NCBI GenBank assembly: GCA_016872355.1 | Contig: VGZY01000002.1 | Coordinates: 4,484 to 68,483, forward strand | Length of the DNA: 64,000 nucleotides | Origin: SAR202 cluster bacterium | Lineage (GTDB): Bacteria > Chloroflexota > Dehalococcoidia > Lucifugimonadales > VGZY01 | Reading direction: 5' to 3' | In this document: in pieces, positions 1 to 64,000 of the stretch | Numbering within the stretch: position 1 is the stretch's first letter | How the letters are laid out: each line of letters opens with the position of its first letter | The notes under the pieces: generated by a model | Told to the model about the DNA's origin: nothing | Seen by the model: the letters and a program-made list of their open reading frames with translations, nothing else | The model's database searches: none | Made by a program: the position numbers and the translations under genes

Positions 1-175
1 CCACTGTCTCTCCCACTTTTTTGGTGGTCCTATCCACCGTGGCCATGAGCTTCTTCACCTTGCTATACAGGAGGAGGGCGATAACTATAAGGATAACAAG
101 GAAAAGGATGAAGATTACGTCTCGGATGATGCTTGCAATGTACTCAATCCACTGAAGCCATACGGGTACGTCCAA
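1..175 (-). CDS. partial small membrane protein (N-terminal part only, runs off window start)
   Basis: Minus frame is open from TTG at 175 to position 1: MDVPVWLQWIEYIASIIRDVIFILFLVILIVIALLLYSKVKKLMATVDRTTKKVGETV. It has one hydrophobic helix followed by a charged helix. A DUF948-like layout is a guess from memory. The frame is closed by TGA just upstream. Confidence 0.3.
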   Translation of the reverse strand, partial: MDVPVWLQWIEYIASIIRDVIFILFLVILIVIALLLYSKVKKLMATVDRTTKKVGETV

Positions 176-314
176 GGAAATCCCTTTGTCGGTGATTTCG
201 GGCCACTTGACTCCATCGTAGCATGGGGTAAAAATGGCCGCAACACGCGGAAATCACAAAGGGGATAACGTTTGCCTCATCCCCTTTGTTAGTGATTTTT
301 GGATTGAATTTCTG

Positions 315-1307
315 CTAGGGCTGAACGAGCATCCTTACGGACTGGCCGTCCTTGCGCTGGGTAAGCACACGATGGCCCCCCTTCTCCGCCCAGACGATCA
401 CATCGTACGTGTTCAGCGCGTCCGGGATTATAACCTCAACGAACGATCCCCTGTCCGCCTGGACCTGCGCGGTGAGAGCAGCGATGATGCCGGCGCAGGT
501 CTTGCCCGTGCCGTCGATGATCACCCACCCTCCCTTGTGGCCATTGCCGTTGCCGTTCGCGTGAGCGCCGTCGCGCACGTCGATAGCACCGGCCTTGCGC
601 AGGTCGACTTGCCGCTTGAATTCAGCCACTGCCTCCCAGTGCACCCCGTCGTTCCTATCGCCCTTGGAGCAGACCGCGCCGCGCACGCCAACGATGTCCG
701 GGTTAATGCGGGCCAGTTCATCCAGATTATCGAGCTTCAGGTGGCCGGAAAGCGCCGTGCTCATGCCGAGCTGCTTGCCCTCGAAAACCAACTCGCGGAG
801 GGTTGGCTCGGGGATGAAGTCGAAGAGGTTCCGCCCGTCCTTGGTGAGCGTGTCGATCAGCCAGCCGTCGCACTTGCCGTCCTTGGCAAGCTCCACCATG
901 CGAAGCGGGTCCAGGCCGCAGTCGTACAGGAGATTGTCTGCGAACAGGGAGCCGATGAGCTTCGTCTCTGTGCCCTTGAGAGCTTCTTTTGAGGCGAGAA
1001 GAGTCTCAACCGCCAGAGCGTACTCGGTCTGCATGAAGCCTACCTTCACGGAGGTGGCCCCGAGCACGCCCGCGGCGTACACCGCCATGGCGACGGTGCC
1101 GACCTGGTTAGGCACGACGCCGAGGGTGACGCTGGCGTGGTGCGGATATGGGACCGCCTCGCGCACCTGCTTGACCACCCAGGGGTTGGCCGAGCCAACG
1201 AGGGCCTCCTGGAGATTCTTAACGTCGACGATGTCCGCGCCGCCCTTCAGCGCCTGCATCGCCTCTTCCAGGTTCTGAACGCTCACCATGAGAATCATGT
1301 TAATCAC
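315..1307 (-). CDS. mfnB: MfnB-like (5-formylfuran-3-yl)methyl phosphate synthase family (DUF556) fused to a C-terminal TusA/SirA-like domain
   Basis: The first ~240 aa are collinear with archaeal MfnB as I recall it (MILMVS, GGADIVDVKN, IDTLTKDGRNLFD, DIVGVRGAVCSKGDRN). After an Asn/Gly linker, the last ~70 aa align to TusA (IDGTGKTCAGIIAAL...FVEVIIPDALNTYDVIVWAEKGGHRV). The Cys is kept but the CPxP motif is replaced by CAGI. Confidence 0.7.
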   Translation of the reverse strand: MINMILMVSVQNLEEAMQALKGGADIVDVKNLQEALVGSANPWVVKQVREAVPYPHHASVTLGVVPNQVGTVAMAVYAAGVLGATSVKVGFMQTEYALAVETLLASKEALKGTETKLIGSLFADNLLYDCGLDPLRMVELAKDGKCDGWLIDTLTKDGRNLFDFIPEPTLRELVFEGKQLGMSTALSGHLKLDNLDELARINPDIVGVRGAVCSKGDRNDGVHWEAVAEFKRQVDLRKAGAIDVRDGAHANGNGNGHKGGWVIIDGTGKTCAGIIAALTAQVQADRGSFVEVIIPDALNTYDVIVWAEKGGHRVLTQRKDGQSVRMLVQP

Positions 1308-2289
1308 CCACCGTTGAAGGCACTTTGGATTGGACTGCCAGGATATCGGCCTTCAGCTCTTCTTTTTCATCCGGAGTCAGGTCGACGAGCGGGGGCCGGA
1401 CTCCGCCGCCGGCCATTCCCATAACCTCGCCCCAGTGCTTGCACATCGCCGCCGGGAGAACGCCGCCGGCCTGCTGCACCATACGCTGCCACCACCTGTC
1501 CGAGACCGCCTTGATGGGGCGGATACGCGAATCGTAGAAGTTGTCGTCGATGTCGCCTGCGGTGGCGCGGTCTATGAACTCCGTGTAGTAGTTTGCGCCG
1601 GGCCGGTCGAACCGCCAGTCCGACGTGTTGGCAAACATCACCTGCTGCCGGATGCCCAGCTCCCTGCCCTTTAAGAGAATCCACTCATCCGGGGCGCTGA
1701 TGATGGCATCCTTGCCTATCGTCCGGTGCGCCTCGATGGTGATATCGCGGTTGAAGCTCGCCTCTTTCACACCAACGACATTCGGGATCGCGCAAAGCTC
1801 CTTGAGGGCCGGCGCACCGAGGACGATGCCGAACTGCGGCGAATTATAGAACATAATCGCCAGGTCCGTCTTACCCGCCAGCAGGCGGACGAAGTCGATA
1901 ACCTGAGACTCCTTGCGCGTCACAATATAAGGAGGGGCGACAATCAGGAGTTCGATTCCCGCCGACTGAGCGTAGTCGGCTAGCAATGTCGCTTCCTTAA
2001 TAGAGGTGTGCGTCACGTGGGCGGCGGTTAGCCATTCCCCGCGGCTTTCGTCCGCGAGGATGTCGTAAACCTTGAAGCGCTCCTCGCGGGTCAGGCTCCA
2101 GAACTCTCCCATTCCCCAGGTTGCACCCGCGCCACGTGCGCCAAGACTTCGGATATGGCGGATGTTCCTCCGGAGGCCGGCTTCGTCGACCTGGTCGTCA
2201 GGGCTGAACGGGGTTACGAGTGTTGACCACTGCCCCGTCAGGTTATCCCAGGCCCAGTCCCTCGCTTCGCCCTTCGTGTAGTGTGCCAT
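1300..2289 (-). CDS. DHDPS/N-acetylneuraminate-lyase family class I aldolase
   Basis: Family motifs are present: FYNSPQ (Tyr) and VVGVKEAS (Schiff-base Lys). I chose the ATG at 2289 (MAHYTKGE), which is preceded by GGAG, rather than the track start at 2343. The 8-nt overlap with the downstream MfnB-like gene suggests an operon. Confidence 0.75.
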   Translation of the reverse strand: MAHYTKGEARDWAWDNLTGQWSTLVTPFSPDDQVDEAGLRRNIRHIRSLGARGAGATWGMGEFWSLTREERFKVYDILADESRGEWLTAAHVTHTSIKEATLLADYAQSAGIELLIVAPPYIVTRKESQVIDFVRLLAGKTDLAIMFYNSPQFGIVLGAPALKELCAIPNVVGVKEASFNRDITIEAHRTIGKDAIISAPDEWILLKGRELGIRQQVMFANTSDWRFDRPGANYYTEFIDRATAGDIDDNFYDSRIRPIKAVSDRWWQRMVQQAGGVLPAAMCKHWGEVMGMAGGGVRPPLVDLTPDEKEELKADILAVQSKVPSTVGD

Positions 2290-2395
2290 GTGGACTCCTG
2301 CCTGCCGCGCTCCCGTCCCGGTCGAAACTAAGACTGGGCGCAACAGCGAACGGGTCGAATAGTCGATTGTGAAATCCGTAACATTCCGCGTCTAT

Positions 2396-2425
2396 GATAT
2401 TCAGCAGCACTTTTCGATGTCAATT
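2396..2425 (-). promoter_or_regulatory. sigma70-like promoter candidate for the aldolase/MfnB operon
   Basis: On the minus strand: TTGACA (2425-2420), an 18-nt spacer, then TATCAT (2401-2396). This lies about 100 nt upstream of the ATG at 2289. Confidence 0.4.
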
Positions 2426-2451
2426 ATAGAGGGTTTCGTGCGGCGTGTTAA

Positions 2452-2480
2452 TTGACCGGCCGGGCGGCAGTCGCTAGGAT
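2452..2480 (+). promoter_or_regulatory. sigma70-like promoter candidate for the RDD gene
   Basis: TTGACC (2452-2457), 17-nt spacer, TAGGAT (2475-2480). It lies about 50 nt upstream of the ATG at 2531. Confidence 0.3.
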
Positions 2481-2530
2481 ATCGGCTATCGTTGCGGACG
2501 GGTCCCCGGCAACTTGTAGGAGGCGTTCTC

Positions 2531-3028
2531 ATGGCAACCAATGCTACTGATACGGCAAATCGCATGAGCTCCGATTCACCTGAACCTGGCGAGACTCAAA
2601 AGGCCGGGGCGCTCATACGCCTGGCCGCCGGGCTAATCGACCTCGTCGTTATGGGTATCCCGGCTCTCCTGCTGGTCTCAATATTCATGGATGTTACAGC
2701 CAACCCGGACGCGACGCCTCTCGAAAGCCTCTTTTCTACGGCGAACCTATTGCAGGGGTTCATCATTCTGATTGTTACGGTGCTCATGCTCGTGAACTGG
2801 GACGGCCGAACGCCCGGGAAGAAGATCCTCAATCTCCGCATCGTCAGCTACCCAGGCAATGGCGAGCTCTCTTACTACGTCGCCACATTGCGCAGCCTGC
2901 TTAGCCTCACGGGCGCATTCACCATCGGCCTCGGATACCTGGTCATGGGAATTATGATAGCCACACGAGCGGACCGGCGGGGCTATCACGACATTCTGGC
3001 GGGAACGTGCGTGATAAGAGAACGATGA
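2531..3028 (+). CDS. RDD family membrane protein
   Basis: Hydrophobic segments plus the conserved Arg/Asp pattern (WDGRTPGKKILNLRIV ... RRGYHDILAGTCVI). The ATG at 2531 is preceded by AGGAGG. Confidence 0.65.
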   Translation: MATNATDTANRMSSDSPEPGETQKAGALIRLAAGLIDLVVMGIPALLLVSIFMDVTANPDATPLESLFSTANLLQGFIILIVTVLMLVNWDGRTPGKKILNLRIVSYPGNGELSYYVATLRSLLSLTGAFTIGLGYLVMGIMIATRADRRGYHDILAGTCVIRER

Positions 3029-3087
3029 AGTATGAATGATGAAGTATGAAGTTAACAGCCAGAGAGTCCGGATGGGTCATTCATCAT

Positions 3088-3522
3088 TCATAATTCTCCC
3101 CTGTCCTTCAACCGCCGCACGAACTTGAGGCCGGACCAGACGCGGTCTACTGCGCAGACCTTAACGTCCACCAGGCCGCAGCTGAGGCCGATGTCCCTAA
3201 CAACCTTCTCGGTCAGGTCAGTCATGACGCGGGACGACCCTTTCGGCCATGAGACCCAGAGCATACCGTCCCTCGCCAGCATTTCCCGCAGGCGGGGAAA
3301 CTCATGGGCAAGCTCCCCGGCCGAAGTTGTGAAGACCTGGATGAAGGGGGACCCAGGCTGCGCCTCGCCGGTCACCGTCACGCCGTCCGGCAGCGGAGCG
3401 AGCGTTTCATCGTAGCCCTCGGGCGCGTTCAGCAGAACGATGGTCATGCCGGCCTTGATTCCGAGTTTTTTCGCCAGCGGTGTGCCTGAGTACCCCGCAG
3501 TTGTGGCGCCGCTATCCCGCAT
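3088..3522 (-). CDS. DUF3052 family protein
   Basis: YSGTPLAKKLGIKAGMTIVLLNAPEGY ... GMLWVSWPKGSS matches the DUF3052 pattern I recall. I truncated it to the ATG at 3522, because the longer track ORF (to 3948) lies antisense to the VOC gene. Confidence 0.55.
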   Translation of the reverse strand: MRDSGATTAGYSGTPLAKKLGIKAGMTIVLLNAPEGYDETLAPLPDGVTVTGEAQPGSPFIQVFTTSAGELAHEFPRLREMLARDGMLWVSWPKGSSRVMTDLTEKVVRDIGLSCGLVDVKVCAVDRVWSGLKFVRRLKDRGEL

Positions 3523-3561
3523 CTGGTCTGACTCCCGTTTGACCTGTGAAGGAGCGACTGA

Positions 3562-3978
3562 ATGGAGCCTAGAATCAGTATGATAACGCTCGGCGTGTCC
3601 GATCTGGAACGCGCCCTGCGCTTCTATCGCGACGGCCTCGGTCTGCCGGTGAGAGGGGACGCAGGCGGCGGAGTTGCCTTTTTCGTCCTGCACGGCACAT
3701 GGCTTTCTCTTTTCCCTCGGGCTGAGCTGGCGAAAGACACCGGCGTTAAGATGGAAGGCCGAGGGTACCAGGCCTTCTCGCTCGCGTACAACGTGCGGAA
3801 CAAGGCGGATGTGAAGCCGGTGCTGGAGCAGGCCGTCGCAGCCGGAGCGACGCTGGTGAAGCCGGCACAGGACGTGTTCTGGGGCGGGCACGCCGGGTAC
3901 TTCGCAGACCCGGACGGCTTCCTGTGGGAGGTTGCCTGGAACCCGCACTTCTGGGTGGGGCCGGAGGCGCTAACGTAG
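3562..3978 (+). CDS. VOC (glyoxalase/bleomycin-resistance/dioxygenase) family protein
   Basis: ITLGVSDLERALRFYRDGLGL ... GYFADPDGFLWEVAWNP is a typical VOC domain. Confidence 0.8.
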   Translation: MEPRISMITLGVSDLERALRFYRDGLGLPVRGDAGGGVAFFVLHGTWLSLFPRAELAKDTGVKMEGRGYQAFSLAYNVRNKADVKPVLEQAVAAGATLVKPAQDVFWGGHAGYFADPDGFLWEVAWNPHFWVGPEALT

Positions 3979-3999
3979 AGACCCCCCGGTGGGTCGTCC

Positions 4000-6429
4000 C
4001 TACGACATTTCGTCCGTCAGGCCGGCCTCGTATGCCTTGAGGCGTTGTGCGAGGGCGGCGTGCTCCGGCCTGGCCAGGTCAGGATCGGACTCCAGGATGT
4101 GGCGCGCCTCGGCGCGGGCCATGGCGATGATGTCCTGGTCGGACAGCTTCGCCACGCGCAGGCTGGGCAGGCCGCTCTGCCGTGTGCCGAGGTAATCGCC
4201 GGGGCCGCGGAGCTTCAGGTCCTCCTCTGCAAGCTCGAAACCGTCCGACAGGTGCTCGACCAGCTTGAGCCGCTTTCGCGCCTCCTCGCCGGGTTCGTCC
4301 GCCAGCAGCAGGCAGTAGCTTTCGAACTTCCCGCGCCCTACTCTGCCCCTGAACTGGTGGAGCTGCGCCAGGCCAAAGCGGTCTGCTCCGTCGATCAGCA
4401 TTACCGTCGCATTCGGGACATCGATCCCCACCTCAACGACCGGCGTTGAGACGAGGATATTCGTCTTTCCCTGCACGAACTGCTCCATCGCCGCGGCCTT
4501 CTCCCTGAGCGGCATCTTGCCGTGGAGGAGCCCCAGCTTGAGCTCCCGAAAGACCTGCTTTGAAAGCCGTTCGTACTCCTCCACAGCCGCGCGGGTCTGG
4601 ACCGCCTCCGAGCCTTCAATGAACGGGCACACGACGAACGCCTGCCGGCCAAGCTCCACCTGGGCGCGAATGAAGTTATATGCGGACTGGCGCCGGTCCG
4701 GCTCCACCCACCGCGTGCGGATCCGCTGGCGTCCCGGGGGCATCTCGTCGATGGCGGATACGTCCAGCTCGCCGTACAGCGTCAGTTGTAGCGAACGGGG
4801 TATCGGCGTGGCCGACATTGCAAGCAGGTGCGGCCTTGTCCCCTTCTCCCGCAGGGCCGCGCGCTGCATCACACCGAAGCGGTGCTGCTCGTCCACAACG
4901 GCAATCGCAAGCCGGGGCAGCGCGACGCTGTCCTGAAGGACCGCGTGCGTCCCGATGACCAGGTCGATTTCGCCGGAGGACGCCTGCTGCTGTATCTCCC
5001 GCTTCACCTTTTGAGACAGGCTTCCCAGCAAGAGCCCAATGACGAGCGGCCTGGGCAGACCCTCGTAGGTGACGGCGATGACGTTATCGCTCAGGGCGAC
5101 GGTCGGCTTGCCGGAGAGCATCCTGCGGATGCTGAGAAAGTGCTGCTCGGCAAGGATGGCGGTCGGGGCCACAAGAGCGCCCTGATAGCCGTTGGCGACG
5201 GCCATCAACAGTGCCATAAATGCGACAACGGTCTTGCCGCTGCCCACGTCACCCTGCAGGAGCCTGCTCATCGGCTTCGTGCTCTGGATATCCCCAAGCA
5301 CCTCATTCAGAACGCGCGCTTGGGCATCCGTCAGGTTGAACGGCAGCGAGCGCTGGAAGGCGAAGAGCATTTCCCGGTCTACCTTCAGCGCCACCCCGGT
5401 TTCCTCGACCTGCCATGCCTGCTTGCGGGACATTACGGCCATCTGCAACATGAAGAGCTCGTCAAATGCAAGCCGGCGGCGGGACGATTCGAGGTCTTCC
5501 TTGCCCGAGGGGAAGTGCATTCCTGATATGGCGTTCCGGATGCCTGAGAGGCCGGTGCGGTGGCGTGTCGAATCGGGGAGGTACTCACCGACATGGGTCA
5601 GCGCGCCGTCCAGCGCCTGCTTTACGTAGCCTCGCAGCGATCGCTGGTAGAGTCCTTCCACCAGAGGGTAGACGGGCACCAGGCGGCCCGTGTGGAGTAG
5701 GTCTTCCTGTCCCGCCAGGACCTCATATTCCGGGTTTTCGAAGACGAAGGCGCCCCGGAAGGCGGTCGCCTTGCCGCTCAGGACAATGCGGTCGTTGACC
5801 TTGAGCGTCCTTGCGACCCAGGGCTGGTTGAACCACGTTACACGCACATTGCCCGTGTCGTCGCCCATGACCGCCTGTGTTGATCGCTTTGAGCCTAGCT
5901 GCGTCTCGGTTGCCTCCCACACGTTGACGACAACGGTCTGCTCCTCGCCGAACTTCAGCTCGGAGACGGTGCGGATTTTCGAGTAGTCGCTGTGCCGGTG
6001 CGGGAAGAGGTAGATGAGGTCTTCCACCCGCTCAACGCCCAGCCGCTTGAGCTTTGGGACGGTCTTGTCGGTGACGTAGCGGAGGACGGTCACGGGGTCG
6101 CTGAGCTTTATCGGCGCGGCAAGCTTCCCGGCCGTTTTGCGTGATGGCGTCGAGGGCTTCGCAGGGGTAGCCGAGGTCGCGCCGTTGGCCGCCGGGACCG
6201 GCGCGGCGTTTATCTTGTCGATCGCGCGCTTCGCCCAATCCTTGCGCTCTTCAGGCGTGCGAGAAGAGTACGATGGGTAGTTCCCCAGTACCGGCTTGAG
6301 CTCGCCTTCCCACCTGGTCAGGAAGGAGTCCAGGCCGCCAATGACGGCCTTGTCCAGGAAGCCTTCCGCGGCCTCCTTTGCGAGCATTTTGCGGAGAAGC
6401 TCAGTTTTCGGGGGTGTGGGTGTAGCCAT
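4000..6429 (-). CDS. recG: ATP-dependent DNA helicase RecG
   Basis: 809 aa with a wedge/OB N-terminal region, Walker A (GDVGSGKT), DEQHRFG, and the helicase C and TRG regions (QLHQFRGRVGRG). Confidence 0.95.
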   Translation of the reverse strand: MATPTPPKTELLRKMLAKEAAEGFLDKAVIGGLDSFLTRWEGELKPVLGNYPSYSSRTPEERKDWAKRAIDKINAAPVPAANGATSATPAKPSTPSRKTAGKLAAPIKLSDPVTVLRYVTDKTVPKLKRLGVERVEDLIYLFPHRHSDYSKIRTVSELKFGEEQTVVVNVWEATETQLGSKRSTQAVMGDDTGNVRVTWFNQPWVARTLKVNDRIVLSGKATAFRGAFVFENPEYEVLAGQEDLLHTGRLVPVYPLVEGLYQRSLRGYVKQALDGALTHVGEYLPDSTRHRTGLSGIRNAISGMHFPSGKEDLESSRRRLAFDELFMLQMAVMSRKQAWQVEETGVALKVDREMLFAFQRSLPFNLTDAQARVLNEVLGDIQSTKPMSRLLQGDVGSGKTVVAFMALLMAVANGYQGALVAPTAILAEQHFLSIRRMLSGKPTVALSDNVIAVTYEGLPRPLVIGLLLGSLSQKVKREIQQQASSGEIDLVIGTHAVLQDSVALPRLAIAVVDEQHRFGVMQRAALREKGTRPHLLAMSATPIPRSLQLTLYGELDVSAIDEMPPGRQRIRTRWVEPDRRQSAYNFIRAQVELGRQAFVVCPFIEGSEAVQTRAAVEEYERLSKQVFRELKLGLLHGKMPLREKAAAMEQFVQGKTNILVSTPVVEVGIDVPNATVMLIDGADRFGLAQLHQFRGRVGRGKFESYCLLLADEPGEEARKRLKLVEHLSDGFELAEEDLKLRGPGDYLGTRQSGLPSLRVAKLSDQDIIAMARAEARHILESDPDLARPEHAALAQRLKAYEAGLTDEMS

Positions 6430-6490
6430 GCCAGCACAATTGTACTACGTGTGGGGTGAACGGCAAGCGCGATTGGCGTTAACAGTACCC

Positions 6491-7348
6491 TTACGACGGG
6501 CGGGCGCCATCCGCCTTGAGCAGGCCGATCCCGACGGCGCCCGGGCCCACGTGGGTGCCGACGCCGGGTCCGAAGCGCGCGACGAACGGCTCCTTGCGCA
6601 CGGGCAAGAGGTCCTTGAGCCGGCCGGCGATCTCGTGAGCTATCTGGGGGTCCGTGCAGTATGCGACGCACAGCTCCTCGATGGGCGCGTACCCGCGCGC
6701 CGCCTCTTCAAGCGCCGCAACGCCTTTGGCAAAGGTGCGCGCCTTACCGAGCGGCTGGACTTCGCCATCTCGGACGATGATCATGGGCTTGATCTTTAGA
6801 ATCGTACCAAGCAACGCCTGCGCCTTGCCGATCCTTCCGCCCTTCTGGAGGAACTCCAGGGTGTCGAACAGGGCTATGCACTGCGCCCGGCCCATGGCGC
6901 TGTTTGCGACACTGACGACCTCCGACACGGGCGCTCCACGGTTGGCCGCCCACGCGGCAGCGATGGCGACCATCGCGAGGCCCAGAGACGCCTGGAACGT
7001 GTCTATCACCTCTATCGGGCAGGAGACCTTGGCCTCGGACTTGGCCTGGTTGGCTGCGTTGTACGTGCCGCTCACCTTGGAGGAGACGTGGACGGAGACG
7101 ATGGCATCGGCGTCCTTCGCTACTCGCTCGTAAGCCTCCACGAAGTCTCCAATTGATGGCGCGGACGTTGTTGGCATGACCGGCCCGTCGATCAGGCGCT
7201 TGTAGAAGTCGTCCGGCGCTATTTCAACACCGTCCTTGAAGGTCTTCTCGCCGAAGATGACCTTCACGGGGACAACGGTAATACCCAGGCTCTTTGCCAG
7301 CTCCAGGGGCAGGTCGGAAGCGCTGTCTGTCACTACTTTGACGGGCAT
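6491..7348 (-). CDS. DegV family fatty-acid-binding protein
   Basis: N-terminus VKVVTDSASDLP and overall DegV layout. The start at ATG 7348 is preceded by GGAAGGA. The track start at 7369 would overlap the upstream gene's stop. Confidence 0.85.
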   Translation of the reverse strand: MPVKVVTDSASDLPLELAKSLGITVVPVKVIFGEKTFKDGVEIAPDDFYKRLIDGPVMPTTSAPSIGDFVEAYERVAKDADAIVSVHVSSKVSGTYNAANQAKSEAKVSCPIEVIDTFQASLGLAMVAIAAAWAANRGAPVSEVVSVANSAMGRAQCIALFDTLEFLQKGGRIGKAQALLGTILKIKPMIIVRDGEVQPLGKARTFAKGVAALEEAARGYAPIEELCVAYCTDPQIAHEIAGRLKDLLPVRKEPFVARFGPGVGTHVGPGAVGIGLLKADGARPS

Positions 7349-7361
7349 TTGATTATCCTTC

Positions 7362-9020
7362 CTACTCAATGGAAATTATGAAGTGGTAGTGCGGCTGTCC
7401 GCCGTACACAAGCTCGCATTCAACGCCTACGAAGGCCTCTCCGATGGACTTCAGGGTCGCTTCGGCATCCTCTTCCGAGACCGGCGCGCCGCGGTATAGC
7501 GTCACGAGGCTGCCCGCCGATGCATCCGCTTTCTCCAGCAGCGCGCGCACGAGGCCGGGAAGCGAGTCCCCCGCCGCGACAACCTGCCTGTCCAGCAGGC
7601 CGATCAGGGCGCCGGCCCGGACGGTCACGCCGTCCAGCTCAATGTCGCGGATGGCGGTGGTCACCTCGCCTGTGCGTATGCCCTCGATCGCGGACTCCAT
7701 CTCCTTGAGATTGCCGTCCAGCCCGCTGTCCGGGTTGAAGGCGAACAGCGCTGCGACGGCCTGGGGGATGGACCTGGTAGGTATGACTTTCGCCGGCTTT
7801 GAAGCCAGCTCCGCGGCCTGCCTCGCCGCCGGGATGATGTTGCCGTTATTGGGGAGCACGACGACGCTTCCGCCGGGCGCCTGCTCTATCGCAAGCAGGA
7901 TTTCTCGCACGCTGGGGTTCATCGTATCGCCGCCCTGGATGATCGTCGCGACGCCCAGGTCGGTCAGGACCGCCGCCATCCCCTCGCCCGCTGCGACCGC
8001 AATGACCGAGATATCCGATGCGGTCGCCTCCTGCCTGCGCGCCGCCGCGAACTCGACGTGCTGCTCGTCCATGTTCTCGATCTTGACTTGCGCCAGCGTG
8101 CCGTACCGGACGCCGGCGCTCAGCACCTTGCCAGGGTCCTCGGCGTGAACGTGCACCTTCACCATCGTGTCATCCCCCACGACGACGGCGGAGCGCGCCG
8201 TTTCGGCCATGAGCGCCCGGACGGCATCGACGTCCAGCCCTGCGCCCTTGATTATGAACTGCGTGCAGTAGCCGTACATCTCATCGTCGGCGTCCTGGAG
8301 GAACGCGTTGGAAACCCGGCCGGCCGGAGACCCCTGCCTGAAATGAGCGGCGACGGCGTCCGGAGTAACGAGAGCCTCCCCCGCGAGGTGGCGTCGCATG
8401 CCCTCGAGAATTATCGCGAGGCCCTGCCCTCCGGCGTCCACCACGCCGGCCTTGCGGAGGACCTCGAGCATGGAGGGCGTGCGGGCCACGGCATCGTTGG
8501 CGGCGTCAACCGCGGATGCCACAACACCCAGGACTGTGCGTTTGCCGTCCAGACCATCGTTGGCAGCGGCCGCGGCGCTGGTTATAACAGTAAGGATGGT
8601 CCCCTCTACGGGCTTGCCTACCGCCTTGTACGAGTATGCGCGCGCCTGGTTGAGGGCTGCGGCGAGCTCGCGCGGGCCGAAGTTCACCGAGCCGGAGAGG
8701 CCGGTGGAGAGGCCCTTGAAGAACTGCGAGAGGATAACGCCGCTGTTCCCCTTGGCGCCCATGATGGCGCCCTTCGCCATGGCGGCGGCAACGGCGCTCG
8801 CAGGCGCGCTGTGAAGGGGAGCGGCCTCTTCGTTTACGGCCTTCAGGGTGAGAAACATGTTCGTGCCCGTATCGCCGTCCGGGACCGGGTAAACGTTCAG
8901 CGCGTTGATCGCCTGGACGTTCTGCTCCAGCAGCCGGGCCGCCGCCGACAGCATCGCCTTGAGGTCGTCGCCGTCAAGCCGCTCCTCGCCCTTTCTTGAC
9001 TCTGCTCCACCATTTACCAA
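7362..9020 (-). CDS. DAK2 domain-containing protein (YloV-like)
   Basis: LNVYPVPDGDTGTNM motif, 552 aa. It sits in the conserved rpmB/DAK2/DegV/recG neighbourhood. The TTG start is uncertain. Confidence 0.85.
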   Translation of the reverse strand: MVNGGAESRKGEERLDGDDLKAMLSAAARLLEQNVQAINALNVYPVPDGDTGTNMFLTLKAVNEEAAPLHSAPASAVAAAMAKGAIMGAKGNSGVILSQFFKGLSTGLSGSVNFGPRELAAALNQARAYSYKAVGKPVEGTILTVITSAAAAANDGLDGKRTVLGVVASAVDAANDAVARTPSMLEVLRKAGVVDAGGQGLAIILEGMRRHLAGEALVTPDAVAAHFRQGSPAGRVSNAFLQDADDEMYGYCTQFIIKGAGLDVDAVRALMAETARSAVVVGDDTMVKVHVHAEDPGKVLSAGVRYGTLAQVKIENMDEQHVEFAAARRQEATASDISVIAVAAGEGMAAVLTDLGVATIIQGGDTMNPSVREILLAIEQAPGGSVVVLPNNGNIIPAARQAAELASKPAKVIPTRSIPQAVAALFAFNPDSGLDGNLKEMESAIEGIRTGEVTTAIRDIELDGVTVRAGALIGLLDRQVVAAGDSLPGLVRALLEKADASAGSLVTLYRGAPVSEEDAEATLKSIGEAFVGVECELVYGGQPHYHFIISIE

Positions 9021-9112
9021 GGTTGCCTGCCGGGGTATGTTATGATATATTTTCCGGGTTAAGCTCGGATTCTACTTCAAGACCAATTTACAGTCAAAAG
9101 GCCTACTCCACA

Positions 9113-9301
9113 ATGCGATGTGAAATCTGCCTCAAGTCCAGCTCCTCCGGCTACAACGTGAGCCATTCCAAGAGGCACACGAAGACCAGCTTCGTGGCCA
9201 ACATTCAGAAGGCCACGGTTTTCAAGAACGGAGAGTCGAAGAAGATGACTCTCTGCACGCGCTGCCTCAGGACCCAGTACAAGTCCGCGACCAAGGTATA
9301 G
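9113..9301 (+). CDS. rpmB: 50S ribosomal protein L28 (Cys-containing, zinc-ribbon type)
   Basis: MRCEICLKSSSSGYNVSHSKRHTKTSFVANIQK...CTRCLR. Start is the ATG at 9113, internal to track ORF 8996..9301. Confidence 0.9.
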   Translation: MRCEICLKSSSSGYNVSHSKRHTKTSFVANIQKATVFKNGESKKMTLCTRCLRTQYKSATKV

Positions 9302-9436
9302 CGCGCGGCCCCGAGAATCACCGGCTCCCGGCGGCATAACTGCCCAGAAGCGGTAGACAGAGCCACCAATCCAGCTAACACCTACCTAACACTCGTGCGC
9401 GATGCATTTTCGCCGCGCATTATGTAGTCTGGATTC

Positions 9437-10687
9437 ATGCAAATCCTCCTCACAGGCCTAAATCACAAGACTGCCCCGGTAGAGGTCCGGGAGCGCGTCT
9501 CCTTCTCGAAGGAGCAGCTCTCCCGCGCGCTGCCGTTGCTGGCGGCCAGGACCGGCGAGGCTGTGGTGCTCTCCACCTGTAACCGTACCGAGGTATACAC
9601 CGCCACCGACAGCCCCGAGGACTCGGCGCTCGAGATCCGCAGCTTCCTTGCCGACTTTCACGGCGTCGCGATGGGCGACGTTTCTCCTCACCTGTACGAC
9701 CGCGCAGGCCGCGAGGCTGTGCACCACCTTTTCACCGTTTCTGCCGGCCTTGACTCTATGATTTTGGGCGAGTCCCAAATACTTGGCCAGGTCCGGACGG
9801 CATTCGCACTCGCCGCCGAGCACGGCGCAGTCGCATCCGAAGTGTCGCGCCTCTTCCACCGAGCCATCCGAACCGGCCGCCGGGTGCGCGAAGAGACTGA
9901 GATATCGCGCAACGCACTCTCGATCAGCTACGCGGCAGTGCAGCTTGCCCAAAAAGTAATGGGCAGGCTCGCAGGCAAGCGCGTGCTCCTGATAGGCGCC
10001 GGCGATGCCGGCCAGCTTGTCGCCCGGGCGCTGCGCACCACAGGCGCGGCGGACCTTATGATCGCCAACCGCACGCTCTCCCGGGCCGAGGAGCTCGCCT
10101 CCGAGCTGTCCGGCCGCGCGGTGCCGTTCGCCGATATCCCGTCCGCCCTGATCGACGCCGATATCGTCATCGCCGCCACCGAGGCGCCGGAGTTCGTCCT
10201 GCGCACGTCCGACCTCAAGGCCGCGTTCGCGCACCGCAACGCCCGCCCGGTATTCCTGTTCGACCTCTCCGTCCCGCTCAACATCGACCCGCAGACGGCG
10301 AAGCTGGACGGCGTGAGCCTCTACGACATCGACGACCTATCGGCCATCGCCGAGGAGAACCTTCAAAATCGCCGCAACGCCGCCGACGCCGCCGCGAAGA
10401 TCGTGGATGAGGAGACGGACGCCTTCATGTCGTGGTGGAGCACACTGGACGCGCTGCCGCTGGTCAAGTCGCTCCGCGCCCAGGCGGAGGATACCCGCGC
10501 CCGCGAGCTCGCCCGCGCCGTCCGCAAGCTCGGCGACCTCCCCCCCGAGCAGCTTGAGATCATCGACGCCCTCACCCGTTCCATCACCAACCGCCTCCTC
10601 CACGACCCCACCCTCGCCCTCAAGCAGGCCGACGAAGCCGAGCTCAAGGCCATCCGCGCGCTGCTGGGCATGGACGAGGGACATTAG
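9437..10687 (+). CDS. hemA: glutamyl-tRNA reductase
   Basis: LSTCNRTEVY active-site Cys, a Rossmann motif (LLIGAGDAG) and a C-terminal dimerisation helix. Confidence 0.95.
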   Translation: MQILLTGLNHKTAPVEVRERVSFSKEQLSRALPLLAARTGEAVVLSTCNRTEVYTATDSPEDSALEIRSFLADFHGVAMGDVSPHLYDRAGREAVHHLFTVSAGLDSMILGESQILGQVRTAFALAAEHGAVASEVSRLFHRAIRTGRRVREETEISRNALSISYAAVQLAQKVMGRLAGKRVLLIGAGDAGQLVARALRTTGAADLMIANRTLSRAEELASELSGRAVPFADIPSALIDADIVIAATEAPEFVLRTSDLKAAFAHRNARPVFLFDLSVPLNIDPQTAKLDGVSLYDIDDLSAIAEENLQNRRNAADAAAKIVDEETDAFMSWWSTLDALPLVKSLRAQAEDTRARELARAVRKLGDLPPEQLEIIDALTRSITNRLLHDPTLALKQADEAELKAIRALLGMDEGH

Positions 10688-10717
10688 CTCACGCGGGCGG
10701 CCCGTTCCTTCGACCCC

Positions 10718-12310
10718 TCACCTCCACTCGTTCCCCCAGAACCCCCAGTCCACCATCCGACCGCCGTCGTAGACGATGTAGTCCGGCAGGAGCATCATGC
10801 CGAGGTGGCTGCCCCAGCACACCGCATCCGGCGTCACGCCGCCGTGGACCGCGACGTACCGCTCACCGTTGAGCGGGTGCGGGAAGAGGGCGAACACGGA
10901 TAAGCGCTCGCCCGTGTATCTCTTCCCCGCCAGCGTGATCGCGCCCGCCCCGAACTCCAACGGAAGCTTGCCCTTGAACCGCGCCAGGACGGCGTTCGTG
11001 GCGTATGTGCCGTACAGGAGGATATTGTTTGCCTTGAGGTCGTCGTCCGCCAGCTCCTTGTCCGGTACTATCGCAAGGTCCACGGAGTTCTCGCCCATGA
11101 TGCCGCCGCGGTGGACGCCGCCGTTGCGCTTCTTGAAGTAGGCCTGCGCGTCCTTCGCAGCCCATGTGTTGAAGTGCGTCTCCTCGTCCGTGCCCGCCGT
11201 TCCCGGCACCATGAGCGCGCGGTCGAAGAACAGGTCCGATATCGGCCCGGACATGCCGCGTCGCTTCTCGCCCGGCGTGCCCGCCGTCGAAACTGACCAG
11301 CTCTTGCCATTAATACGGAACGTCAGCCGCTTCGAGATTTCCAGCACGCCCATGTCCTGCCCGTCCACCGCCACGCGGCCGCGTCCCGACCCCACCGGCC
11401 CGATGGAGAAGCCGCGGACGTTCGCCGTGGACACGGTCACCGCGCCGCCGTCCTCCAGCCGCGCGTTCACCAGCGCCCTCCGGCCGTAGCGCTCGATCTG
11501 GTCTACCGTCACCCAGTACGACCGGTTGTGGCGGAGCTGGTACGTGGCGAGCGCGACGTGGCGGGGGTTGCGGACCTTGTTTTGCTCCAGCATCCACAGG
11601 ATGAGTTGCTCGTACATGGGGTTCGGCGGCACCTCGTGACCCAGCTTCGCAGTCTCGGTGTACTGGTGTTGGAACCCCTTCTCCCTGAGCAGGCGCGACA
11701 TCTGCCGCGAGTGCTCCACCGGCACTCCCCCGCCGACGCCCCTGTCCCACGCGCCGAGCTCGATCCACAGCGGCGTGTGCTCCAGGTTCTCCACCAGCAG
11801 CGCCGCCGAGCGGGCCTGCCACGACGGCTCCTCCCACTCGCTCATGTGGAACGTGGCGCCGCCGGGCTTCTCCCACAGACGGTAGTCGCAGTAGCCGCAG
11901 ATCGGCACGCCGGCGGCGAAGAAGTCCGGGTAGTGCGACACCATGTACCAGACCGACGCGCCCCCCATTGATGAGCCGATGACCGTTATGCGGTCACGGT
12001 CGATCTCGTGGCTTGCCGCCACCGCCTCAATGGCTTCAAAGACGTCCACCTCGCCATAGTTCTGGTGCACCGAGCCCGGCCCGCACCCCGTCGGGCGCAG
12101 CACCACGCACGACTTCCCTCCCCGCCTGGCAATGTCTGCGATCTTCTCCGTGTCCTCCACTGCCTTTTGCAGGTTCGTGATGGCGCCGGGGCTGATCTCC
12201 AAGATCAACGGCTTCGGCCCGGGCAGGTCGTCCGTCGCACATACCGCATAGGGATGAAGCTTCAGATCGATCTTGGACCGGAAATACAGAAGCTGGGCCT
12301 GGGGGCGCAT
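10718..12310 (-). CDS. alpha/beta hydrolase (prolyl-oligopeptidase/esterase-like) with a large C-terminal domain
   Basis: Nucleophile elbow GSSMGG and the surrounding alpha/beta-hydrolase pattern. I chose ATG 12310, preceded by AGGTGA. The track GTG at 12388 has no RBS. Confidence 0.65.
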   Translation of the reverse strand: MRPQAQLLYFRSKIDLKLHPYAVCATDDLPGPKPLILEISPGAITNLQKAVEDTEKIADIARRGGKSCVVLRPTGCGPGSVHQNYGEVDVFEAIEAVAASHEIDRDRITVIGSSMGGASVWYMVSHYPDFFAAGVPICGYCDYRLWEKPGGATFHMSEWEEPSWQARSAALLVENLEHTPLWIELGAWDRGVGGGVPVEHSRQMSRLLREKGFQHQYTETAKLGHEVPPNPMYEQLILWMLEQNKVRNPRHVALATYQLRHNRSYWVTVDQIERYGRRALVNARLEDGGAVTVSTANVRGFSIGPVGSGRGRVAVDGQDMGVLEISKRLTFRINGKSWSVSTAGTPGEKRRGMSGPISDLFFDRALMVPGTAGTDEETHFNTWAAKDAQAYFKKRNGGVHRGGIMGENSVDLAIVPDKELADDDLKANNILLYGTYATNAVLARFKGKLPLEFGAGAITLAGKRYTGERLSVFALFPHPLNGERYVAVHGGVTPDAVCWGSHLGMMLLPDYIVYDGGRMVDWGFWGNEWR

Positions 12311-12424
12311 GTTTTCACCTGCAAAGGCATCGAAGTGTCGTACATGATAGCGGAAAATAGGTAGATATTCGCATTGAGTGATTCGCACCGATGGGTTAGT
12401 CTAAAAAGATAAGTGAGGTAACAG

Positions 12425-13117
12425 ATGAAGGTGCTCATTACCGGCGCTGCCGGCGCCGTCGGATCGACGCTCGTTCGCGGGATGAAAGACCGCTACGAAT
12501 TGCGCGGGTTTGACAGGCAGCCGATGCCAGAAATGGCAGACGCCATTGTCGGCGATGTTGCCGACCCGGAGGCGGTCAAGCGGGCAACCGAGGGCGTTGA
12601 GGTCGTCATACACCTGGCCGGCGCGCCCGGCGGCGGCTACCCGTGGGAGGCCGTGCTGCCGAGCAACTTCGTCGGCTGCTACAACGTCTTCGAGGCATGC
12701 CGCTTGAACGGCGTGCGCCGGGTCGTCTACGCCAGCCGCGCGGGCATCCTGGGATGGGTGAAGGACACGATGCGCACGGTGGACCAGGTCCCGCGCCCGG
12801 ACAGCTACTACTCCGCCAGCAAGATCTTCGGCGAGGGTATGGGGTGGATGTACCAGCTCAGGTACGGCATCGAGTTCCTTGGGGTCCGCATCGGCAACTT
12901 CAGCCGCACACGCGACCTGCCTGAGCACCCGCACCAGCTCAGCCACGGCGACGCCGTCCGGGTCTTTGAGCGCGCGGCCATTCAACCCGGCGTGAAGTAC
13001 GAGATCGTATTCGGCGTCTCGGATAGCACATGGCCCATGTATGACATTGACCACGGACGCCGCGTGATCGGGTACTACCCGCAGGACAAGTCGGTGTGGG
13101 AGCCGACGAAGGAATAG
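12425..13117 (+). CDS. NAD-dependent epimerase/dehydratase family protein
   Basis: MKVLITGAAGAVGS Rossmann motif and YSASK (YxxxK). Confidence 0.8.
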   Translation: MKVLITGAAGAVGSTLVRGMKDRYELRGFDRQPMPEMADAIVGDVADPEAVKRATEGVEVVIHLAGAPGGGYPWEAVLPSNFVGCYNVFEACRLNGVRRVVYASRAGILGWVKDTMRTVDQVPRPDSYYSASKIFGEGMGWMYQLRYGIEFLGVRIGNFSRTRDLPEHPHQLSHGDAVRVFERAAIQPGVKYEIVFGVSDSTWPMYDIDHGRRVIGYYPQDKSVWEPTKE

Positions 13118-13186
13118 AAGTTAGTAGTTGGAAGTTAGCAGTGAGTTGAAGACTGGACCAGCAGCCGTTTTGAGAGGGGGAGAAGT

Positions 13187-13747
13187 ATGGCGAAGATCAA
13201 GCATATAGCCATAGCGACGCAGCAACCGGAGGAGACGGCAAAGTTCTATCGCGAGACATTCGACCTGCGACTAGTGGGCAAGGTGGACACGGACAACCTG
13301 GAGGGTTACTACCTGACCGACGGCAACGTGAACCTGGCCATCGTGCGGTACAAGAACGACGCAATGGCCGGCAACGAGCACGGCAAGGAGTACACGGGCA
13401 TCCACCACATCGGCTTCCAGGTGGAGGACATGTCCGTTACCGACACTCGCCTTCGCAAAGCGAACTCCGAGCCCCGCAACGACATTAACGGCGCAAAGCG
13501 CTCCGAGCTCGGTAAGGCGTACAACGGGCGAAACGTCGCATTCACCTACGCCGGCCCGAACGGCGTCCTGCTGGACGTATCGCACACCGGCTGGGTAGGC
13601 ACCGGCCAGGCGGACGCCCCGGCACACGCGGGAACGGTCCATCCGACAACGCCGCACCCGTCTACGGCGCACAGCCCCACAACCCCGCATGCGGCCTTCA
13701 GGGGCGCAATACACCCCGGTGCCGCAGCGGCGCGCGCTACGAGATAA
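13187..13747 (+). CDS. VOC family protein with a His/Pro/Thr-rich C-terminal tail
   Basis: IKHIAIATQQPEETAKFYRETF ... GIHHIGFQVEDM is a VOC core. The last ~50 aa are low-complexity (HPTTPHPSTAHSPTTPH). Confidence 0.7.
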   Translation: MAKIKHIAIATQQPEETAKFYRETFDLRLVGKVDTDNLEGYYLTDGNVNLAIVRYKNDAMAGNEHGKEYTGIHHIGFQVEDMSVTDTRLRKANSEPRNDINGAKRSELGKAYNGRNVAFTYAGPNGVLLDVSHTGWVGTGQADAPAHAGTVHPTTPHPSTAHSPTTPHAAFRGAIHPGAAAARATR

Positions 13748-13773
13748 CTCAGCCTCGCTATCAACACAAACGT

Positions 13774-13807
13774 CAGGGGGGCGGTCGGCATGCCGACCGC
13801 CCCCCTG
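13774..13807. terminator. perfect 34-nt palindrome between convergent genes (bidirectional terminator candidate)
   Basis: CAGGGGGGCGGTCGGCA|TGCCGACCGCCCCCCTG lies between the VOC stop (13747) and the aconitase stop (13860). Confidence 0.6.
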
Positions 13808-13859
13808 AATTTCTTATCTGACTCCAGCTGCTAGCTCACTGCTAACTGCCCACTGCTCA

Positions 13860-16139
13860 CTACTTCTTCTTGTGGAAGAGGTTGAGCGCAGAGCCCGCCC
13901 AGAACCACTGCACCTGGTTAGCGCCGAAGCTGTGGTTCAGGTTCAGCGTCTCGGTCGTGCCGTCTGAGTGCTTGATGAGGCACGTCACAGGCTTGCCCGG
14001 CGTCAAATCGGCCAGACCCACAAGGCTGATCCTGTCGTCCTCGCGGACCTTTTCATAGTCCTTCGGGTCCTGGAAGGTCAGCGGCAGCAGCCCCTGCTTC
14101 TTCAGGTTCGATTCGTGGATGCGCGCGAAGCCCCGCGCGATTACGGCAGCGCCGCCCAGCAGCCTGGGAGAGAGGGCAGCATGCTCGCGGCTGGAGCCCT
14201 CGCCGTAGTTGAAGTCGCCCACTACGACCCACTTCACGCCCTTCGCCTTGTAGTTGCGGGCAACCTTGGATATCGACTGCCCCTTCTCGCCGGTGAGCTG
14301 GTTGGTCGTCTTGCCCGTCTCCCCTGTATGGGCGTTGATCGCGCCCATGAACATGTTGTCGCTGAACTTGCCCAGGTGGCCGCGGTACTTCAGCCAAGGG
14401 CCGGCCGGGGAGATATGGTCGGTCGTCGTCTTGCCCTTTGTCTTCACCAGCACGGGCATGTCGACGTAGTCCTTCTTGTCCCAGGCCGGGAACGGCTCAA
14501 TGATCTGCAGGCGGTCGCTCGTGGGCGAAACGCTGACCTGGATCTTGCTGCCGTCGTCCGGCGGCGCGACAAAGAAAGGGTTGCCCTTTGCGAAGCCCTT
14601 CGAAGGCACTTCCGGCGCCTGTTTGGGCGCGGTGAGCTTGAACTGCTTCCCGTCCGCGCCGGTCAGCGTGTCTGTCAGCGGGTTGAACGACAGCTTGCCT
14701 GCCACGGCCAGGGCAGTCACGATTTCCGGGCTGCCGATGAAGTTCATCGTTTCGGACCGACCGTCATTGCGGCGGGGGAAGTTGCGGTTGTAAGAAGTGA
14801 CGATCGTGTTCGGCACGCCGTCCAGCATCTTTTCGCGCTTCCACTGACCGATGCAGGGGCCGCAGGCGTTCGCGAGAACGATGGCGTCCACCTTCTTGAG
14901 CGTCTGTAGCTGCCCGTCGCGCTCAATTGTCGCGCGGACCTGCTCGGAGCCGGGCGTCACCATGAAGGCGGCCGCGGTCTTGATACCACGGGAAGCAGCC
15001 TGCTGGGCAACGTCCGCCGCGCGGCTCATGTCCTCGTAGGAAGAGTTCGTGCAGCTGCCGATAAGCGCGGTATCGATCTTGTCGATGAACTTGCTCGCGG
15101 GGTCTGCCACCTCGGCTTTCAGCTTCGAGATAGGCCGCGCGCGGTCCGGCGTATGCGGGCCTACGATGTGCGGCTCCAGCTTCGTAAGGTCGATGTGCAC
15201 AACCCTGTCGAAGTACTTTTCCGGGTTCTTCACCACCTCGGCGTCCGGCACCAGCAATTCGTGGTTCTTCTCCGCCAGGCGGGCAATAGCCGCGCGGCCC
15301 GTCGCCACGAGGTATCGGGACATGCGCTCGTCGTGCTCGAATATGGAGGTCGTTGCGCCGATCTCCGCGCCCATGTTGGTAATCGTCGCCTTGCCGGTGC
15401 AGCTGATCGAGCTCGCGCCCGGCCCGAAGTACTCAATTATCGAGTTAGTGCCGCCCTCAACCGTCAGGAAACCAGCGAGGTACAGTATGACGTCCTTCGG
15501 AGCGGTCCAGCCGCTCATCGATCCCGTGAGGTAAACGCCGACGTGCTTGGGGTACAGGATCTCCCACGTCAGGCCCGCCATTACTTCCACGGCGTCCGAG
15601 CCGCCCACGCCCACGGCGCACGCACCCAGTCCGCCCGCGTTCGGGGTATGGGAGTCCGTGCCGATGATCACGCATCCCGGGAAGGCATAGTTTTCAAGGA
15701 CCACCTGGTGGATGATGCCCGCGCCCGGGCCCCAGAAGCCCACGCCGAACCTGGCCGAGGCCGTGCGGAGGAAGTCATAGACCTCTTTGTTCTCCTCGAT
15801 GGACTGCACCAGGTCGAGGCCGCCCTCTGTCCGGGCCTGGATAAGGTGGTCGCAGTGGACCGTCGTCGGCACCGCCGCACTGGAGCGCAGCGTCTGAATG
15901 AAATTCAGCATCACCGTCTGGCCCAAAACGTCCTGCAGCGCCACCCTGTCCGGGCGCACCTGCAGGTAGCTCTTGCCGGGAATCAGCTCCTGGTTGACGG
16001 CGTCGTCCAGGTGCGAGAGCAGTATCTTGTCCGCAAGTGTCAGAGGCCGGCCAAGGTTCTTCCTGACGGCCTTCATGTTCTTCTCCATGGTGGCGTACAC
16101 CCGCGTCACCATCTCCGGAGTCGAATTAATCTCAACCAT
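13860..16139 (-). CDS. aconitate hydratase (short, mitochondrial-type)
   Basis: IGTDSHT, GSCTNSSYEDM and CGPCIGQW cluster-ligand motifs. ATG 16139 is preceded by GGAGGA. Confidence 0.95.
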   Translation of the reverse strand: MVEINSTPEMVTRVYATMEKNMKAVRKNLGRPLTLADKILLSHLDDAVNQELIPGKSYLQVRPDRVALQDVLGQTVMLNFIQTLRSSAAVPTTVHCDHLIQARTEGGLDLVQSIEENKEVYDFLRTASARFGVGFWGPGAGIIHQVVLENYAFPGCVIIGTDSHTPNAGGLGACAVGVGGSDAVEVMAGLTWEILYPKHVGVYLTGSMSGWTAPKDVILYLAGFLTVEGGTNSIIEYFGPGASSISCTGKATITNMGAEIGATTSIFEHDERMSRYLVATGRAAIARLAEKNHELLVPDAEVVKNPEKYFDRVVHIDLTKLEPHIVGPHTPDRARPISKLKAEVADPASKFIDKIDTALIGSCTNSSYEDMSRAADVAQQAASRGIKTAAAFMVTPGSEQVRATIERDGQLQTLKKVDAIVLANACGPCIGQWKREKMLDGVPNTIVTSYNRNFPRRNDGRSETMNFIGSPEIVTALAVAGKLSFNPLTDTLTGADGKQFKLTAPKQAPEVPSKGFAKGNPFFVAPPDDGSKIQVSVSPTSDRLQIIEPFPAWDKKDYVDMPVLVKTKGKTTTDHISPAGPWLKYRGHLGKFSDNMFMGAINAHTGETGKTTNQLTGEKGQSISKVARNYKAKGVKWVVVGDFNYGEGSSREHAALSPRLLGGAAVIARGFARIHESNLKKQGLLPLTFQDPKDYEKVREDDRISLVGLADLTPGKPVTCLIKHSDGTTETLNLNHSFGANQVQWFWAGSALNLFHKKK

Positions 16140-16182
16140 TACCGGTATCCTCCAGATATTCCATTCTCTATTAAGATTATCA

Positions 16183-16219
16183 AAATAGAACACGGCCCCG
16201 ATACGTTCGGGGCCGTGTT
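16183..16219 (-). terminator. rho-independent terminator downstream of the ferredoxin gene
   Basis: 13-bp stem AACACGGCCCCGA/TCGGGGCCGTGTT (16189-16219) with a 5-nt loop. It is followed on the minus strand by CTATTTTG. Confidence 0.65.
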
Positions 16220-16259
16220 CTGGAAGTCCTGTGCAATAATCGCAGACACAGGGCCTGGA

Positions 16260-16511
16260 CTAGCCCCTGGTCTGGTTGAAGTACTTGTAGTTGAGGTCTA
16301 TGTACTTGTCCCACTCCTTTGGAGTGTCCGGCTCTGCGAAAATCGCTACGACGGGGCACACGGGCTCACACGCGGCGCAATCGATGCACTCTTCCGGGTT
16401 GATGAAGTACTGGTTGTCATCGTCTGTGGTGTAGATGCAGTCTACAGGGCAGACGTCTACGCAAGCCGCGTCCTTAACGCCTACGCACGGCTCGGCGATA
16501 ATGTAGGACAT
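16260..16511 (-). CDS. fdxA: 7Fe ([3Fe-4S][4Fe-4S]) ferredoxin
   Basis: MSYIIAEPCVGVKDAACVDVCPVDCIY ... CIDCAACEPVCP. Start is the ATG at 16511. Confidence 0.85.
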   Translation of the reverse strand: MSYIIAEPCVGVKDAACVDVCPVDCIYTTDDDNQYFINPEECIDCAACEPVCPVVAIFAEPDTPKEWDKYIDLNYKYFNQTRG

Positions 16512-16579
16512 CTCTCGTGAACCCTCCCTCAAGGCGCCCCGGCTACCCGGGACACATCCAATAGATTTTCGCGTTCACA

Positions 16580-16608
16580 ATTATAGCGCCGGTGCATATA
16601 CCGCACAA
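16580..16608 (-). promoter_or_regulatory. sigma70-like promoter candidate for the ferredoxin gene
   Basis: On the minus strand: TTGTGC (16608-16603), 17-nt spacer, perfect TATAAT (16585-16580). Confidence 0.5.
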
Positions 16609-16633
16609 GCGACTTTCGTAAACGGGGTTCTCA

Positions 16634-16662
16634 TTGCAAACGGTCGCCACGCCACGTATTGT
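16634..16662 (+). promoter_or_regulatory. sigma70-like promoter candidate for the 70-aa ORF / beta-propeller operon
   Basis: TTGCAA (16634-16639), 17-nt spacer, TATTGT (16657-16662). It is about 50 nt upstream of ATG 16711. Confidence 0.45.
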
Positions 16663-16710
16663 AGCGTGAGTCAACAATTTCTGTTAACCAAAACGCACAG
16701 GGAGGGCGCC

Positions 16711-16923
16711 ATGACCGAGCTTCAACCACGGCCTGTGGAAATCGACGAACAGCTCGTGGAGCGCACCTGGAACGACGCGGCCGCGCTGACCGACTGGACG
16801 CCCTTCCCGACCGGTTACGGCATCCTCCTGAATGAGCGATACCAGTTCCCAGTGGACATGGCCCTCGCCCGCATGAAGCTGGACTCCAAGCGCCAACTCT
16901 TCGTGGACAACCCCATATCATAG
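16711..16923 (+). CDS. hypothetical 70-aa protein
   Basis: The ATG is preceded by GGGAGGG. Its stop lies 5 nt before the next ATG, suggesting translational coupling. I recognised no family. Confidence 0.4.
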   Translation: MTELQPRPVEIDEQLVERTWNDAAALTDWTPFPTGYGILLNERYQFPVDMALARMKLDSKRQLFVDNPIS

Positions 16924-16928
16924 GTCAC

Positions 16929-18374
16929 ATGGAGGGCGTTACACGGGAAACGCACTCTGTCCGTGAGCACCCCGCCAACCCGGTCTTCAACCCGCACCGC
17001 AACTACCCTCACTACATCGTTCCCGACCCGGAAGTCGGCTACCGCCTCTACTACAATCACGCCGGCGGCTGGGTCCAGCATGTGGCCCACTCGAAGGACG
17101 GCATAAACTGGGACCTGCCGGACCTCAATGTGGGTGACTTCGACCGCTCCCACATTCCCGACGGCCCGAACAACGTCATCGGCGCGGGTGAGATAAACGG
17201 CCTGTTCTACGAGCCGCACGACCCTGACCCCGACCGCCGCTGGAAGATGATCGTCCGTCCGACTACCAGAACGTTCAAGCACAAGCGCTGGCCCTATCTG
17301 AACCTGTCCCCCGAGAAGCGGGACCAGATGGGCGTCCCGTACGAGCTCCGGGTCTCGCCGGACGGGTACAGGTGGAAATTCGAGGCCGAAACGAACCACT
17401 GGAAGGGCCCAACGGCGGACTTCGACGCGCCGACCTACCAGCCCTATGCCGGCAGCGACGTTTTCCGAACACGCTGGGACCCCGTGCTCCGCAAGTACGT
17501 CGGCAATACGAAGCACCGCATCGGCCCTGATTTCCGCCTCTCCTCTATTTTCCACTCCGCCCGCGTCGTTGGCCAGATCGAGAGCGACGACCTTACCCAC
17601 TGGTCCGCCCCACGCATCTATGCCTACCCGGACAGCATTAACGCCGCCCACCAGCCGCTGAACGGCATGCACGGCATTTACGAGGCGGACGGGTACCCGT
17701 ACGAGAGTATGTGGATGAGCAATTTGTCCATGACCAACTACACTCCCGCCACCAACAGGCAAATGCGCGACCATAACTTGATGGACTCGCGCCCCTATAT
17801 AAAGCGCAACTGGATCCGGGCAGCCGCCAGCCGCAACGGTCGCCACTGGTACTACTTCGGCGACCGCAAACCCCTCGTCCCCCTCGGGCCTGACGGAGCA
17901 TGGAATTCCGGGTACCTCCGCGCCGTGAACCTGGTCACCACGGGCGGCCCCATCGTCAAGGGCGACGAGCTCTGGTTCTACTACCGCGGCAGCACGATCG
18001 ACGGGCCCAAGAACACATGGGGCCACGCGATGGGCATCGGCATCCTCCGGCGAGACGGCTTCGCCTCGCTCAACGCGGGACCGGACGGCGGACTGGTTAT
18101 CACACGCCCGTTCGTATTCGAAGTCGAAGGCAGGCTCCACGTCAACGTCGACGCCGGCAAGGACGGGTCCCTGCGCGCATCCGTCGTGGATGAAGACACG
18201 GCCGAGCCGCTGCCTGGCTTCACCGAGGCCGATAGCTCGGTCGTCGTTGGCGACTCCCCACGGGCGCGCGTCGGATGGCGCGGCCATGAAACGTTGTCGC
18301 CCCACAAGAAGCGATACGCCCGCCTCGCGTTTCACCTGAAGAACGCGCGACTGTATTCGTTCTGGATAGAGTAA
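16929..18374 (+). CDS. glycoside-hydrolase-like beta-propeller (GH32/43-type fold) with C-terminal beta-sandwich, no signal peptide
   Basis: N-terminus HPANPVF. The tail GILRRDGFASL...GRLHVNVD...VGWRGHETL...ARLAFHLKNARLYSFWI is typical of uncharacterised GH32/43-like proteins. This is family-level recall only. Confidence 0.5.
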   Translation: MEGVTRETHSVREHPANPVFNPHRNYPHYIVPDPEVGYRLYYNHAGGWVQHVAHSKDGINWDLPDLNVGDFDRSHIPDGPNNVIGAGEINGLFYEPHDPDPDRRWKMIVRPTTRTFKHKRWPYLNLSPEKRDQMGVPYELRVSPDGYRWKFEAETNHWKGPTADFDAPTYQPYAGSDVFRTRWDPVLRKYVGNTKHRIGPDFRLSSIFHSARVVGQIESDDLTHWSAPRIYAYPDSINAAHQPLNGMHGIYEADGYPYESMWMSNLSMTNYTPATNRQMRDHNLMDSRPYIKRNWIRAAASRNGRHWYYFGDRKPLVPLGPDGAWNSGYLRAVNLVTTGGPIVKGDELWFYYRGSTIDGPKNTWGHAMGIGILRRDGFASLNAGPDGGLVITRPFVFEVEGRLHVNVDAGKDGSLRASVVDEDTAEPLPGFTEADSSVVVGDSPRARVGWRGHETLSPHKKRYARLAFHLKNARLYSFWIE

Positions 18375-18399
18375 CGGCAGCCACAAGTCGGATAGCAAC

Positions 18400-18419
18400 G
18401 GGCGCACATCTGTGCGCCC
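18400..18419. terminator. GC hairpin downstream of the beta-propeller gene (REP-like/terminator-like)
   Basis: GGGCGCAC-atct-GTGCGCCC followed by CTAC. There is no U-tract. Confidence 0.3.
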
Positions 18420-18583
18420 CTACGAAAACCGGCCCCGCCGGTGACAGCGACCTCTCGTATCAGGCCGCTTCTCGGTGCGCTGGCGTTTACAGGAGGCCGC
18501 TACTTGACATTCCGCCCGCCCGCGTGATTACCTTTTCAGGTTCGTAGCGAAGCTGCGCAAGTCCATCTTCCCGCGAGGCGTTC

Positions 18584-19315
18584 ATGGGTCAGCTTGAAGG
18601 AAAAGTCGCCATCATCACGGGCGCCGGCACCGGCATCGGCAAGGGCATCGCCCGCGCGTTCGCACGGGAGGGCGCGTCCCTGGTGCTCGCTTCCCGCAAC
18701 ACTGAGCACCTCCGCGAGACCGCCGCCGAGGCCCATAGCCTGGGCGCAAAGGCGATCGTCGTTCCCACGGACGTGACGGACGAAAAACAGGTCATCGCGC
18801 TGTTCGAGGGGACGATGAAGGAGTTCGGCGCGCTGGACCTGCTCGTGAACAACTCCGGCGTCTTCGACGGCGGCCCCATCGACCAGATATCGCTGGAGAC
18901 ATGGAATAAGGTCGTCGGGGTCAACCTCACCGGCGTCTTTCTCTGCACCCGCGAGGCGATGAAAATTATGAAGCCGCGACGCGCCGGTCGTATTATTAAC
19001 ATGGGCAGCATCTCAGCGCAGATGCCCCGCAAGAACGCCGCGCCGTACACCACTACCAAGCACGCGCTCGTGGGACTCACCAAGGCGACCGCGCTTGAGG
19101 GCCGGGAATACGGCATCACATGCGGCGCCCTGCACCCGGGCAACGTGCGCACGGAGCTGCGCGCCTCAAGCATTCGCCCACAGGACCACGAGCCCATGAT
19201 GACGCCGGACGACATAGCGGTGGCAGCCCTCGCAATGGCGGTCCTGCCGCCCTACGTGAACATGCTGGAGTCGATCGTCCTGCCAGTAGACCAGCTCTAC
19301 CTGGGTAGAGGGTAA
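18584..19315 (+). CDS. SDR family oxidoreductase
   Basis: TGAGTGIGKG, NNSG and YTTTK motifs. Confidence 0.85.
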   Translation: MGQLEGKVAIITGAGTGIGKGIARAFAREGASLVLASRNTEHLRETAAEAHSLGAKAIVVPTDVTDEKQVIALFEGTMKEFGALDLLVNNSGVFDGGPIDQISLETWNKVVGVNLTGVFLCTREAMKIMKPRRAGRIINMGSISAQMPRKNAAPYTTTKHALVGLTKATALEGREYGITCGALHPGNVRTELRASSIRPQDHEPMMTPDDIAVAALAMAVLPPYVNMLESIVLPVDQLYLGRG

Positions 19316-19989
19316 TGCCGATGATCGCCATAGACGGGCCGGTCGCTTCCGGCAAGAGCGCCGTCGGCCGCCGCGCCGCAAGGCGCCTGGGCTACCGCTT
19401 TCTGGACACCGGCTGGATGTACAGGGCCGTCACGTGGGCCGCCATTCACCGCCAGGTGAACATCCTCAACGAAGACGCGCTTACCCACCTGACCCACCAC
19501 ATCCAGATGGAGCTCGTCCCCGGCAAAGACAACGGGGACCGGCTGGTGCTGGACGGAATCGACATGACGGACCATCTGCGCGACCACGACGTCCAGTGCC
19601 ATGTCTCGCCCGTCTCGGCCGTGCGCGGCGTCCGCGAGGCGCTCGTCGCCCAGCAGCGGAGCATTGCCTCGAAGGGCAGCATCGTAATGGTTGGACGCGA
19701 CATCGGTACCGTGGTGCTCCCGGACGCCGAGGTAAAGGTCTTCCTCACCGCGTCTCTGGACATTCGCGCCCGGCGCCGCTACGAGGAAGTCAGGGCGGGC
19801 GGCGTGACGTACGAGGAGGTGGTCGCCGACCTGCTGCGTCGCGACAAGATCGACAGCGAGCGCGCGGAGTCCCCGCTCAGGCAGGCGGGCAACGCCGTGC
19901 TGATCGAGACGGACCGCCTTACGGTGGATGAGATCGTCGACCGCATCATGGGCCTCGCCAGGGTGAAGACCGCGAATGAAATCCCTTAA
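19315..19989 (+). CDS. cmk: cytidylate kinase
   Basis: IAIDGPVASGKS P-loop and LDTGWMYRAV. TAATG overlap with the SDR gene's stop. Confidence 0.9.
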   Translation: MPMIAIDGPVASGKSAVGRRAARRLGYRFLDTGWMYRAVTWAAIHRQVNILNEDALTHLTHHIQMELVPGKDNGDRLVLDGIDMTDHLRDHDVQCHVSPVSAVRGVREALVAQQRSIASKGSIVMVGRDIGTVVLPDAEVKVFLTASLDIRARRRYEEVRAGGVTYEEVVADLLRRDKIDSERAESPLRQAGNAVLIETDRLTVDEIVDRIMGLARVKTANEIP

Positions 19990-20659
19990 TCCTACCTGCA
20001 ACTTCCTGCAGCGGATAACGTTGCGCATCTTCGCCGACTACAGGGTGGAGGGGAAAGAGAACGTCCCGCCCATGGGACCGATCATCATCGTCGCCAACCA
20101 CTGCAGCAACTTCGACCCTCCCCTGCTCTCGACCAGCCTGCCACGGCGCGTCCGCTTTCTGGCCAAGCGGGAGATGTTCAAGAACCCGTTCTTTAGGTGG
20201 TTCTTTACCTCGTACGGCGCCCACCCGGTAAACCGCGAAGGGCTGGACATCACAGCCTACAAGTGGATGCTGGAGCAGCTCAGCAAGGATGCCGCGCTCG
20301 TGATTTTCCCGGAGGGCACGCGCAGCCGCGGCGGCGGAATGAAGCGCGCGCTCCCCGGCGTAACGCAGGTCGCCATCAAGTCCCAGGCTACGATTCTACC
20401 TGTCGCCATCACCGGCACCGAAAAGCTAGGCTCGTGGCTCCGCGTCTTCAATCCCACCGGCAAGATACGCGTCAAGATCGGCCAACCCTTCACCCTCCCC
20501 ATCATCGAAGGCAAGCCGGACAGGGTCGTCCTGGACTCGATGACGGATATGATCATGGGCCGCATAGCCATGATGCTTCCGGAAAGCTACCAGGGCGTGT
20601 ACAAGCAGGGCGCAAAGGCGTCCCAGGCCCAGGCGAAGGCGGACGCGCCGAAACAGTGA
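19976..20659 (+). CDS. plsC: 1-acyl-sn-glycerol-3-phosphate acyltransferase
   Basis: NHCSNFDP (HX4D) and FPEGTRS motifs. The cmk-plsC synteny is common. Confidence 0.85.
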   Translation: MKSLNPTCNFLQRITLRIFADYRVEGKENVPPMGPIIIVANHCSNFDPPLLSTSLPRRVRFLAKREMFKNPFFRWFFTSYGAHPVNREGLDITAYKWMLEQLSKDAALVIFPEGTRSRGGGMKRALPGVTQVAIKSQATILPVAITGTEKLGSWLRVFNPTGKIRVKIGQPFTLPIIEGKPDRVVLDSMTDMIMGRIAMMLPESYQGVYKQGAKASQAQAKADAPKQ

Positions 20660-20822
20660 GCCGCCGCTGAATTCGGTATGGGGGTCTGAGACCTGCCCAT
20701 GCCGGACCCGCCGACCCCTTTTTCCCCTCTCTACTTTCCTTCAGGCGTGGTATAACTCTTGGTGAGGGCTTAAATTATCTCCATCACGCTTCAGGCTCCC
20801 CAGATCGCGAGGTTGAACACCT

Positions 20823-22667
20823 ATGTGCGGAATTCTTGGCTATACAGGCGCGCGCCAGGCCGCCCCACTCCTGCTTGATGGACTTGCCACGCTCGAATAC
20901 CGGGGCTACGACAGCGCCGGCATCGCCGTCATCGGCGCAGGCGGCAGCCCGGAGGTGCGGAAGTCCCAGGGCAAGCTGGCCAACCTGCGCGCCACGCTCA
21001 ACGGCCAGGTCCCCCAGGGCGTCTGCGGCATCGGCCACACGCGCTGGGCCACCCACGGCCGCCCCAGCGACGACAACGCCCACCCCCACACCGACTGCCG
21101 AAACGAGGTCGCAGTCGTCCACAACGGCATCGTTGAGAACTACCTTGAAATCAAGCGGGAGCTACAGGCAAAAGGCCACGAGTTCCTATCGCAAACGGAC
21201 ACGGAGTGCATCCCGCACCTCATCGAGACTTACCTCATGGAGGAGTACCCGTTCGAGGAGGCGGTCATGAAGACCGCCGGCAGGCTCCGCGGCGCGCAGG
21301 CCGTCGTCGCCGTCTCCCGGCGCGACCCCGGAAAGATCGTCGCGTTCCGGCTGGGCAACGCAGGCGGCATCGTCCTCGGCTACGGGAAGGGCGAGATGTT
21401 CCTCTCTTCCGACCTCCCTGCCCTGCTGCCGCATACACGGCGCATCGCGTACCTGGCAGGCGGCGAGACGGTGGTGCTGACGCCTGGCGGCGCCGCATAC
21501 CGCCGCGTGGACGGGTCAGCGATCACCAAATCCCCGACCCACGTCCCTTACGACGCCGTCTCCGCAGCGAAGGGCAGCTACAAGCACTTCATGCAGAAGG
21601 AGATAGCCGAGCAGCCGGAAGCCGTTATCAACACGATGCGTAATCGCGTCTCTTTCGACAAGGCCACGGTCGAAATGGAGGAATCGCTGCTGGCGAAGAT
21701 TGACGTCGACAGGATAGACCGCGTCGTGATCGTAGGCGTGGGGACCAGCCTGCACGCCGGAATGGTGGCGCGCCACTGGATGGAGCAGTTCGCCGGCCTG
21801 CCGACTGAGGTCGACAATTCATCGGAGTTCCGTTACAGGGACCCAATCCTGAACGACCGCACGCTGGTTGTCTCTATCAGCCAGTCCGGGGAGACGGCAG
21901 ACACCCTCGCCGCGATGGAGGGCGCCGCCCATAAGGGCGCGAAACAGATAACGCTTACCAACTACGATGGCACTCAGACGACGCGCATCGCCGACGGGAC
22001 AATTCTCATACGTGCCGGAATGGAGATCGGCGTAGCCGCCACAAAGACGTTCCTGTGCTCGCTGACAGCGCTGCACATGCTCGCCATTTACCTTGGGATC
22101 AAGCGCGGCACACTAAACGGGGAGCGCGTCGCCGGCCTCATCAAGGAGCTCGCCCACCTGCCGGAGATGCTCGGCAACCAGGTGCTTCCGAATCCTGTCT
22201 ACGAACGCCTTGCAGATAAATACTCCCGCTACAAGGACGTCCTCTACCTGGGCCGCGGGATAAACTTCCCGATGGCGATGGAGGGCGCGCTCAAGCTGAA
22301 GGAGATCAGCTACATCCACGCCGAAGGGTACCCTGCCGGCGAGATGAAGCACGGACCGATATCGCTCATCGATGAGAACATGCCGGTCGTCGCCCTGATC
22401 CCCCACGACAACCTGTACGAGAAGATGCTCAGCAATATCCAGGAAGTAAGGGCGCGCGGCGGGAAGGTGATCGCGATCTGCACCGAGGGCGATGTCGAGC
22501 TGCCGAAGATCGCAGACGACGTTATCTTCACGCCGAAGTCGTCCCCGCTCATCAGCCCAATGCTGATGGCGGTGCCGATCCAGCTACTCGCCTACCACAT
22601 CGCTGTCCGCCGCGGCTGCGACGTTGACCAGCCCCGCAACCTGGCCAAGTCCGTCACCGTAGAATAG
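20823..22667 (+). CDS. glmS: glutamine--fructose-6-phosphate aminotransferase
   Basis: N-terminal MCGILGY, two SIS domains, C-terminal KSVTVE. Confidence 0.97.
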
Positions 22668-22783
22668 GAGAGACGTCGGCAGTGGATTAAACTAGTCCCC
22701 TTGTGCAAAATTGGGGAATTGTCAGCGGAAACAGCCACTGCGTCGGAGTGCGGCCTAACGTTTCTCCATCCTGGACGGCACAG

Positions 22784-23424
22784 ATGATAAATACCATGCA
22801 GGCGTCCCTGACGGTGCGCGGCGGCCCTAATAGCGGCATGACCGTCACCCTTTCTAAACGCCCGGTTACCCTCGGAAGGCGATACGACAATGACATCGTC
22901 GTCGACGAGGCCACCGTATACCGCCGCGCCACGCCCTCATCATGGAGACCCCGTCCGGCGTCGTAATTCGCGACCTCAACACCACCAACGGCACATACGT
23001 TAATTTCGACCGAGTAGGCTCCTGCGAGCACTCGCTCAAGAGCGGAGACCGCATCCGCCTGGCGGGCAGCGAAGTAGTTATCGTTTACCTGCAGGAGGGG
23101 TACAACACGGTCAAAATGGATACCCCGCCTGCCTTCGCGGGGGAGGCGGTCTCTTCGAGCAGAAAGGCGTCGGCGACTGAGGATGCCGGAGAGTCACTGG
23201 CGCCCAAAGACACCGCACTGCTCAAGTATCTGGAATCGCGACGTAGCGAAGTTGTGAGCCGCGAGGATATCGTGAAGCGGGTGTGGCCGGAGCTTCCTGC
23301 CGGCGTAAACACGGAGCTACTGGTATCCGAGTCCGTCAACAGGGTCCGAGCGAAGCTGGGCGACGACCCGGCAAAACCGACCCACATTATCACAGTCGGT
23401 GAGTTCGGCTACCTTTTCATCTGA
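22784..23424 (+). pseudogene. FHA domain + OmpR/PhoB-type winged-helix regulator, reading frame broken inside the FHA domain
   Basis: Frame A reads VTLGRRYDNDIVVDEATVYRR then degenerates. Frame B continues (R)HALIMETPSGVVIRDLNTTNGTYVN...GDRIRLAG. Joining the two restores a canonical FHA core. The break is in CCGCCGCGCC near 22925-22930. The C-terminus SREDIVKRVWPE...IITVGEFGYLFI is a Trans_reg_C-type wHTH. Confidence 0.7.
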
Positions 23425-23460
23425 CGCATCAGCTTTACTGTAATTCGGGGGCTAACGTTA

Positions 23461-24642
23461 ATGGTGTCTATACCGCCGGGGAGCAGTCTTGGTAGGTACA
23501 GGGTTATTCAGCAACTTGGGCGCGGCGGCATGGCCACGGTCTTCAAGTGCCACGATCCCGACCTTGACCGATACGTCGCCGTCAAGGTGCTGCCTTCCTA
23601 TTACAACGATGACCCCACCTTCATCGCCCGCTTCGCCCAGGAAGCCCAGACCGTAGCCAAGCTGAACCATCCGAATATCCTTCAGATTTACGACTTCGGC
23701 TCGGACAAAGGCTTTTCCTACATCGTCTCGGAGTACCTCCCGGGCGGCAACCTTCAAGACAAGCTCAAGGGCGAACCACTCCCCCTGGACGAAGTTGTCA
23801 AGTACATGGCGCCCCTGGCAAGCGCTATGGACTATGCCCATGCTCAAGGCATAATTCACAGGGACTTGAAGCCTTCCAACGTTCTCCTGAGCTCCGACGG
23901 CAAACCCATTCTGGCGGACTTCGGACTCGCCCGCATGATGGAGTCTGCCGTCAGGTTCACTCAGGCCAACCAGGCCCTGGGCACCCCGGAGTATATGGCC
24001 CCTGAGCAGGCGATGGGCGCGGATGCCGACCACAGGTCCGACCTGTATGCCCTGGGCATCATTATCTACCAGCTCCTGGTGGGACAGACTCCCTTCCGGG
24101 CAGACACGCCCGCGGCCACGCTTATGGCCCATGTCCACTGGCCGCTGCCGTTGCCAACTACCCTGAACCCGAACATCGAGCCGCGCCTTGAGGCCACACT
24201 CCTCAAGGCCCTGGCCAAGGAGCCGGACGACCGCTTCCAGTCCGCCGGGGACCTCATAGACGCCCTGACAATGTCCTCTCGAAAGAAGGACTTGATTAAC
24301 GAGGCCGACCTTGGCGCGACTGCCGTGATCGATACTTCCAAGGTGCGGGGCGCGCCGGACATGGAGGGCGCAACGCTCGTCATGGGGCAGGGCGCCACTC
24401 AGGCGATTCCAAAGTACCAGGCGCCCTCGCGCGGAACCCAGGCAGCCAAGCCCGCTCAACGCCCAACTGCGGCGTCGGGCCGCGCCGCCGCGCCGCCAAC
24501 CGCACCCGGCCAAACACGGCGGCCAAGCCCGGGACCGTGCCGGTGCCTTTGCCTGCCAAGAAGGGCCCGCCCATGGCGCTCATACGGGGCGGCGCCGTGG
24601 CCGTGGTGGCGGCCGTCGCGGTCGGCGCATTCATCTTCATGA
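23461..24642 (+). CDS. Ser/Thr protein kinase (Hanks type); the tail after ~24510 looks out of frame
   Basis: HRDLKPSNVLL, DFGLAR and GTPEYMAPE motifs. The Pro/Ala linker turns into an implausible Cys/Arg/Trp-rich tail (PCRCLCLPRRARPW...). Confidence 0.85.
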   Translation: MVSIPPGSSLGRYRVIQQLGRGGMATVFKCHDPDLDRYVAVKVLPSYYNDDPTFIARFAQEAQTVAKLNHPNILQIYDFGSDKGFSYIVSEYLPGGNLQDKLKGEPLPLDEVVKYMAPLASAMDYAHAQGIIHRDLKPSNVLLSSDGKPILADFGLARMMESAVRFTQANQALGTPEYMAPEQAMGADADHRSDLYALGIIIYQLLVGQTPFRADTPAATLMAHVHWPLPLPTTLNPNIEPRLEATLLKALAKEPDDRFQSAGDLIDALTMSSRKKDLINEADLGATAVIDTSKVRGAPDMEGATLVMGQGATQAIPKYQAPSRGTQAAKPAQRPTAASGRAAAPPTAPGQTRRPSPGPCRCLCLPRRARPWRSYGAAPWPWWRPSRSAHSSS

Positions 24643-25964
24643 ACGGCGGCAAGGGCGGAGAGACTGCCAACACGCCCGTGCCAACCAACATACCGGTAGC
24701 CGCGGTGGCCACGAGCACGCCACAGCCCGGTATGAGTCCTGCAGAGATACTCTCCGCGCTCAGCCGCATGCAAAACGATGCCAAAGAGGCAATTCCCCAG
24801 ATACGACAGATTGATGCGAAGTCGCCTCTGGAAGCGGACTTCAAGACCCGGACCGAGCTCGAGGGGATTACCCGCAGCTTCTTCAAGCGCGAGGCGCTAC
24901 GTGACCAGGTCTTCGAGACCGAGGAGCTTTACAAGGCCCTGGGAATGATGGCTGAGAGCGAGAGCCTGGAGGAGATTCTGGTCGGTATTCAAACGCAACA
25001 GGTCTCAGCACTCTTCGACGACGCTGCCGGCAGGTTCTACGTCGTCAACGACGGCACGACCGTCGGCCCGCGCGACGAGCTCGCCATAGTTGCCGCTTAC
25101 ATGAGCGGCATGCAGCAGCAGAATTTCAACGTCGCAGAAATCCGTCGAAAAGCCGGCGAGTTCAGCCTTGATGAGCTTCGCGCAGTCGACGCCATGATTA
25201 AGGGCGATATTGCACAGGTGCTCGACGGGTACATATCTAGGAACATGACGCAGGCGGAGATTTCGACGCTGTCCGCGCCACTGGCTGAGAACAAGCTACT
25301 CGCCGCCCCGAAGGTGGTGCGAGCGGTAAATAACTTCCAGTCACAGGAAGGCGAGACATTCAGCTACGAGCTATTCGGCGAGGACGGCTGGAACGGCGTA
25401 GACCGCGCCTACACTCGGCCTCCGGTTTCCACTGAGCAGGTCATACACCCGGCCAAGTATTTCGTCAACGAAGAGGTGGTTCACACCATCGTTCCGAATA
25501 TCGCGAACCGCATGGGCGGCGGCTGGAGCCAGGTCAGCGGCAACGCCATGGGTGAGCTGCTGATTCGCACCTATTTGCTGGAATTCCTCGGCGACCAGCA
25601 GGCGGGCGACGCCGCAGCCGGTTGGGGTGGGGACCGCTACTCGCTGATGGTCGGCCCGAGCGGAGAGAAGCTGCTCATCGCAAACATCGTGTGGGACACC
25701 AACTTGGACGCCAAGGAGTTCTACGACGCCTACGCCGCATTCATGTCCGCCAAGTACGCCGGACAAAACATCGAGATAAACAGGACAAACACCGTCAGCC
25801 GCTGGATTGTGCCCAACAAGGAGGCCATTTTCCTCGGCAAAAACGCGTTCGCGACCGTACTGATGATCGCCAGCAACAGCAAGGATGACAAGGCGCTTCT
25901 TGAGACGGCCTTCCAGAAGCTCACAGAGGCGCTCCAGGAGCAGTCACCCTTGGTCGGACGGTAA
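24537..25964 (+). CDS. membrane-anchored extracytoplasmic domain protein; probably the displaced C-terminal part of the kinase
   Basis: This frame is open from 24300 without a start codon. It reads ...TAAKPGTVPVPLPAKKGPPMALIRGGAVAVVAAVAVGAFIFM (linker plus TM helix), then a ~430-aa domain. A single 1-nt shift near 24500-24530 would fuse it to the kinase. Confidence 0.6.
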   Translation: MPVPLPAKKGPPMALIRGGAVAVVAAVAVGAFIFMNGGKGGETANTPVPTNIPVAAVATSTPQPGMSPAEILSALSRMQNDAKEAIPQIRQIDAKSPLEADFKTRTELEGITRSFFKREALRDQVFETEELYKALGMMAESESLEEILVGIQTQQVSALFDDAAGRFYVVNDGTTVGPRDELAIVAAYMSGMQQQNFNVAEIRRKAGEFSLDELRAVDAMIKGDIAQVLDGYISRNMTQAEISTLSAPLAENKLLAAPKVVRAVNNFQSQEGETFSYELFGEDGWNGVDRAYTRPPVSTEQVIHPAKYFVNEEVVHTIVPNIANRMGGGWSQVSGNAMGELLIRTYLLEFLGDQQAGDAAAGWGGDRYSLMVGPSGEKLLIANIVWDTNLDAKEFYDAYAAFMSAKYAGQNIEINRTNTVSRWIVPNKEAIFLGKNAFATVLMIASNSKDDKALLETAFQKLTEALQEQSPLVGR

Positions 25965-25984
25965 CGTGGCCCCAGACCGACAAA

Positions 25985-26029
25985 GGAGCCGCGCCTTTCC
26001 CCTGCCGAACAGAGGATAGGCGCGGCTCC
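25985..26029. terminator. hairpin between convergent genes
   Basis: 11-bp stem GGAGCCGCGCC/GGCGCGGCTCC with a 23-nt loop, followed by CTTCATT. Confidence 0.35.
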
Positions 26030-26062
26030 CTTCATTACTCCTGATTACTTCTACAGCCGGCG

Positions 26063-26962
26063 TTACCTCACCGTAACGTCTGAAGCCCCCGCAGAAATCC
26101 TCAGATCGATCCTGTTCGTCGCCGTGTCGTAGTCCGAGGACTGGTGCACGTCTCCCACTTTCGGGAAGCGGCTCGCAATGTCTATGGATGAGAGCCCGGA
26201 CTCGTTTGTGATCCTCGCGGCCACGCCCTGCGGGATCCGTACGCTCACGTCCGCCGCGCCGGCGCTGATCTTGGCGATCACGTTTCCAGCATTCGCCGGC
26301 ATGGTCACATCCAGGTCCGCTGCGCCGGTGCTGATGTCCACACTCGTCGCCCGCAGCTCCATCAGGTCAAGCTCCATGTCCGCCGCGCCGCTATCCAGGT
26401 CGAATCTGACTGTTGGGGAACGTGACAGGTTGATGGTCCATTCTACGTCACCCCTGCCGAACCAGGAGAATGGCCCGCCGTCAGTCCGGCTGATTGTGAG
26501 CGTCCCGTCACTGCCGTTCCTAGTCATCACGGCCTCCGCCGGCTCCCCAGGGTTCTGCAGGCGCGCCTCGAACAAGTTAGTTGACCCGGCAGGTAACGTC
26601 CCTACCCGCAGTCGCCCTGCTCCAAAATCCACGTTCGCCTGGATGGTGCGAATGTCGCCGAGCGGCTCTGACAATGTCGTAACCTGCCCGCCGGAGCTGA
26701 ACACATCGTTGTTTGCGGCGTACACAATTGCGCCAACCAGGACTGCAATGAGCGCCACAGCGACGACCGCAGCTACTGTTTGCGAAGCGGACCTGAATAT
26801 GATACCGACTCCCACAAGGATTATGATCACCGGCCAGAGGCGCCAGAGGTCCGACCATATGGAGCTTGGAAGAACGTCCAGGTTCTGGAGCAGGAAGATG
26901 ACTCCCAGGGTGACCAGTACTACAGCGAAGATTGGTATGCCGACCCTGTTGCCGTTTAACAT
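26063..26962 (-). CDS. LiaF-like / toastrack-domain membrane protein
   Basis: N-terminal multi-TM region (GVIFLLQNLDVLP..WPVIIILVGVGIIF). The C-terminal repetitive beta region (GAADMELDL...GAADLDVTMP...GAADVSVRIP) matches LiaF/DUF2154-type domains. Confidence 0.65.
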   Translation of the reverse strand: MLNGNRVGIPIFAVVLVTLGVIFLLQNLDVLPSSIWSDLWRLWPVIIILVGVGIIFRSASQTVAAVVAVALIAVLVGAIVYAANNDVFSSGGQVTTLSEPLGDIRTIQANVDFGAGRLRVGTLPAGSTNLFEARLQNPGEPAEAVMTRNGSDGTLTISRTDGGPFSWFGRGDVEWTINLSRSPTVRFDLDSGAADMELDLMELRATSVDISTGAADLDVTMPANAGNVIAKISAGAADVSVRIPQGVAARITNESGLSSIDIASRFPKVGDVHQSSDYDTATNRIDLRISAGASDVTVR

Positions 26963-26966
26963 GGTC

Positions 26967-27422
26967 TTACCTCCGCGCCCTGCCGAGTATCAACAACAGG
27001 CCGATGGCGATCAATACGACGGGCCAGATAACGCCCCATTCCAGCCAGCTGAATACCCCAAAGTTGATCAGCAGGAACAGTATGCCCAGGGCAATTATCC
27101 CGAGCCCTATGACCTGCGCGCCCTTGTTGCGAGACTCGGAATATCGACGAGGTGAAAAGTCGGGCGCAATCTCCGGCGCCGGCTGGCCGGCAATATCAGC
27201 CGGCGGGGTGCCGGAAGACGACGCAGGAGGAACGATGGACTCCTGCTCTGGAAGTATTATGGCGAGGACAATGTAGATGATGATCCCTGAAGCCCCGGCG
27301 AAGACCAGCAGCACGAAGGCAAGTCGAATCAACGTTGGATCGACGTCGATGTACTCTGCGATCCCGCCGGCCACGCCGGCAATCATGCGGTTCTTCCTAC
27401 TCTTGTACATTCTCTTATTCAT
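26967..27422 (-). CDS. PspC domain-containing membrane protein
   Basis: MYKSRKNRMIAGVAGGIAEYIDVDPTLIRLAFVL is a canonical PspC domain. ATG 27422 is preceded by GGAGG. Confidence 0.85.
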   Translation of the reverse strand: MNKRMYKSRKNRMIAGVAGGIAEYIDVDPTLIRLAFVLLVFAGASGIIIYIVLAIILPEQESIVPPASSSGTPPADIAGQPAPEIAPDFSPRRYSESRNKGAQVIGLGIIALGILFLLINFGVFSWLEWGVIWPVVLIAIGLLLILGRARR

Positions 27423-27541
27423 GTCGCCTCCTCTGGCCTGACAGGAAACGGACACTCATTCACAGTTACATTTTTGCGGTTCACCGTCAAATCGCCGTGA
27501 ACACGGGCGCCGAATCCGTGAAAAGCGTGCGCTAAAGGGCG

Positions 27542-27940
27542 CTATTCGTCCGTCGTGCCAAGAAGAGTGTTCAGAATCGTGCTGACGACAGCCACGATCA
27601 GGGCCGCCACGAACGCCCACATGATGTTTTCCACCTCGACAGCCAGGTCCAGCAGACTCGCAAGCCAGACCGCCAGAAGCAACATGAGCGTGTTGATGAC
27701 CAGCGCGAAGAGCCCCAGTGTGAGGCACGTCAATGGCAGTCCGATCAGCTTGACAAAGGGCTTGATGACCGCGTTAACCAGTCCGAAAATCAGTGCGGTG
27801 CCAAGCAGCGCCTTCCAGTCGGCGATGTCGAGGCCCGGCAATAGCTCCGCCGCGAGCCATAGGGCCAGGGCGTTAATAAGGAACCTGATCGCCAGCAAGA
27901 CTATCCCTGAAGGGCGCTTGTCCTTCTCGTCACGTGCCAT
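27542..27940 (-). CDS. phage holin 4_2 family (YvlD-like) membrane protein
   Basis: LINALALWLAAELLPGLDI..ALIFGLVNAVIKP..LPLTCLTLGLFALVIN pattern. ATG 27940 is preceded by GGAGGG. Confidence 0.7.
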   Translation of the reverse strand: MARDEKDKRPSGIVLLAIRFLINALALWLAAELLPGLDIADWKALLGTALIFGLVNAVIKPFVKLIGLPLTCLTLGLFALVINTLMLLLAVWLASLLDLAVEVENIMWAFVAALIVAVVSTILNTLLGTTDE

Positions 27941-28038
27941 GCTGGATCCCTCCATTCGCTGATGCTGAACGATTTACCCTCTTCTGCATCGTACGCGAAT
28001 CGGTATCTGGATTCAATTACGTGACCTGGCCGTTCCGC

Positions 28039-28067
28039 TTGACAGAAGCGTTGTGTTCTACCATAGT
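28039..28067 (+). promoter_or_regulatory. sigma70-like promoter candidate for paralogue 1
   Basis: TTGACA (28039-28044), 17-nt spacer, CATAGT (28062-28067). Confidence 0.35.
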
Positions 28068-28102
28068 ACCTGTCGTTCAAATAATTCATCACGAGGTGCA
28101 GC

Positions 28103-30085
28103 ATGGTGGCCTCCTTTTCGTGGCCCCGCCCCGTCACGGTCCCGGGAATACAGTCGTTCAGGGCCACAGAGGTCACGCCGCCTCCCGCCTGGGCGCTGAT
28201 GGAGCGCAGGCTCTTCAAGCTTATTGAAGAGTCTTGCGAGCTTGCCGCATCCAGGTACTCTCGGCCGGACGGCAACTGCTACGCAATCCACGATGTAGAC
28301 GACACCTACGAGAGCCGCTCGATGCGTGGCCTTTTTTATGCCATGGGCGGAAGCGACCGGATGCTGGAGATCGCATACCGCTCCTGGGAGTCCACGACGG
28401 CGCTCTACAGCGACGGCGTGGCCCGCAGGCCGGACGATCCTGCCTTCACGAACCCTCGGTTCAGGCCGCAGCTTCATAACGAGTACTATACGGACGCAGG
28501 CCCCTACGACTGGTTTCACATGGGGGAAGGAAACCAGTCTTTCTACGACTTCGGCCTGGCCGACCCCACTAACCCGCAGATGCACGCCCGCGCGCGCCGT
28601 TTTGCCGGCCTCTACCTGGGTGAGGACGCATCCGCGCCGAACTGGGACCCCGTTCACAAGATAATCCGCTCCACGTTTCACGGCTCTCTCGGACCCAAGT
28701 TCAAGATGGAGCCGGATAGGACCAGGTTGTACCTGGACCCGGTCTATGGAAAACCCGAGCAGAACCGGGGATACGCCCAGCGCACGAACCTGCATCCCGT
28801 AATCAAAGACCTGGACAATAACTGGTTTGACGACCCTGCGCGCCGCGAGGAGGTCTGCCGTCTCTTTGACGAGATTATCCTGAACGGCGATGTCCCGGAC
28901 AACCTCATCTGCACCGCCCTCATCACGAACGCGTACCTGTACACCGGTGATGACAAGTACAAGAAGTGGGTCCTGGACTACACTGAGGTCTGGTTGGAGC
29001 GCGCAAGGGCAAACGGCGGGATTATCCCCGACAACGTGGGGCCGACCGGAAAGACGGGTTAGAACCGCGGCGGGCAGTTCTGGGGCGGGCTGTACGGCTG
29101 GAACAGCCGCTGGTCCGGAGACCACATCATGATGGGGGCTGTCATCGCCTCCACCTGCTCGCTGCTCCTAACCGGGGACTATGGCTACCTGGAGCTGATC
29201 CCCGGCCAGATAGAGGCCCTCGTCAAGATGGGCAAGGTGCGCGAGGACGGCCACCTGCTCATACCAACCCGAATCACCGAGAAGGGCTGGACTGAGTACA
29301 AGACCTTGTGGGTGCGCGAGCTGGCGCACCTGTACCACGCATCGATGGCGCCGGGCGACCGCGACCTTTTCAACCGCCTCTACAAGGGTGACAAGGAGAG
29401 CAACTGGCGAGAGATCAGGCCTGAGCCGGACCGCCGGAGCGGGAACTCCGAGCGGGCGCGCTTCCTGTACTACGAGGGAAAGAACGCGGACTGGTCTGTG
29501 ACCATCCTTTCCTCCGAGTACGAGCAGGTGCTCAAGCAATTCGAGCTTATGGTCAATGACCCGCGGTCTACGGCGGAGATAGCCAGGGACAGCCGGTGGC
29601 CGGCCAACCCGTGTGTGGTGAAGGGCCTGACGCAGGTCACGATGGGCGCTCCGCAGACGATCTACAACGGCGGGCTGAACCGGGCTACCGTACGCTACTT
29701 CGATGCAGACCGCGCCCGCCCCGGCCTGCCGCCGGACGTTGCCGCACTGGTGGACAGCCTCGGCCGGGACCACGTGGGCGTCCACCTGGCAAACACCAGC
29801 CGCACCGAGACTCACCGCCTGATCATCCAGGCGGGAGCGTTTCGCGAGCACGAATTCACCCAGGTGGGGGTTGGGGATCCTGGGCTGGGGGCTGGCTCTT
29901 CTCTCCCCCCTCGGGGGAGAGATACAGAGAGGGGGTCTTCGCCCCCCCTCCAAGTCAACAGCAAGCACTTCGAGGTTGTCCTGCCGCCTTCCGCGAGCAT
30001 TCGGATCAACGCCGGGCTGAAGCGCTTCTCCAACAAGCCCAGCTACGCGTTCCCCTGGCATGGGGACAAGGCGCCGGTGATTTAG
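28103..30085 (+). pseudogene. paralogue 1 of the unrecognised ~650-700 aa family, interrupted by one in-frame TAG
   Basis: Track ORFs 28103..29062 and 29129..30085 are in the same frame and contiguous. TAG at 29060-29062 sits where the four other paralogues have Glu, in the motif GPTGK[IV]GE[KN]RNGQWWGG. Confidence 0.8.
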
Positions 30086-30110
30086 ATACGGGATTACGGG
30101 ACAGAATGCA

Positions 30111-30142
30111 GTGTAGCTGCACAGCATGCTGTGCAGCTACAC
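30111..30142. terminator. perfect 32-nt palindrome between convergent genes
   Basis: GTGTAGCTGCACAGCA|TGCTGTGCAGCTACAC lies between the paralogue 1 stop (30085) and the corrected stop of the repeat protein (30174). Confidence 0.5.
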
Positions 30143-30173
30143 GGCCCGCACTCTTCCAGGCACCACGAGGCGG

Positions 30174-31650
30174 CTACGGCGCTCCGCCTGACGGCGTGTC
30201 CGTGAACCACAACGATTCAATGTAGAAAGGCGGCGGCACGTCCCGGCAGCCTCCTGCACAACCACTCGCGTGATAGTTGTGTTCGCGCCTCCGAGGTCGG
30301 CCAGCGGGATGCTTACCCAGTACCAGCCCTCCGGCCCGAGGTCAGCGTACTCGTTCATAGCGACGCGCCGTATTGTCCGCCCGTTCGCGTCCCGCATTGC
30401 CACGATCAGCTTCGGCAGCGGGCTGCCGTTGGGATTAATCACGAAGTCAAAGTGAGTATATGGCGTGGTGTTGAAGGTCGGCTTGCGAAGCTGCAGCCCC
30501 GCCCACCCCCTGTTAAACCTCACCTCCATCGACCTCCCGCCCGTGAGGACTGGCGACAGCGCCCTCGGGTCAACCTCCGCATCCCAGCTCCAGTTATCCC
30601 AATGAAGGTCCTCGTCGTAAACGAACCGATCGGTGGAAGGCCCCGGCGGCGCGCCTTCCAACCGCACGAAACGCAGGTCGTCGATATAGAAAGGCGACGG
30701 CGTTATGCCCGCCCCCTCCTGCACCACCACACCGGTGACTGTCCGGTCTCTCGCTCCGAGCTGTTCGAGCGGGATGGTGACCAGGTACCATCCGGCGCTC
30801 GTCGGCCGGGAAACCGCATATATGGATACACGATTGATCAGCCTGCCCGTGCTGTCTTTGAGGCCGATTCGCAAGTCAGGCAACGGGTCCCCATTCGGGC
30901 TGATAAAGAACTGCAGGTTCGAGTACGGCGTCGTGTCGAAGCTCGCCCTGTGAAGCTGCAGCCCGCCCCCAAGCCTGGTGAACATCACGCCAAGGGACTT
31001 CGTCCCCACGTAGACCGGAAACTGCGAGATGGGGTTCACGGTCGCGTCCCATCTCCAGTTGTCCCAGCGGAGCGACTCGTCGTACACGTCGTGCGCCCGC
31101 GACTGCGGATCGCTCGACCCGACGAAGCGCATGTCATCTACGAAGTAGGTTGGCTGCGCAGCCCCGGCGTTTTCCTGAATGGTCACCCGCGTGATGGTAG
31201 TGGCTACTGCGCCGAGCTCGTTCAGCGAAACTGCGACGGTGTACCAGCCGCCTGACGTTGGGTCCATGTAGATGCCGGCCGGATGCTCTTTATGATCCCC
31301 CCGCTGCTGTCGTGCAGCATGACGCGAAGATCCGGAAGCGGCCTACCTTTTGGATGGAGCGTGAACCGGAGGTGCGTGTACGGCCCGGCGTAGAACGGGG
31401 CCGGCGCATGGAACGATAGACCGGCCCAGGCCGCGTTGTGTGTCACGGCCATCGATCTGGAGCCTTCAAACACCGGCGATGTGCCGGCGGGGTCCACGGT
31501 CGTGTTCCAGCTCCAATTCTGCCAGTACGCCGCGTCATCGTAAACGACGCCCGAAGAGAAGTCCGCGCGCGCCGAATCGCCAATCGCCGCGGCCGCGAGC
31601 GCCGCCACTGCGAGCACTGCGGCGACCAGAGCCTTCGAAGTCCATCCCAT
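30174..31650 (-). pseudogene. secreted protein of three ~150-aa CBM-like beta-sandwich repeats, with two frameshifts
   Basis: Signal peptide MGWTSKALVAAVLAVAALAAAAIG. The repeats share VYDExLxWDNWSWD...TPY..L.F.I.P.G.PLP.L...L.D..G......GWY.V.IPL..LG....ItrVvvQE.AG...PFYIDD.RFV. One frameshift is near 31273-31282 (CCGGCCGG). A second near 30235-30245 restores ...QEAAG-VPPPFYIESLWFTDTPSGGAP* ending at 30174. The length of 1477 nt equals 493 codons minus 2 nt. Confidence 0.7.
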
Positions 31651-31787
31651 GCTCCACCGCCTTCCCTACCACCCTCATGGCCCTTATGCGCACATAATAG
31701 GCCCGCCGGCAACGGTCCACTTCGTACAAAGGCAGTATGGGCGCCAACTGCCGGACTAGTTTGAATCCAGCAAGAACTTTCGCCGGC

Positions 31788-31815
31788 TTGAAGAATTCAG
31801 GCCGTCGTGTATAAT
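31788..31815 (+). promoter_or_regulatory. sigma70-like promoter candidate for paralogue 2
   Basis: TTGAAG (31788-31793), 16-nt spacer, perfect TATAAT (31810-31815). Confidence 0.5.
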
Positions 31816-31872
31816 ACGGCCCTCCCGCCCACCCGGCGTCTGTCCGACAAGCACCTTTCATGGAGAAGATCA

Positions 31873-33873
31873 ATGGCAAGGGTTTCCATGCCCGGACTTC
31901 ACCGCGTAACCGCTACGGAGGTCGCGCCCCCGCCCACATGGGCCCTGATGCAGCGCCGCCTGTTCAAACTCGTCGAGGACGCAGGGATACTCGCATCCGA
32001 AAAGTACGCGCGCCCCGACGGCGGGTGCTACTCGGTCCACGACGTGGACGATACGTATGAGAGCCGTTCCATGCGCGGGATCTTCTACGCTATGGGCGGC
32101 GGCGACAAGATGCTGGAAATCGCCCACAAGTACTGGAACTCCTCCACCGCGTTCTACAACGACGCCACCGTCCGACGACCCAGCGACCCCACGCACCCCA
32201 TGTTCATGGTGCAGCTCCACAACGAATACTGGAACCACGCAGTCCCATTCAACGCGGACTGGTTCCACATGGGCGAGGGCAACCAGTCGTTCTACGACTT
32301 CGGCGTCGCCGATCCTACCAACCCGGACATGCGCCGGCGCGCGAACCGCTTCGCCGAGATGTACATCGGCGATGACCCTGAGGCGCCAAATTACGACAAG
32401 AAGCACAAGATCATCCGCTCTCCCCTGCACGGCTCCGAAGGGCCGCTCTTGCACGCGGACGTTAAGTACCGGCTCATTCACGAGGACGGCCACACCACCG
32501 GGGCGCTGGAGCTCGTGCGCCATTGGCTTGATTCGCGCTCGCTCGGCGATTTCGGCCACAGGCGCTCGCGCCTGGTGGACTACAAGCCCAGCGACAAGCC
32601 GCTGGTGACGCCGCTCCACCCCATCGTCAAGGAGCTCGAGCCGCTCTGGTTCGAGGACCCGGCGCGGCGCGACGAGATAATGAAGCTCTTCGACGACATC
32701 GTCCTCAACGGCGATGAGCCCAGCAACCTGTGCACAGTCGCGCTCGTTACCAACGCCTACCTGTACACCGGCGACGCTAAATACAAGAAGTGGGTGCTGG
32801 AGTACACCGGCGCGTGGCTGGACCGGATCAAGAAGAACAAGGGCATCATCCCGGATAACATCGGCCCCACGGGCAAGATCGGCGAGAAACGCAACGGCCA
32901 GTGGTGGGGCGGCCTCCACGGCTGGATGACCGCTGGCGCGTCCGACCGCATGTTCATCTCCATCACCATCGCGGCCGAGCTTGCCCACCTGCTGAGCGGC
33001 GACGCCGGCTACCTGGAGGTCCTGCGCTCACAGATCAAGGTGATGTTCGACAACCACAAGATTCGCGACGACGGACAGATTATCTTCCCCACGCAGCACA
33101 ACGAACAGGGCTGGGGCGGCTACGGCCCAATGCGCCCGCGCCGGGGCATCTTCCACCTCGCGCACCTCTACCACGCCTCGTTCGCGAAACAGGACTACGA
33201 CTACATCGTCCGACTGCGCGAGGGGGAGCGCGAGATCGACTGGAACGAGGCGCCGGTCATTGGCGACCGCGGCGGCGCGGGAAGCGAGTACAGCCGCTTC
33301 CAGTACTACGACGGCAAGAACCCCGACTGGCCGCTTAAGACCCTTACCGCGGACTACCAGGACGCGCTGGGACACTACGAGTTCATGATCAACGACCCTC
33401 GCGACACCGCGGCGATAGCCCGGGACGCGAAGTGGCCGCCGAACCCGGTGATTGTCAAGGCGCTCATCCAGACGACGATGGGCGGTCCGCAAACCATATA
33501 CAACGGCGGGCTGAACCGCGGCAACGTCCGCTACTTCGACGAGGACCGCGGCCGCCCCGGCCTCCCGCCGGATGTCGCCGCGCTGGTAGACAAGCTGGGC
33601 GACGCCAACATCGGCATCCAGCTCGTCAACACCAGCTCCACCCAGACGCGCAAACTGATCGTCCAGTCCGGCGTCTTCGGCGAGCACACGTTCACGGAGG
33701 TAAGGACCCAATCGGCGGGCAAGGAGCCGGCGATTGTGCCGGTAAACGGGAAATATTTCGCGGTGACACTCCCACCGTCCACGAGCATCCGCCTGGACGC
33801 CGGCCTGAAGCGGTTTTCAAACGACCCGAGCTATGCGTTCCCATGGCACAACGGCAAGGTGCCGGTGATATAG
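31873..33873 (+). CDS. paralogue 2 of the unrecognised family (666 aa)
   Basis: ATG 31873 is preceded by GGAGAA; the track start 31807 lies inside the promoter. It carries all family motifs (TATEVAPPPTWAL, DDTYESRSMRG, QLHNEYW, HKIIRSP, NAYLYTGDAKYKKWVLEY, GPTGKIGEKRNGQWWGG, RFQYYDGKNPDWP, YNGGLNRGNVRYFD, SYAFPWH). Confidence 0.8.
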   Translation: MARVSMPGLHRVTATEVAPPPTWALMQRRLFKLVEDAGILASEKYARPDGGCYSVHDVDDTYESRSMRGIFYAMGGGDKMLEIAHKYWNSSTAFYNDATVRRPSDPTHPMFMVQLHNEYWNHAVPFNADWFHMGEGNQSFYDFGVADPTNPDMRRRANRFAEMYIGDDPEAPNYDKKHKIIRSPLHGSEGPLLHADVKYRLIHEDGHTTGALELVRHWLDSRSLGDFGHRRSRLVDYKPSDKPLVTPLHPIVKELEPLWFEDPARRDEIMKLFDDIVLNGDEPSNLCTVALVTNAYLYTGDAKYKKWVLEYTGAWLDRIKKNKGIIPDNIGPTGKIGEKRNGQWWGGLHGWMTAGASDRMFISITIAAELAHLLSGDAGYLEVLRSQIKVMFDNHKIRDDGQIIFPTQHNEQGWGGYGPMRPRRGIFHLAHLYHASFAKQDYDYIVRLREGEREIDWNEAPVIGDRGGAGSEYSRFQYYDGKNPDWPLKTLTADYQDALGHYEFMINDPRDTAAIARDAKWPPNPVIVKALIQTTMGGPQTIYNGGLNRGNVRYFDEDRGRPGLPPDVAALVDKLGDANIGIQLVNTSSTQTRKLIVQSGVFGEHTFTEVRTQSAGKEPAIVPVNGKYFAVTLPPSTSIRLDAGLKRFSNDPSYAFPWHNGKVPVI

Positions 33874-33897
33874 GGGTACGGGGTATGGGGTATGGGG
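33873..33897 (+). repeat. (GGGGTAY)x4 run: canonical G-quadruplex motif starting in the stop codon of paralogue 2
   Basis: taGGGGTACGGGGTATGGGGTATGGGG has four G4 tracts with 3-nt loops. Confidence 0.7.
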
Positions 33898-34339
33898 CAA
33901 CAGCCGTAACAGTCGGCACCCTCACCCTTCGGCCAGAGCGCCGAAGACCTCTCCCGTCGAGGGAGAGGTAAGAATGGGTCAGGCAGCCACCTAACCCCTA
34001 CCTCCCTATTCCCCCGATGAAGCATAGGGGTCATGCGGGATCCAAGGACCTTCCCTGAGAGGGAGGGGTTCTGAGATAGGCTGCAAAGCCGCCTCTACGC
34101 GAGTCTGAGGGCGTAGCCCTCAGTGGGGCACGGGGCGAAGCCCCGCACCGGGGTCTGGGGCGGAGCCCCAGGGCTCTATTCCCCCCCTCTCCGTGTACGG
34201 AGAGAGGGGGCCAGGGGGAGAGAGGTCGGGGCGGTGTCCGGCCCCACGGGCGAGGTCACCATTCACAGATTCGCCGCCCGACCGGCGTCCCCAAGCGTCG
34301 CGCCGTCGCCATTCGATTCACAACTATCCGGAGGCTCCA
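33898..34339. repeat. intergenic cluster of GC-rich palindromic (REP-like) hairpins
   Basis: CTTCGGC..GCCGAAG, CCTCTCCC-gtcga-GGGAGAGG, CCTTCCCT-gag-AGGGAGGG, CTGAGGGC-gta-GCCCTCAG, CGGGGC-gaa-GCCCCG, CTGGGGC-gga-GCCCCAG and CCCCCCCTCTCCG-tgta-CGGAGAGAGGGGG. Confidence 0.7.
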
Positions 34340-36379
34340 ATGTCCGCAAGTGTTCCAGGGCTCGTGACTATCACCGCAACGGAGACAGCGTCGCCGCCGG
34401 CGTGGGCGTTGCTTGAGCGCAAACTAATTTCAACGATGGAGGACGCGGCGCGCCTAGCCCACAAGAAGTACTGCAATTCCGCAGGCCTCCCCTACTACGT
34501 ACTGGACACGGACGACGTCTACGAGAGCCGCTCCATGCGCGGCCTCCTGTACGCAATGGGTGGCGCGGACGACCTCCTGGACATCGCGCTCAAGGAGTGG
34601 AACGCCATCACGCGCTACTACGACGACGGGATCAAGCACCCGGACGACCAGCCCACCCACCCCATGTACATGGCGCAGCTCCACAACGAGTGGTGGAACC
34701 TCGCCATCCCGTACAACTCCGACGCGTTCCACGAGGGCGAGGGCAGCCAGTTCTTCTACGACTTCGCCATGGCGTCCCCCAACAACGCGGAGATGTACCG
34801 CCGCGCCAAACGCTTTGCCAACATGTACATTGGAGACGACCCCGAGGCGCAGAACTGGGGCCCGAAGCACAAGATCATCCGCTCGCCCATGCACGGCGGC
34901 AGTGGGCCGTTCCTCAAGAACAGCTTCACCACGCACAAACTCATCCACGTCGGCGGCCACACGACCGGAACGCTGGAGTTCGTCCGCGAGATGCTTGAGC
35001 GCGGCTCAATGGGCAACTTCTCCCACCGCACCGGCCTGGGCGACAAGCCCGGAAACAAGCCGCTGACGACGACGCTCTACCCCATCGTCAAGGACCTGGA
35101 CCCGCTGTGGTTCAAGGACGCCAAGCTGCGCGACACGATTCTCCAGCTATTCGACGACATTGCCCTCAATGGCGACGACCCCGCGAACCTGGGGTTGACG
35201 TCGCTCGTCACCAACGCGTACCTGTACACAGGCGAGGAGAAGTACCGAAAGTGGGTGTTGGAGTACGCGGACGTGTGGCTGGAGCGGCTGAAGAAGAACG
35301 GCGGCATCATGCCGGACAACACCGGCCCTACGGGCAAGATCGGCGAGAACCGTAACGGCCAGTGGTGGGGCGGCATCCACGGCTGGAACACCGGGGATAA
35401 GGGCGGCCTGGACAAAATCTTCATCTCCTGCGCCGTCGCCGCGGAAAACGCCGTGATGCTGAGCGGGGATGTGAAGTACCTGGACCTCCTGCGTCTACAG
35501 GTCAAGTACCTGCTGGACCGCGCCAAGACGGACGAGAACGGCCAGCTGCTCGTCGGCGCGCGCCACGGGCCGGACGGCTGGGGCGCCTGGCAGCCGATGC
35601 GGCTGCGCGAGCTGTCGTACATCTACCACGTCTCGATGAGCAAAGAGGACTACGACCTCATTTGCCGCCTCCGCGAGGGCACGCGCGATATGGACTGGAA
35701 CGCCGCGCCCGTGGAAGGCGACCGCCGCAGCGGCAACTCGGAGTTCCCGCGCTTCCAGTACTACGACGGCAAGAACCCGGACTGTCCGGAGAAGATCCTC
35801 GCAGCCGACTACCACGTGGCGTTCATGCAGTACGACGCAATGCAGCACGACACGCGCGACACCGCCCAGATCATCGAGGACAATAACTGGCCGCCCAACC
35901 CAGTCGTCGTGAAGGGGCTCATGGAGGTCACAATGGGCACGCCGCAGACGCTGTACAACGGCGGCCTGAACCGGGGCACCGTTCGCTACTTCGACACCGA
36001 CCGCAACCGCCCGGGCCTGCCGAGTGACGTGGCCGCGCTCGTGGACAAGCTCGGCCCGGACGTCGTCGGCATCCAGCTCGTCAACACCAACCCCACCGAG
36101 GCCCGCAGGCTTATCGTGCAGTCCGGCGTGTTCGGCGAGCACCAGTTCAAGAGCGTGAGCTACAACGCCGCCGAGGTCGCGTTCAAAGACAACAACCCCA
36201 AGCAGCGGGCCAGGGCCGAGCGGACGAAGGTTGAGCGCTCCCTGCCGCTCGACTCGAAGTACGCCGGCGTGGAGCTGCCGCCGGGGACGTCGATACGGCT
36301 GGACCTCGGGCTCAAGCGGTTCGCGAACAGGCCCAGCGCGGCGTTCCCCTGGCACGGCGGCACAGTGCCGCAGGAGTAG
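34340..36379 (+). CDS. paralogue 3 of the unrecognised family (679 aa)
   Basis: ATG 34340 is preceded by GGAGG. The track start 34193 would translate REP hairpins. All family motifs are present. Confidence 0.8.
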   Translation: MSASVPGLVTITATETASPPAWALLERKLISTMEDAARLAHKKYCNSAGLPYYVLDTDDVYESRSMRGLLYAMGGADDLLDIALKEWNAITRYYDDGIKHPDDQPTHPMYMAQLHNEWWNLAIPYNSDAFHEGEGSQFFYDFAMASPNNAEMYRRAKRFANMYIGDDPEAQNWGPKHKIIRSPMHGGSGPFLKNSFTTHKLIHVGGHTTGTLEFVREMLERGSMGNFSHRTGLGDKPGNKPLTTTLYPIVKDLDPLWFKDAKLRDTILQLFDDIALNGDDPANLGLTSLVTNAYLYTGEEKYRKWVLEYADVWLERLKKNGGIMPDNTGPTGKIGENRNGQWWGGIHGWNTGDKGGLDKIFISCAVAAENAVMLSGDVKYLDLLRLQVKYLLDRAKTDENGQLLVGARHGPDGWGAWQPMRLRELSYIYHVSMSKEDYDLICRLREGTRDMDWNAAPVEGDRRSGNSEFPRFQYYDGKNPDCPEKILAADYHVAFMQYDAMQHDTRDTAQIIEDNNWPPNPVVVKGLMEVTMGTPQTLYNGGLNRGTVRYFDTDRNRPGLPSDVAALVDKLGPDVVGIQLVNTNPTEARRLIVQSGVFGEHQFKSVSYNAAEVAFKDNNPKQRARAERTKVERSLPLDSKYAGVELPPGTSIRLDLGLKRFANRPSAAFPWHGGTVPQE

Positions 36380-36409
36380 GGTACGGGGTGAAGGATAAGG
36401 GGTAAGGGG
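36379..36409 (+). repeat. G-rich GGGGTA-type run at the stop codon of paralogue 3 (G-quadruplex candidate)
   Basis: taGGGTACGGGGTGAAGGATAAGGGGTAAGGGG has four G runs of at least 3. It begins with the same TAGGG(G)TACGGGGT as the sequence after paralogue 2. Confidence 0.55.
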
Positions 36410-36447
36410 TACAGGATATAACGAATCACAAAAAGAGGTCACAACAC

Positions 36448-38397
36448 ATGCTTAACATGCCCTGCCTGCCTTTCGTAACTGCCACTCGACTGGCGCCGCC
36501 GCCCGGATGGGCGCTGCTGCAGCGCAAGCTGATGGACGTGATGGAAGAGGGCGCGGAGTACATGATCGGCAAGCACGCAGAGAACGGCGGCGTTATCACC
36601 TACGCTGACGACATGGACGACCTCTACGAGCAGGTGAACAACTGGGGCCTCTTCTATGCCATGGGCGCGAGCAAGAAAATACTCACGATGGCCCTGGAAA
36701 GCTGGAACGCCACGACACGGTTCCACGATAGGAGCATCAAGAGCCGCGTTCACCCCCGTTTCCACGCTTCCAGCCACAAGGAGTACTACAGCATCAACCA
36801 CCCCGGCGACGCCGAGTGGCACCACAAGGGCGAAGGCAACATGGCCTTCTACGACTTCGGAGTCGCGGACCCCACGATCTCGGAGAACGTCCGGAGGGCG
36901 CGCAGGTTCGCAGGCTACTACATCGGTGAGGACCCCGAGGCGCCGAACTGGGACCCGAAGTACAGAATACTTCGGTCGCCCGCGCAGTCCGGCGAGGGGC
37001 CCTGGCACAAGACGACGACGGAGTACACGCACTCTTACCTCCTCGGCGGCAAAGGGCTGGACTCGATTTCGTGGTACGGCGTGCGCTCAAGCCTCCAACC
37101 GTTCGTGAAGGACCTTGAGCCCACCTGGTGGAAGGACCCAAAGAGGCGCGATGAGATCAACGCTCTCTTCGAGAAGCTGGTGCTGAACACAGACTCCTCC
37201 AACAACCTGGCAGCGACGGCGCTGGTCACAAACGCCTACCTGTACACAGGCGACGAGAAGTACCGACGGTGGGTGCTGGACTACGTGGAGGCGTGGATAG
37301 ACCGCACGAAGCAGAACGGCGGCATCTTGCCTGACAACGTCGGCCCTACCGGCAAGGTGGGAGAGAACCGCAACGGACAATGGTGGGGCGGCCTGTACGG
37401 CTGGAACCACTACCAGGGTTACAACATCATGTTCCACGGCCTGGTCACGGCCGTGGAGTGCGCACAGCTCCTCAGCGGGGACTCGCGCTACCTGGAGCTA
37501 CTGCGTTCGCAGATCCGGATGCTGCTCTCCAACGGCAAGCGCAAGGACAACGGCCAGCTGGTCGTGCCCAACCGCTACACCGCCGAGGGCTGGGCCGCGT
37601 TCATGCCGATGCGGATCTTCGAGATCGCCCACCTCTACCACGGCTCGCTATCCAAAGAAGACTATGACCTGTTCTGCGAGATACGAGCGGGAGACGTGGA
37701 GCGCAACTGGAACGTTGTGGAGCCGACGCACGAGAAGAACCAGCAGCTGCGGGACGGCCACCAGCATATGGCCCGCTTCCAGTACTACGACGGCAAGAAC
37801 CCGGGCTGGCCGGAGCAGATACTCTCTGCTGAGTTCGTGACTGCCTCCGATGCCATCCGGCGGATGAAGGCCTACCCGGACGACATGCTCAAGCTAATCG
37901 AGAACAACGACTCCCCGGACAATCCCGTCGTCACCAAGGGCCTCACGCAGACGATGCTCGGGGCGCCGCAGTCCAACTACAACGGCGGCCTCCTGCGCGC
38001 GACGGTGCGGTACTTCGACGCCGACCGCGCACGCCCGGGCCTTCCCCCGGATGTTGCGGCGTTCGTGGACGAGATCAAGGACGACCAGGCCGGCATCCGG
38101 CTCGTCAACATGAGCATGGAGCGGGCCGCGAACGTGATCGTTCAGGCCGGCGCGTTCGGGGAGCACACGTTCACGGAGGTGCGGTACGGCGAGGACGATC
38201 CTTCGACAATCGACAGGAAGAAGGGGATTGGCCCGTCCGTAATCGAGCGCACCCTGCCCGTTCACGGCAAGCACTTCGCAGTGAGTCTTCCGCCCGGAAA
38301 GGCCCTGCGAGTGCAGGCCGGCATGAAGCGATTCTCCAGCAAGCCGTCATACGGTTTCCCGTGGCACGGCGAGAAGATACCGGCGCCGTTTCAATAG
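36448..38397 (+). CDS. paralogue 4 of the unrecognised family (649 aa)
   Basis: ATG is preceded by AAGAGG and lies 68 nt after paralogue 3. All family motifs are present. Confidence 0.8.
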   Translation: MLNMPCLPFVTATRLAPPPGWALLQRKLMDVMEEGAEYMIGKHAENGGVITYADDMDDLYEQVNNWGLFYAMGASKKILTMALESWNATTRFHDRSIKSRVHPRFHASSHKEYYSINHPGDAEWHHKGEGNMAFYDFGVADPTISENVRRARRFAGYYIGEDPEAPNWDPKYRILRSPAQSGEGPWHKTTTEYTHSYLLGGKGLDSISWYGVRSSLQPFVKDLEPTWWKDPKRRDEINALFEKLVLNTDSSNNLAATALVTNAYLYTGDEKYRRWVLDYVEAWIDRTKQNGGILPDNVGPTGKVGENRNGQWWGGLYGWNHYQGYNIMFHGLVTAVECAQLLSGDSRYLELLRSQIRMLLSNGKRKDNGQLVVPNRYTAEGWAAFMPMRIFEIAHLYHGSLSKEDYDLFCEIRAGDVERNWNVVEPTHEKNQQLRDGHQHMARFQYYDGKNPGWPEQILSAEFVTASDAIRRMKAYPDDMLKLIENNDSPDNPVVTKGLTQTMLGAPQSNYNGGLLRATVRYFDADRARPGLPPDVAAFVDEIKDDQAGIRLVNMSMERAANVIVQAGAFGEHTFTEVRYGEDDPSTIDRKKGIGPSVIERTLPVHGKHFAVSLPPGKALRVQAGMKRFSSKPSYGFPWHGEKIPAPFQ

Positions 38398-38418
38398 CGG
38401 CAGTATGGTATACTTGCC

Positions 38419-38443
38419 AGGTAAGGAATAATTCTCCTTACCT
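38419..38443. promoter_or_regulatory. 9-bp inverted repeat upstream of the antitoxin gene (operator or terminator candidate)
   Basis: AGGTAAGGA-ataattc-TCCTTACCT ends 18 nt upstream of ATG 38462, in an AT-richer patch. Confidence 0.35.
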
Positions 38444-38461
38444 TCATGCAAGGAGGGATAC

Positions 38462-38692
38462 ATGGTGGTGGCAAAAGTGACCAGCAAAGGGCAAGTAACT
38501 ATACCCAAAGATGTTCGCGAACGGCTTGGAATCGAGCCGGGGGATGAGATCGAGTTCGTCGAGAGTGACGGCGAAATCAAGGTCGCTAAACATTTCACCG
38601 GATCCCCATTCGACAAGTTCGTGGGCTACTTGAAGCACCTCAAGGGGAGGACCACGGACGAGCTCATTGAGGAGATGCGTGGGGAGAGATGA
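38462..38692 (+). CDS. AbrB/SpoVT-MazE family antitoxin (VapB-like)
   Basis: KVTSKGQVTIPKDVRERLGIEPGDEI is a SpoVT-AbrB swapped-hairpin motif. ATGA overlap with the toxin gene. Confidence 0.8.
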   Translation: MVVAKVTSKGQVTIPKDVRERLGIEPGDEIEFVESDGEIKVAKHFTGSPFDKFVGYLKHLKGRTTDELIEEMRGER

Positions 38693-39177
38693 TAACGGCC
38701 CTGGATACGAATATCATCCTTGATATCGTAGTCCCCGACACGGCGGACGTCCGAACTTCAAAAGCCCTTCTGGAAAGGGCCGGTAGAGAGGGCGCCCTCG
38801 TGATCTGCGAGGTCGTATATGCGGAGGTGGCTGCCCGCTTTCAGGATGGTTCGGCGTTGGACTTTTTCATGCAAGAAACCCGGATTCGCCTGTCAGCCAG
38901 CACGCCAGAGGCATTGGCGGAAGCGGGAGTTGCCTGGACGAAGTTTGCGTCAAACCGGAGGCGCAAAGTGCAGTGCGGCTCTTGCGGACGAGAACAAGAC
39001 ATCGTCTGCATCGATTGCTCCCAAACAATCAGCTTCCGCCAACGAGTTCTCGCAGACTTTCTCATTGGTGGCCATGCGTTGCTACAGGCCGACCGCCTGT
39101 TAACTCGTGACCAGCGTTACTTTCGCACATACTTTGCAACACTCAAATTGGGGCCGGAGCTCGACCCCTCAAACTAG
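38689..39177 (+). CDS. PIN-domain toxin (VapC-like) with an inserted CxxC...CxxC segment
   Basis: ALDTNIILD (first acidic residue), EVVYAEV and LADFLIGGHALLQADRLLTRD are PIN motifs. The insert reads VQCGSCGREQDIVCIDCSQ. At 162 aa it is longer than the typical ~130-aa VapC. Confidence 0.75.
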   Translation: MITALDTNIILDIVVPDTADVRTSKALLERAGREGALVICEVVYAEVAARFQDGSALDFFMQETRIRLSASTPEALAEAGVAWTKFASNRRRKVQCGSCGREQDIVCIDCSQTISFRQRVLADFLIGGHALLQADRLLTRDQRYFRTYFATLKLGPELDPSN

Positions 39178-39208
39178 CGCCCAATGTTTGTATTGTGGGA
39201 GGTGACTT

Positions 39209-40261
39209 ATGTCCCGACCCTATGCCCTGCTTCGTGCGGGATTCCCGTACTACAAGACGATCGGAGCGCGCGGGAGGACAATCCTGCCTAACGACATGAC
39301 CATTGCGCCGGACGGCACCATCTACACGCTGTGCCAGGGCACCAACTACGGCAAGGGCAACCCCGGGCCGATCTACATCACTAACCTTGAAGACGAGTAC
39401 ATCGGCAGCATGGCGTGGCGGAACGCCCAGTACGGGCCGTATGGCCACTGCCAGTTCCACTGGCCCTGCCAGATCGTTATCGACGGCAAGAATCGGCTGT
39501 TTTGCTCGGACCAGGCCTTCGACTACCTGCAGGTCTTCAACAGGGACGCCGAGTATCTTGGCCGGTTTGGAGAGGCCGGGACCGGCCCCGGCCAGTTCAA
39601 CCGTCCATCGGGCCTTGCCGTGGACGCTCAGGATAACCTGTACGTCGTCGACTCTCTCAACCACCGCATCCAGAAGTTCGACAAGAATGGGCGTTTTGTT
39701 TCAATGTTCGGCTCGCTCGGCTCGGAGCCAGGCCAGTTCAACATGCCGTGGGGCACCCACGTGGACAGCGAGCACGACGAGATCTACGTGGCAGACTGGC
39801 GCAACGACCGCGTTCAGGTCTTCGATATGAACTGGGAGTTCCAGTTCCAGTTCGGAGAGTCCGGCAGCGGAAAGGGGCAGCTCAACAGGCCAATGGGCAT
39901 AGCCGTGGACAAAGATGGCGACATCTACGTGTGTGACTGGGGCAACAACAGGGTGCAGCTATTCGACAAGACGGGACGCTATATCCAGCAGTTCCTCGGA
40001 GACGCCACGCTCTCCAGGCAGGAGATCGAGGTCTACCTGAGGCGGCACTCGGCCAAGCAGAACCGGTTGAGGATTGAGGCTGACAACGAGCAGGAGAAGC
40101 TCTTCGCCGGCCCGCGCTCCGTGCGGGTGGACTCCGAGGGCCACATGTTTGTGGTGGAGGCCGACCACTACCGCATCCAGGTGTACAAGAAGCAGGCCAT
40201 TGTTCTCACGGAAATGGACGTGGCCCCGCCCCTCAAAGTCCCCACGATGAACCAGAACTAG
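39209..40261 (+). CDS. NHL-repeat beta-propeller protein, no signal peptide
   Basis: Repeated units of the type NRPSGLAVDAQDNLYVVDSLNHRIQKFDKNGRF, FNMPWGTHVD..IYVADWRNDRVQVFD and LNRPMGIAVDKDGDIYVCDWGNNRVQLFD. Confidence 0.85.
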   Translation: MSRPYALLRAGFPYYKTIGARGRTILPNDMTIAPDGTIYTLCQGTNYGKGNPGPIYITNLEDEYIGSMAWRNAQYGPYGHCQFHWPCQIVIDGKNRLFCSDQAFDYLQVFNRDAEYLGRFGEAGTGPGQFNRPSGLAVDAQDNLYVVDSLNHRIQKFDKNGRFVSMFGSLGSEPGQFNMPWGTHVDSEHDEIYVADWRNDRVQVFDMNWEFQFQFGESGSGKGQLNRPMGIAVDKDGDIYVCDWGNNRVQLFDKTGRYIQQFLGDATLSRQEIEVYLRRHSAKQNRLRIEADNEQEKLFAGPRSVRVDSEGHMFVVEADHYRIQVYKKQAIVLTEMDVAPPLKVPTMNQN

Positions 40262-40292
40262 AGACGACTCGGAACGGCAGGAGAGTTGGACC

Positions 40293-41705
40293 ATGCCCAT
40301 GAAAAAGCTCACAGACTCCCAGATGAGGGACTTCGTGCGGAATGGCTTTGTAAGGGTGCAGACGGCCCTGCCGCCCGAGTTCCACCGGGAGATCTTCAGG
40401 GCATCGGAAGAGCTGAACAAAGAGGGCAACCCGGGGAACAACCTGCTGGCCAAAGTGCCGGCCATGCAAAAAATCTACGACGATCCCGGCGTCGCGGGGG
40501 CGCTCGCCAGCATCCTGGGCGACGACTACTTCATGCAGCCTCACCGCCACATGCACTTCAACCCTCCAGGCAGCCCCGGCCAGACAATGCACAAGGACTC
40601 GTTCACCCGCCGCAGACACCACACTCGCTGGATGGTCACTTTCTACTTCCCCCAGGACACGACGGTTGAGATGGGGCCGACGGGCGTAGTGCCCGGCAGC
40701 CACTACTTCAACAAGTACAACCCGGAGACGGACACGCCCGAAAGCTTCATGGCCGGCCCAGCAGGCAGCGTTGTGATCGCGAACTACGATGTGTGGCACC
40801 GCGCGACGCCTAACCGTAGCCAGAAGAACCGGTATATGCACAAGTACCTCTTCACCCGCATGTCGGAGCCCACCGCTCCGAGCTGGCGGAGCACGGGCGA
40901 TGCCTGGGTTGCAAAGAAGGGCGACCAGCACACCGCCATGTGGTCGCACATGTGGGACTGGCACTACGGCAAGCTGTCAAAGGGCAGGGCCGGCACCCTT
41001 GAGATGAGCGAAAAGGAGATCAGGCAGAAGGTGGCGGCGCTTTCAAACGACTCTGAGCGCGTCGCATTCGACGCCGCGTACACGCTGGCGAAGGTGGGCG
41101 AAAAAGCCGCCCGCCCGCTGGTGAAGCTACTGAGCGACGGGTCCGCCGAAAAGTGGTACACCGAGCTGACCCGCAGGCCGCCCGGGCAGACATCGCCGTC
41201 CGCGAACGCAAGCTATGCCCTGATGGCGATGGGCGCCCCTGCCGTCCCTTTGCTGGTCGACCTCGCCTCCAGCCGCAATATGTGGAACCGAGCGAGCGCG
41301 GTCGTTACACTGATGGACATCGGGCCGGCCGCGAAGGCCTCAGTCCCGGCCATTGCTGCGGCGCTCAAAGACGATTCTCCGCTTGTGCGCCAGTTCGCAG
41401 CGGAGGCTATGGGCACGGTAAGCCAGGGGACGTCGAAAGGCGTTGCGGCCCTCGTCCCTGCCCTCAAGGACCAGGATGAGACCGTGCGCAGGTTCGCAGC
41501 GCTCTCACTGGCGAAGATCGGCCCCCATGCAAAAGGGGCCACGAAGGCGCTAATTTCGTCCCTGGGCGACAGCAATCGTTATGTCGTCGGCAACGCCCTC
41601 CACGCCCTGCACCGGATCGATACGGCCGAATCGCGCGAGGCGGTGCTCGCCCACCTGTTCACTGCGCGCTGGGACCGCCTGACGACGAAGACATCGCTAT
41701 ACTAG
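40293..41705 (+). CDS. phytanoyl-CoA dioxygenase (PhyH) family Fe(II)/2OG oxygenase fused to C-terminal HEAT repeats
   Basis: N-terminal ~220 aa carry the MHKDS (HxD) and WHRATPN motifs. The C-terminal ~230 aa carry PBS-lyase/HEAT-like repeats (LKDDSPLVRQFAAEAMG, LKDQDETVRRFAALSLAKIG, LGDSNRYVVGNALHALHRI). Confidence 0.75.
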   Translation: MPMKKLTDSQMRDFVRNGFVRVQTALPPEFHREIFRASEELNKEGNPGNNLLAKVPAMQKIYDDPGVAGALASILGDDYFMQPHRHMHFNPPGSPGQTMHKDSFTRRRHHTRWMVTFYFPQDTTVEMGPTGVVPGSHYFNKYNPETDTPESFMAGPAGSVVIANYDVWHRATPNRSQKNRYMHKYLFTRMSEPTAPSWRSTGDAWVAKKGDQHTAMWSHMWDWHYGKLSKGRAGTLEMSEKEIRQKVAALSNDSERVAFDAAYTLAKVGEKAARPLVKLLSDGSAEKWYTELTRRPPGQTSPSANASYALMAMGAPAVPLLVDLASSRNMWNRASAVVTLMDIGPAAKASVPAIAAALKDDSPLVRQFAAEAMGTVSQGTSKGVAALVPALKDQDETVRRFAALSLAKIGPHAKGATKALISSLGDSNRYVVGNALHALHRIDTAESREAVLAHLFTARWDRLTTKTSLY

Positions 41706-41734
41706 ACGGACTAAATCTAATTCAGGACTCACTC

Positions 41735-42568
41735 ATGCCACACGTTTACGGAAGCTCGGCGACGGCGCAGTCAAAGTACACCGCCAAGCGCGCGGCAGGG
41801 CCGATCAAGATCGACGGCAAGCTGGACGAGCCCTCGTGGAAGCTGGCGCAGAAGTCGACACGCTTCGTGGACCTCGTCACCGGCCAGCCTGTGGAGCACG
41901 ACACCCGCGCTGCCGTCCTGTGGGACGACGACTACCTGTACGTGGGCTTCTGGGTGGAGGAGCCGGACGTTCGCGGCACGCTGACGGAGCGCGATTCGTT
42001 CATCTGGAACGACAACGACGTCGAGGTCTTCATCGACGGCGGAGACACGTACTACGAGTTCGAGATGAACTCGCTCGGGACCGTCCTGGAGATCTTCTGG
42101 ATCTGGAAGGATGTGTACAAGCGCGGCGGTAAGTTCGATATCCCCGAGTTCGACCTCTTCGGCGGCAACGTCTGGGTCCTGAACGGGCTGGACGGCCGCA
42201 AGCACCCGCGCGGCGCGCGCTGGGGCTTCCTGGACTGGGACATGAAGGGGCTCAAGACGGCGATTCACATCGACGGCACGCTGAACAAGCGCGACGACAC
42301 GGATAAAGGCTGGACGGCGGAGATCGCGTTCCCCTGGAAAAGCATGAAGTGGCTGGCGAACGGCCGCTCACTGCCGCCCAAAGAGGGCGACGTGTGGCGT
42401 ATCGACTTCTCCCGCTTTCAGCAGTACGACAAGGAGACGAAGCCGCTCCCGAGCTGGGTGGTCAAGGACAGCCCCGGCTGGGTGTGGAACATGCACGGCC
42501 TCTACGACTCCCACATCCCGGAGTGCTTCGTGCAGGTGAGCTTCAGCGAGAAGTCCGTGGGGAAATAA
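41735..42568 (+). CDS. CBM9/DOMON-like carbohydrate-binding-fold protein, no signal peptide
   Basis: IKIDGKLDEPSWKLA...AVLWDDDYLYVGFWVEEPD...NDNDVEVFIDG...YYEFEMN is the CBM family 9-like pattern. Confidence 0.6.
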   Translation: MPHVYGSSATAQSKYTAKRAAGPIKIDGKLDEPSWKLAQKSTRFVDLVTGQPVEHDTRAAVLWDDDYLYVGFWVEEPDVRGTLTERDSFIWNDNDVEVFIDGGDTYYEFEMNSLGTVLEIFWIWKDVYKRGGKFDIPEFDLFGGNVWVLNGLDGRKHPRGARWGFLDWDMKGLKTAIHIDGTLNKRDDTDKGWTAEIAFPWKSMKWLANGRSLPPKEGDVWRIDFSRFQQYDKETKPLPSWVVKDSPGWVWNMHGLYDSHIPECFVQVSFSEKSVGK

Positions 42569-42578
42569 CCGGTCCCCT

Positions 42579-42661
42579 GTAGCCCGCGCGATTCATCGCG
42601 CCCGTCGTGCTCGCCAGGGTCGCCCGTTGGCGACCCGTGCGCGATGAATCGCGCGGGCTAC
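42579..42661. mobile_element. 83-nt MITE/REP-like element, copy A
   Basis: Perfect 23-nt terminal inverted repeats GTAGCCCGCGCGATTCATCGCGC (42579-42601) and GCGCGATGAATCGCGCGGGCTAC (42639-42661). They surround a 37-nt core with its own hairpin GGGTCGCC-cgtt-GGCGACCC. Confidence 0.7.
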
Positions 42662-42784
42662 AAGATGACCGCCGCACCTCCATTCAACTATGCCTACCCT
42701 CCTTTGACAACCTTCGTTATCCCCTGATACCCTGCCACCGCAACGACGGCCCGCTCGAAATATTCACCACCGTGGAGGCATCCC

Positions 42785-44881
42785 TTGCCCGCCAACAAGC
42801 CCATCTCCATCCCCGGCATAGCAACCATTACCGCCAGCCGGATCACTCCTCCGCCCGCGTGGGCCGTATTGGAGCGGCAGCTCATAACGACGATGGAAAA
42901 GGGCGTGGAGGTCTTTAACGAGAAGTACACGACGCCCGACGGTAACATGCACTTCATCTACGACGTGGATGACGTGTTCGAGAGCCGCGTCAACCGCGGC
43001 CTCCTCTACTCGGTGGGCGGAAGCAGCAAGTTCAAGGACCTGGCGATCCGCGAGTGGAACGCGACGGCCCGCTTTTACAGCGAAGAGTTCAAGCCCTCGC
43101 CTGTGGAGCAGCACCCTCACCTGTCCGCAAAGCCGGACATCCTCTCCCAGGGGGAGAGGAGTAATCGGTGGAAGCCGGGTTCTATCCATCCCATGTATAT
43201 GGCCCAGCTCCACAACGAGTTCTGGACGCTCGCGATCCCATTCAACGCGGACTGGTTCCACATCGGCGAAGGGCTGCAGTCGTTCCACGAGCTGCCGCTG
43301 GTCGACCCGACCATTGAAGAGAACATCCGGCGCGCCAGGCGGTATGCCTCGTTCTACAACGGCGAGGACCCGAGCGCGCCGAACTACGACCCGAAGCACA
43401 AGATCATCCGCTCCCCCTTCGGAGGCAGCAAGGGGCCAATGCTCCGGGCCATCGACGCTCCGCCGATGGTGCACGAGGGCGGCTACGTCTCGAACGCGAT
43501 GGACCTGGCGCGGTACTTCCTCGACCCCGCGTCGTACGGCGACTTCGGCCACCGTCGCGGCGTCGCCAGCAAGCCGAGCGCAGGGAAGCTGATGACTCCG
43601 CTGTACCCCATCGTCAAAGAGCTTGAGCCCAACTGGTTCGAAGACCCGAAACGCCGGGACGAAATCCTGCGACTGTTCGAAGACATTGTCCTCAACGGCG
43701 ACGAGCCGACGAACCTCCCCTGCACGGGCCTGATGGCAATGGCGTACATGTACACAGGCGAGGACAAGTACCGCCAGTGGGTTGAGGACTACGTAGGCGC
43801 GTGGATTGACCGCACGAAGAAGAACGGCGGAATTATGCCGGACAACATTGGCCCCACCGGCAAAATAGGCGAAAAGCGCAACGGCCAGTGGTGGGGAGGC
43901 ATGCACGGCTGGAACCGCCGCGGCGGTTGCGACCGCATGTTCACGGCGATCGCGATCGGCGTGGAGGCAGCGACGCTCGTCAGCGGGGATACAGGCTACC
44001 TGGACCTGCTCAGGTCGCAGCTGCGCCTGCTGCTGGACAACTCCATCAAGCGCGAAGACGGCCAGCTACTGCTGCCGAACAGGTACGGCCCCGAAGGGTG
44101 GGCGGAGCATCGCCCATGGACGATCAAGGAGTTCGTGCACCTCTTCAACGCATCGCAAAAGCCCGAGGACTACCAGATGATAGCGATGCTGCGGGAAGGC
44201 AACCGCACAGCTGACTGGAACGACGTGCCGTCCGGGCCGGACCCCAAGGGCGGTCGCACGGACACGGGCCGTTTCCAGTATTACGACGGCAAGCTGGCGG
44301 ACTGGCCGGAGCGGCTCGTGGAGGCGGAGATACAGTTCTCCCAGACGGTCACGAGCAGCTTCGTCAACGACCACCGCTCGCTTGAGCAGATACTGGAAGA
44401 CAACATCTGGCCGGCGAACCCGCTCGTGATGAAGGGGCTGACGCACCTGGTCACAGGCGGCCCGCAGCACCTGTACAACGGCGGCCTTCAGACCGGCAGC
44501 ATACGCATCTTCGACCCCGATCGCGCGCGGCCCGGCATGCCGGAGGACGTGGGCGTACTGGTGGACGAGATAAAGGCCGACCGCACGGGTGTGCAGCTCG
44601 TCAACCTGGACCCAGTAGAGTCCCGCCGCGTCATTGTGCAGGGTGGCACGTACGGGGAGCACCAGTTTACTGACGTAAGCTACACAGAGACGGACCGCAA
44701 CTGGACCGGGACGAATCCGGGGACGTGGATTCGGGCAAAGGCCACCAGCACGGACCGCTCCGTGCCCGTTAACAATAGCTATTTCGAGGTAGTCCTGCCG
44801 CCCGCGACCGGAATTCGCGTGAGCGCCGGCATGAAGCGGTACGCTAACAAGCCGTCGTACGCGTTCCCGTGGACTAGGTAG
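42785..44881 (+). CDS. paralogue 5 of the unrecognised family (698 aa)
   Basis: TTG start is preceded by GGAGG at 7-nt spacing. All family motifs are present (GPTGKIGEKRNGQWWGG, SYAFPW). It has an extra insert after the first third. Confidence 0.75.
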   Translation: MPANKPISIPGIATITASRITPPPAWAVLERQLITTMEKGVEVFNEKYTTPDGNMHFIYDVDDVFESRVNRGLLYSVGGSSKFKDLAIREWNATARFYSEEFKPSPVEQHPHLSAKPDILSQGERSNRWKPGSIHPMYMAQLHNEFWTLAIPFNADWFHIGEGLQSFHELPLVDPTIEENIRRARRYASFYNGEDPSAPNYDPKHKIIRSPFGGSKGPMLRAIDAPPMVHEGGYVSNAMDLARYFLDPASYGDFGHRRGVASKPSAGKLMTPLYPIVKELEPNWFEDPKRRDEILRLFEDIVLNGDEPTNLPCTGLMAMAYMYTGEDKYRQWVEDYVGAWIDRTKKNGGIMPDNIGPTGKIGEKRNGQWWGGMHGWNRRGGCDRMFTAIAIGVEAATLVSGDTGYLDLLRSQLRLLLDNSIKREDGQLLLPNRYGPEGWAEHRPWTIKEFVHLFNASQKPEDYQMIAMLREGNRTADWNDVPSGPDPKGGRTDTGRFQYYDGKLADWPERLVEAEIQFSQTVTSSFVNDHRSLEQILEDNIWPANPLVMKGLTHLVTGGPQHLYNGGLQTGSIRIFDPDRARPGMPEDVGVLVDEIKADRTGVQLVNLDPVESRRVIVQGGTYGEHQFTDVSYTETDRNWTGTNPGTWIRAKATSTDRSVPVNNSYFEVVLPPATGIRVSAGMKRYANKPSYAFPWTR

Positions 44882-44945
44882 AATAGTGAATTGAACAGCC
44901 GGGCTTGTCCTTAATTCACTATTCACTATTCTAAATTCACTATTC
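44881..44945. repeat. AT-rich hairpin plus direct CACTATTC repeats
   Basis: GAATAGTGAATT (44881-44892) pairs with AATTCACTATTC (44913-44924). TTCACTATTC / ACTATTC / TTCACTATTC follow directly, up to 44945, just upstream of the Nudix gene. Confidence 0.5.
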
Positions 44946-44952
44946 GTTCGAG

Positions 44953-45726
44953 GTGTCTGTGGAATCACTTGCAGGCGCCGCCAACGCGTTCGGCGGCTTT
45001 GTTGTGAGCCCTGAAGCTCTGCCTACTGAGCCGGAGCTTTTCCGTCGCAAGCTCGCCTTTTCAATCGAAGCGTGGCGGCAAGAGGGCTACAAGCTGGTCT
45101 GGCTTGAACTGCCGATCAGTCGCGCCAGGCTGGTGCCTATTGCGGCGGACCTTGGCTTTTCGTACCACCACGCAGGCGAAGGGTACCTGATGATGACCTG
45201 CCGGCTGGTGGAAACGGCGTTCATACCGGCGTATGCGACGCACTACATCGGCGCGGGCGGCGTTGTTCTTAACGACCGGCGGGAGCTGCTCGTGGTGAGG
45301 GAGAAGCGCGGCGGCAAACAGGGAATCCCGAGCAACTTCAAGCTGCCGGGCGGCGCGCTTCACGCAGGCGAGCATCTGGTGGACGGGGTAATTCGAGAGG
45401 TGCTGGAGGAGACGGGCATAAAGACCAGGTTCCAGTCGCTCGTCAGCCTGCGGAACCAGCACGGCTACCGGTACGGCAAATCGGACATCTACTTCGTGTG
45501 CCGCCTTGAGCCTCTCTCCAACGAAATATGCAAGCAGGAAGACGAAATCGAAGAGTGCCGGTGGATGTCTGTGGACGACTACCTGGGGATTGATAGCGTG
45601 AGCATCTTCAACAAGAGCATCGTTCGCGCCGCTATCGAAAACCCTGGGCTCTCGCCCCGTGTGCTTGACGGCTACGGCCGCGACCCGACGAAGATCGAGA
45701 TATTCTTCCCCCGCAACCCGCAGTAG
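44953..45726 (+). CDS. Nudix hydrolase with an N-terminal accessory domain
   Basis: Nudix box GGALHAGEHLVDGVIREVLEETGI. The GTG start is uncertain. Confidence 0.8.
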   Translation: MSVESLAGAANAFGGFVVSPEALPTEPELFRRKLAFSIEAWRQEGYKLVWLELPISRARLVPIAADLGFSYHHAGEGYLMMTCRLVETAFIPAYATHYIGAGGVVLNDRRELLVVREKRGGKQGIPSNFKLPGGALHAGEHLVDGVIREVLEETGIKTRFQSLVSLRNQHGYRYGKSDIYFVCRLEPLSNEICKQEDEIEECRWMSVDDYLGIDSVSIFNKSIVRAAIENPGLSPRVLDGYGRDPTKIEIFFPRNPQ

Positions 45727-45773
45727 CATGGCAGGCGGCGGCCCGTGCAGTCAGTACGCCGCTGATCTCGCCG

Positions 45774-46544
45774 TCAGTCCGTGCAGGGGTTGGCCGATAT
45801 CCCCGCCCGCGTGCACTTGCGCTTGAGGCTGTTTCTGCCGTCGGCGATCGCCTGCCTCACGAGCGTCGCGGCCTCCGGCTGCACCCAGGCGGTCCAGGAG
45901 GCCTCGTTCTCCTTGAAGTAGATAAGCCCAGCAACCGCCACCGATATGCCTGTGCGCCCGCCGGTAACTATGGATGCAAGCCTCTCTATTGCGGACGGTT
46001 CGGGAGTCATGGCCGAAAACACGGCACAGGCGTCCTTCATTTGCCCGGCAACCAGCGACGACACGACTATGCGGCTGTTCTCCTTCGCCCCGAACGCCGA
46101 GCCCAGGTCCACGAACTTCTCCGCGGACACGTTGGACGCGTACCAGTCGGAAAAGCGTCCACGGTCGAAGTCCATAACGGCATCCACGGCGCCATTCGCA
46201 AGAGCATCGGGATACTGATCGGATGGCACCTGGACCATCTCTACGGAGTAAATATACCCGTAGACCGCCAGGTACCCGGCGACGAAGTTAACAATCTGGA
46301 GGGCGTTGTCGTCCCACTGCGCCAGGCGGATGGTGCCCCTGGCGGGTGTGTCATACGGAGAAAAGGTGTCCGGGCCCGTAGGCGAGCCGACCGGGATCCC
46401 TGCCGGCGTCGGCCTCGGCGTGGGCGTTCCCTCAATCATCGATCGCCTGTCGCTTACCACGAACGGATCGGCTTTCGGCGTGCAGGAGATAACCGACGCC
46501 AGAAGCAGCAACACGGTAATTGTCACAAGGCGTCGGTCGGTCAT
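45774..46544 (-). CDS. OpuAC/ProX-like substrate-binding lipoprotein (short form)
   Basis: Lipobox VISC, a Pro/Thr linker, then IRLAQWDDNALQIVNFVAGYLAVYGY...ALANGAVDAVMD (glycine-betaine-binding-protein-like). The C-terminus is RKC-x9-CTD. Confidence 0.55.
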   Translation of the reverse strand: MTDRRLVTITVLLLLASVISCTPKADPFVVSDRRSMIEGTPTPRPTPAGIPVGSPTGPDTFSPYDTPARGTIRLAQWDDNALQIVNFVAGYLAVYGYIYSVEMVQVPSDQYPDALANGAVDAVMDFDRGRFSDWYASNVSAEKFVDLGSAFGAKENSRIVVSSLVAGQMKDACAVFSAMTPEPSAIERLASIVTGGRTGISVAVAGLIYFKENEASWTAWVQPEAATLVRQAIADGRNSLKRKCTRAGISANPCTD

Positions 46545-46562
46545 GGTATTAGATTCTCCTGG

Positions 46563-47792
46563 TCACTCCCACTGGGGACCGCCGGCAGCCACCCTGGCGT
46601 GCATGGCCGCGAACTCCTTCGAGCCGTCGTCGAACCAGTATTCGAAGTCCGCGCCGCGGACCGTTCCTTCTTCCCATCCGGTTATCCGGGTGAGGTCCGG
46701 GTTGGACGGTGTGTACAGCTTCTTGCCGCCCGGCATGTATGTGATGCCAAGCCGGCGGGTGGTCGCCTGCGGGCGCGGCGCGGAAAGTCGCTTGATAGCC
46801 GCTTCGTCCACATTCACACCGAGCCCGGGACCTTCCGGCACGGGAGAAAAGCCTTCGATTATCGGGATCTTCTTCGTGGCCACGTCGTCATCGCACTGGT
46901 CCTCCAGGTTGATCGAGTGTCCGGTCGCGCTCGGCAGGACGGCCGCCATGTGGAGAGCAAGGGCCTTACCGAGCGTGCCGCCCGTCATCTGCATTATGGT
47001 CTGAATGTTCGCCCTCGAGTAGAGGTTGCCTCTCGACAGGGTGTCACCGATGCTGCATGTGGGGTACCCGTCCCCGATCATATAGATGTCTGCAACGCCT
47101 GTCAGGGCTTCCTGGTAGCCGCTCAGAGGATTCTTGTGCATGACGATAGGGATGCGCGACTTTTCCCTGAGCCTGCGCCAGTCATCCAGAGCGTGATTTG
47201 GGAACGGGTCTTCAATAAACCCGACGATAGGGTGCTGCTCCATGCGATTGACCAGGTCAAGGACGCCCCCCATAGTCCGGTTGCCGTTGAAATCGAAGTG
47301 GAGCTTGAAGCCCGGAGGCGCAACCTCCTCGGCCATGCGAATGTGCTCCATCACGTCCCAGAAGCCGCGCATGTGCATCTTGAAGACCATGTAGCCCAGC
47401 GCCACTGCCCGCTTTATCTCTTCGCGGTACAGCGCCGGCGTGCACGAGCCGGTCCATGCGGCGACGGTAACTCCGTCCCTCACCTTCTGTCCCATCAGCT
47501 TGTAGGCAGGCACCTCGAGGTACTTGCCCATCACGTCGTAGAGCGTCATGCCAAGACCGGGATTGAAGTTGTTGTTCAGAAAGTCGAAGGGGTTGCGGTC
47601 TACAATTCGGTCAAGCTTCGGCTCCTTCTGCCTCGCGCCTTCCCAATCGTAGTCCCCGTAGCCAACGATCCCGTTATCGGTGGTTACCCGATAAAACATC
47701 CGGGAGTAGTAGTCGTGAGTTCGGCCGTGCGATTTGTAACGCTCAGCGATCCTGGGGTATATCGGAAACGAATCAATATTGACAATTTTCAA
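46563..47792 (-). CDS. enolase superfamily (mandelate racemase/muconate lactonizing enzyme family) protein
   Basis: Capping domain plus barrel with KMH, the LHFDFNGN region and IEDP metal-ligand motifs. TTG start. Confidence 0.8.
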   Translation of the reverse strand: MKIVNIDSFPIYPRIAERYKSHGRTHDYYSRMFYRVTTDNGIVGYGDYDWEGARQKEPKLDRIVDRNPFDFLNNNFNPGLGMTLYDVMGKYLEVPAYKLMGQKVRDGVTVAAWTGSCTPALYREEIKRAVALGYMVFKMHMRGFWDVMEHIRMAEEVAPPGFKLHFDFNGNRTMGGVLDLVNRMEQHPIVGFIEDPFPNHALDDWRRLREKSRIPIVMHKNPLSGYQEALTGVADIYMIGDGYPTCSIGDTLSRGNLYSRANIQTIMQMTGGTLGKALALHMAAVLPSATGHSINLEDQCDDDVATKKIPIIEGFSPVPEGPGLGVNVDEAAIKRLSAPRPQATTRRLGITYMPGGKKLYTPSNPDLTRITGWEEGTVRGADFEYWFDDGSKEFAAMHARVAAGGPQWE

Positions 47793-47829
47793 AAGGCACC
47801 CCTGACAAGGCCCGAGTGAGGATGGAACT

Positions 47830-48603
47830 CTAGGTGTCGCTGCAGACCATACCTATGGCGCCGGGGACCTTTATGCACTTGCGATTGAGGCTGTTCTCGC
47901 CTCGGGCAATGGCGTCCCTAACGAAAGTGGCCGTTTGCTGGTCCACCCATGGAGTCCAGACGGCTTCCTGCTGCTTGAAGAATATCTGGGATGACACGGC
48001 CGGCGACACGCCGATGCGACCTGTGGTGATCCTGCCGGCGGCCTCTGCAACAACCGCGTCTGGGATCTTCACGCGAGACAGGAAGTCGGCGACCTCAGGG
48101 GCCTTTGCCTGGAGGGCTGGTGAGGCGAGGATACGGTAGTCCGACTGGTCATTGTAGACCGTGCCAAGGTCGAGCAGGGCACCGGACTCTACATTCTTCT
48201 CGTACCAGTCCGCGATTTCGGTCCTGTTGGCCACTAGAGCGGCGTCGACTTCCCCTGTCAACACAGCCTCTTCTTAGGCTTCGCCGGCGGGAGTAACAAG
48301 CTCCACTGTATAGAAATACCCATAGACTATGACATATGCGGTGATGAAGTTTACGATCTTGACGGTGTTGTCGTTCACCTCCGCGAAGTTAACAACGCCC
48401 TTCGCCGGAGTGTCGTCGACAGTCGGCTCTTCGCCATCAACAACTACCGGCGTAGCCCCCAGCGGCCTTGGCGTTGCAGTCCCGATGCGCTCGTCTTGCC
48501 TCTGGCCCACGGCAAATGGGTCAGCATCCGGCGTGCACGCAACGGCGGCCGAAATGCCGAGCGCGAATAATGACCCGATTAAGACCAGCGTCCTCAGCTT
48601 CAT
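47830..48603 (-). pseudogene. second OpuAC-like lipoprotein, interrupted by an in-frame TAA
   Basis: Track ORFs 48274..48603 and 47830..48264 are in one frame. TAA (48274-48276) aligns with Tyr of the paralogue 45774..46544 (SDQYPDALANGAVDA vs AGEA*EEAVLTGEVDA). Lipobox AVAC; C-terminus RKC-x10-CSDT. Confidence 0.7.
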
Positions 48604-48620
48604 TCTGTCCTTTTGCCTTC

Positions 48621-50264
48621 CTAGCCGGAGACCGGCTCTACCCTTTCCTGCTTGAGTGATTCGGGCCGGATAAACTCCTTGTATCGCGTAAGCACTTCAA
48701 CTCCGTTGATGTACCTGGCGAACCCAGCCGATTTGCTCATTTTGACCACTGTAACTTCCAGAACGTTTTCACCCTGCTTGAGGATGTCAATCGGCAGGGA
48801 ATACCGGAACCAGTGCGCCGCCATACGCAATGGCGCAAAAAGTGGGCTGGTCCGTGGCTTGATTTTCATCTGAAGCGCCCGCTCGTCCGTGACCTCTGCC
48901 TCAGACCGGGCCATCACCCGCCCGTTGAACCGTATCTCGATTTCGTCCTCAACGCAGAAGTCGGAGAATCGGACAGATAGCTGCGGAGACCTCATCTCGC
49001 CGTTCTTTCGGGCCGCATCAACGTCGTCGGAAACAACGATTGGAACGAGCGCTGTCTTGCCCTCCTCCAGTTGTACCGGCAACACGCGCCTGGGGGGTTC
49101 CGTGATCTCGTCCTCCGCCTGGCGCTTGATGGTGCCGAACTCGCCGCCGTAGTCCAGCATCTCTTCGAAGGTCATCCCAGGTTCGCGCGGCTGGGCGAGG
49201 TATCTCTTTTCACGAAGCACGAGCGCGCTGGGGTGCGCCATTTCCCGCAGGACCTGGTACTCCCGCTCGGCGAACGGCCACGGCAGGTAGCCAAGGTACA
49301 TGCCGGTTGCGCCCTGAACGCTGAGCGTCTGGGCCAGGGCACGGTACATATCCTCGGAAGGAAGCACCACGCGCTCATCGTAAATCCGCCGTGGAGGGCG
49401 GAAGTACGCCCCGGCCTGCGCCGGCCTGGCAGCATCAACGAGCCAACGGATATCGATCGTACCCGTGTCAACCAGCTGCTCGGCGGCCTGCCCCACAACC
49501 AAATCCACGCTCTTGTTCTTGAGCCACGCTTCTACGTCCAGCCCCAGCTTGAGGTTGGCATTTCGCTGGTCAAGCACCCTTGCCTCGATCGGTATCCGCC
49601 GCCCCTGTTTCGCCCCTATTCGGTCCGCGAGCTCGCGAACGCGGCCGACGAATTCATTCATGACCGGGATGTTCTTTTCCTCTGTGCCTGTGCGGAAAAA
49701 CTTCGGCACAAACATGAAATCGAGCTCGATGCCCTCAGGCTCGTAATCCTCGAGGAGCTCCCGGAGCACGTCCAGCTTGTGGTCCTGAACGCGGCGGTTG
49801 GCGTAGTCGTAGCACCACTCATAGCGCGGATGGTTAGGGTCCTTCTCACCCAGGCACACCTCTTGCCAGTGGTCCCACTTCAATATCCCACATCTGTCTG
49901 AGCCAAACTTGTCGCAGCTCTGGAGCTTCAGGCTCGGAAAGACCTTCAGCCCCGTTTCCTTCCCCCTGTTGATGACCTCCCGGACCTGGTCGGTGCCCAT
50001 GGCGGCAGTGTCTTTGACCATACGCATGATCCGCCAGTCGATAAAGGAGGTCCAGACGTCTTGCTTCTGGCCCACAACGCGACCGACCTTGCTCTGGTGG
50101 AAATAGACGTCGCCGTAGCCAAGTCCAAAAGCGAGCGCATCCACGCCGGTGCCAAGGAGCTCATCAACCGGCCAGCGCAACATATTCAGCGTCACTGGCG
50201 GGTCCAGGCGCTTGGCATGGAAGTGGTGCGCGTCCTGGTAGTAGATCAGCCGTGGGTGGGGCAT
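48621..50264 (-). CDS. hypothetical 547-aa protein (possibly a glycoside-hydrolase-like TIM barrel)
   Basis: ATG 50264 (MPHPRLIYYQD) is preceded by AGGAGAGG. The alternating beta/alpha character (DALAFGLGYGD, LKVFPSLKL, GIELDFMF, VDLVVG) is only a weak fold guess. Confidence 0.35.
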   Translation of the reverse strand: MPHPRLIYYQDAHHFHAKRLDPPVTLNMLRWPVDELLGTGVDALAFGLGYGDVYFHQSKVGRVVGQKQDVWTSFIDWRIMRMVKDTAAMGTDQVREVINRGKETGLKVFPSLKLQSCDKFGSDRCGILKWDHWQEVCLGEKDPNHPRYEWCYDYANRRVQDHKLDVLRELLEDYEPEGIELDFMFVPKFFRTGTEEKNIPVMNEFVGRVRELADRIGAKQGRRIPIEARVLDQRNANLKLGLDVEAWLKNKSVDLVVGQAAEQLVDTGTIDIRWLVDAARPAQAGAYFRPPRRIYDERVVLPSEDMYRALAQTLSVQGATGMYLGYLPWPFAEREYQVLREMAHPSALVLREKRYLAQPREPGMTFEEMLDYGGEFGTIKRQAEDEITEPPRRVLPVQLEEGKTALVPIVVSDDVDAARKNGEMRSPQLSVRFSDFCVEDEIEIRFNGRVMARSEAEVTDERALQMKIKPRTSPLFAPLRMAAHWFRYSLPIDILKQGENVLEVTVVKMSKSAGFARYINGVEVLTRYKEFIRPESLKQERVEPVSG

Positions 50265-50343
50265 TCCGCCTCTCCTGTGCGCCGACAATATGCTGAGAGC
50301 TATCGAAATGGTGCATTTCCTGAACCTTTCTGTCAACGTTCGA

Positions 50344-50377
50344 CAAAAAGAAACGGCCCCGATAGGACGGGGCCGTT
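50344..50377 (-). terminator. rho-independent terminator downstream of the SRPBCC gene
   Basis: Stem AACGGCCCC/GGGGCCGTT (50352-50377) is followed on the minus strand by TCTTTTTG. Confidence 0.65.
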
Positions 50378-50397
50378 CAAGTAAGGGTCGAAGGCGG

Positions 50398-50850
50398 CTA
50401 GGGCGACTTGATTGTTTCGGTGGAGACCGGCTGCTCCATGCGCGCCTTCAGTGTCTCGAGGGCCTTCTTTGAGGCGGGCGCCGCAAGCCCCTGCCTGGGC
50501 ATTAAAGTTGAAAGCAATGGGCCGCGTGACGTTACGGTCTCCTCGTATTGTTTGCCGCTTTCCTTGAGATGGAAGTCGAATATATGCTCATGAGATGACT
50601 TTCCCGCGATGGCCTTGTATGCAAACCGCAGCGGAAACTCGTAATCTGTTACCTCGATCTCCGCCGCGGGCTTGCCGTCCACGGCCTCTACCTTGAACCT
50701 GGAGCCGATGCCAAGGATCCCCGGCGTAACCTTTTCAATCTTGACCTGGTCTCCCCTCCACTCCGCCATTTTCGTGAACTCTTTGACGTGGTTGAAAACT
50801 TGTTCCCGGTCGGAGTTGATGAATACGCTCGTCCTGCTTGTCCTGGGCAT
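50398..50850 (-). CDS. SRPBCC (START/polyketide-cyclase-like) family protein
   Basis: SVFINSDREQVFNHVKEFTKMAEW... pattern. ATG 50850 is preceded by GGAGA. Confidence 0.6.
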   Translation of the reverse strand: MPRTSRTSVFINSDREQVFNHVKEFTKMAEWRGDQVKIEKVTPGILGIGSRFKVEAVDGKPAAEIEVTDYEFPLRFAYKAIAGKSSHEHIFDFHLKESGKQYEETVTSRGPLLSTLMPRQGLAAPASKKALETLKARMEQPVSTETIKSP

Positions 50851-50896
50851 AGTCGTCTCCTCTCTAAACCTGTTAGTACTTAACGTCCTTAACCGC

Positions 50897-50925
50897 ATAG
50901 TAGGAAATAGACCATCCAATGTCAA
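50897..50925 (-). promoter_or_regulatory. sigma70-like promoter candidate for the SRPBCC gene
   Basis: On the minus strand: TTGACA (50925-50920), 17-nt spacer, TACTAT (50902-50897). Confidence 0.5.
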
Positions 50926-51121
50926 CATGTCGACGAGAAGATTATCATTTTCAATTTCTACTATAGCTAAACCTGCCAAACCCTGTGTGTTCTCTCCACC
51001 TATCGTAAGTGTTCATGGTAGGGAACAATTCCGGAATGTGAACTAACAGCGCCCGTTATTGCGAATGGCCTGGAGCAGGGCGTATGCGCGCCGCATTACT
51101 TTGCATGACCGCATGAACGGG

Positions 51122-51157
51122 CAAAAATAATCGGCGCTCCCGGTGATGGGAGCGCCG
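51122..51157 (-). terminator. rho-independent terminator downstream of the 55-aa ORF
   Basis: 10-bp stem CGGCGCTCCC/GGGAGCGCCG (51132-51157) is followed on the minus strand by ATTATTTTTG. Confidence 0.6.
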
Positions 51158-51187
51158 AAGTTCGATTGTCTTTGCTGGAGCGGGCCT

Positions 51188-51355
51188 TTAGTTGATGAGC
51201 ATGCCAACTGCGATCAGAACGGAGGCAGTTGCCAGGAGCACGCCGCCCATCCATGCCGGCATGAACGCACCACGCTCATGGCGGCGGGAACGGAAGAGTT
51301 CTGTCCTGGTGTTGAGTGCGTTAGTGACCGGCCTGCGCCCGAGCGTGACTTGCAT
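51188..51355 (-). CDS. hypothetical 55-aa tail-anchored membrane peptide
   Basis: Hand translation gives MQVTLGRRPVTNALNTRTELFRSRRHERGAFMPAWMGGVLLATASVLIAVGMLIN. It is below the ORF-track size cut-off, has a weak RBS, and is followed by its own terminator. Confidence 0.35.
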   Translation of the reverse strand: MQVTLGRRPVTNALNTRTELFRSRRHERGAFMPAWMGGVLLATASVLIAVGMLIN

Positions 51356-51504
51356 CTTTGCAATACCCCTTCGAATGTCCCGGGTTTACAGCCCCACTGC
51401 ATTTCGCAGAGGGTGTATGCCCTACACCACTTAGTATGCACGAAGTCGAATGTGATGTCAAACAAAAGCCCGGGCAAATGGATGCATGGCGCCCATCGGT
51501 CAAC

Positions 51505-52551
51505 CTAGCCGATCTTCGTCACCCTGCTGACGGCATACTGATTCGCCGTACCTGTGGGAGCCATTCCCAGGCAGGTAAACGTCGGCACTGTGCCTGTCAT
51601 CGCCACGGCGGCCTCGAAAGCGCCCGGATTGGCGCCCTTGGCATCCGTGAAATCGACGCGCACGTGTGCCAGTCTCTTGTCGTCGCTGAGCCATGTCACC
51701 TTGCTCGCAACAGGCCGCCCGAACCAGCTCCACCCTTCACGTACCATGATCTCCCGCTCGGCGATCTGCTCCCAGGGCGACGGCATGGCAGCCCATCCGC
51801 GATAGTACCGCCCTGCCGCGGCGGCGGACCCTGTGTGAAGCACCAGCGAATCCAGGAAGCCCATTTCCACGCGCGACCAATACCGGCCGTCCGGCATGTC
51901 CAGCACATTAGGAGAAAGGCGATGGCCGCCCAGGTGGCTGACCTGCCACACTCGCAGGTCGCCGCCGGCCTTGCGGGTGTAATTCGTGCGCAGAGCGTCG
52001 AAGATCGGTATCCCATTGGTCGCGCAGCAAGTATCGTGGCTGCCGTGAGTGCAGACAAAGAGGTCCCTGGAGCCCGAGTTGCGCTCCTGGTACTTCACGA
52101 ACTTCGCCAGATCGTCAGGCCTGATAAGGAGCGCCTCGACCACATCACTCACGTTCTCGGTCGGAACGAGGTAATGGAGCTTGGAGTAGCCTGCCGCGAG
52201 CCCGTCCGCTCGGGTGAAAAGCATGACGTGCGAGTGGCCAAGGACAGAGTACTCCTTGTCTTTCCTCACCGCCTGCAGGCGCGTGGACGCGCCCATCTGC
52301 GACGCTCTGGCCACGGTGGCCGAGACGGCGTGCGGGAAAGCCTTGCTATCTATAATCTCCTTCACCCAGGGCTCGGCGACCTCGATCACGAGAAGCCGCT
52401 TCCACCAGTTGGCCGACCCGCCGGGGTCCTCGTTGTTCGTCCTGGAAAATACTGAGCAGAGCCGGTCTCTTACTCTCAGGTTCTCTGTAGTAGTCAAGTG
52501 GTTATCTCCGGAAAGGGACGTTGCGCCACCGGAAAGTGTAGCAAAACCCAT
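51505..52551 (-). CDS. sucrase/ferredoxin-like (Suc_Fer-like) family protein
   Basis: LFVCTHGSHDTCCATNG and VSHLGGHRLSPN motifs. ATG 52551 is preceded by GGGAGGG. The track start 52644 would leave no divergent intergenic space. Confidence 0.65.
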   Translation of the reverse strand: MGFATLSGGATSLSGDNHLTTTENLRVRDRLCSVFSRTNNEDPGGSANWWKRLLVIEVAEPWVKEIIDSKAFPHAVSATVARASQMGASTRLQAVRKDKEYSVLGHSHVMLFTRADGLAAGYSKLHYLVPTENVSDVVEALLIRPDDLAKFVKYQERNSGSRDLFVCTHGSHDTCCATNGIPIFDALRTNYTRKAGGDLRVWQVSHLGGHRLSPNVLDMPDGRYWSRVEMGFLDSLVLHTGSAAAAGRYYRGWAAMPSPWEQIAEREIMVREGWSWFGRPVASKVTWLSDDKRLAHVRVDFTDAKGANPGAFEAAVAMTGTVPTFTCLGMAPTGTANQYAVSRVTKIG

Positions 52552-52646
52552 ACCCTCCCGCCAGAACAGCACCGCGGCCCGCCTATCCTTGCGCCGCCGC
52601 ATGCCCCGAAATAGAATACCCCCACGGCATTTCAGGAGAACCAAAC

Positions 52647-53747
52647 TTGCTAAAGCCCTTCATGGTAGACCCCTCACAGGCGATCAGGGTCAAGGAGCAG
52701 CTGCTCCGCGAGACCGTTTCCGCCATCTTCCGAAAGATGAATGTGACGGCGGACGACGCCGACATCGCAACCGACGTGCTCGTGGCGGCAGACCTCCGCG
52801 GCGTGGAGAGTCACGGAGTATCGAACATGCTCCGCCTGTACGTCCGCGGCTATCGGCTGGGGGAGCTTAACGCGCGTCCCAACTGGCGCGTCCTGAGAGA
52901 AACGCCGTCCACGGCGAACATCGAGTCGGACGCGGGCCTCGGCATTATCCTTGTGCCGAAGGCGATGGAAATGGCCATAGAAAAGGCGAAAAAGGTCGGC
53001 ATGGGGGTGGTGACGCTCCGCAACGGGCGGCACCTGGGTATGGCCTCGTACCACGCGATGATGGCGCTGAAACACGACATGATAGGTATGTGCATGACAT
53101 CGTGCCCGGTGTACGTTGTGCCGACTTTCGGCGCGGAGGCGCGCCTTGGCACCAACCCCATCGCCATTGCCGCGCCTGCGAACAAAGAGGTGCCGTTTGT
53201 CTTTGACGCGGCGATGAGCACAATCCCCGGCAACAAGCTCAGCCTGGCCAACCGCCTCAAATCGCAGCTCATGCCCGGCTGGGTGGCCGCACCTGACGGC
53301 ACCCCGATCATGGAGTACTCACCTGCTCCCCCGCTCGGGGCGGACGGCATACCGCAGGCCTACCTCCTCCCCCTCGGCAGCACTCGCGAGCTGGGATCGC
53401 ACAAGGGGTACGGCCTCATAGCGATGGTGGACATTCTCGGTGGCGTACTGTCCGGCGGCGGGTACGGTCTTGTGCCCGGCCGGCCGAACTTCGGCCACTA
53501 TGTAGCCGCCTACAGTATCGAAGCGTTCATGGATACGCTGGAGTTCAAGGACAAGATGGACGAGTTCCTCACGATGCTGAGGACGACGAAGACCGCTCCC
53601 GGCCACGACCGTGTGATTTACGCCGGCATCCTGGAGGCGGAGGCGATGGCCGACCGCAAGGCCAACGGCATACCCTACCACCCCGAAGTGATTGAGTGGT
53701 TCAAGGGCATCTGCAGGGAGCTGGGGATTGCGTACAACCTGACCTAA
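52647..53747 (+). CDS. Ldh_2 family (malate/L-lactate/sulfolactate/ureidoglycolate-type) dehydrogenase
   Basis: ADLRGVESHGV, GRHLGMASYH and GSHKGYGL motifs. The TTG start is preceded by AGGAGA at 8-nt spacing. Confidence 0.8.
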   Translation: MLKPFMVDPSQAIRVKEQLLRETVSAIFRKMNVTADDADIATDVLVAADLRGVESHGVSNMLRLYVRGYRLGELNARPNWRVLRETPSTANIESDAGLGIILVPKAMEMAIEKAKKVGMGVVTLRNGRHLGMASYHAMMALKHDMIGMCMTSCPVYVVPTFGAEARLGTNPIAIAAPANKEVPFVFDAAMSTIPGNKLSLANRLKSQLMPGWVAAPDGTPIMEYSPAPPLGADGIPQAYLLPLGSTRELGSHKGYGLIAMVDILGGVLSGGGYGLVPGRPNFGHYVAAYSIEAFMDTLEFKDKMDEFLTMLRTTKTAPGHDRVIYAGILEAEAMADRKANGIPYHPEVIEWFKGICRELGIAYNLT

Positions 53748-53768
53748 CGCGTATCGCTCTTACCTCAA

Positions 53769-53880
53769 GGCCCAAAGGGCCGTAATGGCTCAGCCCAGGG
53801 AGGAGCCTCGTAGGCTCCGCGAAGGGGCGACCCTTTCGCTCCTAACCCAGGGCTACTGAGTCATCCCGGCCCGTTGGGCC
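53769..53880. repeat. cluster of short GC hairpins (REP-like)
   Basis: GGCCC-aaa-GGGCC (53769-53781), GGAGCC-tcgta-GGCTCC (53802-53818), GCGAAGGG..CCCTTTCGC (53819-53839) and GGCCC-gtt-GGGCC (53868-53880). Confidence 0.45.
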
Positions 53881-55050
53881 TTGAGAGACTTACTTGGGAG
53901 ACGCACCCTCTTGAACCGCCCGCTGAAGATCACTCTCATTGCCGCCGCCTCGCTGGCCGCGCTGCTGAGCTGTGGCCTCCTCGCGGGGGCGTGGTACGTA
54001 TCGGGCATCCTCAAGCACGACGGGCTGATCGTGAGGGATGGTCCGCCAGTGTACGACCTCGCGGTGGTAGCCGTGGACACTGACTCTATACGCCTTCGCA
54101 CGTCCGAGCTGACAGGCGACGCCATCCGGTGGAAGACTGCGGGCGAATCGGGCTTCAGGGAGAGAATGACTACGGCAGGGTTCGGGACGATTCTTGAGCT
54201 CACCGACTCCGAAGTTGAACGAGAATTCGAGCAGGTGCACGGAACGTTCGAGCCCGGAGACCGGGTCCGCATCGATAGGTTCACATACGACAACGATCCC
54301 CTGACGGCGCTTGGACTGGGGTACCAGGACGTCGAGTACGCGTCACCATTTGGCAGCTTCCCCGTGTGGTACTTCCCCGGGAGCCGCGACACGTGGGTCG
54401 TATTCGTCCACGGCAGAACGGCCAACCGCGAGGAGGCCTACCGCATGCTCCCGACTGTGCTGGACATGGGCTTCCCGGCTCTGGTCATATCGTACCGCAA
54501 CGACCCCGACGGCATCGCCACCGAGAAGCGCCTCTACGAGTTCGGCCAGACGGAGTGGGAGGAGCTCGAAGGCGCAGTGAAGTACGCCACAGACAATGGC
54601 GCTGAGGATGTGGTGCTCGTCGGCTTCAGCATGGGCGGAGCAATAGTGACGAACTTCATGTACCAGTCCGACCGCACGAAGGACGTCCGCGCTCTGGTCA
54701 TGGACTCGCCGATGCTCAACTTCAACGCGACTGTGGACAAGGGAGCGGAGGACCGCGGGCTGCCGGGGCCGTTCGCCTGGCTCGCAAAGTACGTGGCGCA
54801 GGTGCGGTTCGGCGTGCATTGGGGAAAGCTGGACTACCTGAGGGACGTGGACAGGCTGGAGGCGCCGATCCTCCTCTTCCATGGCGACGCGGATGAGACG
54901 GTGCCAAAGTCCACGAGCGACGCGCTGGCGGCGGCACGGCCGGACATCGTGACATACATCGAAACGCCCGGCGCGACGCACGTGGGGTCGTGGAACGTGG
55001 ACAGAGCGCGGTACGAGGCGGCGGTGCGGGAATTCCTCAGCAAACCGTAG
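53881..55050 (+). CDS. membrane-anchored alpha/beta hydrolase
   Basis: N-terminal TM helix (ITLIAAASLAALLSCGLLAGAWYV), nucleophile elbow GFSMGG and late FHGDADETV. The TTG start is uncertain. Confidence 0.7.
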   Translation: MRDLLGRRTLLNRPLKITLIAAASLAALLSCGLLAGAWYVSGILKHDGLIVRDGPPVYDLAVVAVDTDSIRLRTSELTGDAIRWKTAGESGFRERMTTAGFGTILELTDSEVEREFEQVHGTFEPGDRVRIDRFTYDNDPLTALGLGYQDVEYASPFGSFPVWYFPGSRDTWVVFVHGRTANREEAYRMLPTVLDMGFPALVISYRNDPDGIATEKRLYEFGQTEWEELEGAVKYATDNGAEDVVLVGFSMGGAIVTNFMYQSDRTKDVRALVMDSPMLNFNATVDKGAEDRGLPGPFAWLAKYVAQVRFGVHWGKLDYLRDVDRLEAPILLFHGDADETVPKSTSDALAAARPDIVTYIETPGATHVGSWNVDRARYEAAVREFLSKP

Positions 55051-55128
55051 CCCGCGCGATTCATCGCGCCTGTTTCGTTCACAAGCCATGGCCGTCAGCA
55101 ACCCGGGCGCGATGAATCGCGCGGGCTA
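55048..55128. mobile_element. 81-nt MITE/REP-like element, copy B (same termini as 42579..42661)
   Basis: TAGCCCGCGCGATTCATCGCGCC (55048-55070) and GGCGCGATGAATCGCGCGGGCTA (55106-55128). The core differs from copy A. The terminal TAG and CTA are the stop codons of the hydrolase and of proS. Confidence 0.7.
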
Positions 55129-56826
55129 AAACATCCCCTTCACCCCCACCACCACCTGCTCCTTTGCCACCGCCTCACCTTGGCCGTCCTTGCGCGCTTT
55201 GACCTCAACGACGCCCTGCTTGAGGTTGCGCGGGCTGACCACCAGACGTACCGGCAGGCCGATAAGGTCCGCGTCATTGAACTTCACGCCGGCGGACTCC
55301 ACGCGGTCGTCATACAGCACCTCGACGCCTGCGGCCGTTAGCTCCCTGTAAAGCGCGTCCGCCGCCTCGGCCACTTCCGGCTTGTCGACGTTGAGCGCCG
55401 CCAGGTGGACCTGCCACGGCGCGACCTCGCGGGGAAAGACAATCCCCTTCTCGTCATTGTTCTGCTCTATCGCCACCGCCAGCAGGCGGCCGACTCCGAT
55501 GCCGTAGCAACCCATGATTATGGGGTGCTGCTCCCCGGCGGCGGACTGGTCGGCGAAGACCGCGTTGAGCGCGTCTGAGTAGCGCGTGCCGAGCTTGAAG
55601 ACGTGGCCGACCTCTATTCCGCGCTTCGTCGCAAGCGGGCCGCCGCACCTAACGCACTCGTCGCCCTCGCGCGCCTGGGCGATGTCTGCGATCAGGTCTA
55701 CCGTGAAATCGCGATCGAGGTTCGCGTTCCTGATGTGGTAGTCCGGCCTGTTCGCGCCAACGACCCAGTTGGCGCCGAGCTTAATCGGGTCGTCCGCGAT
55801 GACCCGAACGCCTGCCACGCCGACCGGCGACGCCGAACCGGCGACGATGCCGTTGGCCTTCACCTCTTCCGGCAACGCGATGCGCAGGTCCCTCACCTTG
55901 AGGGTGTTCTTGAGCTTGACCTCGTTAATGTCCAGGTCGCCGCGTATGACCACGAACGTGAACTTTCCGTCCGCCATGTAGAAGACGGCCTTGAGCGTCT
56001 TCATCGTCTCTATCTCCAGGAACTCCGCGAGCTCGTCTATCGTCTTCAGCCCCGGCGTGTGCACGTCCTCCAGCTTGCGCGGGCGCTCAATGAAGTCCGG
56101 CGGCGGCTTCACGAACGAGGCCTTCTCGGCGTTGGCGGCGTAAGAGCACCGCCCGCAGACGATCAGTGTGTCCTCGCCAGCGTCCGAGAGCGCCATGAAC
56201 TCATTCGAGTCCTTGCCGCCGATCGCGCCTCTGTCCGCCTCTACCATAATAAAGTTGAGGCCGCACCGCCTGAAGATGTTGTTGTACGCCTTCACCATCG
56301 CCTGGTAGGTCGTATCCAGGTCCGCCCAGTCCGCATGGAAGCTGTAAGCGTCCTTCATGTCGAACTCGCGGACGCGGATGAGGCCGCCTCGCGGGCGCGG
56401 CGCGTCGCGGAACTTCGTCTGTATCTGGTAGAGCGTGAGAGGGAGGTCGCGGTAGCTGCGGACGTTCGCCCGCACCATCATCGTCAGCACCTCCTCGTGG
56501 GTGGGCGCAATGACGAGGGGGCGCTCCTTGCGGTCCGTGACCTGGAAAAGGTCCGGGCCGAACGCTGCCGTCCTGCCGGTCTGGTCCCATATCTCGCGGG
56601 GCTGAAGCGTGGGCATGCGCAGCTCCTGCCCGCCCTCGGCGTCCATCTCCTGCCGGATGATCTCCTCGATCTTGCGGAGGGAGCGCCACGCCAGCTGCAG
56701 GTAGCTGTAGACGCCGGAGGCGACCTGGTAGATGCCGCCCGCCCGCAGCATGAGCTTGTGGCTGGTTAATTCTGCCTCCGCCGGCTCCTCCCGCAGAGTC
56801 TTGCCGAAGAGTTTTGACAGGCGCAT
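55126..56826 (-). CDS. proS: proline--tRNA ligase (bacterial type with editing insertion)
   Basis: 566 aa with class II motifs, an INS domain and a C-terminal anticodon-binding domain (MRLSKLFGKTLREEPAEAE...). Confidence 0.95.
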   Translation of the reverse strand: MRLSKLFGKTLREEPAEAELTSHKLMLRAGGIYQVASGVYSYLQLAWRSLRKIEEIIRQEMDAEGGQELRMPTLQPREIWDQTGRTAAFGPDLFQVTDRKERPLVIAPTHEEVLTMMVRANVRSYRDLPLTLYQIQTKFRDAPRPRGGLIRVREFDMKDAYSFHADWADLDTTYQAMVKAYNNIFRRCGLNFIMVEADRGAIGGKDSNEFMALSDAGEDTLIVCGRCSYAANAEKASFVKPPPDFIERPRKLEDVHTPGLKTIDELAEFLEIETMKTLKAVFYMADGKFTFVVIRGDLDINEVKLKNTLKVRDLRIALPEEVKANGIVAGSASPVGVAGVRVIADDPIKLGANWVVGANRPDYHIRNANLDRDFTVDLIADIAQAREGDECVRCGGPLATKRGIEVGHVFKLGTRYSDALNAVFADQSAAGEQHPIIMGCYGIGVGRLLAVAIEQNNDEKGIVFPREVAPWQVHLAALNVDKPEVAEAADALYRELTAAGVEVLYDDRVESAGVKFNDADLIGLPVRLVVSPRNLKQGVVEVKARKDGQGEAVAKEQVVVGVKGMF

Positions 56827-56936
56827 TGGCGTATGACCTCGTGCCGACGACGAATTGGTTCAGAGCAGTCTGCAACGTATGGAAGCGGTTACGCGAGGGA
56901 GCGTCCGAAATAGCCGGTGGCCAACCCCCTGCCACC

Positions 56937-57024
56937 CTGAGCGACAGCGAAGGGTCTAAGAACCGCACCTGGGATAGTGACCGCTATGACCTGCTACGCT
57001 CTTAGACCCTTCGCTGTCGCTCAG
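56937..57024. repeat. 88-nt palindromic element of a second family, in the proS leader
   Basis: Perfect 24-nt inverted repeats CTGAGCGACAGCGAAGGGTCTAAG (56937-56960) and CTTAGACCCTTCGCTGTCGCTCAG (57001-57024) flank a 40-nt core. Confidence 0.7.
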
Positions 57025-57071
57025 AATGGCAAATTGGGGTATTTATTCCGATGGTACCGTGGCCGCAGACG

Positions 57072-57111
57072 CAAAAAAGAAGCGGCCCATGGTGATGACA
57101 ACATGGACCGC
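57072..57111 (-). terminator. rho-independent terminator downstream of ispG
   Basis: On the minus strand: GCGGTCCATG-ttgtcatcac-CATGGGCCGC (10 bp, one G-U pair) followed by TTCTTTTTT. Confidence 0.75.
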
Positions 57112-57129
57112 CGTGAATCTAGCGACTGA

Positions 57130-58278
57130 CTACTTCGCGGCCGTCGCCAGCTCCCCTTCCGCCTTTTTGACCTCTTCCATGAGCGCCGTCAGCATGTCCG
57201 TCTCTTCCACGATGCGGGCCTTCTGGCCCTTGCGGAAGATGATGGCGCGGCCTGCCCCTGCGGCGATGCCCACGTCCGCGTCCTTCGCCTCGCCCGGGCC
57301 GTTAACCTCGCAGCCCATCACGGCCACCTTGATTGACGTCTTCGTGGTCTTGAGAAGGTCGCCGACGGTGTTGGCGAGCCTGCGGATGTCCACGTCGGCG
57401 CGGCCGCAGCTCGGGCAGGCGACGAGCACGGCGCCCTGCTTGCGGAGCTCCAGCGACTTCAGTATTTCGAAGCCGGTATAGACCTCTTCCTTGGGGTCGT
57501 CGCTCAGGGAGACGCGAATGGTGTCGCCGATGCCTGCGTACAGGAGCGTGCCCAGGCCGATGGCGCTGCGGATGCTGCCGGACTTTGCCGTGCCGGACTC
57601 CGTGATGCCGAGGTGCAGCGGGTACGGCACCAGGTCGGCCATGCGTTTGTAGGCCTCGACGGTGGTATCGATATCGAACGCCTTGAGCGATATCTTGATC
57701 AGGTCGAAGTCGAGCGCCTCAAGCAGGCCGATCTCCCAAAGGCCCGTCTCGACCATGTGGTCGACGACGTTGTACTCGCCCTCGACGGCGTCGCCGGCTT
57801 TCTTGAGCTTGTTCACTCCGTCGGTGTGGCGGGACTGGCCGCGCGCCTTGCCAATGCTGCCCACCGGAGGCAGGCTGCCGAAGTTGACGCCGATGCGGAT
57901 AGGCACCTGGCGGGACTTTGCCTCGCGGACGACCTCTTTGACCTTTTCCGGGTCGCGGATATTCCCGGGATTGAGGCGGAGGCAGTCCACGCCGCTCCGG
58001 AGCGCCTCGAGGGCGAGCTGGTAGTGGAAGTGGATATCCGCCACGACAGGGATTTTGACCTGCTTCTTGATATCCGCCAGCGCCTTCGCGGCCTCCATGT
58101 CCGGCACGGCGCAGCGGATGATCTCGCAGCCGACCTCCTCCGCGCCCTTTATCTGGGCGACCGTCGCGGCCACGTCGCGCGTGTCGGTCTTGGTCATCGA
58201 CTGGACGGTGATGGGCGCGCCGCCGCCGACCTTTACGCTGCCCACCTGTATCTGCTTGCTGATTCGCCGCTTTCGCAC
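57130..58278 (-). CDS. ispG: 4-hydroxy-3-methylbut-2-en-1-yl diphosphate synthase (flavodoxin)
   Basis: IRCAVPD, RINPGN-type (RLNPGNI) and CPSCGR motifs. Confidence 0.95.
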   Translation of the reverse strand: MRKRRISKQIQVGSVKVGGGAPITVQSMTKTDTRDVAATVAQIKGAEEVGCEIIRCAVPDMEAAKALADIKKQVKIPVVADIHFHYQLALEALRSGVDCLRLNPGNIRDPEKVKEVVREAKSRQVPIRIGVNFGSLPPVGSIGKARGQSRHTDGVNKLKKAGDAVEGEYNVVDHMVETGLWEIGLLEALDFDLIKISLKAFDIDTTVEAYKRMADLVPYPLHLGITESGTAKSGSIRSAIGLGTLLYAGIGDTIRVSLSDDPKEEVYTGFEILKSLELRKQGAVLVACPSCGRADVDIRRLANTVGDLLKTTKTSIKVAVMGCEVNGPGEAKDADVGIAAGAGRAIIFRKGQKARIVEETDMLTALMEEVKKAEGELATAAK

Positions 58279-58309
58279 GATTGGACTCCCAGTTTGTCTT
58301 CGGCTTAAT

Positions 58310-58332
58310 CCCCTTCCCTCTCAGGGAAGGGG
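58310..58332. repeat. REP-like hairpin between rseP and ispG
   Basis: CCCCTTCCCT-ctc-AGGGAAGGGG has the same CCTTCCCT/AGGGAAGG arms as the hairpin near 34050. Confidence 0.45.
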
Positions 58333-58349
58333 CAAGGGGTTAGGTTGTC

Positions 58350-59549
58350 TTACCTCAGGAAACTTTCGCCGTTGATAATCTTGATTATGTCCCTGTAGCT
58401 TATCACCACGATGAGACCAATGAGGACGATAAAGCCGACCATGTGCACGAGGCCCTCGCGCTCGGGCGAGATGCGCTTGCCGCGCCGCACCCACTCTATC
58501 ACAACAAACAGCAGGCGGCCGCCGTCCAGCGCCGGAATCGGCAGCACGTTGATGATGCACAGGCTGATGCTTAGAAGCGCCATGAGCTCCAGGATTGGCA
58601 TGAGGCCGCCCACTTCTGCGACTTCACCGGTCACCTGGGCGATGCCGACCGGCCCGGCAAGGCCGGGGTCAGGGCCGCCTGCGAACCACTGCGTGAAGCC
58701 GTTCTTGGTGAGGACAATTACTTCCCACACCTGGCCGAACGCCATCGGGACCGATTCCCATATTGGGAAGCTCTCCTTCACCATGTGCACATTCGCCGTG
58801 CCGATCCTGACTCCTACGGCGCCTTCCTTCCACTTGTTGCCGAGCTTGACGTTCGGGTTGAGCCGCTGGGCTTCAACCAGCGGTATTTGCGTGGCCGGGT
58901 CGGTCACGGTCTCAACAACAGTCCTGGTCGGCGGGTTGAGCCTCGGAACAACAGTTACATTCTCTACCGGCGCGGTGTCCGGCGAGAACGGCAGGCCGGA
59001 GACGATGACGGTCCGGCGCACGGTGAGCTGGACTTGCTTGCCGAGGTTCGAGTTGATGACCTGGGCAAGGTCTATATGCGTCTTCACAGGCGCGCCGTTG
59101 GCCTCCAGGACTACGTCCTGGGACCGCAGGCCCGCCTGATGGGCAGGAGAGTTGGGTTCGACGCCGGTGATTACCACTGTGCCGACGGGGACATCGTGCG
59201 GGAGAGTAAACAGGGTCGTGAAGACGACGATGGGAAACAGAAAGTTCATAAATGAGCCGGCGACTAGCACCACGGAGCGTTTCGCCGGGTGCTGGCGCGC
59301 AAAGCTCTGGGGGTCGGTTGGGTCTTCTTCCCCGGCCATCTTGACGAAGCCGCCGAAGGGCAGCCAGTTCAGGGAGTAGATCGTCCCGCGGTAGGTGAAA
59401 CCTACCATCCGCAGCGGGAAGCCGAATCCGAACTCCAGGACCTTGATGCCGAAGAGCTTGGCTGTGACGAAGTGGCCCAGCTCATGTATAAAGACCAGGA
59501 AGCCAAGGACAGGAAATATAAGGAGCCACGACGGCAGGCCAAAAAGCAA
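58350..59549 (-). CDS. rseP: RIP metalloprotease RseP (M50 site-2 protease) with PDZ domain
   Basis: HELGHF zinc motif, a central PDZ domain and a C-terminal NxxPxxxLDGG-type motif (NVLPIPALDGG). Confidence 0.9.
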   Translation of the reverse strand: MLFGLPSWLLIFPVLGFLVFIHELGHFVTAKLFGIKVLEFGFGFPLRMVGFTYRGTIYSLNWLPFGGFVKMAGEEDPTDPQSFARQHPAKRSVVLVAGSFMNFLFPIVVFTTLFTLPHDVPVGTVVITGVEPNSPAHQAGLRSQDVVLEANGAPVKTHIDLAQVINSNLGKQVQLTVRRTVIVSGLPFSPDTAPVENVTVVPRLNPPTRTVVETVTDPATQIPLVEAQRLNPNVKLGNKWKEGAVGVRIGTANVHMVKESFPIWESVPMAFGQVWEVIVLTKNGFTQWFAGGPDPGLAGPVGIAQVTGEVAEVGGLMPILELMALLSISLCIINVLPIPALDGGRLLFVVIEWVRRGKRISPEREGLVHMVGFIVLIGLIVVISYRDIIKIINGESFLR

Positions 59550-60695
59550 TTATGCCTCCTCCACTACCTTGCGCACCCGTTCCCGCCCAATGGAGGCCGC
59601 CAGGAGCACGTCCTCTATCGACGGGTCATCACACGACTCGAAGTCCCACAGCGCCTCCCGGATGACACTGTGAATGTCAAGAAAGCCTATTTTCCGGGCG
59701 AGGAACATGTCCACAGCCGCATCGTCCGCGCCGCAGAGCGCCGCCGGCCAGGTGCCGCCCCGCTTCGCCACCTCGATGGCAAGCTCGAAGCACGGGTAGC
59801 GCTTCGGCCTCATTTCCTGGAACGTCAGCGCCGCCGAAACGACAGGGTTAAACCTGGTGATGTTCTTGTTGTACACCCTGTCCGGGTAGAGGAGGGCGTA
59901 CTGGATGGGCAGCCGCATGTCAGGCGGGCTGATCTGTGCCTTCACGGAGCCGTCCACGAATTCCACCATGGAGTGGATGAGGCTCTGTGGGTGAATGACG
60001 ACTTCAATCTGCTCCCACGGCACTCCGAAAAGGTAGTGCGCCTCTATTACCTCAAACGCCTTGTTCATCAGCGTCGCGGAGTCGATGGTGATCTTTTTGC
60101 CCATCGTCCACGTGGGGTGCTTGAGCGCCTGCTCGGGGGTAACGGCGGCGAGCTGCGCGGGGTCCAGGTTTCGGAACGCGCCGCCGGACGCCGTAATGAT
60201 CAACCTGGATATGCTCATATCCTCGCCGCGCAGGCACTGCCAAATGGCGTTAGGCTCGCTGTCCAGCGGCAGGATCTGTACGTTTCGCCTGCGGGCGAGC
60301 TCGGTCAGCATGCCGCCAGCGAGAATTATCGACTCCTTGTTCGCAAGGGCGATGTGCTTGCCGGCGTTGATGGCGGCGATGGTTGGTGCAAGAGACACGT
60401 CGCCTACGGTGGCGGTGACAACCGTGTCCACTTCCGGGTCGCGGACCATTTCATCGAGGGTGGACTCCCGCGAGCCGTTGAGAAAGAGGGGGGCTTTCTC
60501 GTCCCGCGAGCCTTCGCAGCTGACGAGCCTGGGCCGGAACTCCCGTACCTGGGACTCCAGTGTGTTGAGGCTCCTCCGCGCCGCCAGGCCGACCACTCGG
60601 AACCTGTCCGGGAATGTCCTGACGATATCGAGAGTCTGGGTGCCGATGGAGCCCGTGGAGCCGAGTACGGCCAGTCCCTTAGCTATGGTGCCCAT
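59550..60695 (-). CDS. dxr: 1-deoxy-D-xylulose-5-phosphate reductoisomerase
   Basis: [26 protein letters not shown]-terminus. I chose ATG 60695; the 90-aa upstream extension in the track is Arg/Gly-rich nonsense that overlaps cdsA. Confidence 0.93.
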   Translation of the reverse strand: MGTIAKGLAVLGSTGSIGTQTLDIVRTFPDRFRVVGLAARRSLNTLESQVREFRPRLVSCEGSRDEKAPLFLNGSRESTLDEMVRDPEVDTVVTATVGDVSLAPTIAAINAGKHIALANKESIILAGGMLTELARRRNVQILPLDSEPNAIWQCLRGEDMSISRLIITASGGAFRNLDPAQLAAVTPEQALKHPTWTMGKKITIDSATLMNKAFEVIEAHYLFGVPWEQIEVVIHPQSLIHSMVEFVDGSVKAQISPPDMRLPIQYALLYPDRVYNKNITRFNPVVSAALTFQEMRPKRYPCFELAIEVAKRGGTWPAALCGADDAAVDMFLARKIGFLDIHSVIREALWDFESCDDPSIEDVLLAASIGRERVRKVVEEA

Positions 60696-61546
60696 ATGAC
60701 AAAATAATACACCACGACCAAATTGAAGACAATTGAATCCAACCTGTCCAGGACTCCCCCGTGGCCGGGCATAATCCGGCCAGAGTCCTTCACGCCCGTA
60801 ATGCGCTTTAGCCTTGACTCCGCCAGGTCCCCGAGCTGGCCCCACACGCCCATCACAGCGCCGAGCGCGACGGCCGACAAGGCAGGTACTTGCAAATCGA
60901 GCGCGTACATGGCCGCAACGGCCGCGAGGACCGCGCCGGCGAATCCGCCAAATGTTCCTTCCCACGTCTTGCCCGGGCTTATTTTCGGCGCCATTTTGTG
61001 GCGGCCGATGGCGCGCCCGACAAAGAACGCCGCCGTGTCAGTTGCGAACGTAACGGCGATGAGGAAGAAGACCCATTCCATCCCCTGGTCGAGGCCCCGG
61101 AGCAGCGGCGCGTGGGCGAGTGTACCGCCGACGTACAGCACAGCACCAACCGTAGCCCCGACGCCCCGGAGGCCGATGTTCACGCCTTTCATCAGCCTGA
61201 GGAGGGATATGGCCGCTGTTGCGCCAAGGGCTGCGAGCAATGCCCCGTACACCGTTCCCTGGTAGTCAGAGGCGTACAGGTAAGCGGTCCATACGAGCGC
61301 GACCGCCCATAGGCCGGAAATGAAGTCGGATGCGCGCCATCCGATGTTTCGCGCCATACGGGCCGCTTCAAACGCCCCCAGGCAGGCCGCAAGGGCTACC
61401 AGGAACGCGAACCATGCCCCACCGGCCAGGACGGCCACAGCAAGCACTGGAATGCCCACGGCAGAGGTCAGAAGACGGGGCTTCAGGGTGCCCTTCTTTG
61501 CGGGCGCGGGGAGAGGAGCGGATGGGGCCGGAGTGGCTGGAGTCAT
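60683..61546 (-). CDS. cdsA: phosphatidate cytidylyltransferase
   Basis: Multi-TM protein with the C-terminal signature [28 protein letters not shown]. Confidence 0.9.
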
Positions 61547-62322
61547 CTGTCGCTATCGGGCGGCGTCATTACCTTGCCGAAACGGCGTGTGCGGCGGCTG
61601 AAGGCCACGAGTGACCGGGTGACCTCTTCCTCATCGAAGTCCGGCCAGAACGCCTGGGTTGTATAGTACTCGGCGTAAGCGGCCTGCCAGATGAGGAAGT
61701 TGCTGAGGCGCATCTCGCCGGCTGTGCGAATTATGAGGTCCGGGTCTGGAAACCCGCCCGTATACAGGTAGCTGCCGAACAGCTCCTCAGTGATGAGTTC
61801 CGGCCGAATACCGTCCTGGACTACCCGACGAATTGCATCAAGAATCTCCGCCCTGCCGCCGTAGTTGAAGGCAACGCCTAGGGTGAGGCTGGTATTGTTC
61901 TTTGTGAGGGCCGCAGCGTCGTCGATCGCCTCGCGGAGGTCAGGAGGAAGGTCGTAACTGCGGCCGACGTGCCGTATGCGGACGCCCTCCGCGTGGAGCG
62001 GCTCGAGCTCCTTCTTGATGGTGTCCCTGAGAAGGTGCATGAGGGCGTTCACTTCGTCCTGCGGGCGGTTCCAGTTCTCCGTGGAGAAGATAAACAGGCT
62101 GACGTATTTCACGCCGTAGCGGGCGAAGTGGCGGAGGACGCGGCGGATGTTGTCCGTCCCGGCGCGGTGTCCATCTGTGCGAGCGAGGCCGCGTGCATTG
62201 GCCCAGCGACCGTTACCGTCCATGATAATGCCGACGTGGGCGGGCACTACCGGGAGGGGAACGATCTCTGCCTGGCTGCTGCCGCTTCGAGGGGACTGGG
62301 CCTTGAAGGGCTCCGGGCTCAA
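61543..62322 (-). CDS. uppS: isoprenyl transferase (undecaprenyl diphosphate synthase)
   Basis: [13 protein letters not shown] and FSTENWNRP motifs. Confidence 0.93.
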
Positions 62323-62882
62323 ACCGCCATCACCTCGGCCTCTTTGTCGTGTCGTATCTTGTCCAGCTTCGCGATGTAGGAGTCGGTCAGCTTCTGGAGC
62401 TGTTCCTGGGAGCGGCGGCTGTCGTCCTGGGAGAGGGACTTGTCCTTCTCCATTTTGCGGATCTCTTCGAGGGCGTCCCTTCGGATGTTTCGAACGGCTA
62501 CGTGCGACTCCTCGGTCTTCTTGCCGACCACTTTGACCAGGTCCTTGCGCCGCTCTTGCGTGAGAGGGGGCATCGTCAAACGGATGATTGCGCCGTCGTT
62601 GCGGGGGGTGATGCCAATGTCAGACTTCATGATCGCCTTTTCGATGGCGGCTAGGGCTGTCTTGTCCCACGGCTGGATGGCGATTACCCGGGATTCCGGC
62701 ACGGAGATGGTGGCCACCTGGCTCAGGGGCGTCGGGGCGCCGTAATATTCGACCGGTATGCTTTCCACCAGTGCTGCGCTTGCGCGGCCGGTTCGAATGG
62801 AGTCCATGTCCTTTGACAGCGACTGGACCGATTTCTTCATCCTGTTCTCGGCTTCAGCCATCACTTCTTGCGTAGTAGGCAT
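62319..62882 (-). CDS. frr: ribosome recycling factor
   Basis: 187 aa with [11 protein letters not shown] and [13 protein letters not shown] motifs. Confidence 0.95.
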
Positions 62883-62955
62883 TTGAACATCCCCTGAGAT
62901 TCACAGGGCCCCGATTAACGGGGCCCCGGATAAACTCTTTCGGAATTGCGGTCCG

Positions 62956-63699
<744 letters not shown>

Positions 63700-64000
63700 C
63701 TATTCTCCGATGGAGAACCGGGTAAACCTTCTGACGCGGACATTCTCTCCAACCTTGGCCACTACCTCGTTGATGAGGTCCTGCACGGTCTTCGAGGAGT
63801 CTTTGATAAAAGTCTGTTGCAGCAGGGCGACCTCTTGAGGCTTGGCTGTGTCGCCCTCAGGGATCAGCGCCTTGTCTATGTAAAGCGGCGACATCGCAGC
63901 GACCTGCATGGCGATATCGTGCGCGAGCTGCTTGAACTGCTCCGTCCTGGCGACGAAGTCGGTCTCGCAGTTGATCTCGACGATGGCGCCAACGCGGCCA
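63700..64000 (-). CDS. tsf: elongation factor Ts, C-terminal part (5' end beyond the window)
   Basis: The frame is open to the window edge. The C-terminus ...VAKVGENVRVRRFTRFSIGE is typical of EF-Ts, and tsf-pyrH-frr synteny is common. Confidence 0.85.
   Translation of the reverse strand, partial: GRVGAIVEINCETDFVARTEQFKQLAHDIAMQVAAMSPLYIDKALIPEGDTAKPQEVALLQQTFIKDSSKTVQDLINEVVAKVGENVRVRRFTRFSIGE

Follow-up and report, generated by a model that had tools for sequence, protein, structure and literature searches.

Organization of the locus

The stretch of DNA that we have analysed (the window, 64,000 nt) comes from a marine SAR202 cluster bacterium (Chloroflexota) and matches a MAG of this group. 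It contains five genes of one protein family, DUF8034, all of them on the + strand:

28103..30085, +: DUF8034 paralogue 1, interrupted by an in-frame TAG
31873..33873, +: DUF8034 paralogue 2, 666 aa (MBM3932839.1 / FJ319_00795 in NCBI, SAR202 MAG), the window copy modelled with AlphaFold2
34340..36379, +: DUF8034 paralogue 3, 679 aa (FJ319_00800)
36448..38397, +: DUF8034 paralogue 4, 649 aa, from a subfamily that Poribacteria also have
42785..44881, +: DUF8034 paralogue 5, 698 aa with a TTG start (FJ319_00835, 690 aa according to NCBI)

An earlier note on this DNA had pointed out these genes, which are confirmed by the list of open reading frames and their translations. Their number is exactly five: a tblastn search of the whole window with copy 2 finds only these. 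Each has its own ribosome binding site, as had been claimed: purine-rich Shine-Dalgarno-like sequences (GGAGG, GAGGT, GGAGA) are found 5–12 nt upstream of the starts. The N-termini are free of any hydrophobic leader, judged by inspection. Pairwise alignments are collinear from end to end, with 44–60% identity over about 630–670 aligned residues, which fits the estimate by eye that roughly half of the positions are identical. Paralogue 5, with an insertion of 22 aa, is the most divergent of the five.

Copy 1 is disrupted by a single in-frame stop codon at 29063–29065, where GAG has become TAG; no frameshift was found in its reading frame. The glutamic acid replaced belongs to the motif GPTGK-x-GE and is invariant in the family: it is present in all other copies and in 40 of 40 homologues. 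At the 188 family positions with at least 90% conservation copy 1 deviates 22 times, including R385P and R449Y, while copies 2–4 deviate at 6–13 positions and the intact copy 5 at 28. Copy 1 thus exceeds copies 2–4 and stays below copy 5, which gives no clear sign of long-term decay. It is probably a recent pseudogene, a strain variant or a sequencing error.

The neighbouring features of the window are the following:

20823..22667, +: GlmS, left boundary of the syntenic block
30137..31650, -: secreted protein with a signal peptide and at least three beta-rich repeats of about 130 aa
38462-39177: VapBC toxin-antitoxin pair
39209..40261, +: NHL six-bladed beta-propeller, leaderless (Pfam NHL, E 1.2e-32)
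40293..41705, +: PhyH dioxygenase-HEAT fusion, a leaderless Fe(II)/2-oxoglutarate dioxygenase (PhyH E 2.9e-13, HEAT_2 E 5.7e-21)
41735..42568, +: CBM9-like (DOMON-like beta-sandwich) protein, leaderless (CBM9_1 E 2.4e-10), directly upstream of paralogue 5
44953..45726, +: Nudix hydrolase, right boundary of the syntenic block
46563..47792, -: MR_MLE enolase-superfamily protein (MR_MLE_C E 1.2e-21), putative sugar-acid dehydratase or cycloisomerase
48621..50336, -: conserved protein of unknown function, 571 aa, also near DUF8034 genes in 6 other loci

The array had been described as interleaved with carbohydrate-binding-fold and propeller proteins. Pfam bears this out for the CBM9-like protein and the NHL propeller, but the PhyH-HEAT fusion and the VapBC pair had been missed. 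The PIN, NHL, PhyH-HEAT and CBM9-like genes form an operon-like run with gaps of 29–31 nt. PhyH-HEAT is the best-conserved partner of DUF8034 arrays in Dehalococcoidia, with homologues directly upstream of DUF8034 tandems (loci L007, L008, L016 and L047). The window has a syntenic block in common with other Dehalococcoidia, in the order GlmS, PhyH-HEAT, two DUF8034 genes and, further on, another DUF8034 gene and then Nudix. Four further Chloroflexota loci with DUF8034 have a homologue of the NHL protein (44–46% identity). A CBM9-like protein is also encoded close to DUF8034 in locus L084 and in Haloferax volcanii pHV3, with domain-level similarity only; as it turns up sporadically, we do not count it among the core partners. 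The 571-aa protein has 51% identity to a Latescibacterota protein (L059), and one of its relatives gives a weak GHL10-like TIM-barrel hit.

The secreted protein is the neighbour to which the earlier note had given a carbohydrate-binding fold. Its sole family hit is a weak one (SGBP_B_XBD, E 0.0019). It consists of two overlapping ORFs with internal repeats in common and has a garbled C-terminus, so that it must be frameshifted. No conservation of this protein was found in other DUF8034 loci. No recognised CAZyme, transporter or sugar regulator adjoins the window array.

The DUF8034 family

The family had been considered unrecognised. It is in fact catalogued, as Pfam PF26099 (DUF8034), an entry without function which corresponds to the window family itself; this assignment is precomputed for copies 2, 3 and 5 of the window and for every homologue listed. 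What stands is the absence of a characterised relative: the domain is one of unknown function, the homologues seen are all named hypothetical and a literature search found no paper mentioning PF26099 or DUF8034. HMM searches with the paralogues and 46 diverse members gave no Pfam-A or NCBIfam hits, and no confident match to a characterised enzyme family. No PDB sequence hits appeared, even with profiles at E<=10, and neither sequences nor profiles connected the proteins with any GH or PL family.

The five genes are old duplicates, as had been supposed: four of them have their best match not among the other window copies but in another genome, often from another phylum. Copy 4 has 61–63% identity to the second copy of the tandem arrays of Poribacteria, against 46–50% to its window neighbours; the best relative of copy 3 is a Latescibacterota copy (63% identity). 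The best explanation is that they belong to one enzyme family, are ancient and have diverged in function. Arrays are not peculiar to this genome, since 20 of 81 loci have 2–4 copies in tandem. Rather than scattered single copies with unrelated neighbours, we find arrays which recur across bacterial phyla and in haloarchaea, with consistent sugar-catabolic neighbours.

The motif blocks listed previously are real and strongly conserved, but the alignment shows that they are not strictly invariant among the five copies. Copy 1 has GKTG*NRGGQFWGG and RFLYYEGK; copy 3 has SPP instead of PPP, and SAAFPW; copy 4 has DMDDLYEQVNNWG, SSHKEYY and YRILRSP; copy 5 has WAV, MAYMYTG and IRIFD. Several polar residues are invariant or nearly so (D59, D60, E63, H132, E135, R318, D328, N329, D556, E604 and H605 in copy 2 numbering), and they are kept in both bacteria and archaea, with an overall identity of about 30%, a pattern which looks enzyme-like. 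No cysteine is conserved in the family alignments.

Neighbourhoods in other genomes

The MAG loci are the best 80 matches of one paralogue, many of them from Poribacteria genomes that are closely related, so the neighbour counts are not independent. Of 77 loci, 36 have a PhyH-family gene within 10 kb and 20 have an adjacent one (<1 kb); 21 of the 61 PhyH genes near DUF8034 lie at <1 kb. No other Pfam domain comes near PhyH in abundance in Poribacteria (PMC3909097), and part of this association may therefore be background. Gfo/Idh/MocA dehydrogenases are present in 28/77 MAG loci, a MR_MLE gene within 10 kb also in 28/77 (and in haloarchaeal loci too) and an aldo-keto reductase in 17/77. HpcH aldolases and short-chain dehydrogenases are further recurrent neighbours.

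In haloarchaea, PelZ-like lyases with a Tat signal (NCBIfam E 7e-70) are found within 10 kb in five of the eight loci read; in three of those five the lyase adjoins the DUF8034 gene or lies within about 2 kb. A PelW-like lyase (E 3e-60), GH28, GH78, GH4, GH3 and an arabinofuranosidase are also present, together with ABC transporters and IclR/TrmB regulators. Haloarchaea carrying PL genes show no or marginal growth on pectin, polygalacturonate or rhamnogalacturonan (PMC9726719, PMC12343721), and the true substrate of these loci may be a different one. Haloferax and Haladaptatus have a DHDPS-DUF8034 gene pair with MR_MLE and Gfo/Idh/MocA alongside; the same set is found in a different gene order in one Latescibacterota genome.

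Other cultured organisms have their own combinations. In Streptomyces the locus contains a fucosidase, sugar and rhamnose ABC transporters, a beta-helix protein, an acetylxylan esterase, Amidohydro_2 and an aldo-keto reductase. Paenibacillus has an operon AKR-RraA-DUF8034-RhaM-like with AraC regulators and sugar-binding proteins. In Kribbella we find a GH63-like protein, a sugar ABC transporter and a pectate-lyase-fold protein.

Predicted fold and similar enzymes

The earlier guess of an (alpha/alpha)6 toroid plus beta-sandwich is supported at the fold level by two AlphaFold2 models and Foldseek searches of the PDB. The model of copy 2 has pLDDT 92.1 and pTM 0.93; that of another member, about 33% identical to the first, has pLDDT 88.2 and pTM 0.92. 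The models have about 12–18 helices up to approximately residue 535, followed by an 8-strand C-terminal domain. The predicted architecture is an (alpha/alpha)6 barrel of about 540 residues, then a beta-sandwich of about 110. With both models, nearly all of the top 50 hits belong to carbohydrate enzymes with an (alpha/alpha)6 barrel: isomerases of the YihS, AGE and cellobiose-epimerase type, GH127/GH146, GH88, GH76, GH47 and DUF255. The similarity (E 1e-4 to 1e-2, TM 0.3–0.5, 8–16% identity) is at fold level only. Sugar isomerases and epimerases have this fold as well, and so do lyases and enzymes with substrates other than carbohydrates.

The beta-L-arabinofuranosidases GH127/GH146 (clan GH-P, formerly DUF1680; for example HypBA1 of Bifidobacterium longum, whose substrates are oligosaccharides) are alike in size, about 650 aa, and in having a catalytic (alpha/alpha)6 barrel followed by a beta-sandwich. 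They are the only PDB hits which span the whole length of DUF8034, including the beta-domain (about 720–740 columns, E 2e-4 to 3e-3). However, the TM-score is only about 0.3 with 9–13% identity, no Glyco_hydro_127 HMM hit is found in DUF8034, and the Cys nucleophile and Cys3-Glu zinc site which define GH127 have no counterpart. The unsaturated glucuronyl/rhamnogalacturonyl hydrolases GH88/GH105 also have an (alpha/alpha)6 barrel, and UGL is among the hits of the window model, but they are single-domain proteins of about 370 aa. Their substrates are lyase-generated unsaturated oligouronides. Glyco_hydro_88 is detected in one of 46 members, below threshold (E 0.092, 12 bits against a cut-off of 26.6). 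The read stretches of haloarchaeal lyase-containing loci have no annotated gene for the unsaturated-oligouronide step.

The best barrel superpositions are with DUF255 (7tkv) and the AGE superfamily, cytoplasmic sugar-acting enzymes, as DUF8034 is mostly predicted to be: YihS sulfoquinovose isomerase, mannose isomerase, cellobiose 2-epimerase and N-acylglucosamine 2-epimerase. DUF8034 might consist of AGE/YihS-type isomerases or epimerases (aldose-ketose, C2/C5) acting on mono- or disaccharides or uronates with no bond cleavage, for example a uronate isomerase analogue feeding the UxaA-type dehydratases of the Haloferax locus, which has UxaA-family genes and no annotated UxaC. YihS, mannose isomerase, AGE and cellobiose 2-epimerase are the top barrel matches in both Foldseek runs (prob 1.00, TM to target 0.44–0.50), and an invariant His and Glu (H132, E135) are available. 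We find this rather unlikely. DUF8034 proteins exceed AGE enzymes by about 250 residues and contain large insertions as well as an additional beta-sandwich, which has conserved polar residues of its own; comparison of the family profile with E. coli YihS by hhalign yields a probability of 1.3%, and a GlcNAc_2-epim Pfam hit is absent. Some members are secreted or have T9SS tails, which fits poorly with a monosaccharide isomerase.

The modelled toroid and beta-sandwich also match PL8/12/15/17/21, and the neighbourhoods related to uronate or pectate could suit exo-acting oligosaccharide lyases, which would cleave uronate oligomers by beta-elimination; in loci with PelZ- and PelW-like lyases they would be the equivalent of oligogalacturonide lyase. 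Conserved Tyr, His, Arg and Asn are available, and isolated members have sub-threshold Pfam hits on Alginate_lyase and C5-epim_C. These hits are single, non-significant events (E 0.05–0.13), neither model has a PL structure among its top 50 Foldseek hits, and many MAG loci have no other sign of uronate polymers, so that we hold this reading quite improbable.

Enzymes acting on non-carbohydrate small molecules are highly improbable in our opinion. They could be protonation-dependent cyclases or hydratases with a DxDD-like motif of the kind used by class II terpene cyclases, or take part together with PhyH dioxygenases in the oxidation of recalcitrant dissolved organic matter. The sequence D-[VTM]-D-D-[TVL] of the window copies resembles the DxDDTA motif carried by squalene-hopene cyclases, and terpene cyclases and LanC-type enzymes are likewise (alpha/alpha)6 barrels; expanded families of oxidative enzymes are a known trait of SAR202, and the closest window partner is a dioxygenase. 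However, the first Asp falls outside the conserved columns of wider alignments, where only DD-x-YE is kept. SQHop_cyclase or prenyltransferase Pfam hits are absent even at E<=10, no cyclase is among the top 50 Foldseek hits, and in cultured organisms the annotated neighbours have overwhelmingly to do with sugars.

Proposed function

The paralogy, the breadth of the family, its fold class and its conserved gene neighbourhoods are established. With somewhat better than even confidence we infer that DUF8034 is a mostly cytoplasmic family of glycan-processing enzymes, probably glycosidases. Distant members have signal peptides, a T9SS sorting tail or a FGE-sulfatase-like domain; such secreted variants suit polymeric or oligomeric substrates better than central metabolites. 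The enzyme is probably an exo-acting glycosidase on imported oligosaccharides containing uronic acids and/or deoxyhexoses. A candidate reaction is to take off a uronyl or rhamnosyl/fucosyl residue, possibly an unsaturated one, from the chain end, which is the job of GH88/GH105, Ogl or GH78 in the classical pectin/rhamnogalacturonan pathways. For the freed sugar, the recurrent neighbours would provide a non-phosphorylative oxidative route, presumably in this order: a Gfo/Idh/MocA or aldo-keto-reductase dehydrogenase, a lactonase, an enolase-superfamily dehydratase or cycloisomerase, and a DHDPS- or HpcH-type aldolase/dehydratase. The five paralogues may differ in substrate specificity.

The adjacent PhyH dioxygenases may strip sugar modifications, such as O-methyl groups. 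PhyH-family enzymes, one of them from Poribacteria, demethylate 2'-O-methyl ribose (PMC12709175), a precedent which makes O-demethylation of sugars by these neighbours plausible. A DUF8034 relative is present in Haloferax volcanii, a genetically tractable archaeon, so that the proposed function is testable.

The array and the state of copy 1

The earlier note proposed that five paralogous genes are packed on one strand in this region. The array is real: a tblastn search of the whole window with copy 2 returned exactly the five genes listed here, as they were obtained from the ORF list and its translation.

DUF8034 genes of the window (ORF list and translation)
28103-30085, + strand, DUF8034 copy 1
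31873-33873, + strand, DUF8034 copy 2
34340-36379, + strand, DUF8034 copy 3
36448-38397, + strand, DUF8034 copy 4
42785-44881, + strand, DUF8034 copy 5

The genes are collinear over their full length and have 44-60% pairwise identity, in agreement with the first estimate of about one half. A Shine-Dalgarno-like purine run is found ahead of each start, as expected if each copy has its own RBS. The proteins were described as lacking a signal peptide, and by inspection a hydrophobic leader is indeed absent in all five. The motif blocks that had been listed are also present, but they are not strictly invariant among the copies.

Copy 1 is interrupted by a single in-frame TAG (29063-29065), which replaces a Glu invariant in 40 homologues; no frameshift was found in this gene. 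It departs from the consensus at 22 of 188 conserved positions, a value which falls between those of the intact copies 2-4 (6-13) and that of copy 5, also intact (28). The TAG is therefore a recent nonsense change or an error, and copy 1 is not an old wreck; long-term decay is not supported by the departures at conserved positions.

Family identity and distribution

Copies 2, 3 and 5 have identical counterparts among the hypothetical proteins of a Chloroflexota MAG of the SAR202 cluster, namely FJ319_00795, FJ319_00800 and FJ319_00835 respectively, on a 102.5 kb contig. A precomputed assignment to PF26099 (DUF8034) is available for these three (proteins P0001, P0012 and P0063) and for all the 120+120 homologues listed; copies 1 and 4 are placed in the family by their 46-60% identity to the other copies. 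The family had been called unrecognised. It is in fact catalogued, as a DUF carried by all homologues, and it has no characterised member: every homologue seen is named "hypothetical" or "uncharacterized", and a literature search found no functional study of PF26099, DUF8034 or the Haloferax volcanii locus tags.

The family is large. An exhaustive profile search gave 2,040 clusters (50% identity) at E<=0.001, with 416 of them at E<=1e-30. In species-representative genomes there are at least 550 DUF8034 loci, 550 having been confirmed among the first 600 candidate matches. Almost all of the best 80 loci come from MAGs of Dehalococcoidia/SAR202, Poribacteria, Latescibacterota and Gemmatimonadaceae. 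More distant full-length members, with 30-34% identity, are found on megaplasmids of cultured haloarchaea, including pHV3 of H. volcanii, and in Streptomyces, Nonomuraea, Kribbella and Paenibacillus. Members are mostly leaderless and some are secreted. Four distant members have additional features: P0198 (signal peptide and FGE-sulfatase-like domain), P0129 (signal peptide and T9SS sorting tail), P0131 (signal peptide and N-terminal extension) and P0142 (MORN repeats at the C-terminus).

Age and synteny of the copies

We have surveyed 81 loci, each comprising 20 kb around a DUF8034 member. Two to four copies, usually in tandem on one strand, are present in 20 of them, so that arrays recur in other genomes. 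The copies had been considered old duplicates rather than a recent amplification, and the comparison with other genomes agrees: for four of the five the best match lies in another genome, often of another phylum. Copy 4 has 61-63% identity to the second gene of Poribacteria arrays, copy 3 has 63% identity to a Latescibacterota gene and copy 1 has 56-57% identity to Poribacteria genes. Judged by these matches, the five copies represent distinct old subfamilies and not a local amplification; such subfamilies have probably been spread by lateral transfer. DDE transposase genes (DDE_Tnp_1_4) flank single DUF8034 genes in the Dehalococcoidia loci L084, L002 and L005, which is consistent with mobility of DUF8034 genes.

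A syntenic block is common to four other Dehalococcoidia genomes, in the order GlmS, PhyH-HEAT, DUF8034, DUF8034, chromate-transporter-like gene, DUF8034, PhyH, Nudix. The window contains an expanded and rearranged version of this block, with an inserted VapBC pair and two damaged genes. The VapBC-type toxin-antitoxin pair (38462-39177, + strand) lies between copy 4 and an NHL gene. Its antitoxin is a 76-aa AbrB/SpoVT-like ORF, beginning MVVAKVTSKGQVTIPKDVRERLG, which has a 4-nt overlap with a 162-aa PIN-domain protein; the pair looks like an insertion into the syntenic block.

Predicted fold and conserved residues

AlphaFold2 models were obtained for copy 2 (pLDDT 92.1, pTM 0.93) and for a homologue from Haloferax which shares about 33% identity with it (pLDDT 88.2, pTM 0.92). 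In both, a helical domain extends to about residue 535, and a C-terminal domain of eight strands comes after it. When the models were compared with the PDB by Foldseek, the top 50 matches of both were almost all (alpha/alpha)6-barrel carbohydrate enzymes: YihS, mannose isomerase, AGE, cellobiose 2-epimerase, GH127/GH146, GH88, GH76, GH47 and the DUF255 protein 7tkv. These matches have only modest scores, with E from 1.8e-4 to about 1e-2, TM of 0.3-0.5 and identity of 8-16%. The six-hairpin toroid followed by a beta-sandwich, guessed before any model was available, is thus matched at the level of the fold. DUF8034 is predicted to have an (alpha/alpha)6 plus beta-sandwich fold, and its structural likeness to known enzymes is a fold-level likeness only.

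GH127/GH146 are the sole matches which span the full length of the models, beta-domain included, and they have the same order of barrel and beta-sandwich. The full-length alignments to HypBA1, Ara127N, BT3674 and GH146 (E 2e-4 to 7e-3, TM about 0.3) again show likeness only in fold. GH127 enzymes such as HypBA1 use a Cys nucleophile and a Cys3-Glu zinc site. In DUF8034 no Cys is found in the invariant or >=90% conserved columns of the broad family alignments A3 and A4; C370 is conserved only in the alignment of the close subset, A2. The Cys/Zn apparatus of GH127 has no counterpart in DUF8034, since no Cys is conserved, and this type of chemistry is out. In sequence, Glyco_hydro_127 (DUF1680) gives no match to the four intact paralogues at E<=1 nor to 46 diverse members of the family at E<=10.

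The barrel of the AGE superfamily is also matched (Foldseek probability 1.00, TM to target 0.44-0.50), as it should be if DUF8034 were an AGE-like isomerase. Against this possibility, hhalign of A3 with Escherichia coli YihS gives a probability of 1.3%, and no GlcNAc_2-epim match was found in the paralogues or the 46 diverse members. We consider such an isomerase improbable. A lyase would have its place beside the pectate lyases of some loci described below; the only signal among polysaccharide lyase HMMs (PL8/12/15/17/21) is one Alginate_lyase match with E 0.13, and no PL structure appears in the top 50 of either Foldseek search. This reading seems to us quite improbable.

The other searches agree with the previous statement that no characterised family is matched: Pfam-A and NCBIfam scans of the paralogues were negative, and no characterised family was detected in the 46 diverse members even at E<=10. 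Three of these members have accessory domains (FGE-sulfatase-like domain, MORN repeats, T9SS tail). For Glyco_hydro_88 the sole signal is in one of the 46, with E 0.092 and 12.1 bits against a cut-off of 26.6. Two profiles found no PDB sequence at E<=10, while a single sequence gave one chance match. At the sequence level no GH, PL or isomerase family is detectably related to DUF8034.

The polar residues conserved across Bacteria and Archaea are D59, D60, E63, H132, E135, R318, D328, N329, D556, E604 and H605 (copy 2 numbering), some of them in the beta-domain. We argue from their conservation that DUF8034 is an enzyme. A chemistry unrelated to carbohydrates could be suspected from the DxDD motif present in all five window copies. 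However, as the main explanation a class II terpene cyclase is rejected: the first Asp lies outside the invariant and >=90% conserved columns of A3 and A4, no cyclase Pfam match occurs among the 46 diverse members and no cyclase is found in the top 50 Foldseek matches of either model. Non-carbohydrate chemistry in general appears very unlikely.

Genomic neighbours

In MAGs the ORFs of 77 loci were clustered and representatives were scanned against Pfam. The families which recur within 10 kb are the following.

Neighbour families within 10 kb of DUF8034 genes in 77 MAG loci
PhyH dioxygenases: 36 loci; adjacent (<1 kb) in 20, from four phyla
Gfo/Idh/MocA oxidoreductases: 28 loci
Enolase-superfamily MR_MLE: 28 loci
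Aldo-keto reductases: 17 loci

HpcH aldolases, short-chain dehydrogenases and amidohydrolases likewise recur. A caveat is that in the genomes of Poribacteria no Pfam domain is more abundant than PhyH (PMC3909097), so that part of its association may be background. Even so, the distances of PhyH genes from DUF8034 have a sharp peak at 0-1 kb, where 21 of the 61 genes lie.

Cultured organisms with annotated genomes show DUF8034 in a context that is plainly one of glycan catabolism. Five of the eight haloarchaeal loci which we read have Tat-signal beta-helix homologues of PelZ (pectate lyase, E 7e-70) within 10 kb; in three the homologue adjoins the DUF8034 gene or lies no more than about 2 kb away. 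A PelW-like lyase (E 3e-60), GH28, GH78, GH4, GH3, arabinofuranosidase, ABC transporters and IclR/TrmB regulators are also found. The "pectate lyases" of loci L087, L090, L092 and L093 are orthologous Tat-signal proteins of about 700 aa, with an N-terminal DUF1349 (concanavalin-like) and a PelZ-like beta-helix. Haloarchaea with PL genes have not been seen growing on pectic substrates (PMC9726719, PMC12343721). The PelZ-like lyases have no homologues in the marine MAG loci and are not partners there. A CBM9-like protein is not an obligate partner either, as it was seen only in the window, L084, L069 and H. volcanii.

Haloferax and Haladaptatus have in common a DHDPS-DUF8034 pair with MR_MLE and Gfo/Idh/MocA alongside; the same four families appear in a different order in a Latescibacterota genome. 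A Streptomyces locus has a fucosidase, sugar and rhamnose transporters, a beta-helix protein, an esterase, Amidohydro_2 and an aldo-keto reductase. Paenibacillus has an AKR-RraA-DUF8034-RhaM-like operon, and a Kribbella locus contains a GH63-like protein, a sugar ABC transporter and a pectate-lyase-fold protein. These neighbour sets are similar to non-phosphorylative oxidative pathways for uronates and deoxyhexoses.

The H. volcanii locus (L086, pHV3 387852-419774) holds the homologue HVO_RS01685 (WP_004041192.1); counting from HVO_B0342 and HVO_B0357, we infer that its old tag is HVO_B0349. The cluster includes three Gfo/Idh/MocA, two MR_MLE, a DHDPS-family gene, two ThuA genes, GH4 (lplD), UxaA fragments, a CBM9-like protein and an MFS transporter. 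Our literature search found no functional study of this cluster; HVO_B0342 and HVO_B0343 are reported to be up-regulated in a transcriptome table of a Cas1/Fen1 DNA-repair study (PMC9051519).

Possible role

DUF8034 is an old, widespread and enzyme-like family located in sugar-catabolic loci. It does not consist of scattered single copies with unrelated neighbours, since arrays and sugar-catabolic neighbours recur, and the first interpretation of the array was largely right. Probably it is a new family of (alpha/alpha)6 carbohydrate-active enzymes. We lean towards a glycan-processing enzyme, probably a hydrolase; a lyase or an isomerase is less likely than a glycosidase. The substrates of such a glycosidase would be imported oligosaccharides with abundant uronic acids and/or deoxyhexoses, and the released sugar would be oxidised by the products of the dehydrogenase, lactonase, dehydratase and aldolase genes nearby. 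For the haloarchaeal loci, a role like that of GH88/GH105 or of oligogalacturonide lyase is attractive, although unproven; no gene of either kind is annotated in the haloarchaeal stretches which we read.

The PhyH partners would perhaps remove sugar modifications: enzymes of this family, one from Poribacteria included, O-demethylate ribose (PMC12709175). A more speculative proposal, which we put forward tentatively, is a two-enzyme system. A new CAZy-level family with its own machinery (no Cys nucleophile; conserved DD-x-YE / H-x-GEG / PDN-GxxG-x-GE) and diversified PhyH dioxygenases might together strip and cleave modified acidic or deoxy sugars (with O-methyl groups or other decorations, for example) from marine or sponge glycans and dissolved organic matter. 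If this were true, the multi-copy expansion in SAR202, Poribacteria, Latescibacterota and Gemmatimonadota would represent a hidden glycan-degrading capacity, and current annotation would under-call the carbohydrate potential of these lineages.

DUF8034 is large, multi-copy and present in Bacteria and Archaea, yet without a known function, and its expansions are found in marine and sponge-associated lineages that are abundant but uncultured (SAR202, Poribacteria, Latescibacterota). According to a study of sponge Chloroflexi, SAR202 appeared to lack extensive uptake and degradation of carbohydrates (PMC6306507). If the DUF8034 proteins are glycan-processing enzymes, inferences on carbon cycling by these groups omit a whole enzyme class; the PhyH expansion of Poribacteria, long noted and unexplained (PMC3909097), would gain a functional partner. 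The most useful outcome is that the finding can be tested directly, since homologues are present in culturable Haloferax volcanii (pHV3), Streptomyces and Paenibacillus, including P. montanisoli. H. volcanii is a genetic model.

Other genes of the window and recurrent families

The stretch 28-31.7 kb contains two damaged genes, copy 1 with its TAG and an adjacent secreted-protein gene (30137-31650, - strand). The latter has at least three repeats of about 130 aa (VYDE-L-WDNWSWDA...GWY-V-IPL-LG...IDD-RFV). It appears as two overlapping ORFs and its C-terminus looks out of frame, so that it has at least two frameshifts. Three genes that separate GlmS from the array have no relation to the syntenic block of other Dehalococcoidia.

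Genes between GlmS and the array
23461-24642, Ser/Thr protein kinase
24537-25964, membrane-anchored protein, NCBIfam Hvo_1808 family surface protein (E 5.7e-28)
26063-26962, - strand, LiaF-like membrane protein

Two families recur near DUF8034 genes. The 534-aa family of cluster c10 (e.g. L056:19055-20659, - strand), without a Pfam match, has 11 members in about 10 loci of Latescibacterota, Gemmatimonadota and Chloroflexota. The other is represented in the window by a 571-aa protein (48621-50336, - strand) with no family assignment and with 51% identity to a Latescibacterota protein. It is found near DUF8034 in six other loci, which include L059, L007, L006, L075 and L054, and one relative has a weak match to GHL10, a glycosyl-hydrolase-like TIM barrel (E 0.0013). 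It may be a second uncharacterised carbohydrate-related family at DUF8034 loci.

Follow-up and report, generated by a model that had tools for sequence, protein, structure and literature searches.

The closest described relatives of the central protein of this study are the PhyH/PAHX enzymes, including phytanoyl-CoA 2-hydroxylase, PHYHD1, KanJ, SptF, and FtmOx1; PHYHD1-type enzymes are 2'-O-methyl nucleoside demethylases. The gene at positions 40293 to 41705 of the window (the whole 64,000-nucleotide stretch of SAR202 DNA analyzed here) encodes a protein, termed PhyH-HEAT, which resembles these enzymes in a Pfam score above the gathering score, an HxD...H motif, and a downstream Arg. Unlike the characterized PhyH enzymes, it carries a C-terminal HEAT domain of ~230 aa and a conserved tail, and its sequence similarity to any characterized member is marginal (best E = 2e-5). 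The motifs EGNPGNN, PHRHxH, and YYPQDT, which are invariant among its relatives, mark it as belonging to a subfamily of its own. The C-terminal repeats are of the same short HEAT_PBS/alphaRep type as those of the CpcE/CpcF bilin lyases, NblB, and deoxyhypusine hydroxylase (DOHH), and DOHH, to which PhyH-HEAT has a weak match (4d4z), provides an earlier example of a hydroxylase with HEAT repeats. In DOHH, however, the HEAT repeats bind the di-iron center, whereas in PhyH-HEAT catalysis is assigned to the separate PhyH domain. The gene is flanked by one encoding an NHL β-propeller and one encoding a CBM9-like protein, and we regard this trio, with a probability of roughly 0.6, as a lineage-specific, probably co-transcribed juxtaposition of independently distributed cytosolic families that includes a likely active PhyH-HEAT oxygenase.

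Organization of the locus

The three genes are located on the + strand at 39209 to 40261 (NHL, 350 aa), 40293 to 41705 (PhyH-HEAT, 470 aa), and 41735 to 42568 (CBM9-like, 277 aa), each as a maximal ORF that starts at the first possible start codon, and the gaps between them are 31 and 29 nt, exactly as the first-pass annotation had placed them. These gap lengths represent ordinary operon spacing without statistical peculiarity, and the tightly spaced, co-directional genes are accompanied by Shine-Dalgarno sequences (GGGAGGTGA upstream of the NHL gene). No terminator or promoter is predicted in the 29- to 31-nt gaps, which argues for co-transcription, and no terminator-like site is predicted on the + strand within the trio; as judged from spacing alone, the three genes are probably co-transcribed. 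A long palindromic stem-loop on the + strand just past the stop codon of the CBM9-like gene (42577 to 42662; RNA minimum free energy of -74.5 kcal/mol, z = -8.97) probably marks the 3' end of the transcription unit, and a second copy with identical stems is present at ~55045 to 55131. The "tight three-gene unit" described earlier is thus real in its spacing and has a hairpin at its 3' end, but its 5' edge is arbitrary, because a PIN toxin gene (38689 to 39177, + strand; Pfam PIN, 1.5e-7) also lies only 31 nt upstream of the NHL gene. Together with a MazE/AbrB-like antitoxin gene (38462 to 38692, + strand; Pfam MazE_antitoxin, 7.5e-16), it forms a VapBC-type toxin-antitoxin pair (38462 to 39177, + strand) that is compositionally foreign, with GC3 values of 0.68 and 0.63 versus 0.83 to 0.91 in the neighboring genes. 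The trio itself has a GC3 of 0.83 to 0.91, which matches the host genes.

The trio was also correctly placed between the fourth and fifth members of a paralogue family, DUF8034 (36448 to 38397 and 42785 to 44881, respectively, both on the + strand), which are 43% identical over their full length. The assignment of the fourth paralogue to PF26099 is a precomputed one, and no sequence-level match to DUF8034 was found among PDB chains or the local Pfam and NCBIfam copies. The AF2 model of this paralogue (pLDDT = 91.3) takes the shape of an (α/α)6 barrel with a C-terminal β-sandwich, and in overall architecture and length it is similar to GH127 HypBA1, in which a β-sandwich likewise follows an (α/α)6 barrel. 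Foldseek retrieved AGE/cellobiose 2-epimerases, YihS, GH76, and GH127, all as remote matches with low TM (E ~3e-4, TM 0.2 to 0.5). A nonsense-interrupted DUF8034 paralogue is also found near the trio.

The PhyH-HEAT oxygenase

The domain assignment of PhyH-HEAT made in the first-pass annotation holds. The PhyH domain occupies approximately residues 1 to 235 (Pfam PF05721, 2.9e-13, 51 bits vs. a cut-off of 22, residues 24 to 180) and is followed by approximately 6 to 7 HEAT/PBS-lyase-type repeats at about residues 240 to 455 (HEAT_2, 5.7e-21, 75 bits vs. a cut-off of 27.7; HEAT, 41 bits; HEAT_PBS, 28.6 bits) and then by the conserved tail. The repeats match AlphaRep designed proteins at 2.5e-45, with eight matched stretches to one of them. 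Identity with CpcE, CpcF, or NblB was rejected, as the NCBIfam scores are 24.0 vs. 330, 23.4 vs. 220, and 22.8 vs. 300, respectively.

The profile of the N-terminal domain matches SptF, KanJ, PHYHD1, and FtmOx1, and the 2-His-1-carboxylate iron residues fall on the corresponding triad region in SptF. As shown by an alignment of 22 homologues (47 to 53% identity), the Fe/2OG ligands in MHKDS (H100 and D102) and WHRATPN (H169) are retained and invariant. R180, which is located 11 residues past the distal His, H169, is also invariant in the 22 homologues and is likely the 2OG-binding Arg by analogy with PAHX, in which we take Arg275 to be the equivalent residue. On these grounds, PhyH-HEAT most likely has catalytic activity, as an Fe(II)/2OG-dependent hydroxylase or an oxidative demethylase, and the HEAT solenoid at its C terminus is most likely an integral platform that binds its substrate or a partner. 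Basic residues cluster around the HxD motif (H84, R85, H88, H109, and R112) and are likewise invariant, which suggests an anionic substrate. The family also shares the C-terminal tail RWCPxTTxESLY, in which the near-invariant Cys461 is missing from the protein of the window.

The fusion had been called an unusual architecture, which does not agree with its breadth: at least 590 relatives are present in GTDB species representatives, and 421 clusters at 90% identity match the protein, at least the best 120 of which are all full length (~450 to 510 aa, 45 to 53% identity). The relatives are mostly from Poribacteria, Dehalococcoidia/SAR202, and Latescibacterota; the best 79 of the at least 590 loci comprise 52 from Poribacteria, 21 from Chloroflexota, 4 from Latescibacterota, and 2 unclassified. 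The gene of the window is one member of a widespread, uncharacterized full-length family of ~460 aa.

An oxygenase of this kind could modify a protein, e.g., a conserved cytosolic one, independently of its neighbors, with the HEAT solenoid docking the protein substrate. Repeats of the HEAT/alphaRep type typically act as scaffolds for protein binding, the gene occurs in different phyla independently of its context, and both the full-length identity of 45 to 53% across three phyla and the conserved tail would fit such a role. The nearest solved catalytic relatives (SptF, KanJ, PHYHD1, and FtmOx1), however, are all small-molecule enzymes, and the phyletic distribution is patchy. Moreover, tandem PhyH-HEAT duplicates in three loci of Poribacteria (L012, L019, and L028) and the PhyH expansion reported for this phylum, still without explanation (PMC3909097), better fit diversified catabolic enzymes than one housekeeping modifier. 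We therefore consider modification of a protein unlikely, although not negligible.

The NHL and CBM9-like proteins

The product of 39209 to 40261 is assigned from its sequence as a cytosolic six-bladed NHL β-propeller, in agreement with its NCBI name, "6-bladed beta-propeller" (Pfam NHL, 1.2e-32, 110.7 bits vs. a cut-off of 20); the six blades are readable directly from the sequence. It is very similar to the TRIM-NHL propellers (TRIM71/LIN-41, TRIM2/3, and Brat; the bacterial PknD sensor is of the same six-bladed kind), and the best match in the PDB is the NHL domain of TRIM71 (1.3e-60). Unlike TRIM-NHL proteins and PknD, this bacterial cytosolic protein consists of a single domain without RING, B-box, or kinase context, and ~33 aa are inserted between its blades 5 and 6. 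For this protein, no group of orthologues was resolvable. The candidate ScyF, an NHL protein of scytonemin biosynthesis, was rejected (NCBIfam, 184.7 bits vs. a cut-off of 350); the PEP-CTERM sorting signal that is a trait of ScyF was not found, since the C terminus lacks a hydrophobic segment (19-residue hydropathy of at most 0.61).

The CBM9/DOMON-like assignment of the product of 41735 to 42568 is likewise borne out, both by Pfam (CBM9_1, 2.4e-10, 41 bits vs. a cut-off of 23.4) and by the fold of the AF2 model (pLDDT = 92.2). In this model, the protein has the same β-sandwich as CBM9/DOMON proteins, and Foldseek retrieved BACUNI_03838 (4jpq), the CBM9 structures 1i82 (Thermotoga maritima Xyn10A) and 7nwn, the γ subunit of ethylbenzene dehydrogenase (EBDH), and NxrC, with a probability of 1.0 for 4jpq, 1i82, and 7nwn and a target-normalized TM of up to 0.75. 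Compared with the solved CBM9/DOMON structures, the protein is only 10 to 17% identical and ~60 to 90 residues longer, and unlike the CBM9 modules of secreted glycosidases it is a stand-alone cytosolic protein of 277 aa. The homology search gave 4,357 matching clusters at 54 to 63% identity, and the model together with these matches indicates a cytosolic β-sandwich from a large, highly conserved stand-alone family. Approximately 40 columns, in which Asp, Glu, Arg, His, Trp, and Tyr prevail, are invariant and hint at a specific site that has been conserved. The heme ligands of the EBDH γ subunit are presumably Met and Lys; heme ligation of this type looks unlikely here, because neither Met nor Lys is invariant among 48 sequences, although the argument is a weak one. 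The NCBI name of the protein, "polyhydroxyalkanoate depolymerase," was not supported by any of the searches.

None of the three proteins has a signal peptide, as had been noted: the maximum Kyte-Doolittle values (15 residues, N-terminal 60 aa) are 0.41 for NHL, 0.23 for PhyH-HEAT, and -0.06 for the CBM9-like protein, and no upstream start codon is possible; for NHL, a stop codon precedes the start codon in frame by 3 nt. The absence of leaders had appeared unusual because domains of the NHL and CBM9-like types were presumed to be extracytoplasmic as a rule. This premise is weak, as the best matches of the NHL protein, i.e., the NHL domains of TRIM71, TRIM2/3, and Brat (1e-60), are intracellular, and the majority of the CBM9-like family members also lack leaders.

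Distribution of the three families and the SAR202 island

Co-occurrence was examined by tblastn and phmmer in 83 PhyH-HEAT-anchored and 80 CBM9-like-anchored loci with flanks of up to 10 kb. Within these flanks, an NHL homologue was found in 0 of the 83 and 0 of the 80 loci, a PhyH-HEAT homologue in none of the 80 CBM9-like loci, and a CBM9-like orthologue in none of the 83 PhyH-HEAT loci; thus, no two of the families occur together in the 163 loci, in which the nearest sampled PhyH-HEAT homologue is 53% identical. Neighbor clustering gave no conserved neighbor of the CBM9-like homologues, the best being a LysA-like gene, present in 9 of the 80 loci. The first-pass annotation had proposed that the three proteins could be a hydroxylase complex with a polymeric substrate, linked to the paralogue family, and it had made this proposal dependent on conservation of the trio in other genomes. 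In its full form, the proposal amounts to a dedicated cytosolic complex that would recognize and oxidize a protein or polysaccharide. The tight spacing of the co-directional genes with their Shine-Dalgarno sequences, the native composition of all three genes, the binding-type folds of HEAT, NHL, and CBM9, and the carbohydrate-enzyme-like predicted fold of the DUF8034 neighbors are in line with such a complex. However, besides the 0 of 163 loci with any two families, each family does well by itself in genomes that number from hundreds to thousands, and the NHL and CBM9-like genes are missing from relatives that share the syntenic island. Because the three genes are together only in the SAR202 bacterium of the window among the loci examined, they probably do not encode a dedicated enzyme complex, and the proposal in its full form is very improbable.

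PhyH-HEAT is indeed linked to the paralogue family, but only narrowly. DUF8034 is the only conserved neighbor of PhyH-HEAT, and it adjoins the gene in six loci, all from Chloroflexota (4 of the 21 Chloroflexota representatives, 0 of the 52 from Poribacteria, and 0 of the 4 from Latescibacterota). The order Cmk-PlsC-GlmS-PhyH-HEAT-DUF8034 is common to loci L002, L006, L007, and L008, whereas in L078 divergent DUF8034 genes are located upstream of PhyH-HEAT. The SAR202 island (GlmS, DUF8034 paralogues, and Nudix) is syntenic with that of related Dehalococcoidia, and a Nudix gene closes it in L003, L006, and the window. The coupling may be restricted to a single clade or a coincidence, because the PhyH-HEAT neighbors in Poribacteria differ (an aminotransferase, an SDR, and another PhyH) and DUF8034 lies megabases away in that phylum.

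These observations also bear on the reading in which the three genes are functionally unrelated neighbors, their packing reflects no more than how dense genes are in a rearranged island, and their products do not interact with DUF8034. The NHL and CBM9-like genes have no conserved linkage, the toxin-antitoxin insertion directly upstream and the interrupted paralogue point to a dynamic region, and PhyH-HEAT adjoins DUF8034 in only 4 of 21 Chloroflexota representatives, all of which speaks for this reading. On the other hand, the short gaps free of predicted terminators and promoters argue for co-transcription, and the adjacency of PhyH-HEAT and DUF8034 recurs in co-directional and divergent arrangements at ~50% protein identity, so that we consider complete independence improbable.

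In the preferred reading, three independently distributed families would have been brought side by side inside the SAR202 DUF8034 island, the NHL and CBM9-like genes as later arrivals and not as obligate partners of the oxygenase, and any cooperation among the three would be at most local to the SAR202 lineage of the window. In the SAR202 clade, PhyH-HEAT would plausibly feed or modify the substrates of the adjacent DUF8034 enzymes. As the DUF8034 barrels resemble sugar epimerases or glycosidases, the setting would be the cytosolic catabolism of carbohydrate-like organic matter. A bolder possibility, which we likewise hold to be improbable, is that PhyH-HEAT represents a new macromolecule-acting class of Fe(II)/2OG enzymes, in which the HEAT domain captures a protein or an anionic polymer, e.g., a sulfated or acidic glycan chain, in a SAR202 pathway with DUF8034. 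If this were true, PhyH-HEAT and DUF8034 would constitute an unrecognized cytosolic oxidative route for recalcitrant carbohydrate-like matter in SAR202.

As an arrangement of one lineage, the trio as such matters little. The combination of PhyH and HEAT, in contrast, is a common, full-length-conserved, and wholly uncharacterized architecture in Poribacteria, SAR202, and Latescibacterota, which are noted degraders of recalcitrant or host-derived organic matter, the Poribacteria being associated with sponges and corals. The PhyH-HEAT oxygenase and the DUF8034 paralogues are a concrete target pair for the biochemistry of SAR202 carbon metabolism.

Organization of the NHL, PhyH-HEAT and CBM9-like genes

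The NHL gene (39209-40261; 350 aa), the PhyH-HEAT gene (40293-41705; 470 aa) and the CBM9-like gene (41735-42568; 277 aa) are maximal open reading frames on the + strand, separated by 31 and 29 nt, respectively, as described in the first-pass annotation, and the encoded proteins are identical in sequence to NCBI entries with locus tags FJ319_008xx. The domain assignments made there also hold, with profile matches above gathering scores where these were compared (NHL, 1.2e-32; PhyH, 51 bits vs 22, residues 24-180; HEAT_2, 75 bits vs 27.7; CBM9_1, 41 bits vs 23.4). The three genes lie between DUF8034 paralogues 4 (36448-38397) and 5 (42785-44881), both members of the five-gene family at 28103-44881 of the window. 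No signal peptide is present on any of the three proteins, as had been proposed: the maximum 15-residue hydropathy in the N-terminal 60 residues is 0.41 for NHL, 0.23 for PhyH-HEAT and -0.06 for the CBM9-like protein, and the ORFs begin at the first possible start codon, the NHL ATG being preceded by an in-frame stop at a distance of 3 nt. Judged from these predicted N-termini, secretion via a classical leader is ruled out for all three.

The spacing is that of an ordinary operon, and no terminator-like site was found on the + strand within the trio. Where the "three-gene unit" begins on its 5' side is an arbitrary choice because a gap of 31 nt likewise separates the NHL gene from a PIN toxin gene (38689-39177); the latter overlaps a MazE/AbrB-like antitoxin gene (38462-38692; 7.5e-16) by 4 nt, and this VapBC-type pair lies directly upstream of the NHL gene. 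The GC3 values of the pair (0.68 and 0.63) are well under those of the trio (0.83-0.91) and the DUF8034 paralogues (0.80-0.91), its neighbors being at about 0.85. VapBC is therefore a foreign insertion, and the trio is compositionally native; the trio as a horizontally acquired cassette was rejected since its GC3 is that of the host genes. The palindrome GGTAAGGA..TCCTTACC at about 38421-38443, upstream of the VapBC pair, could be an operator.

The 3' edge of the trio is marked by a strong palindromic hairpin (42577-42662; -74.5 kcal/mol, z = -9). This long palindromic element follows the CBM9-like gene and occurs in a second copy (about 55045-55131) between convergent reading frames at 53881-55050 (+) and 55126-56826 (-). 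The two copies have identical 24-bp stems (GTAGCCCGCGCGATTCATCGCGC ...) and different loops, and the element could be REP/MITE-like or a bidirectional terminator.

Features of the three proteins

The NHL protein is a canonical six-bladed propeller, the best solved matches of which are the intracellular NHL domains of TRIM71, TRIM2/3 and Brat (1.3e-60 and weaker). A cytosolic location is therefore no anomaly, and the absence of a leader is not the oddity it was taken for. The protein fails the ScyF equivalog (185 bits vs 350). No orthologue group was resolved in a representative-library search, in which the 141,684 matches were dominated by giant multi-NHL proteins (top matches of 1,000-7,600 aa), and no context was gained.

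The CBM9/DOMON-like assignment of the third protein is confirmed by its AF2 model (pLDDT 92.2), which matches 4jpq, the CBM9 modules 1i82 and 7nwn, ethylbenzene dehydrogenase gamma and NxrC. The family comprises 4,357 clusters, the best 120 of which are 54-63% identical, and named members include Bryobacteraceae and Kouleothrix; leader-like N-termini are found in a minority of the homologues, most being without one. In an alignment of 48 sequences, about 40 columns are invariant, chiefly Asp, Glu, Arg, His, Trp and Tyr, including W63-D64, D95-x-E97, Y106-Y107-E108, H157-x-R159 and H260-x-P262. Such conservation points to a specific site for binding or catalysis and not to a generic module. A role as a heme-binding DOMON domain is unlikely because neither Met nor Lys is invariant in the family. 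The NCBI name of the protein, "polyhydroxyalkanoate depolymerase," is supported neither by the Pfam, NCBIfam, PDB and fold searches nor by the literature, and no paper linking CBM9-like proteins to PHA depolymerase was found; its homologues carry the name "carbohydrate-binding family 9-like protein."

In an alignment of 22 PhyH-HEAT sequences, with homologues at 47-53% identity, the metal ligands H100, D102 and H169 are invariant, as is R180, which is located 11 residues past the distal His. H84, R85, H88, Q97, H109, R112 and N174 are also invariant, and the motifs EGNPGNN, PHRHxH and YYPQDT are distinctive of the family. The Fe/2OG ligands are thus kept on careful alignment; by its residues the iron site is intact, with a basic residue where 2OG binding is expected, and the enzyme therefore looks catalytically competent. 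The family ends in a conserved C-terminal tail, RWCPxTTxESLY, in which Asp replaces the near-invariant Cys in the window protein.

The C-terminal half of PhyH-HEAT matches designed alphaRep proteins (2.5e-45) and scores far under the cut-offs of CpcE, CpcF and NblB. This HEAT solenoid would bind a substrate or a partner. The solved relatives of the catalytic domain found by profile search are small-molecule PhyH-type oxygenases only (SptF, 2e-5; DhiD, KanJ, PHYHD1 and FtmOx1), and we consider a stand-alone protein hydroxylase unlikely.

Distribution and genomic context

The fusion of PhyH to HEAT repeats, which had been regarded as an unusual architecture, is not rare. A protein-cluster search gave 421 matches, the best 120 of which are all full length (401-510 aa), and at least 590 relatives were detected among GTDB genomes, scanned at one per species. 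Of these loci, the best 79 comprise 52 from Poribacteria, 21 from Dehalococcoidia/Chloroflexota, 4 from Latescibacterota and 2 unclassified; isolate names suggest a sponge or coral holobiont as the source of many of them. The architecture is thus already abundant in the known PhyH superfamily, though uncharacterized and unnamed, and the window gene is a further member. The proteins are called "hypothetical" or "HEAT repeat domain-containing protein" at NCBI, and no paper on PhyH+HEAT fusions was found. A general expansion of PhyH in Poribacteria has been documented and is unexplained (PMC3909097); tandem PhyH-HEAT duplicates, 1-3 kb apart, are present on three poribacterial chromosomes (L012, L019 and L028). 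Recurrent neighbors in this phylum, most of them encoded on the opposite strand, are efflux genes, an aminotransferase, a second PhyH and an SDR; in many loci, the divergent aminotransferase, the SDR and the second, plain PhyH all lie beside PhyH-HEAT. These were judged to be within-phylum synteny and rejected as universal partners.

The HEAT and NHL modules had led to the proposal of a hydroxylase complex acting on a polymer. Conservation of the trio was not found: within 10 kb per side of PhyH-HEAT homologues, a search of 83 loci with the window proteins gave no NHL homologue and no CBM9-like orthologue, the sole match (28 bits) being in an unrelated 690-aa ORF, and these counts apply at or below the 53% identity of the nearest sampled PhyH-HEAT relative. 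None of 80 metagenomic loci anchored on the CBM9-like family contains an NHL, PhyH-HEAT or DUF8034 homologue, and neighbor clustering of these loci gave no conserved partner (the best was a LysA-like gene, 9/80). Among the sampled relatives (PhyH-HEAT at 53% identity or less), three independent families stand side by side in this lineage only. The trio does not in itself constitute a system; the proposed complex is unsupported, and a ternary assembly of the three proteins is highly improbable.

A 481-aa ORF at 16929-18374 has no match in Pfam or NCBIfam, and in four loci (L002, L044, L071 and L072) a distant homologue of it, 25-29% identical with about 90-100% of its length aligned, lies within 10 kb of PhyH-HEAT.

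The proposed link to the DUF8034 family is genuine but narrow. PhyH-HEAT directly adjoins DUF8034 genes in six homologue-anchored loci (L002, L003, L006, L007, L008 and L078), all from Chloroflexota; the adjacency is seen in 4/21 Chloroflexota representatives, 0/52 Poribacteria and 0/4 Latescibacterota. In Poribacteria, the two are on the same chromosomes, megabases apart. In L165, a poribacterial DUF8034 gene has plain PhyH genes on its flanks; these were rejected as HEAT-less relatives of PhyH-HEAT, since hhalign against the catalytic domain gave probabilities of 87% (at 26% identity) and 1.5%. This similarity is no more than generic to the superfamily and therefore adds no support for the link. 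The order Cmk-PlsC-GlmS-PhyH-HEAT-DUF8034 is common to L002, L006, L007 and L008, and in L003 and L006 the island closes with a Nudix gene. Both boundaries recur in the window, with Cmk-PlsC-GlmS at 19.3-22.7 kb and Nudix at 44953-45726. The window therefore represents a syntenic SAR202 island in enlarged and rearranged form, with NHL, VapBC, the CBM9-like gene and further genes as additions. The trio as wholly unrelated neighbors, a reading compatible with the absence of NHL and CBM9-like genes from the 83 PhyH-HEAT loci, is improbable given that PhyH-HEAT recurs beside DUF8034 in its own clade.

DUF8034 and the possible role of PhyH-HEAT

The DUF8034 label (PF26099) comes from precomputed annotations only; the paralogues have no match in the local Pfam and NCBIfam copies, a sequence profile gave no meaningful match in the PDB, and no literature on the family was found. 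DUF8034, a large uncharacterized family, comprises more than 1,400 clusters and is found in large genomes, among them those of SAR202 and Poribacteria; the loci observed here include the window (28103-44881), L002, L006, L007, L078, L165 and L166. Leaders are absent from all copies, and the motif R-x-G-Q-W-W-G-G is invariant. In its AF2 model (pLDDT 91.3), paralogue 4 consists of an (alpha/alpha)6 barrel and, C-terminal to it, a β-sandwich; the Foldseek matches of the model (E about 3e-4, probability about 1.0, TM 0.2-0.5) are remote and consistent, namely, AGE/cellobiose 2-epimerases, YihS, GH76 and GH127 HypBA1. The sole recurrent neighbor of PhyH-HEAT, in its own clade only, is thus an (alpha/alpha)6 enzyme-like family.

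Paralogue 1 (28103-30085) has a single in-frame TAG (29060-29062) at a near-invariant Glu of the family (GENRNGQWWGG), which is consistent with a GAG to TAG change; the remainder is in frame and 46% identical to paralogue 4. Either the gene has recently become a pseudogene or is read through at this position, or the TAG is a sequencing error. Between paralogues 1 and 2, an ORF on the - strand (30137-31545) contains internal repeats of about 90-180 aa, with an extra copy detected by tblastn at 31282-31545, upstream of the called start; it has no match in Pfam or NCBIfam.

The reading that we prefer, with a probability of about 0.6, is a lineage-only juxtaposition in which PhyH-HEAT is an active enzyme, plausibly working with DUF8034, and NHL and the CBM9-like protein joined it later and cooperate locally at most. 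PhyH-HEAT would be a cytosolic hydroxylase or oxidative demethylase, and an anionic substrate is suggested by the invariant basic cluster near the HxD motif. Demethylation of 2'-O-methyl nucleosides was recently demonstrated for PHYHD1-type relatives (PMC12709175). In SAR202, PhyH-HEAT may act with the DUF8034 enzymes on carbohydrate-like compounds, which fits the sugar-acid-type genes nearby (enolase superfamily, 46563-47792; Ldh_2, 52647-53747) and the paralogue expansions reported in SAR202 (PMC5395668). The original observation is correct yet ordinary, and its remaining worth is that it singles out two families, PhyH-HEAT and DUF8034, for biochemical work.
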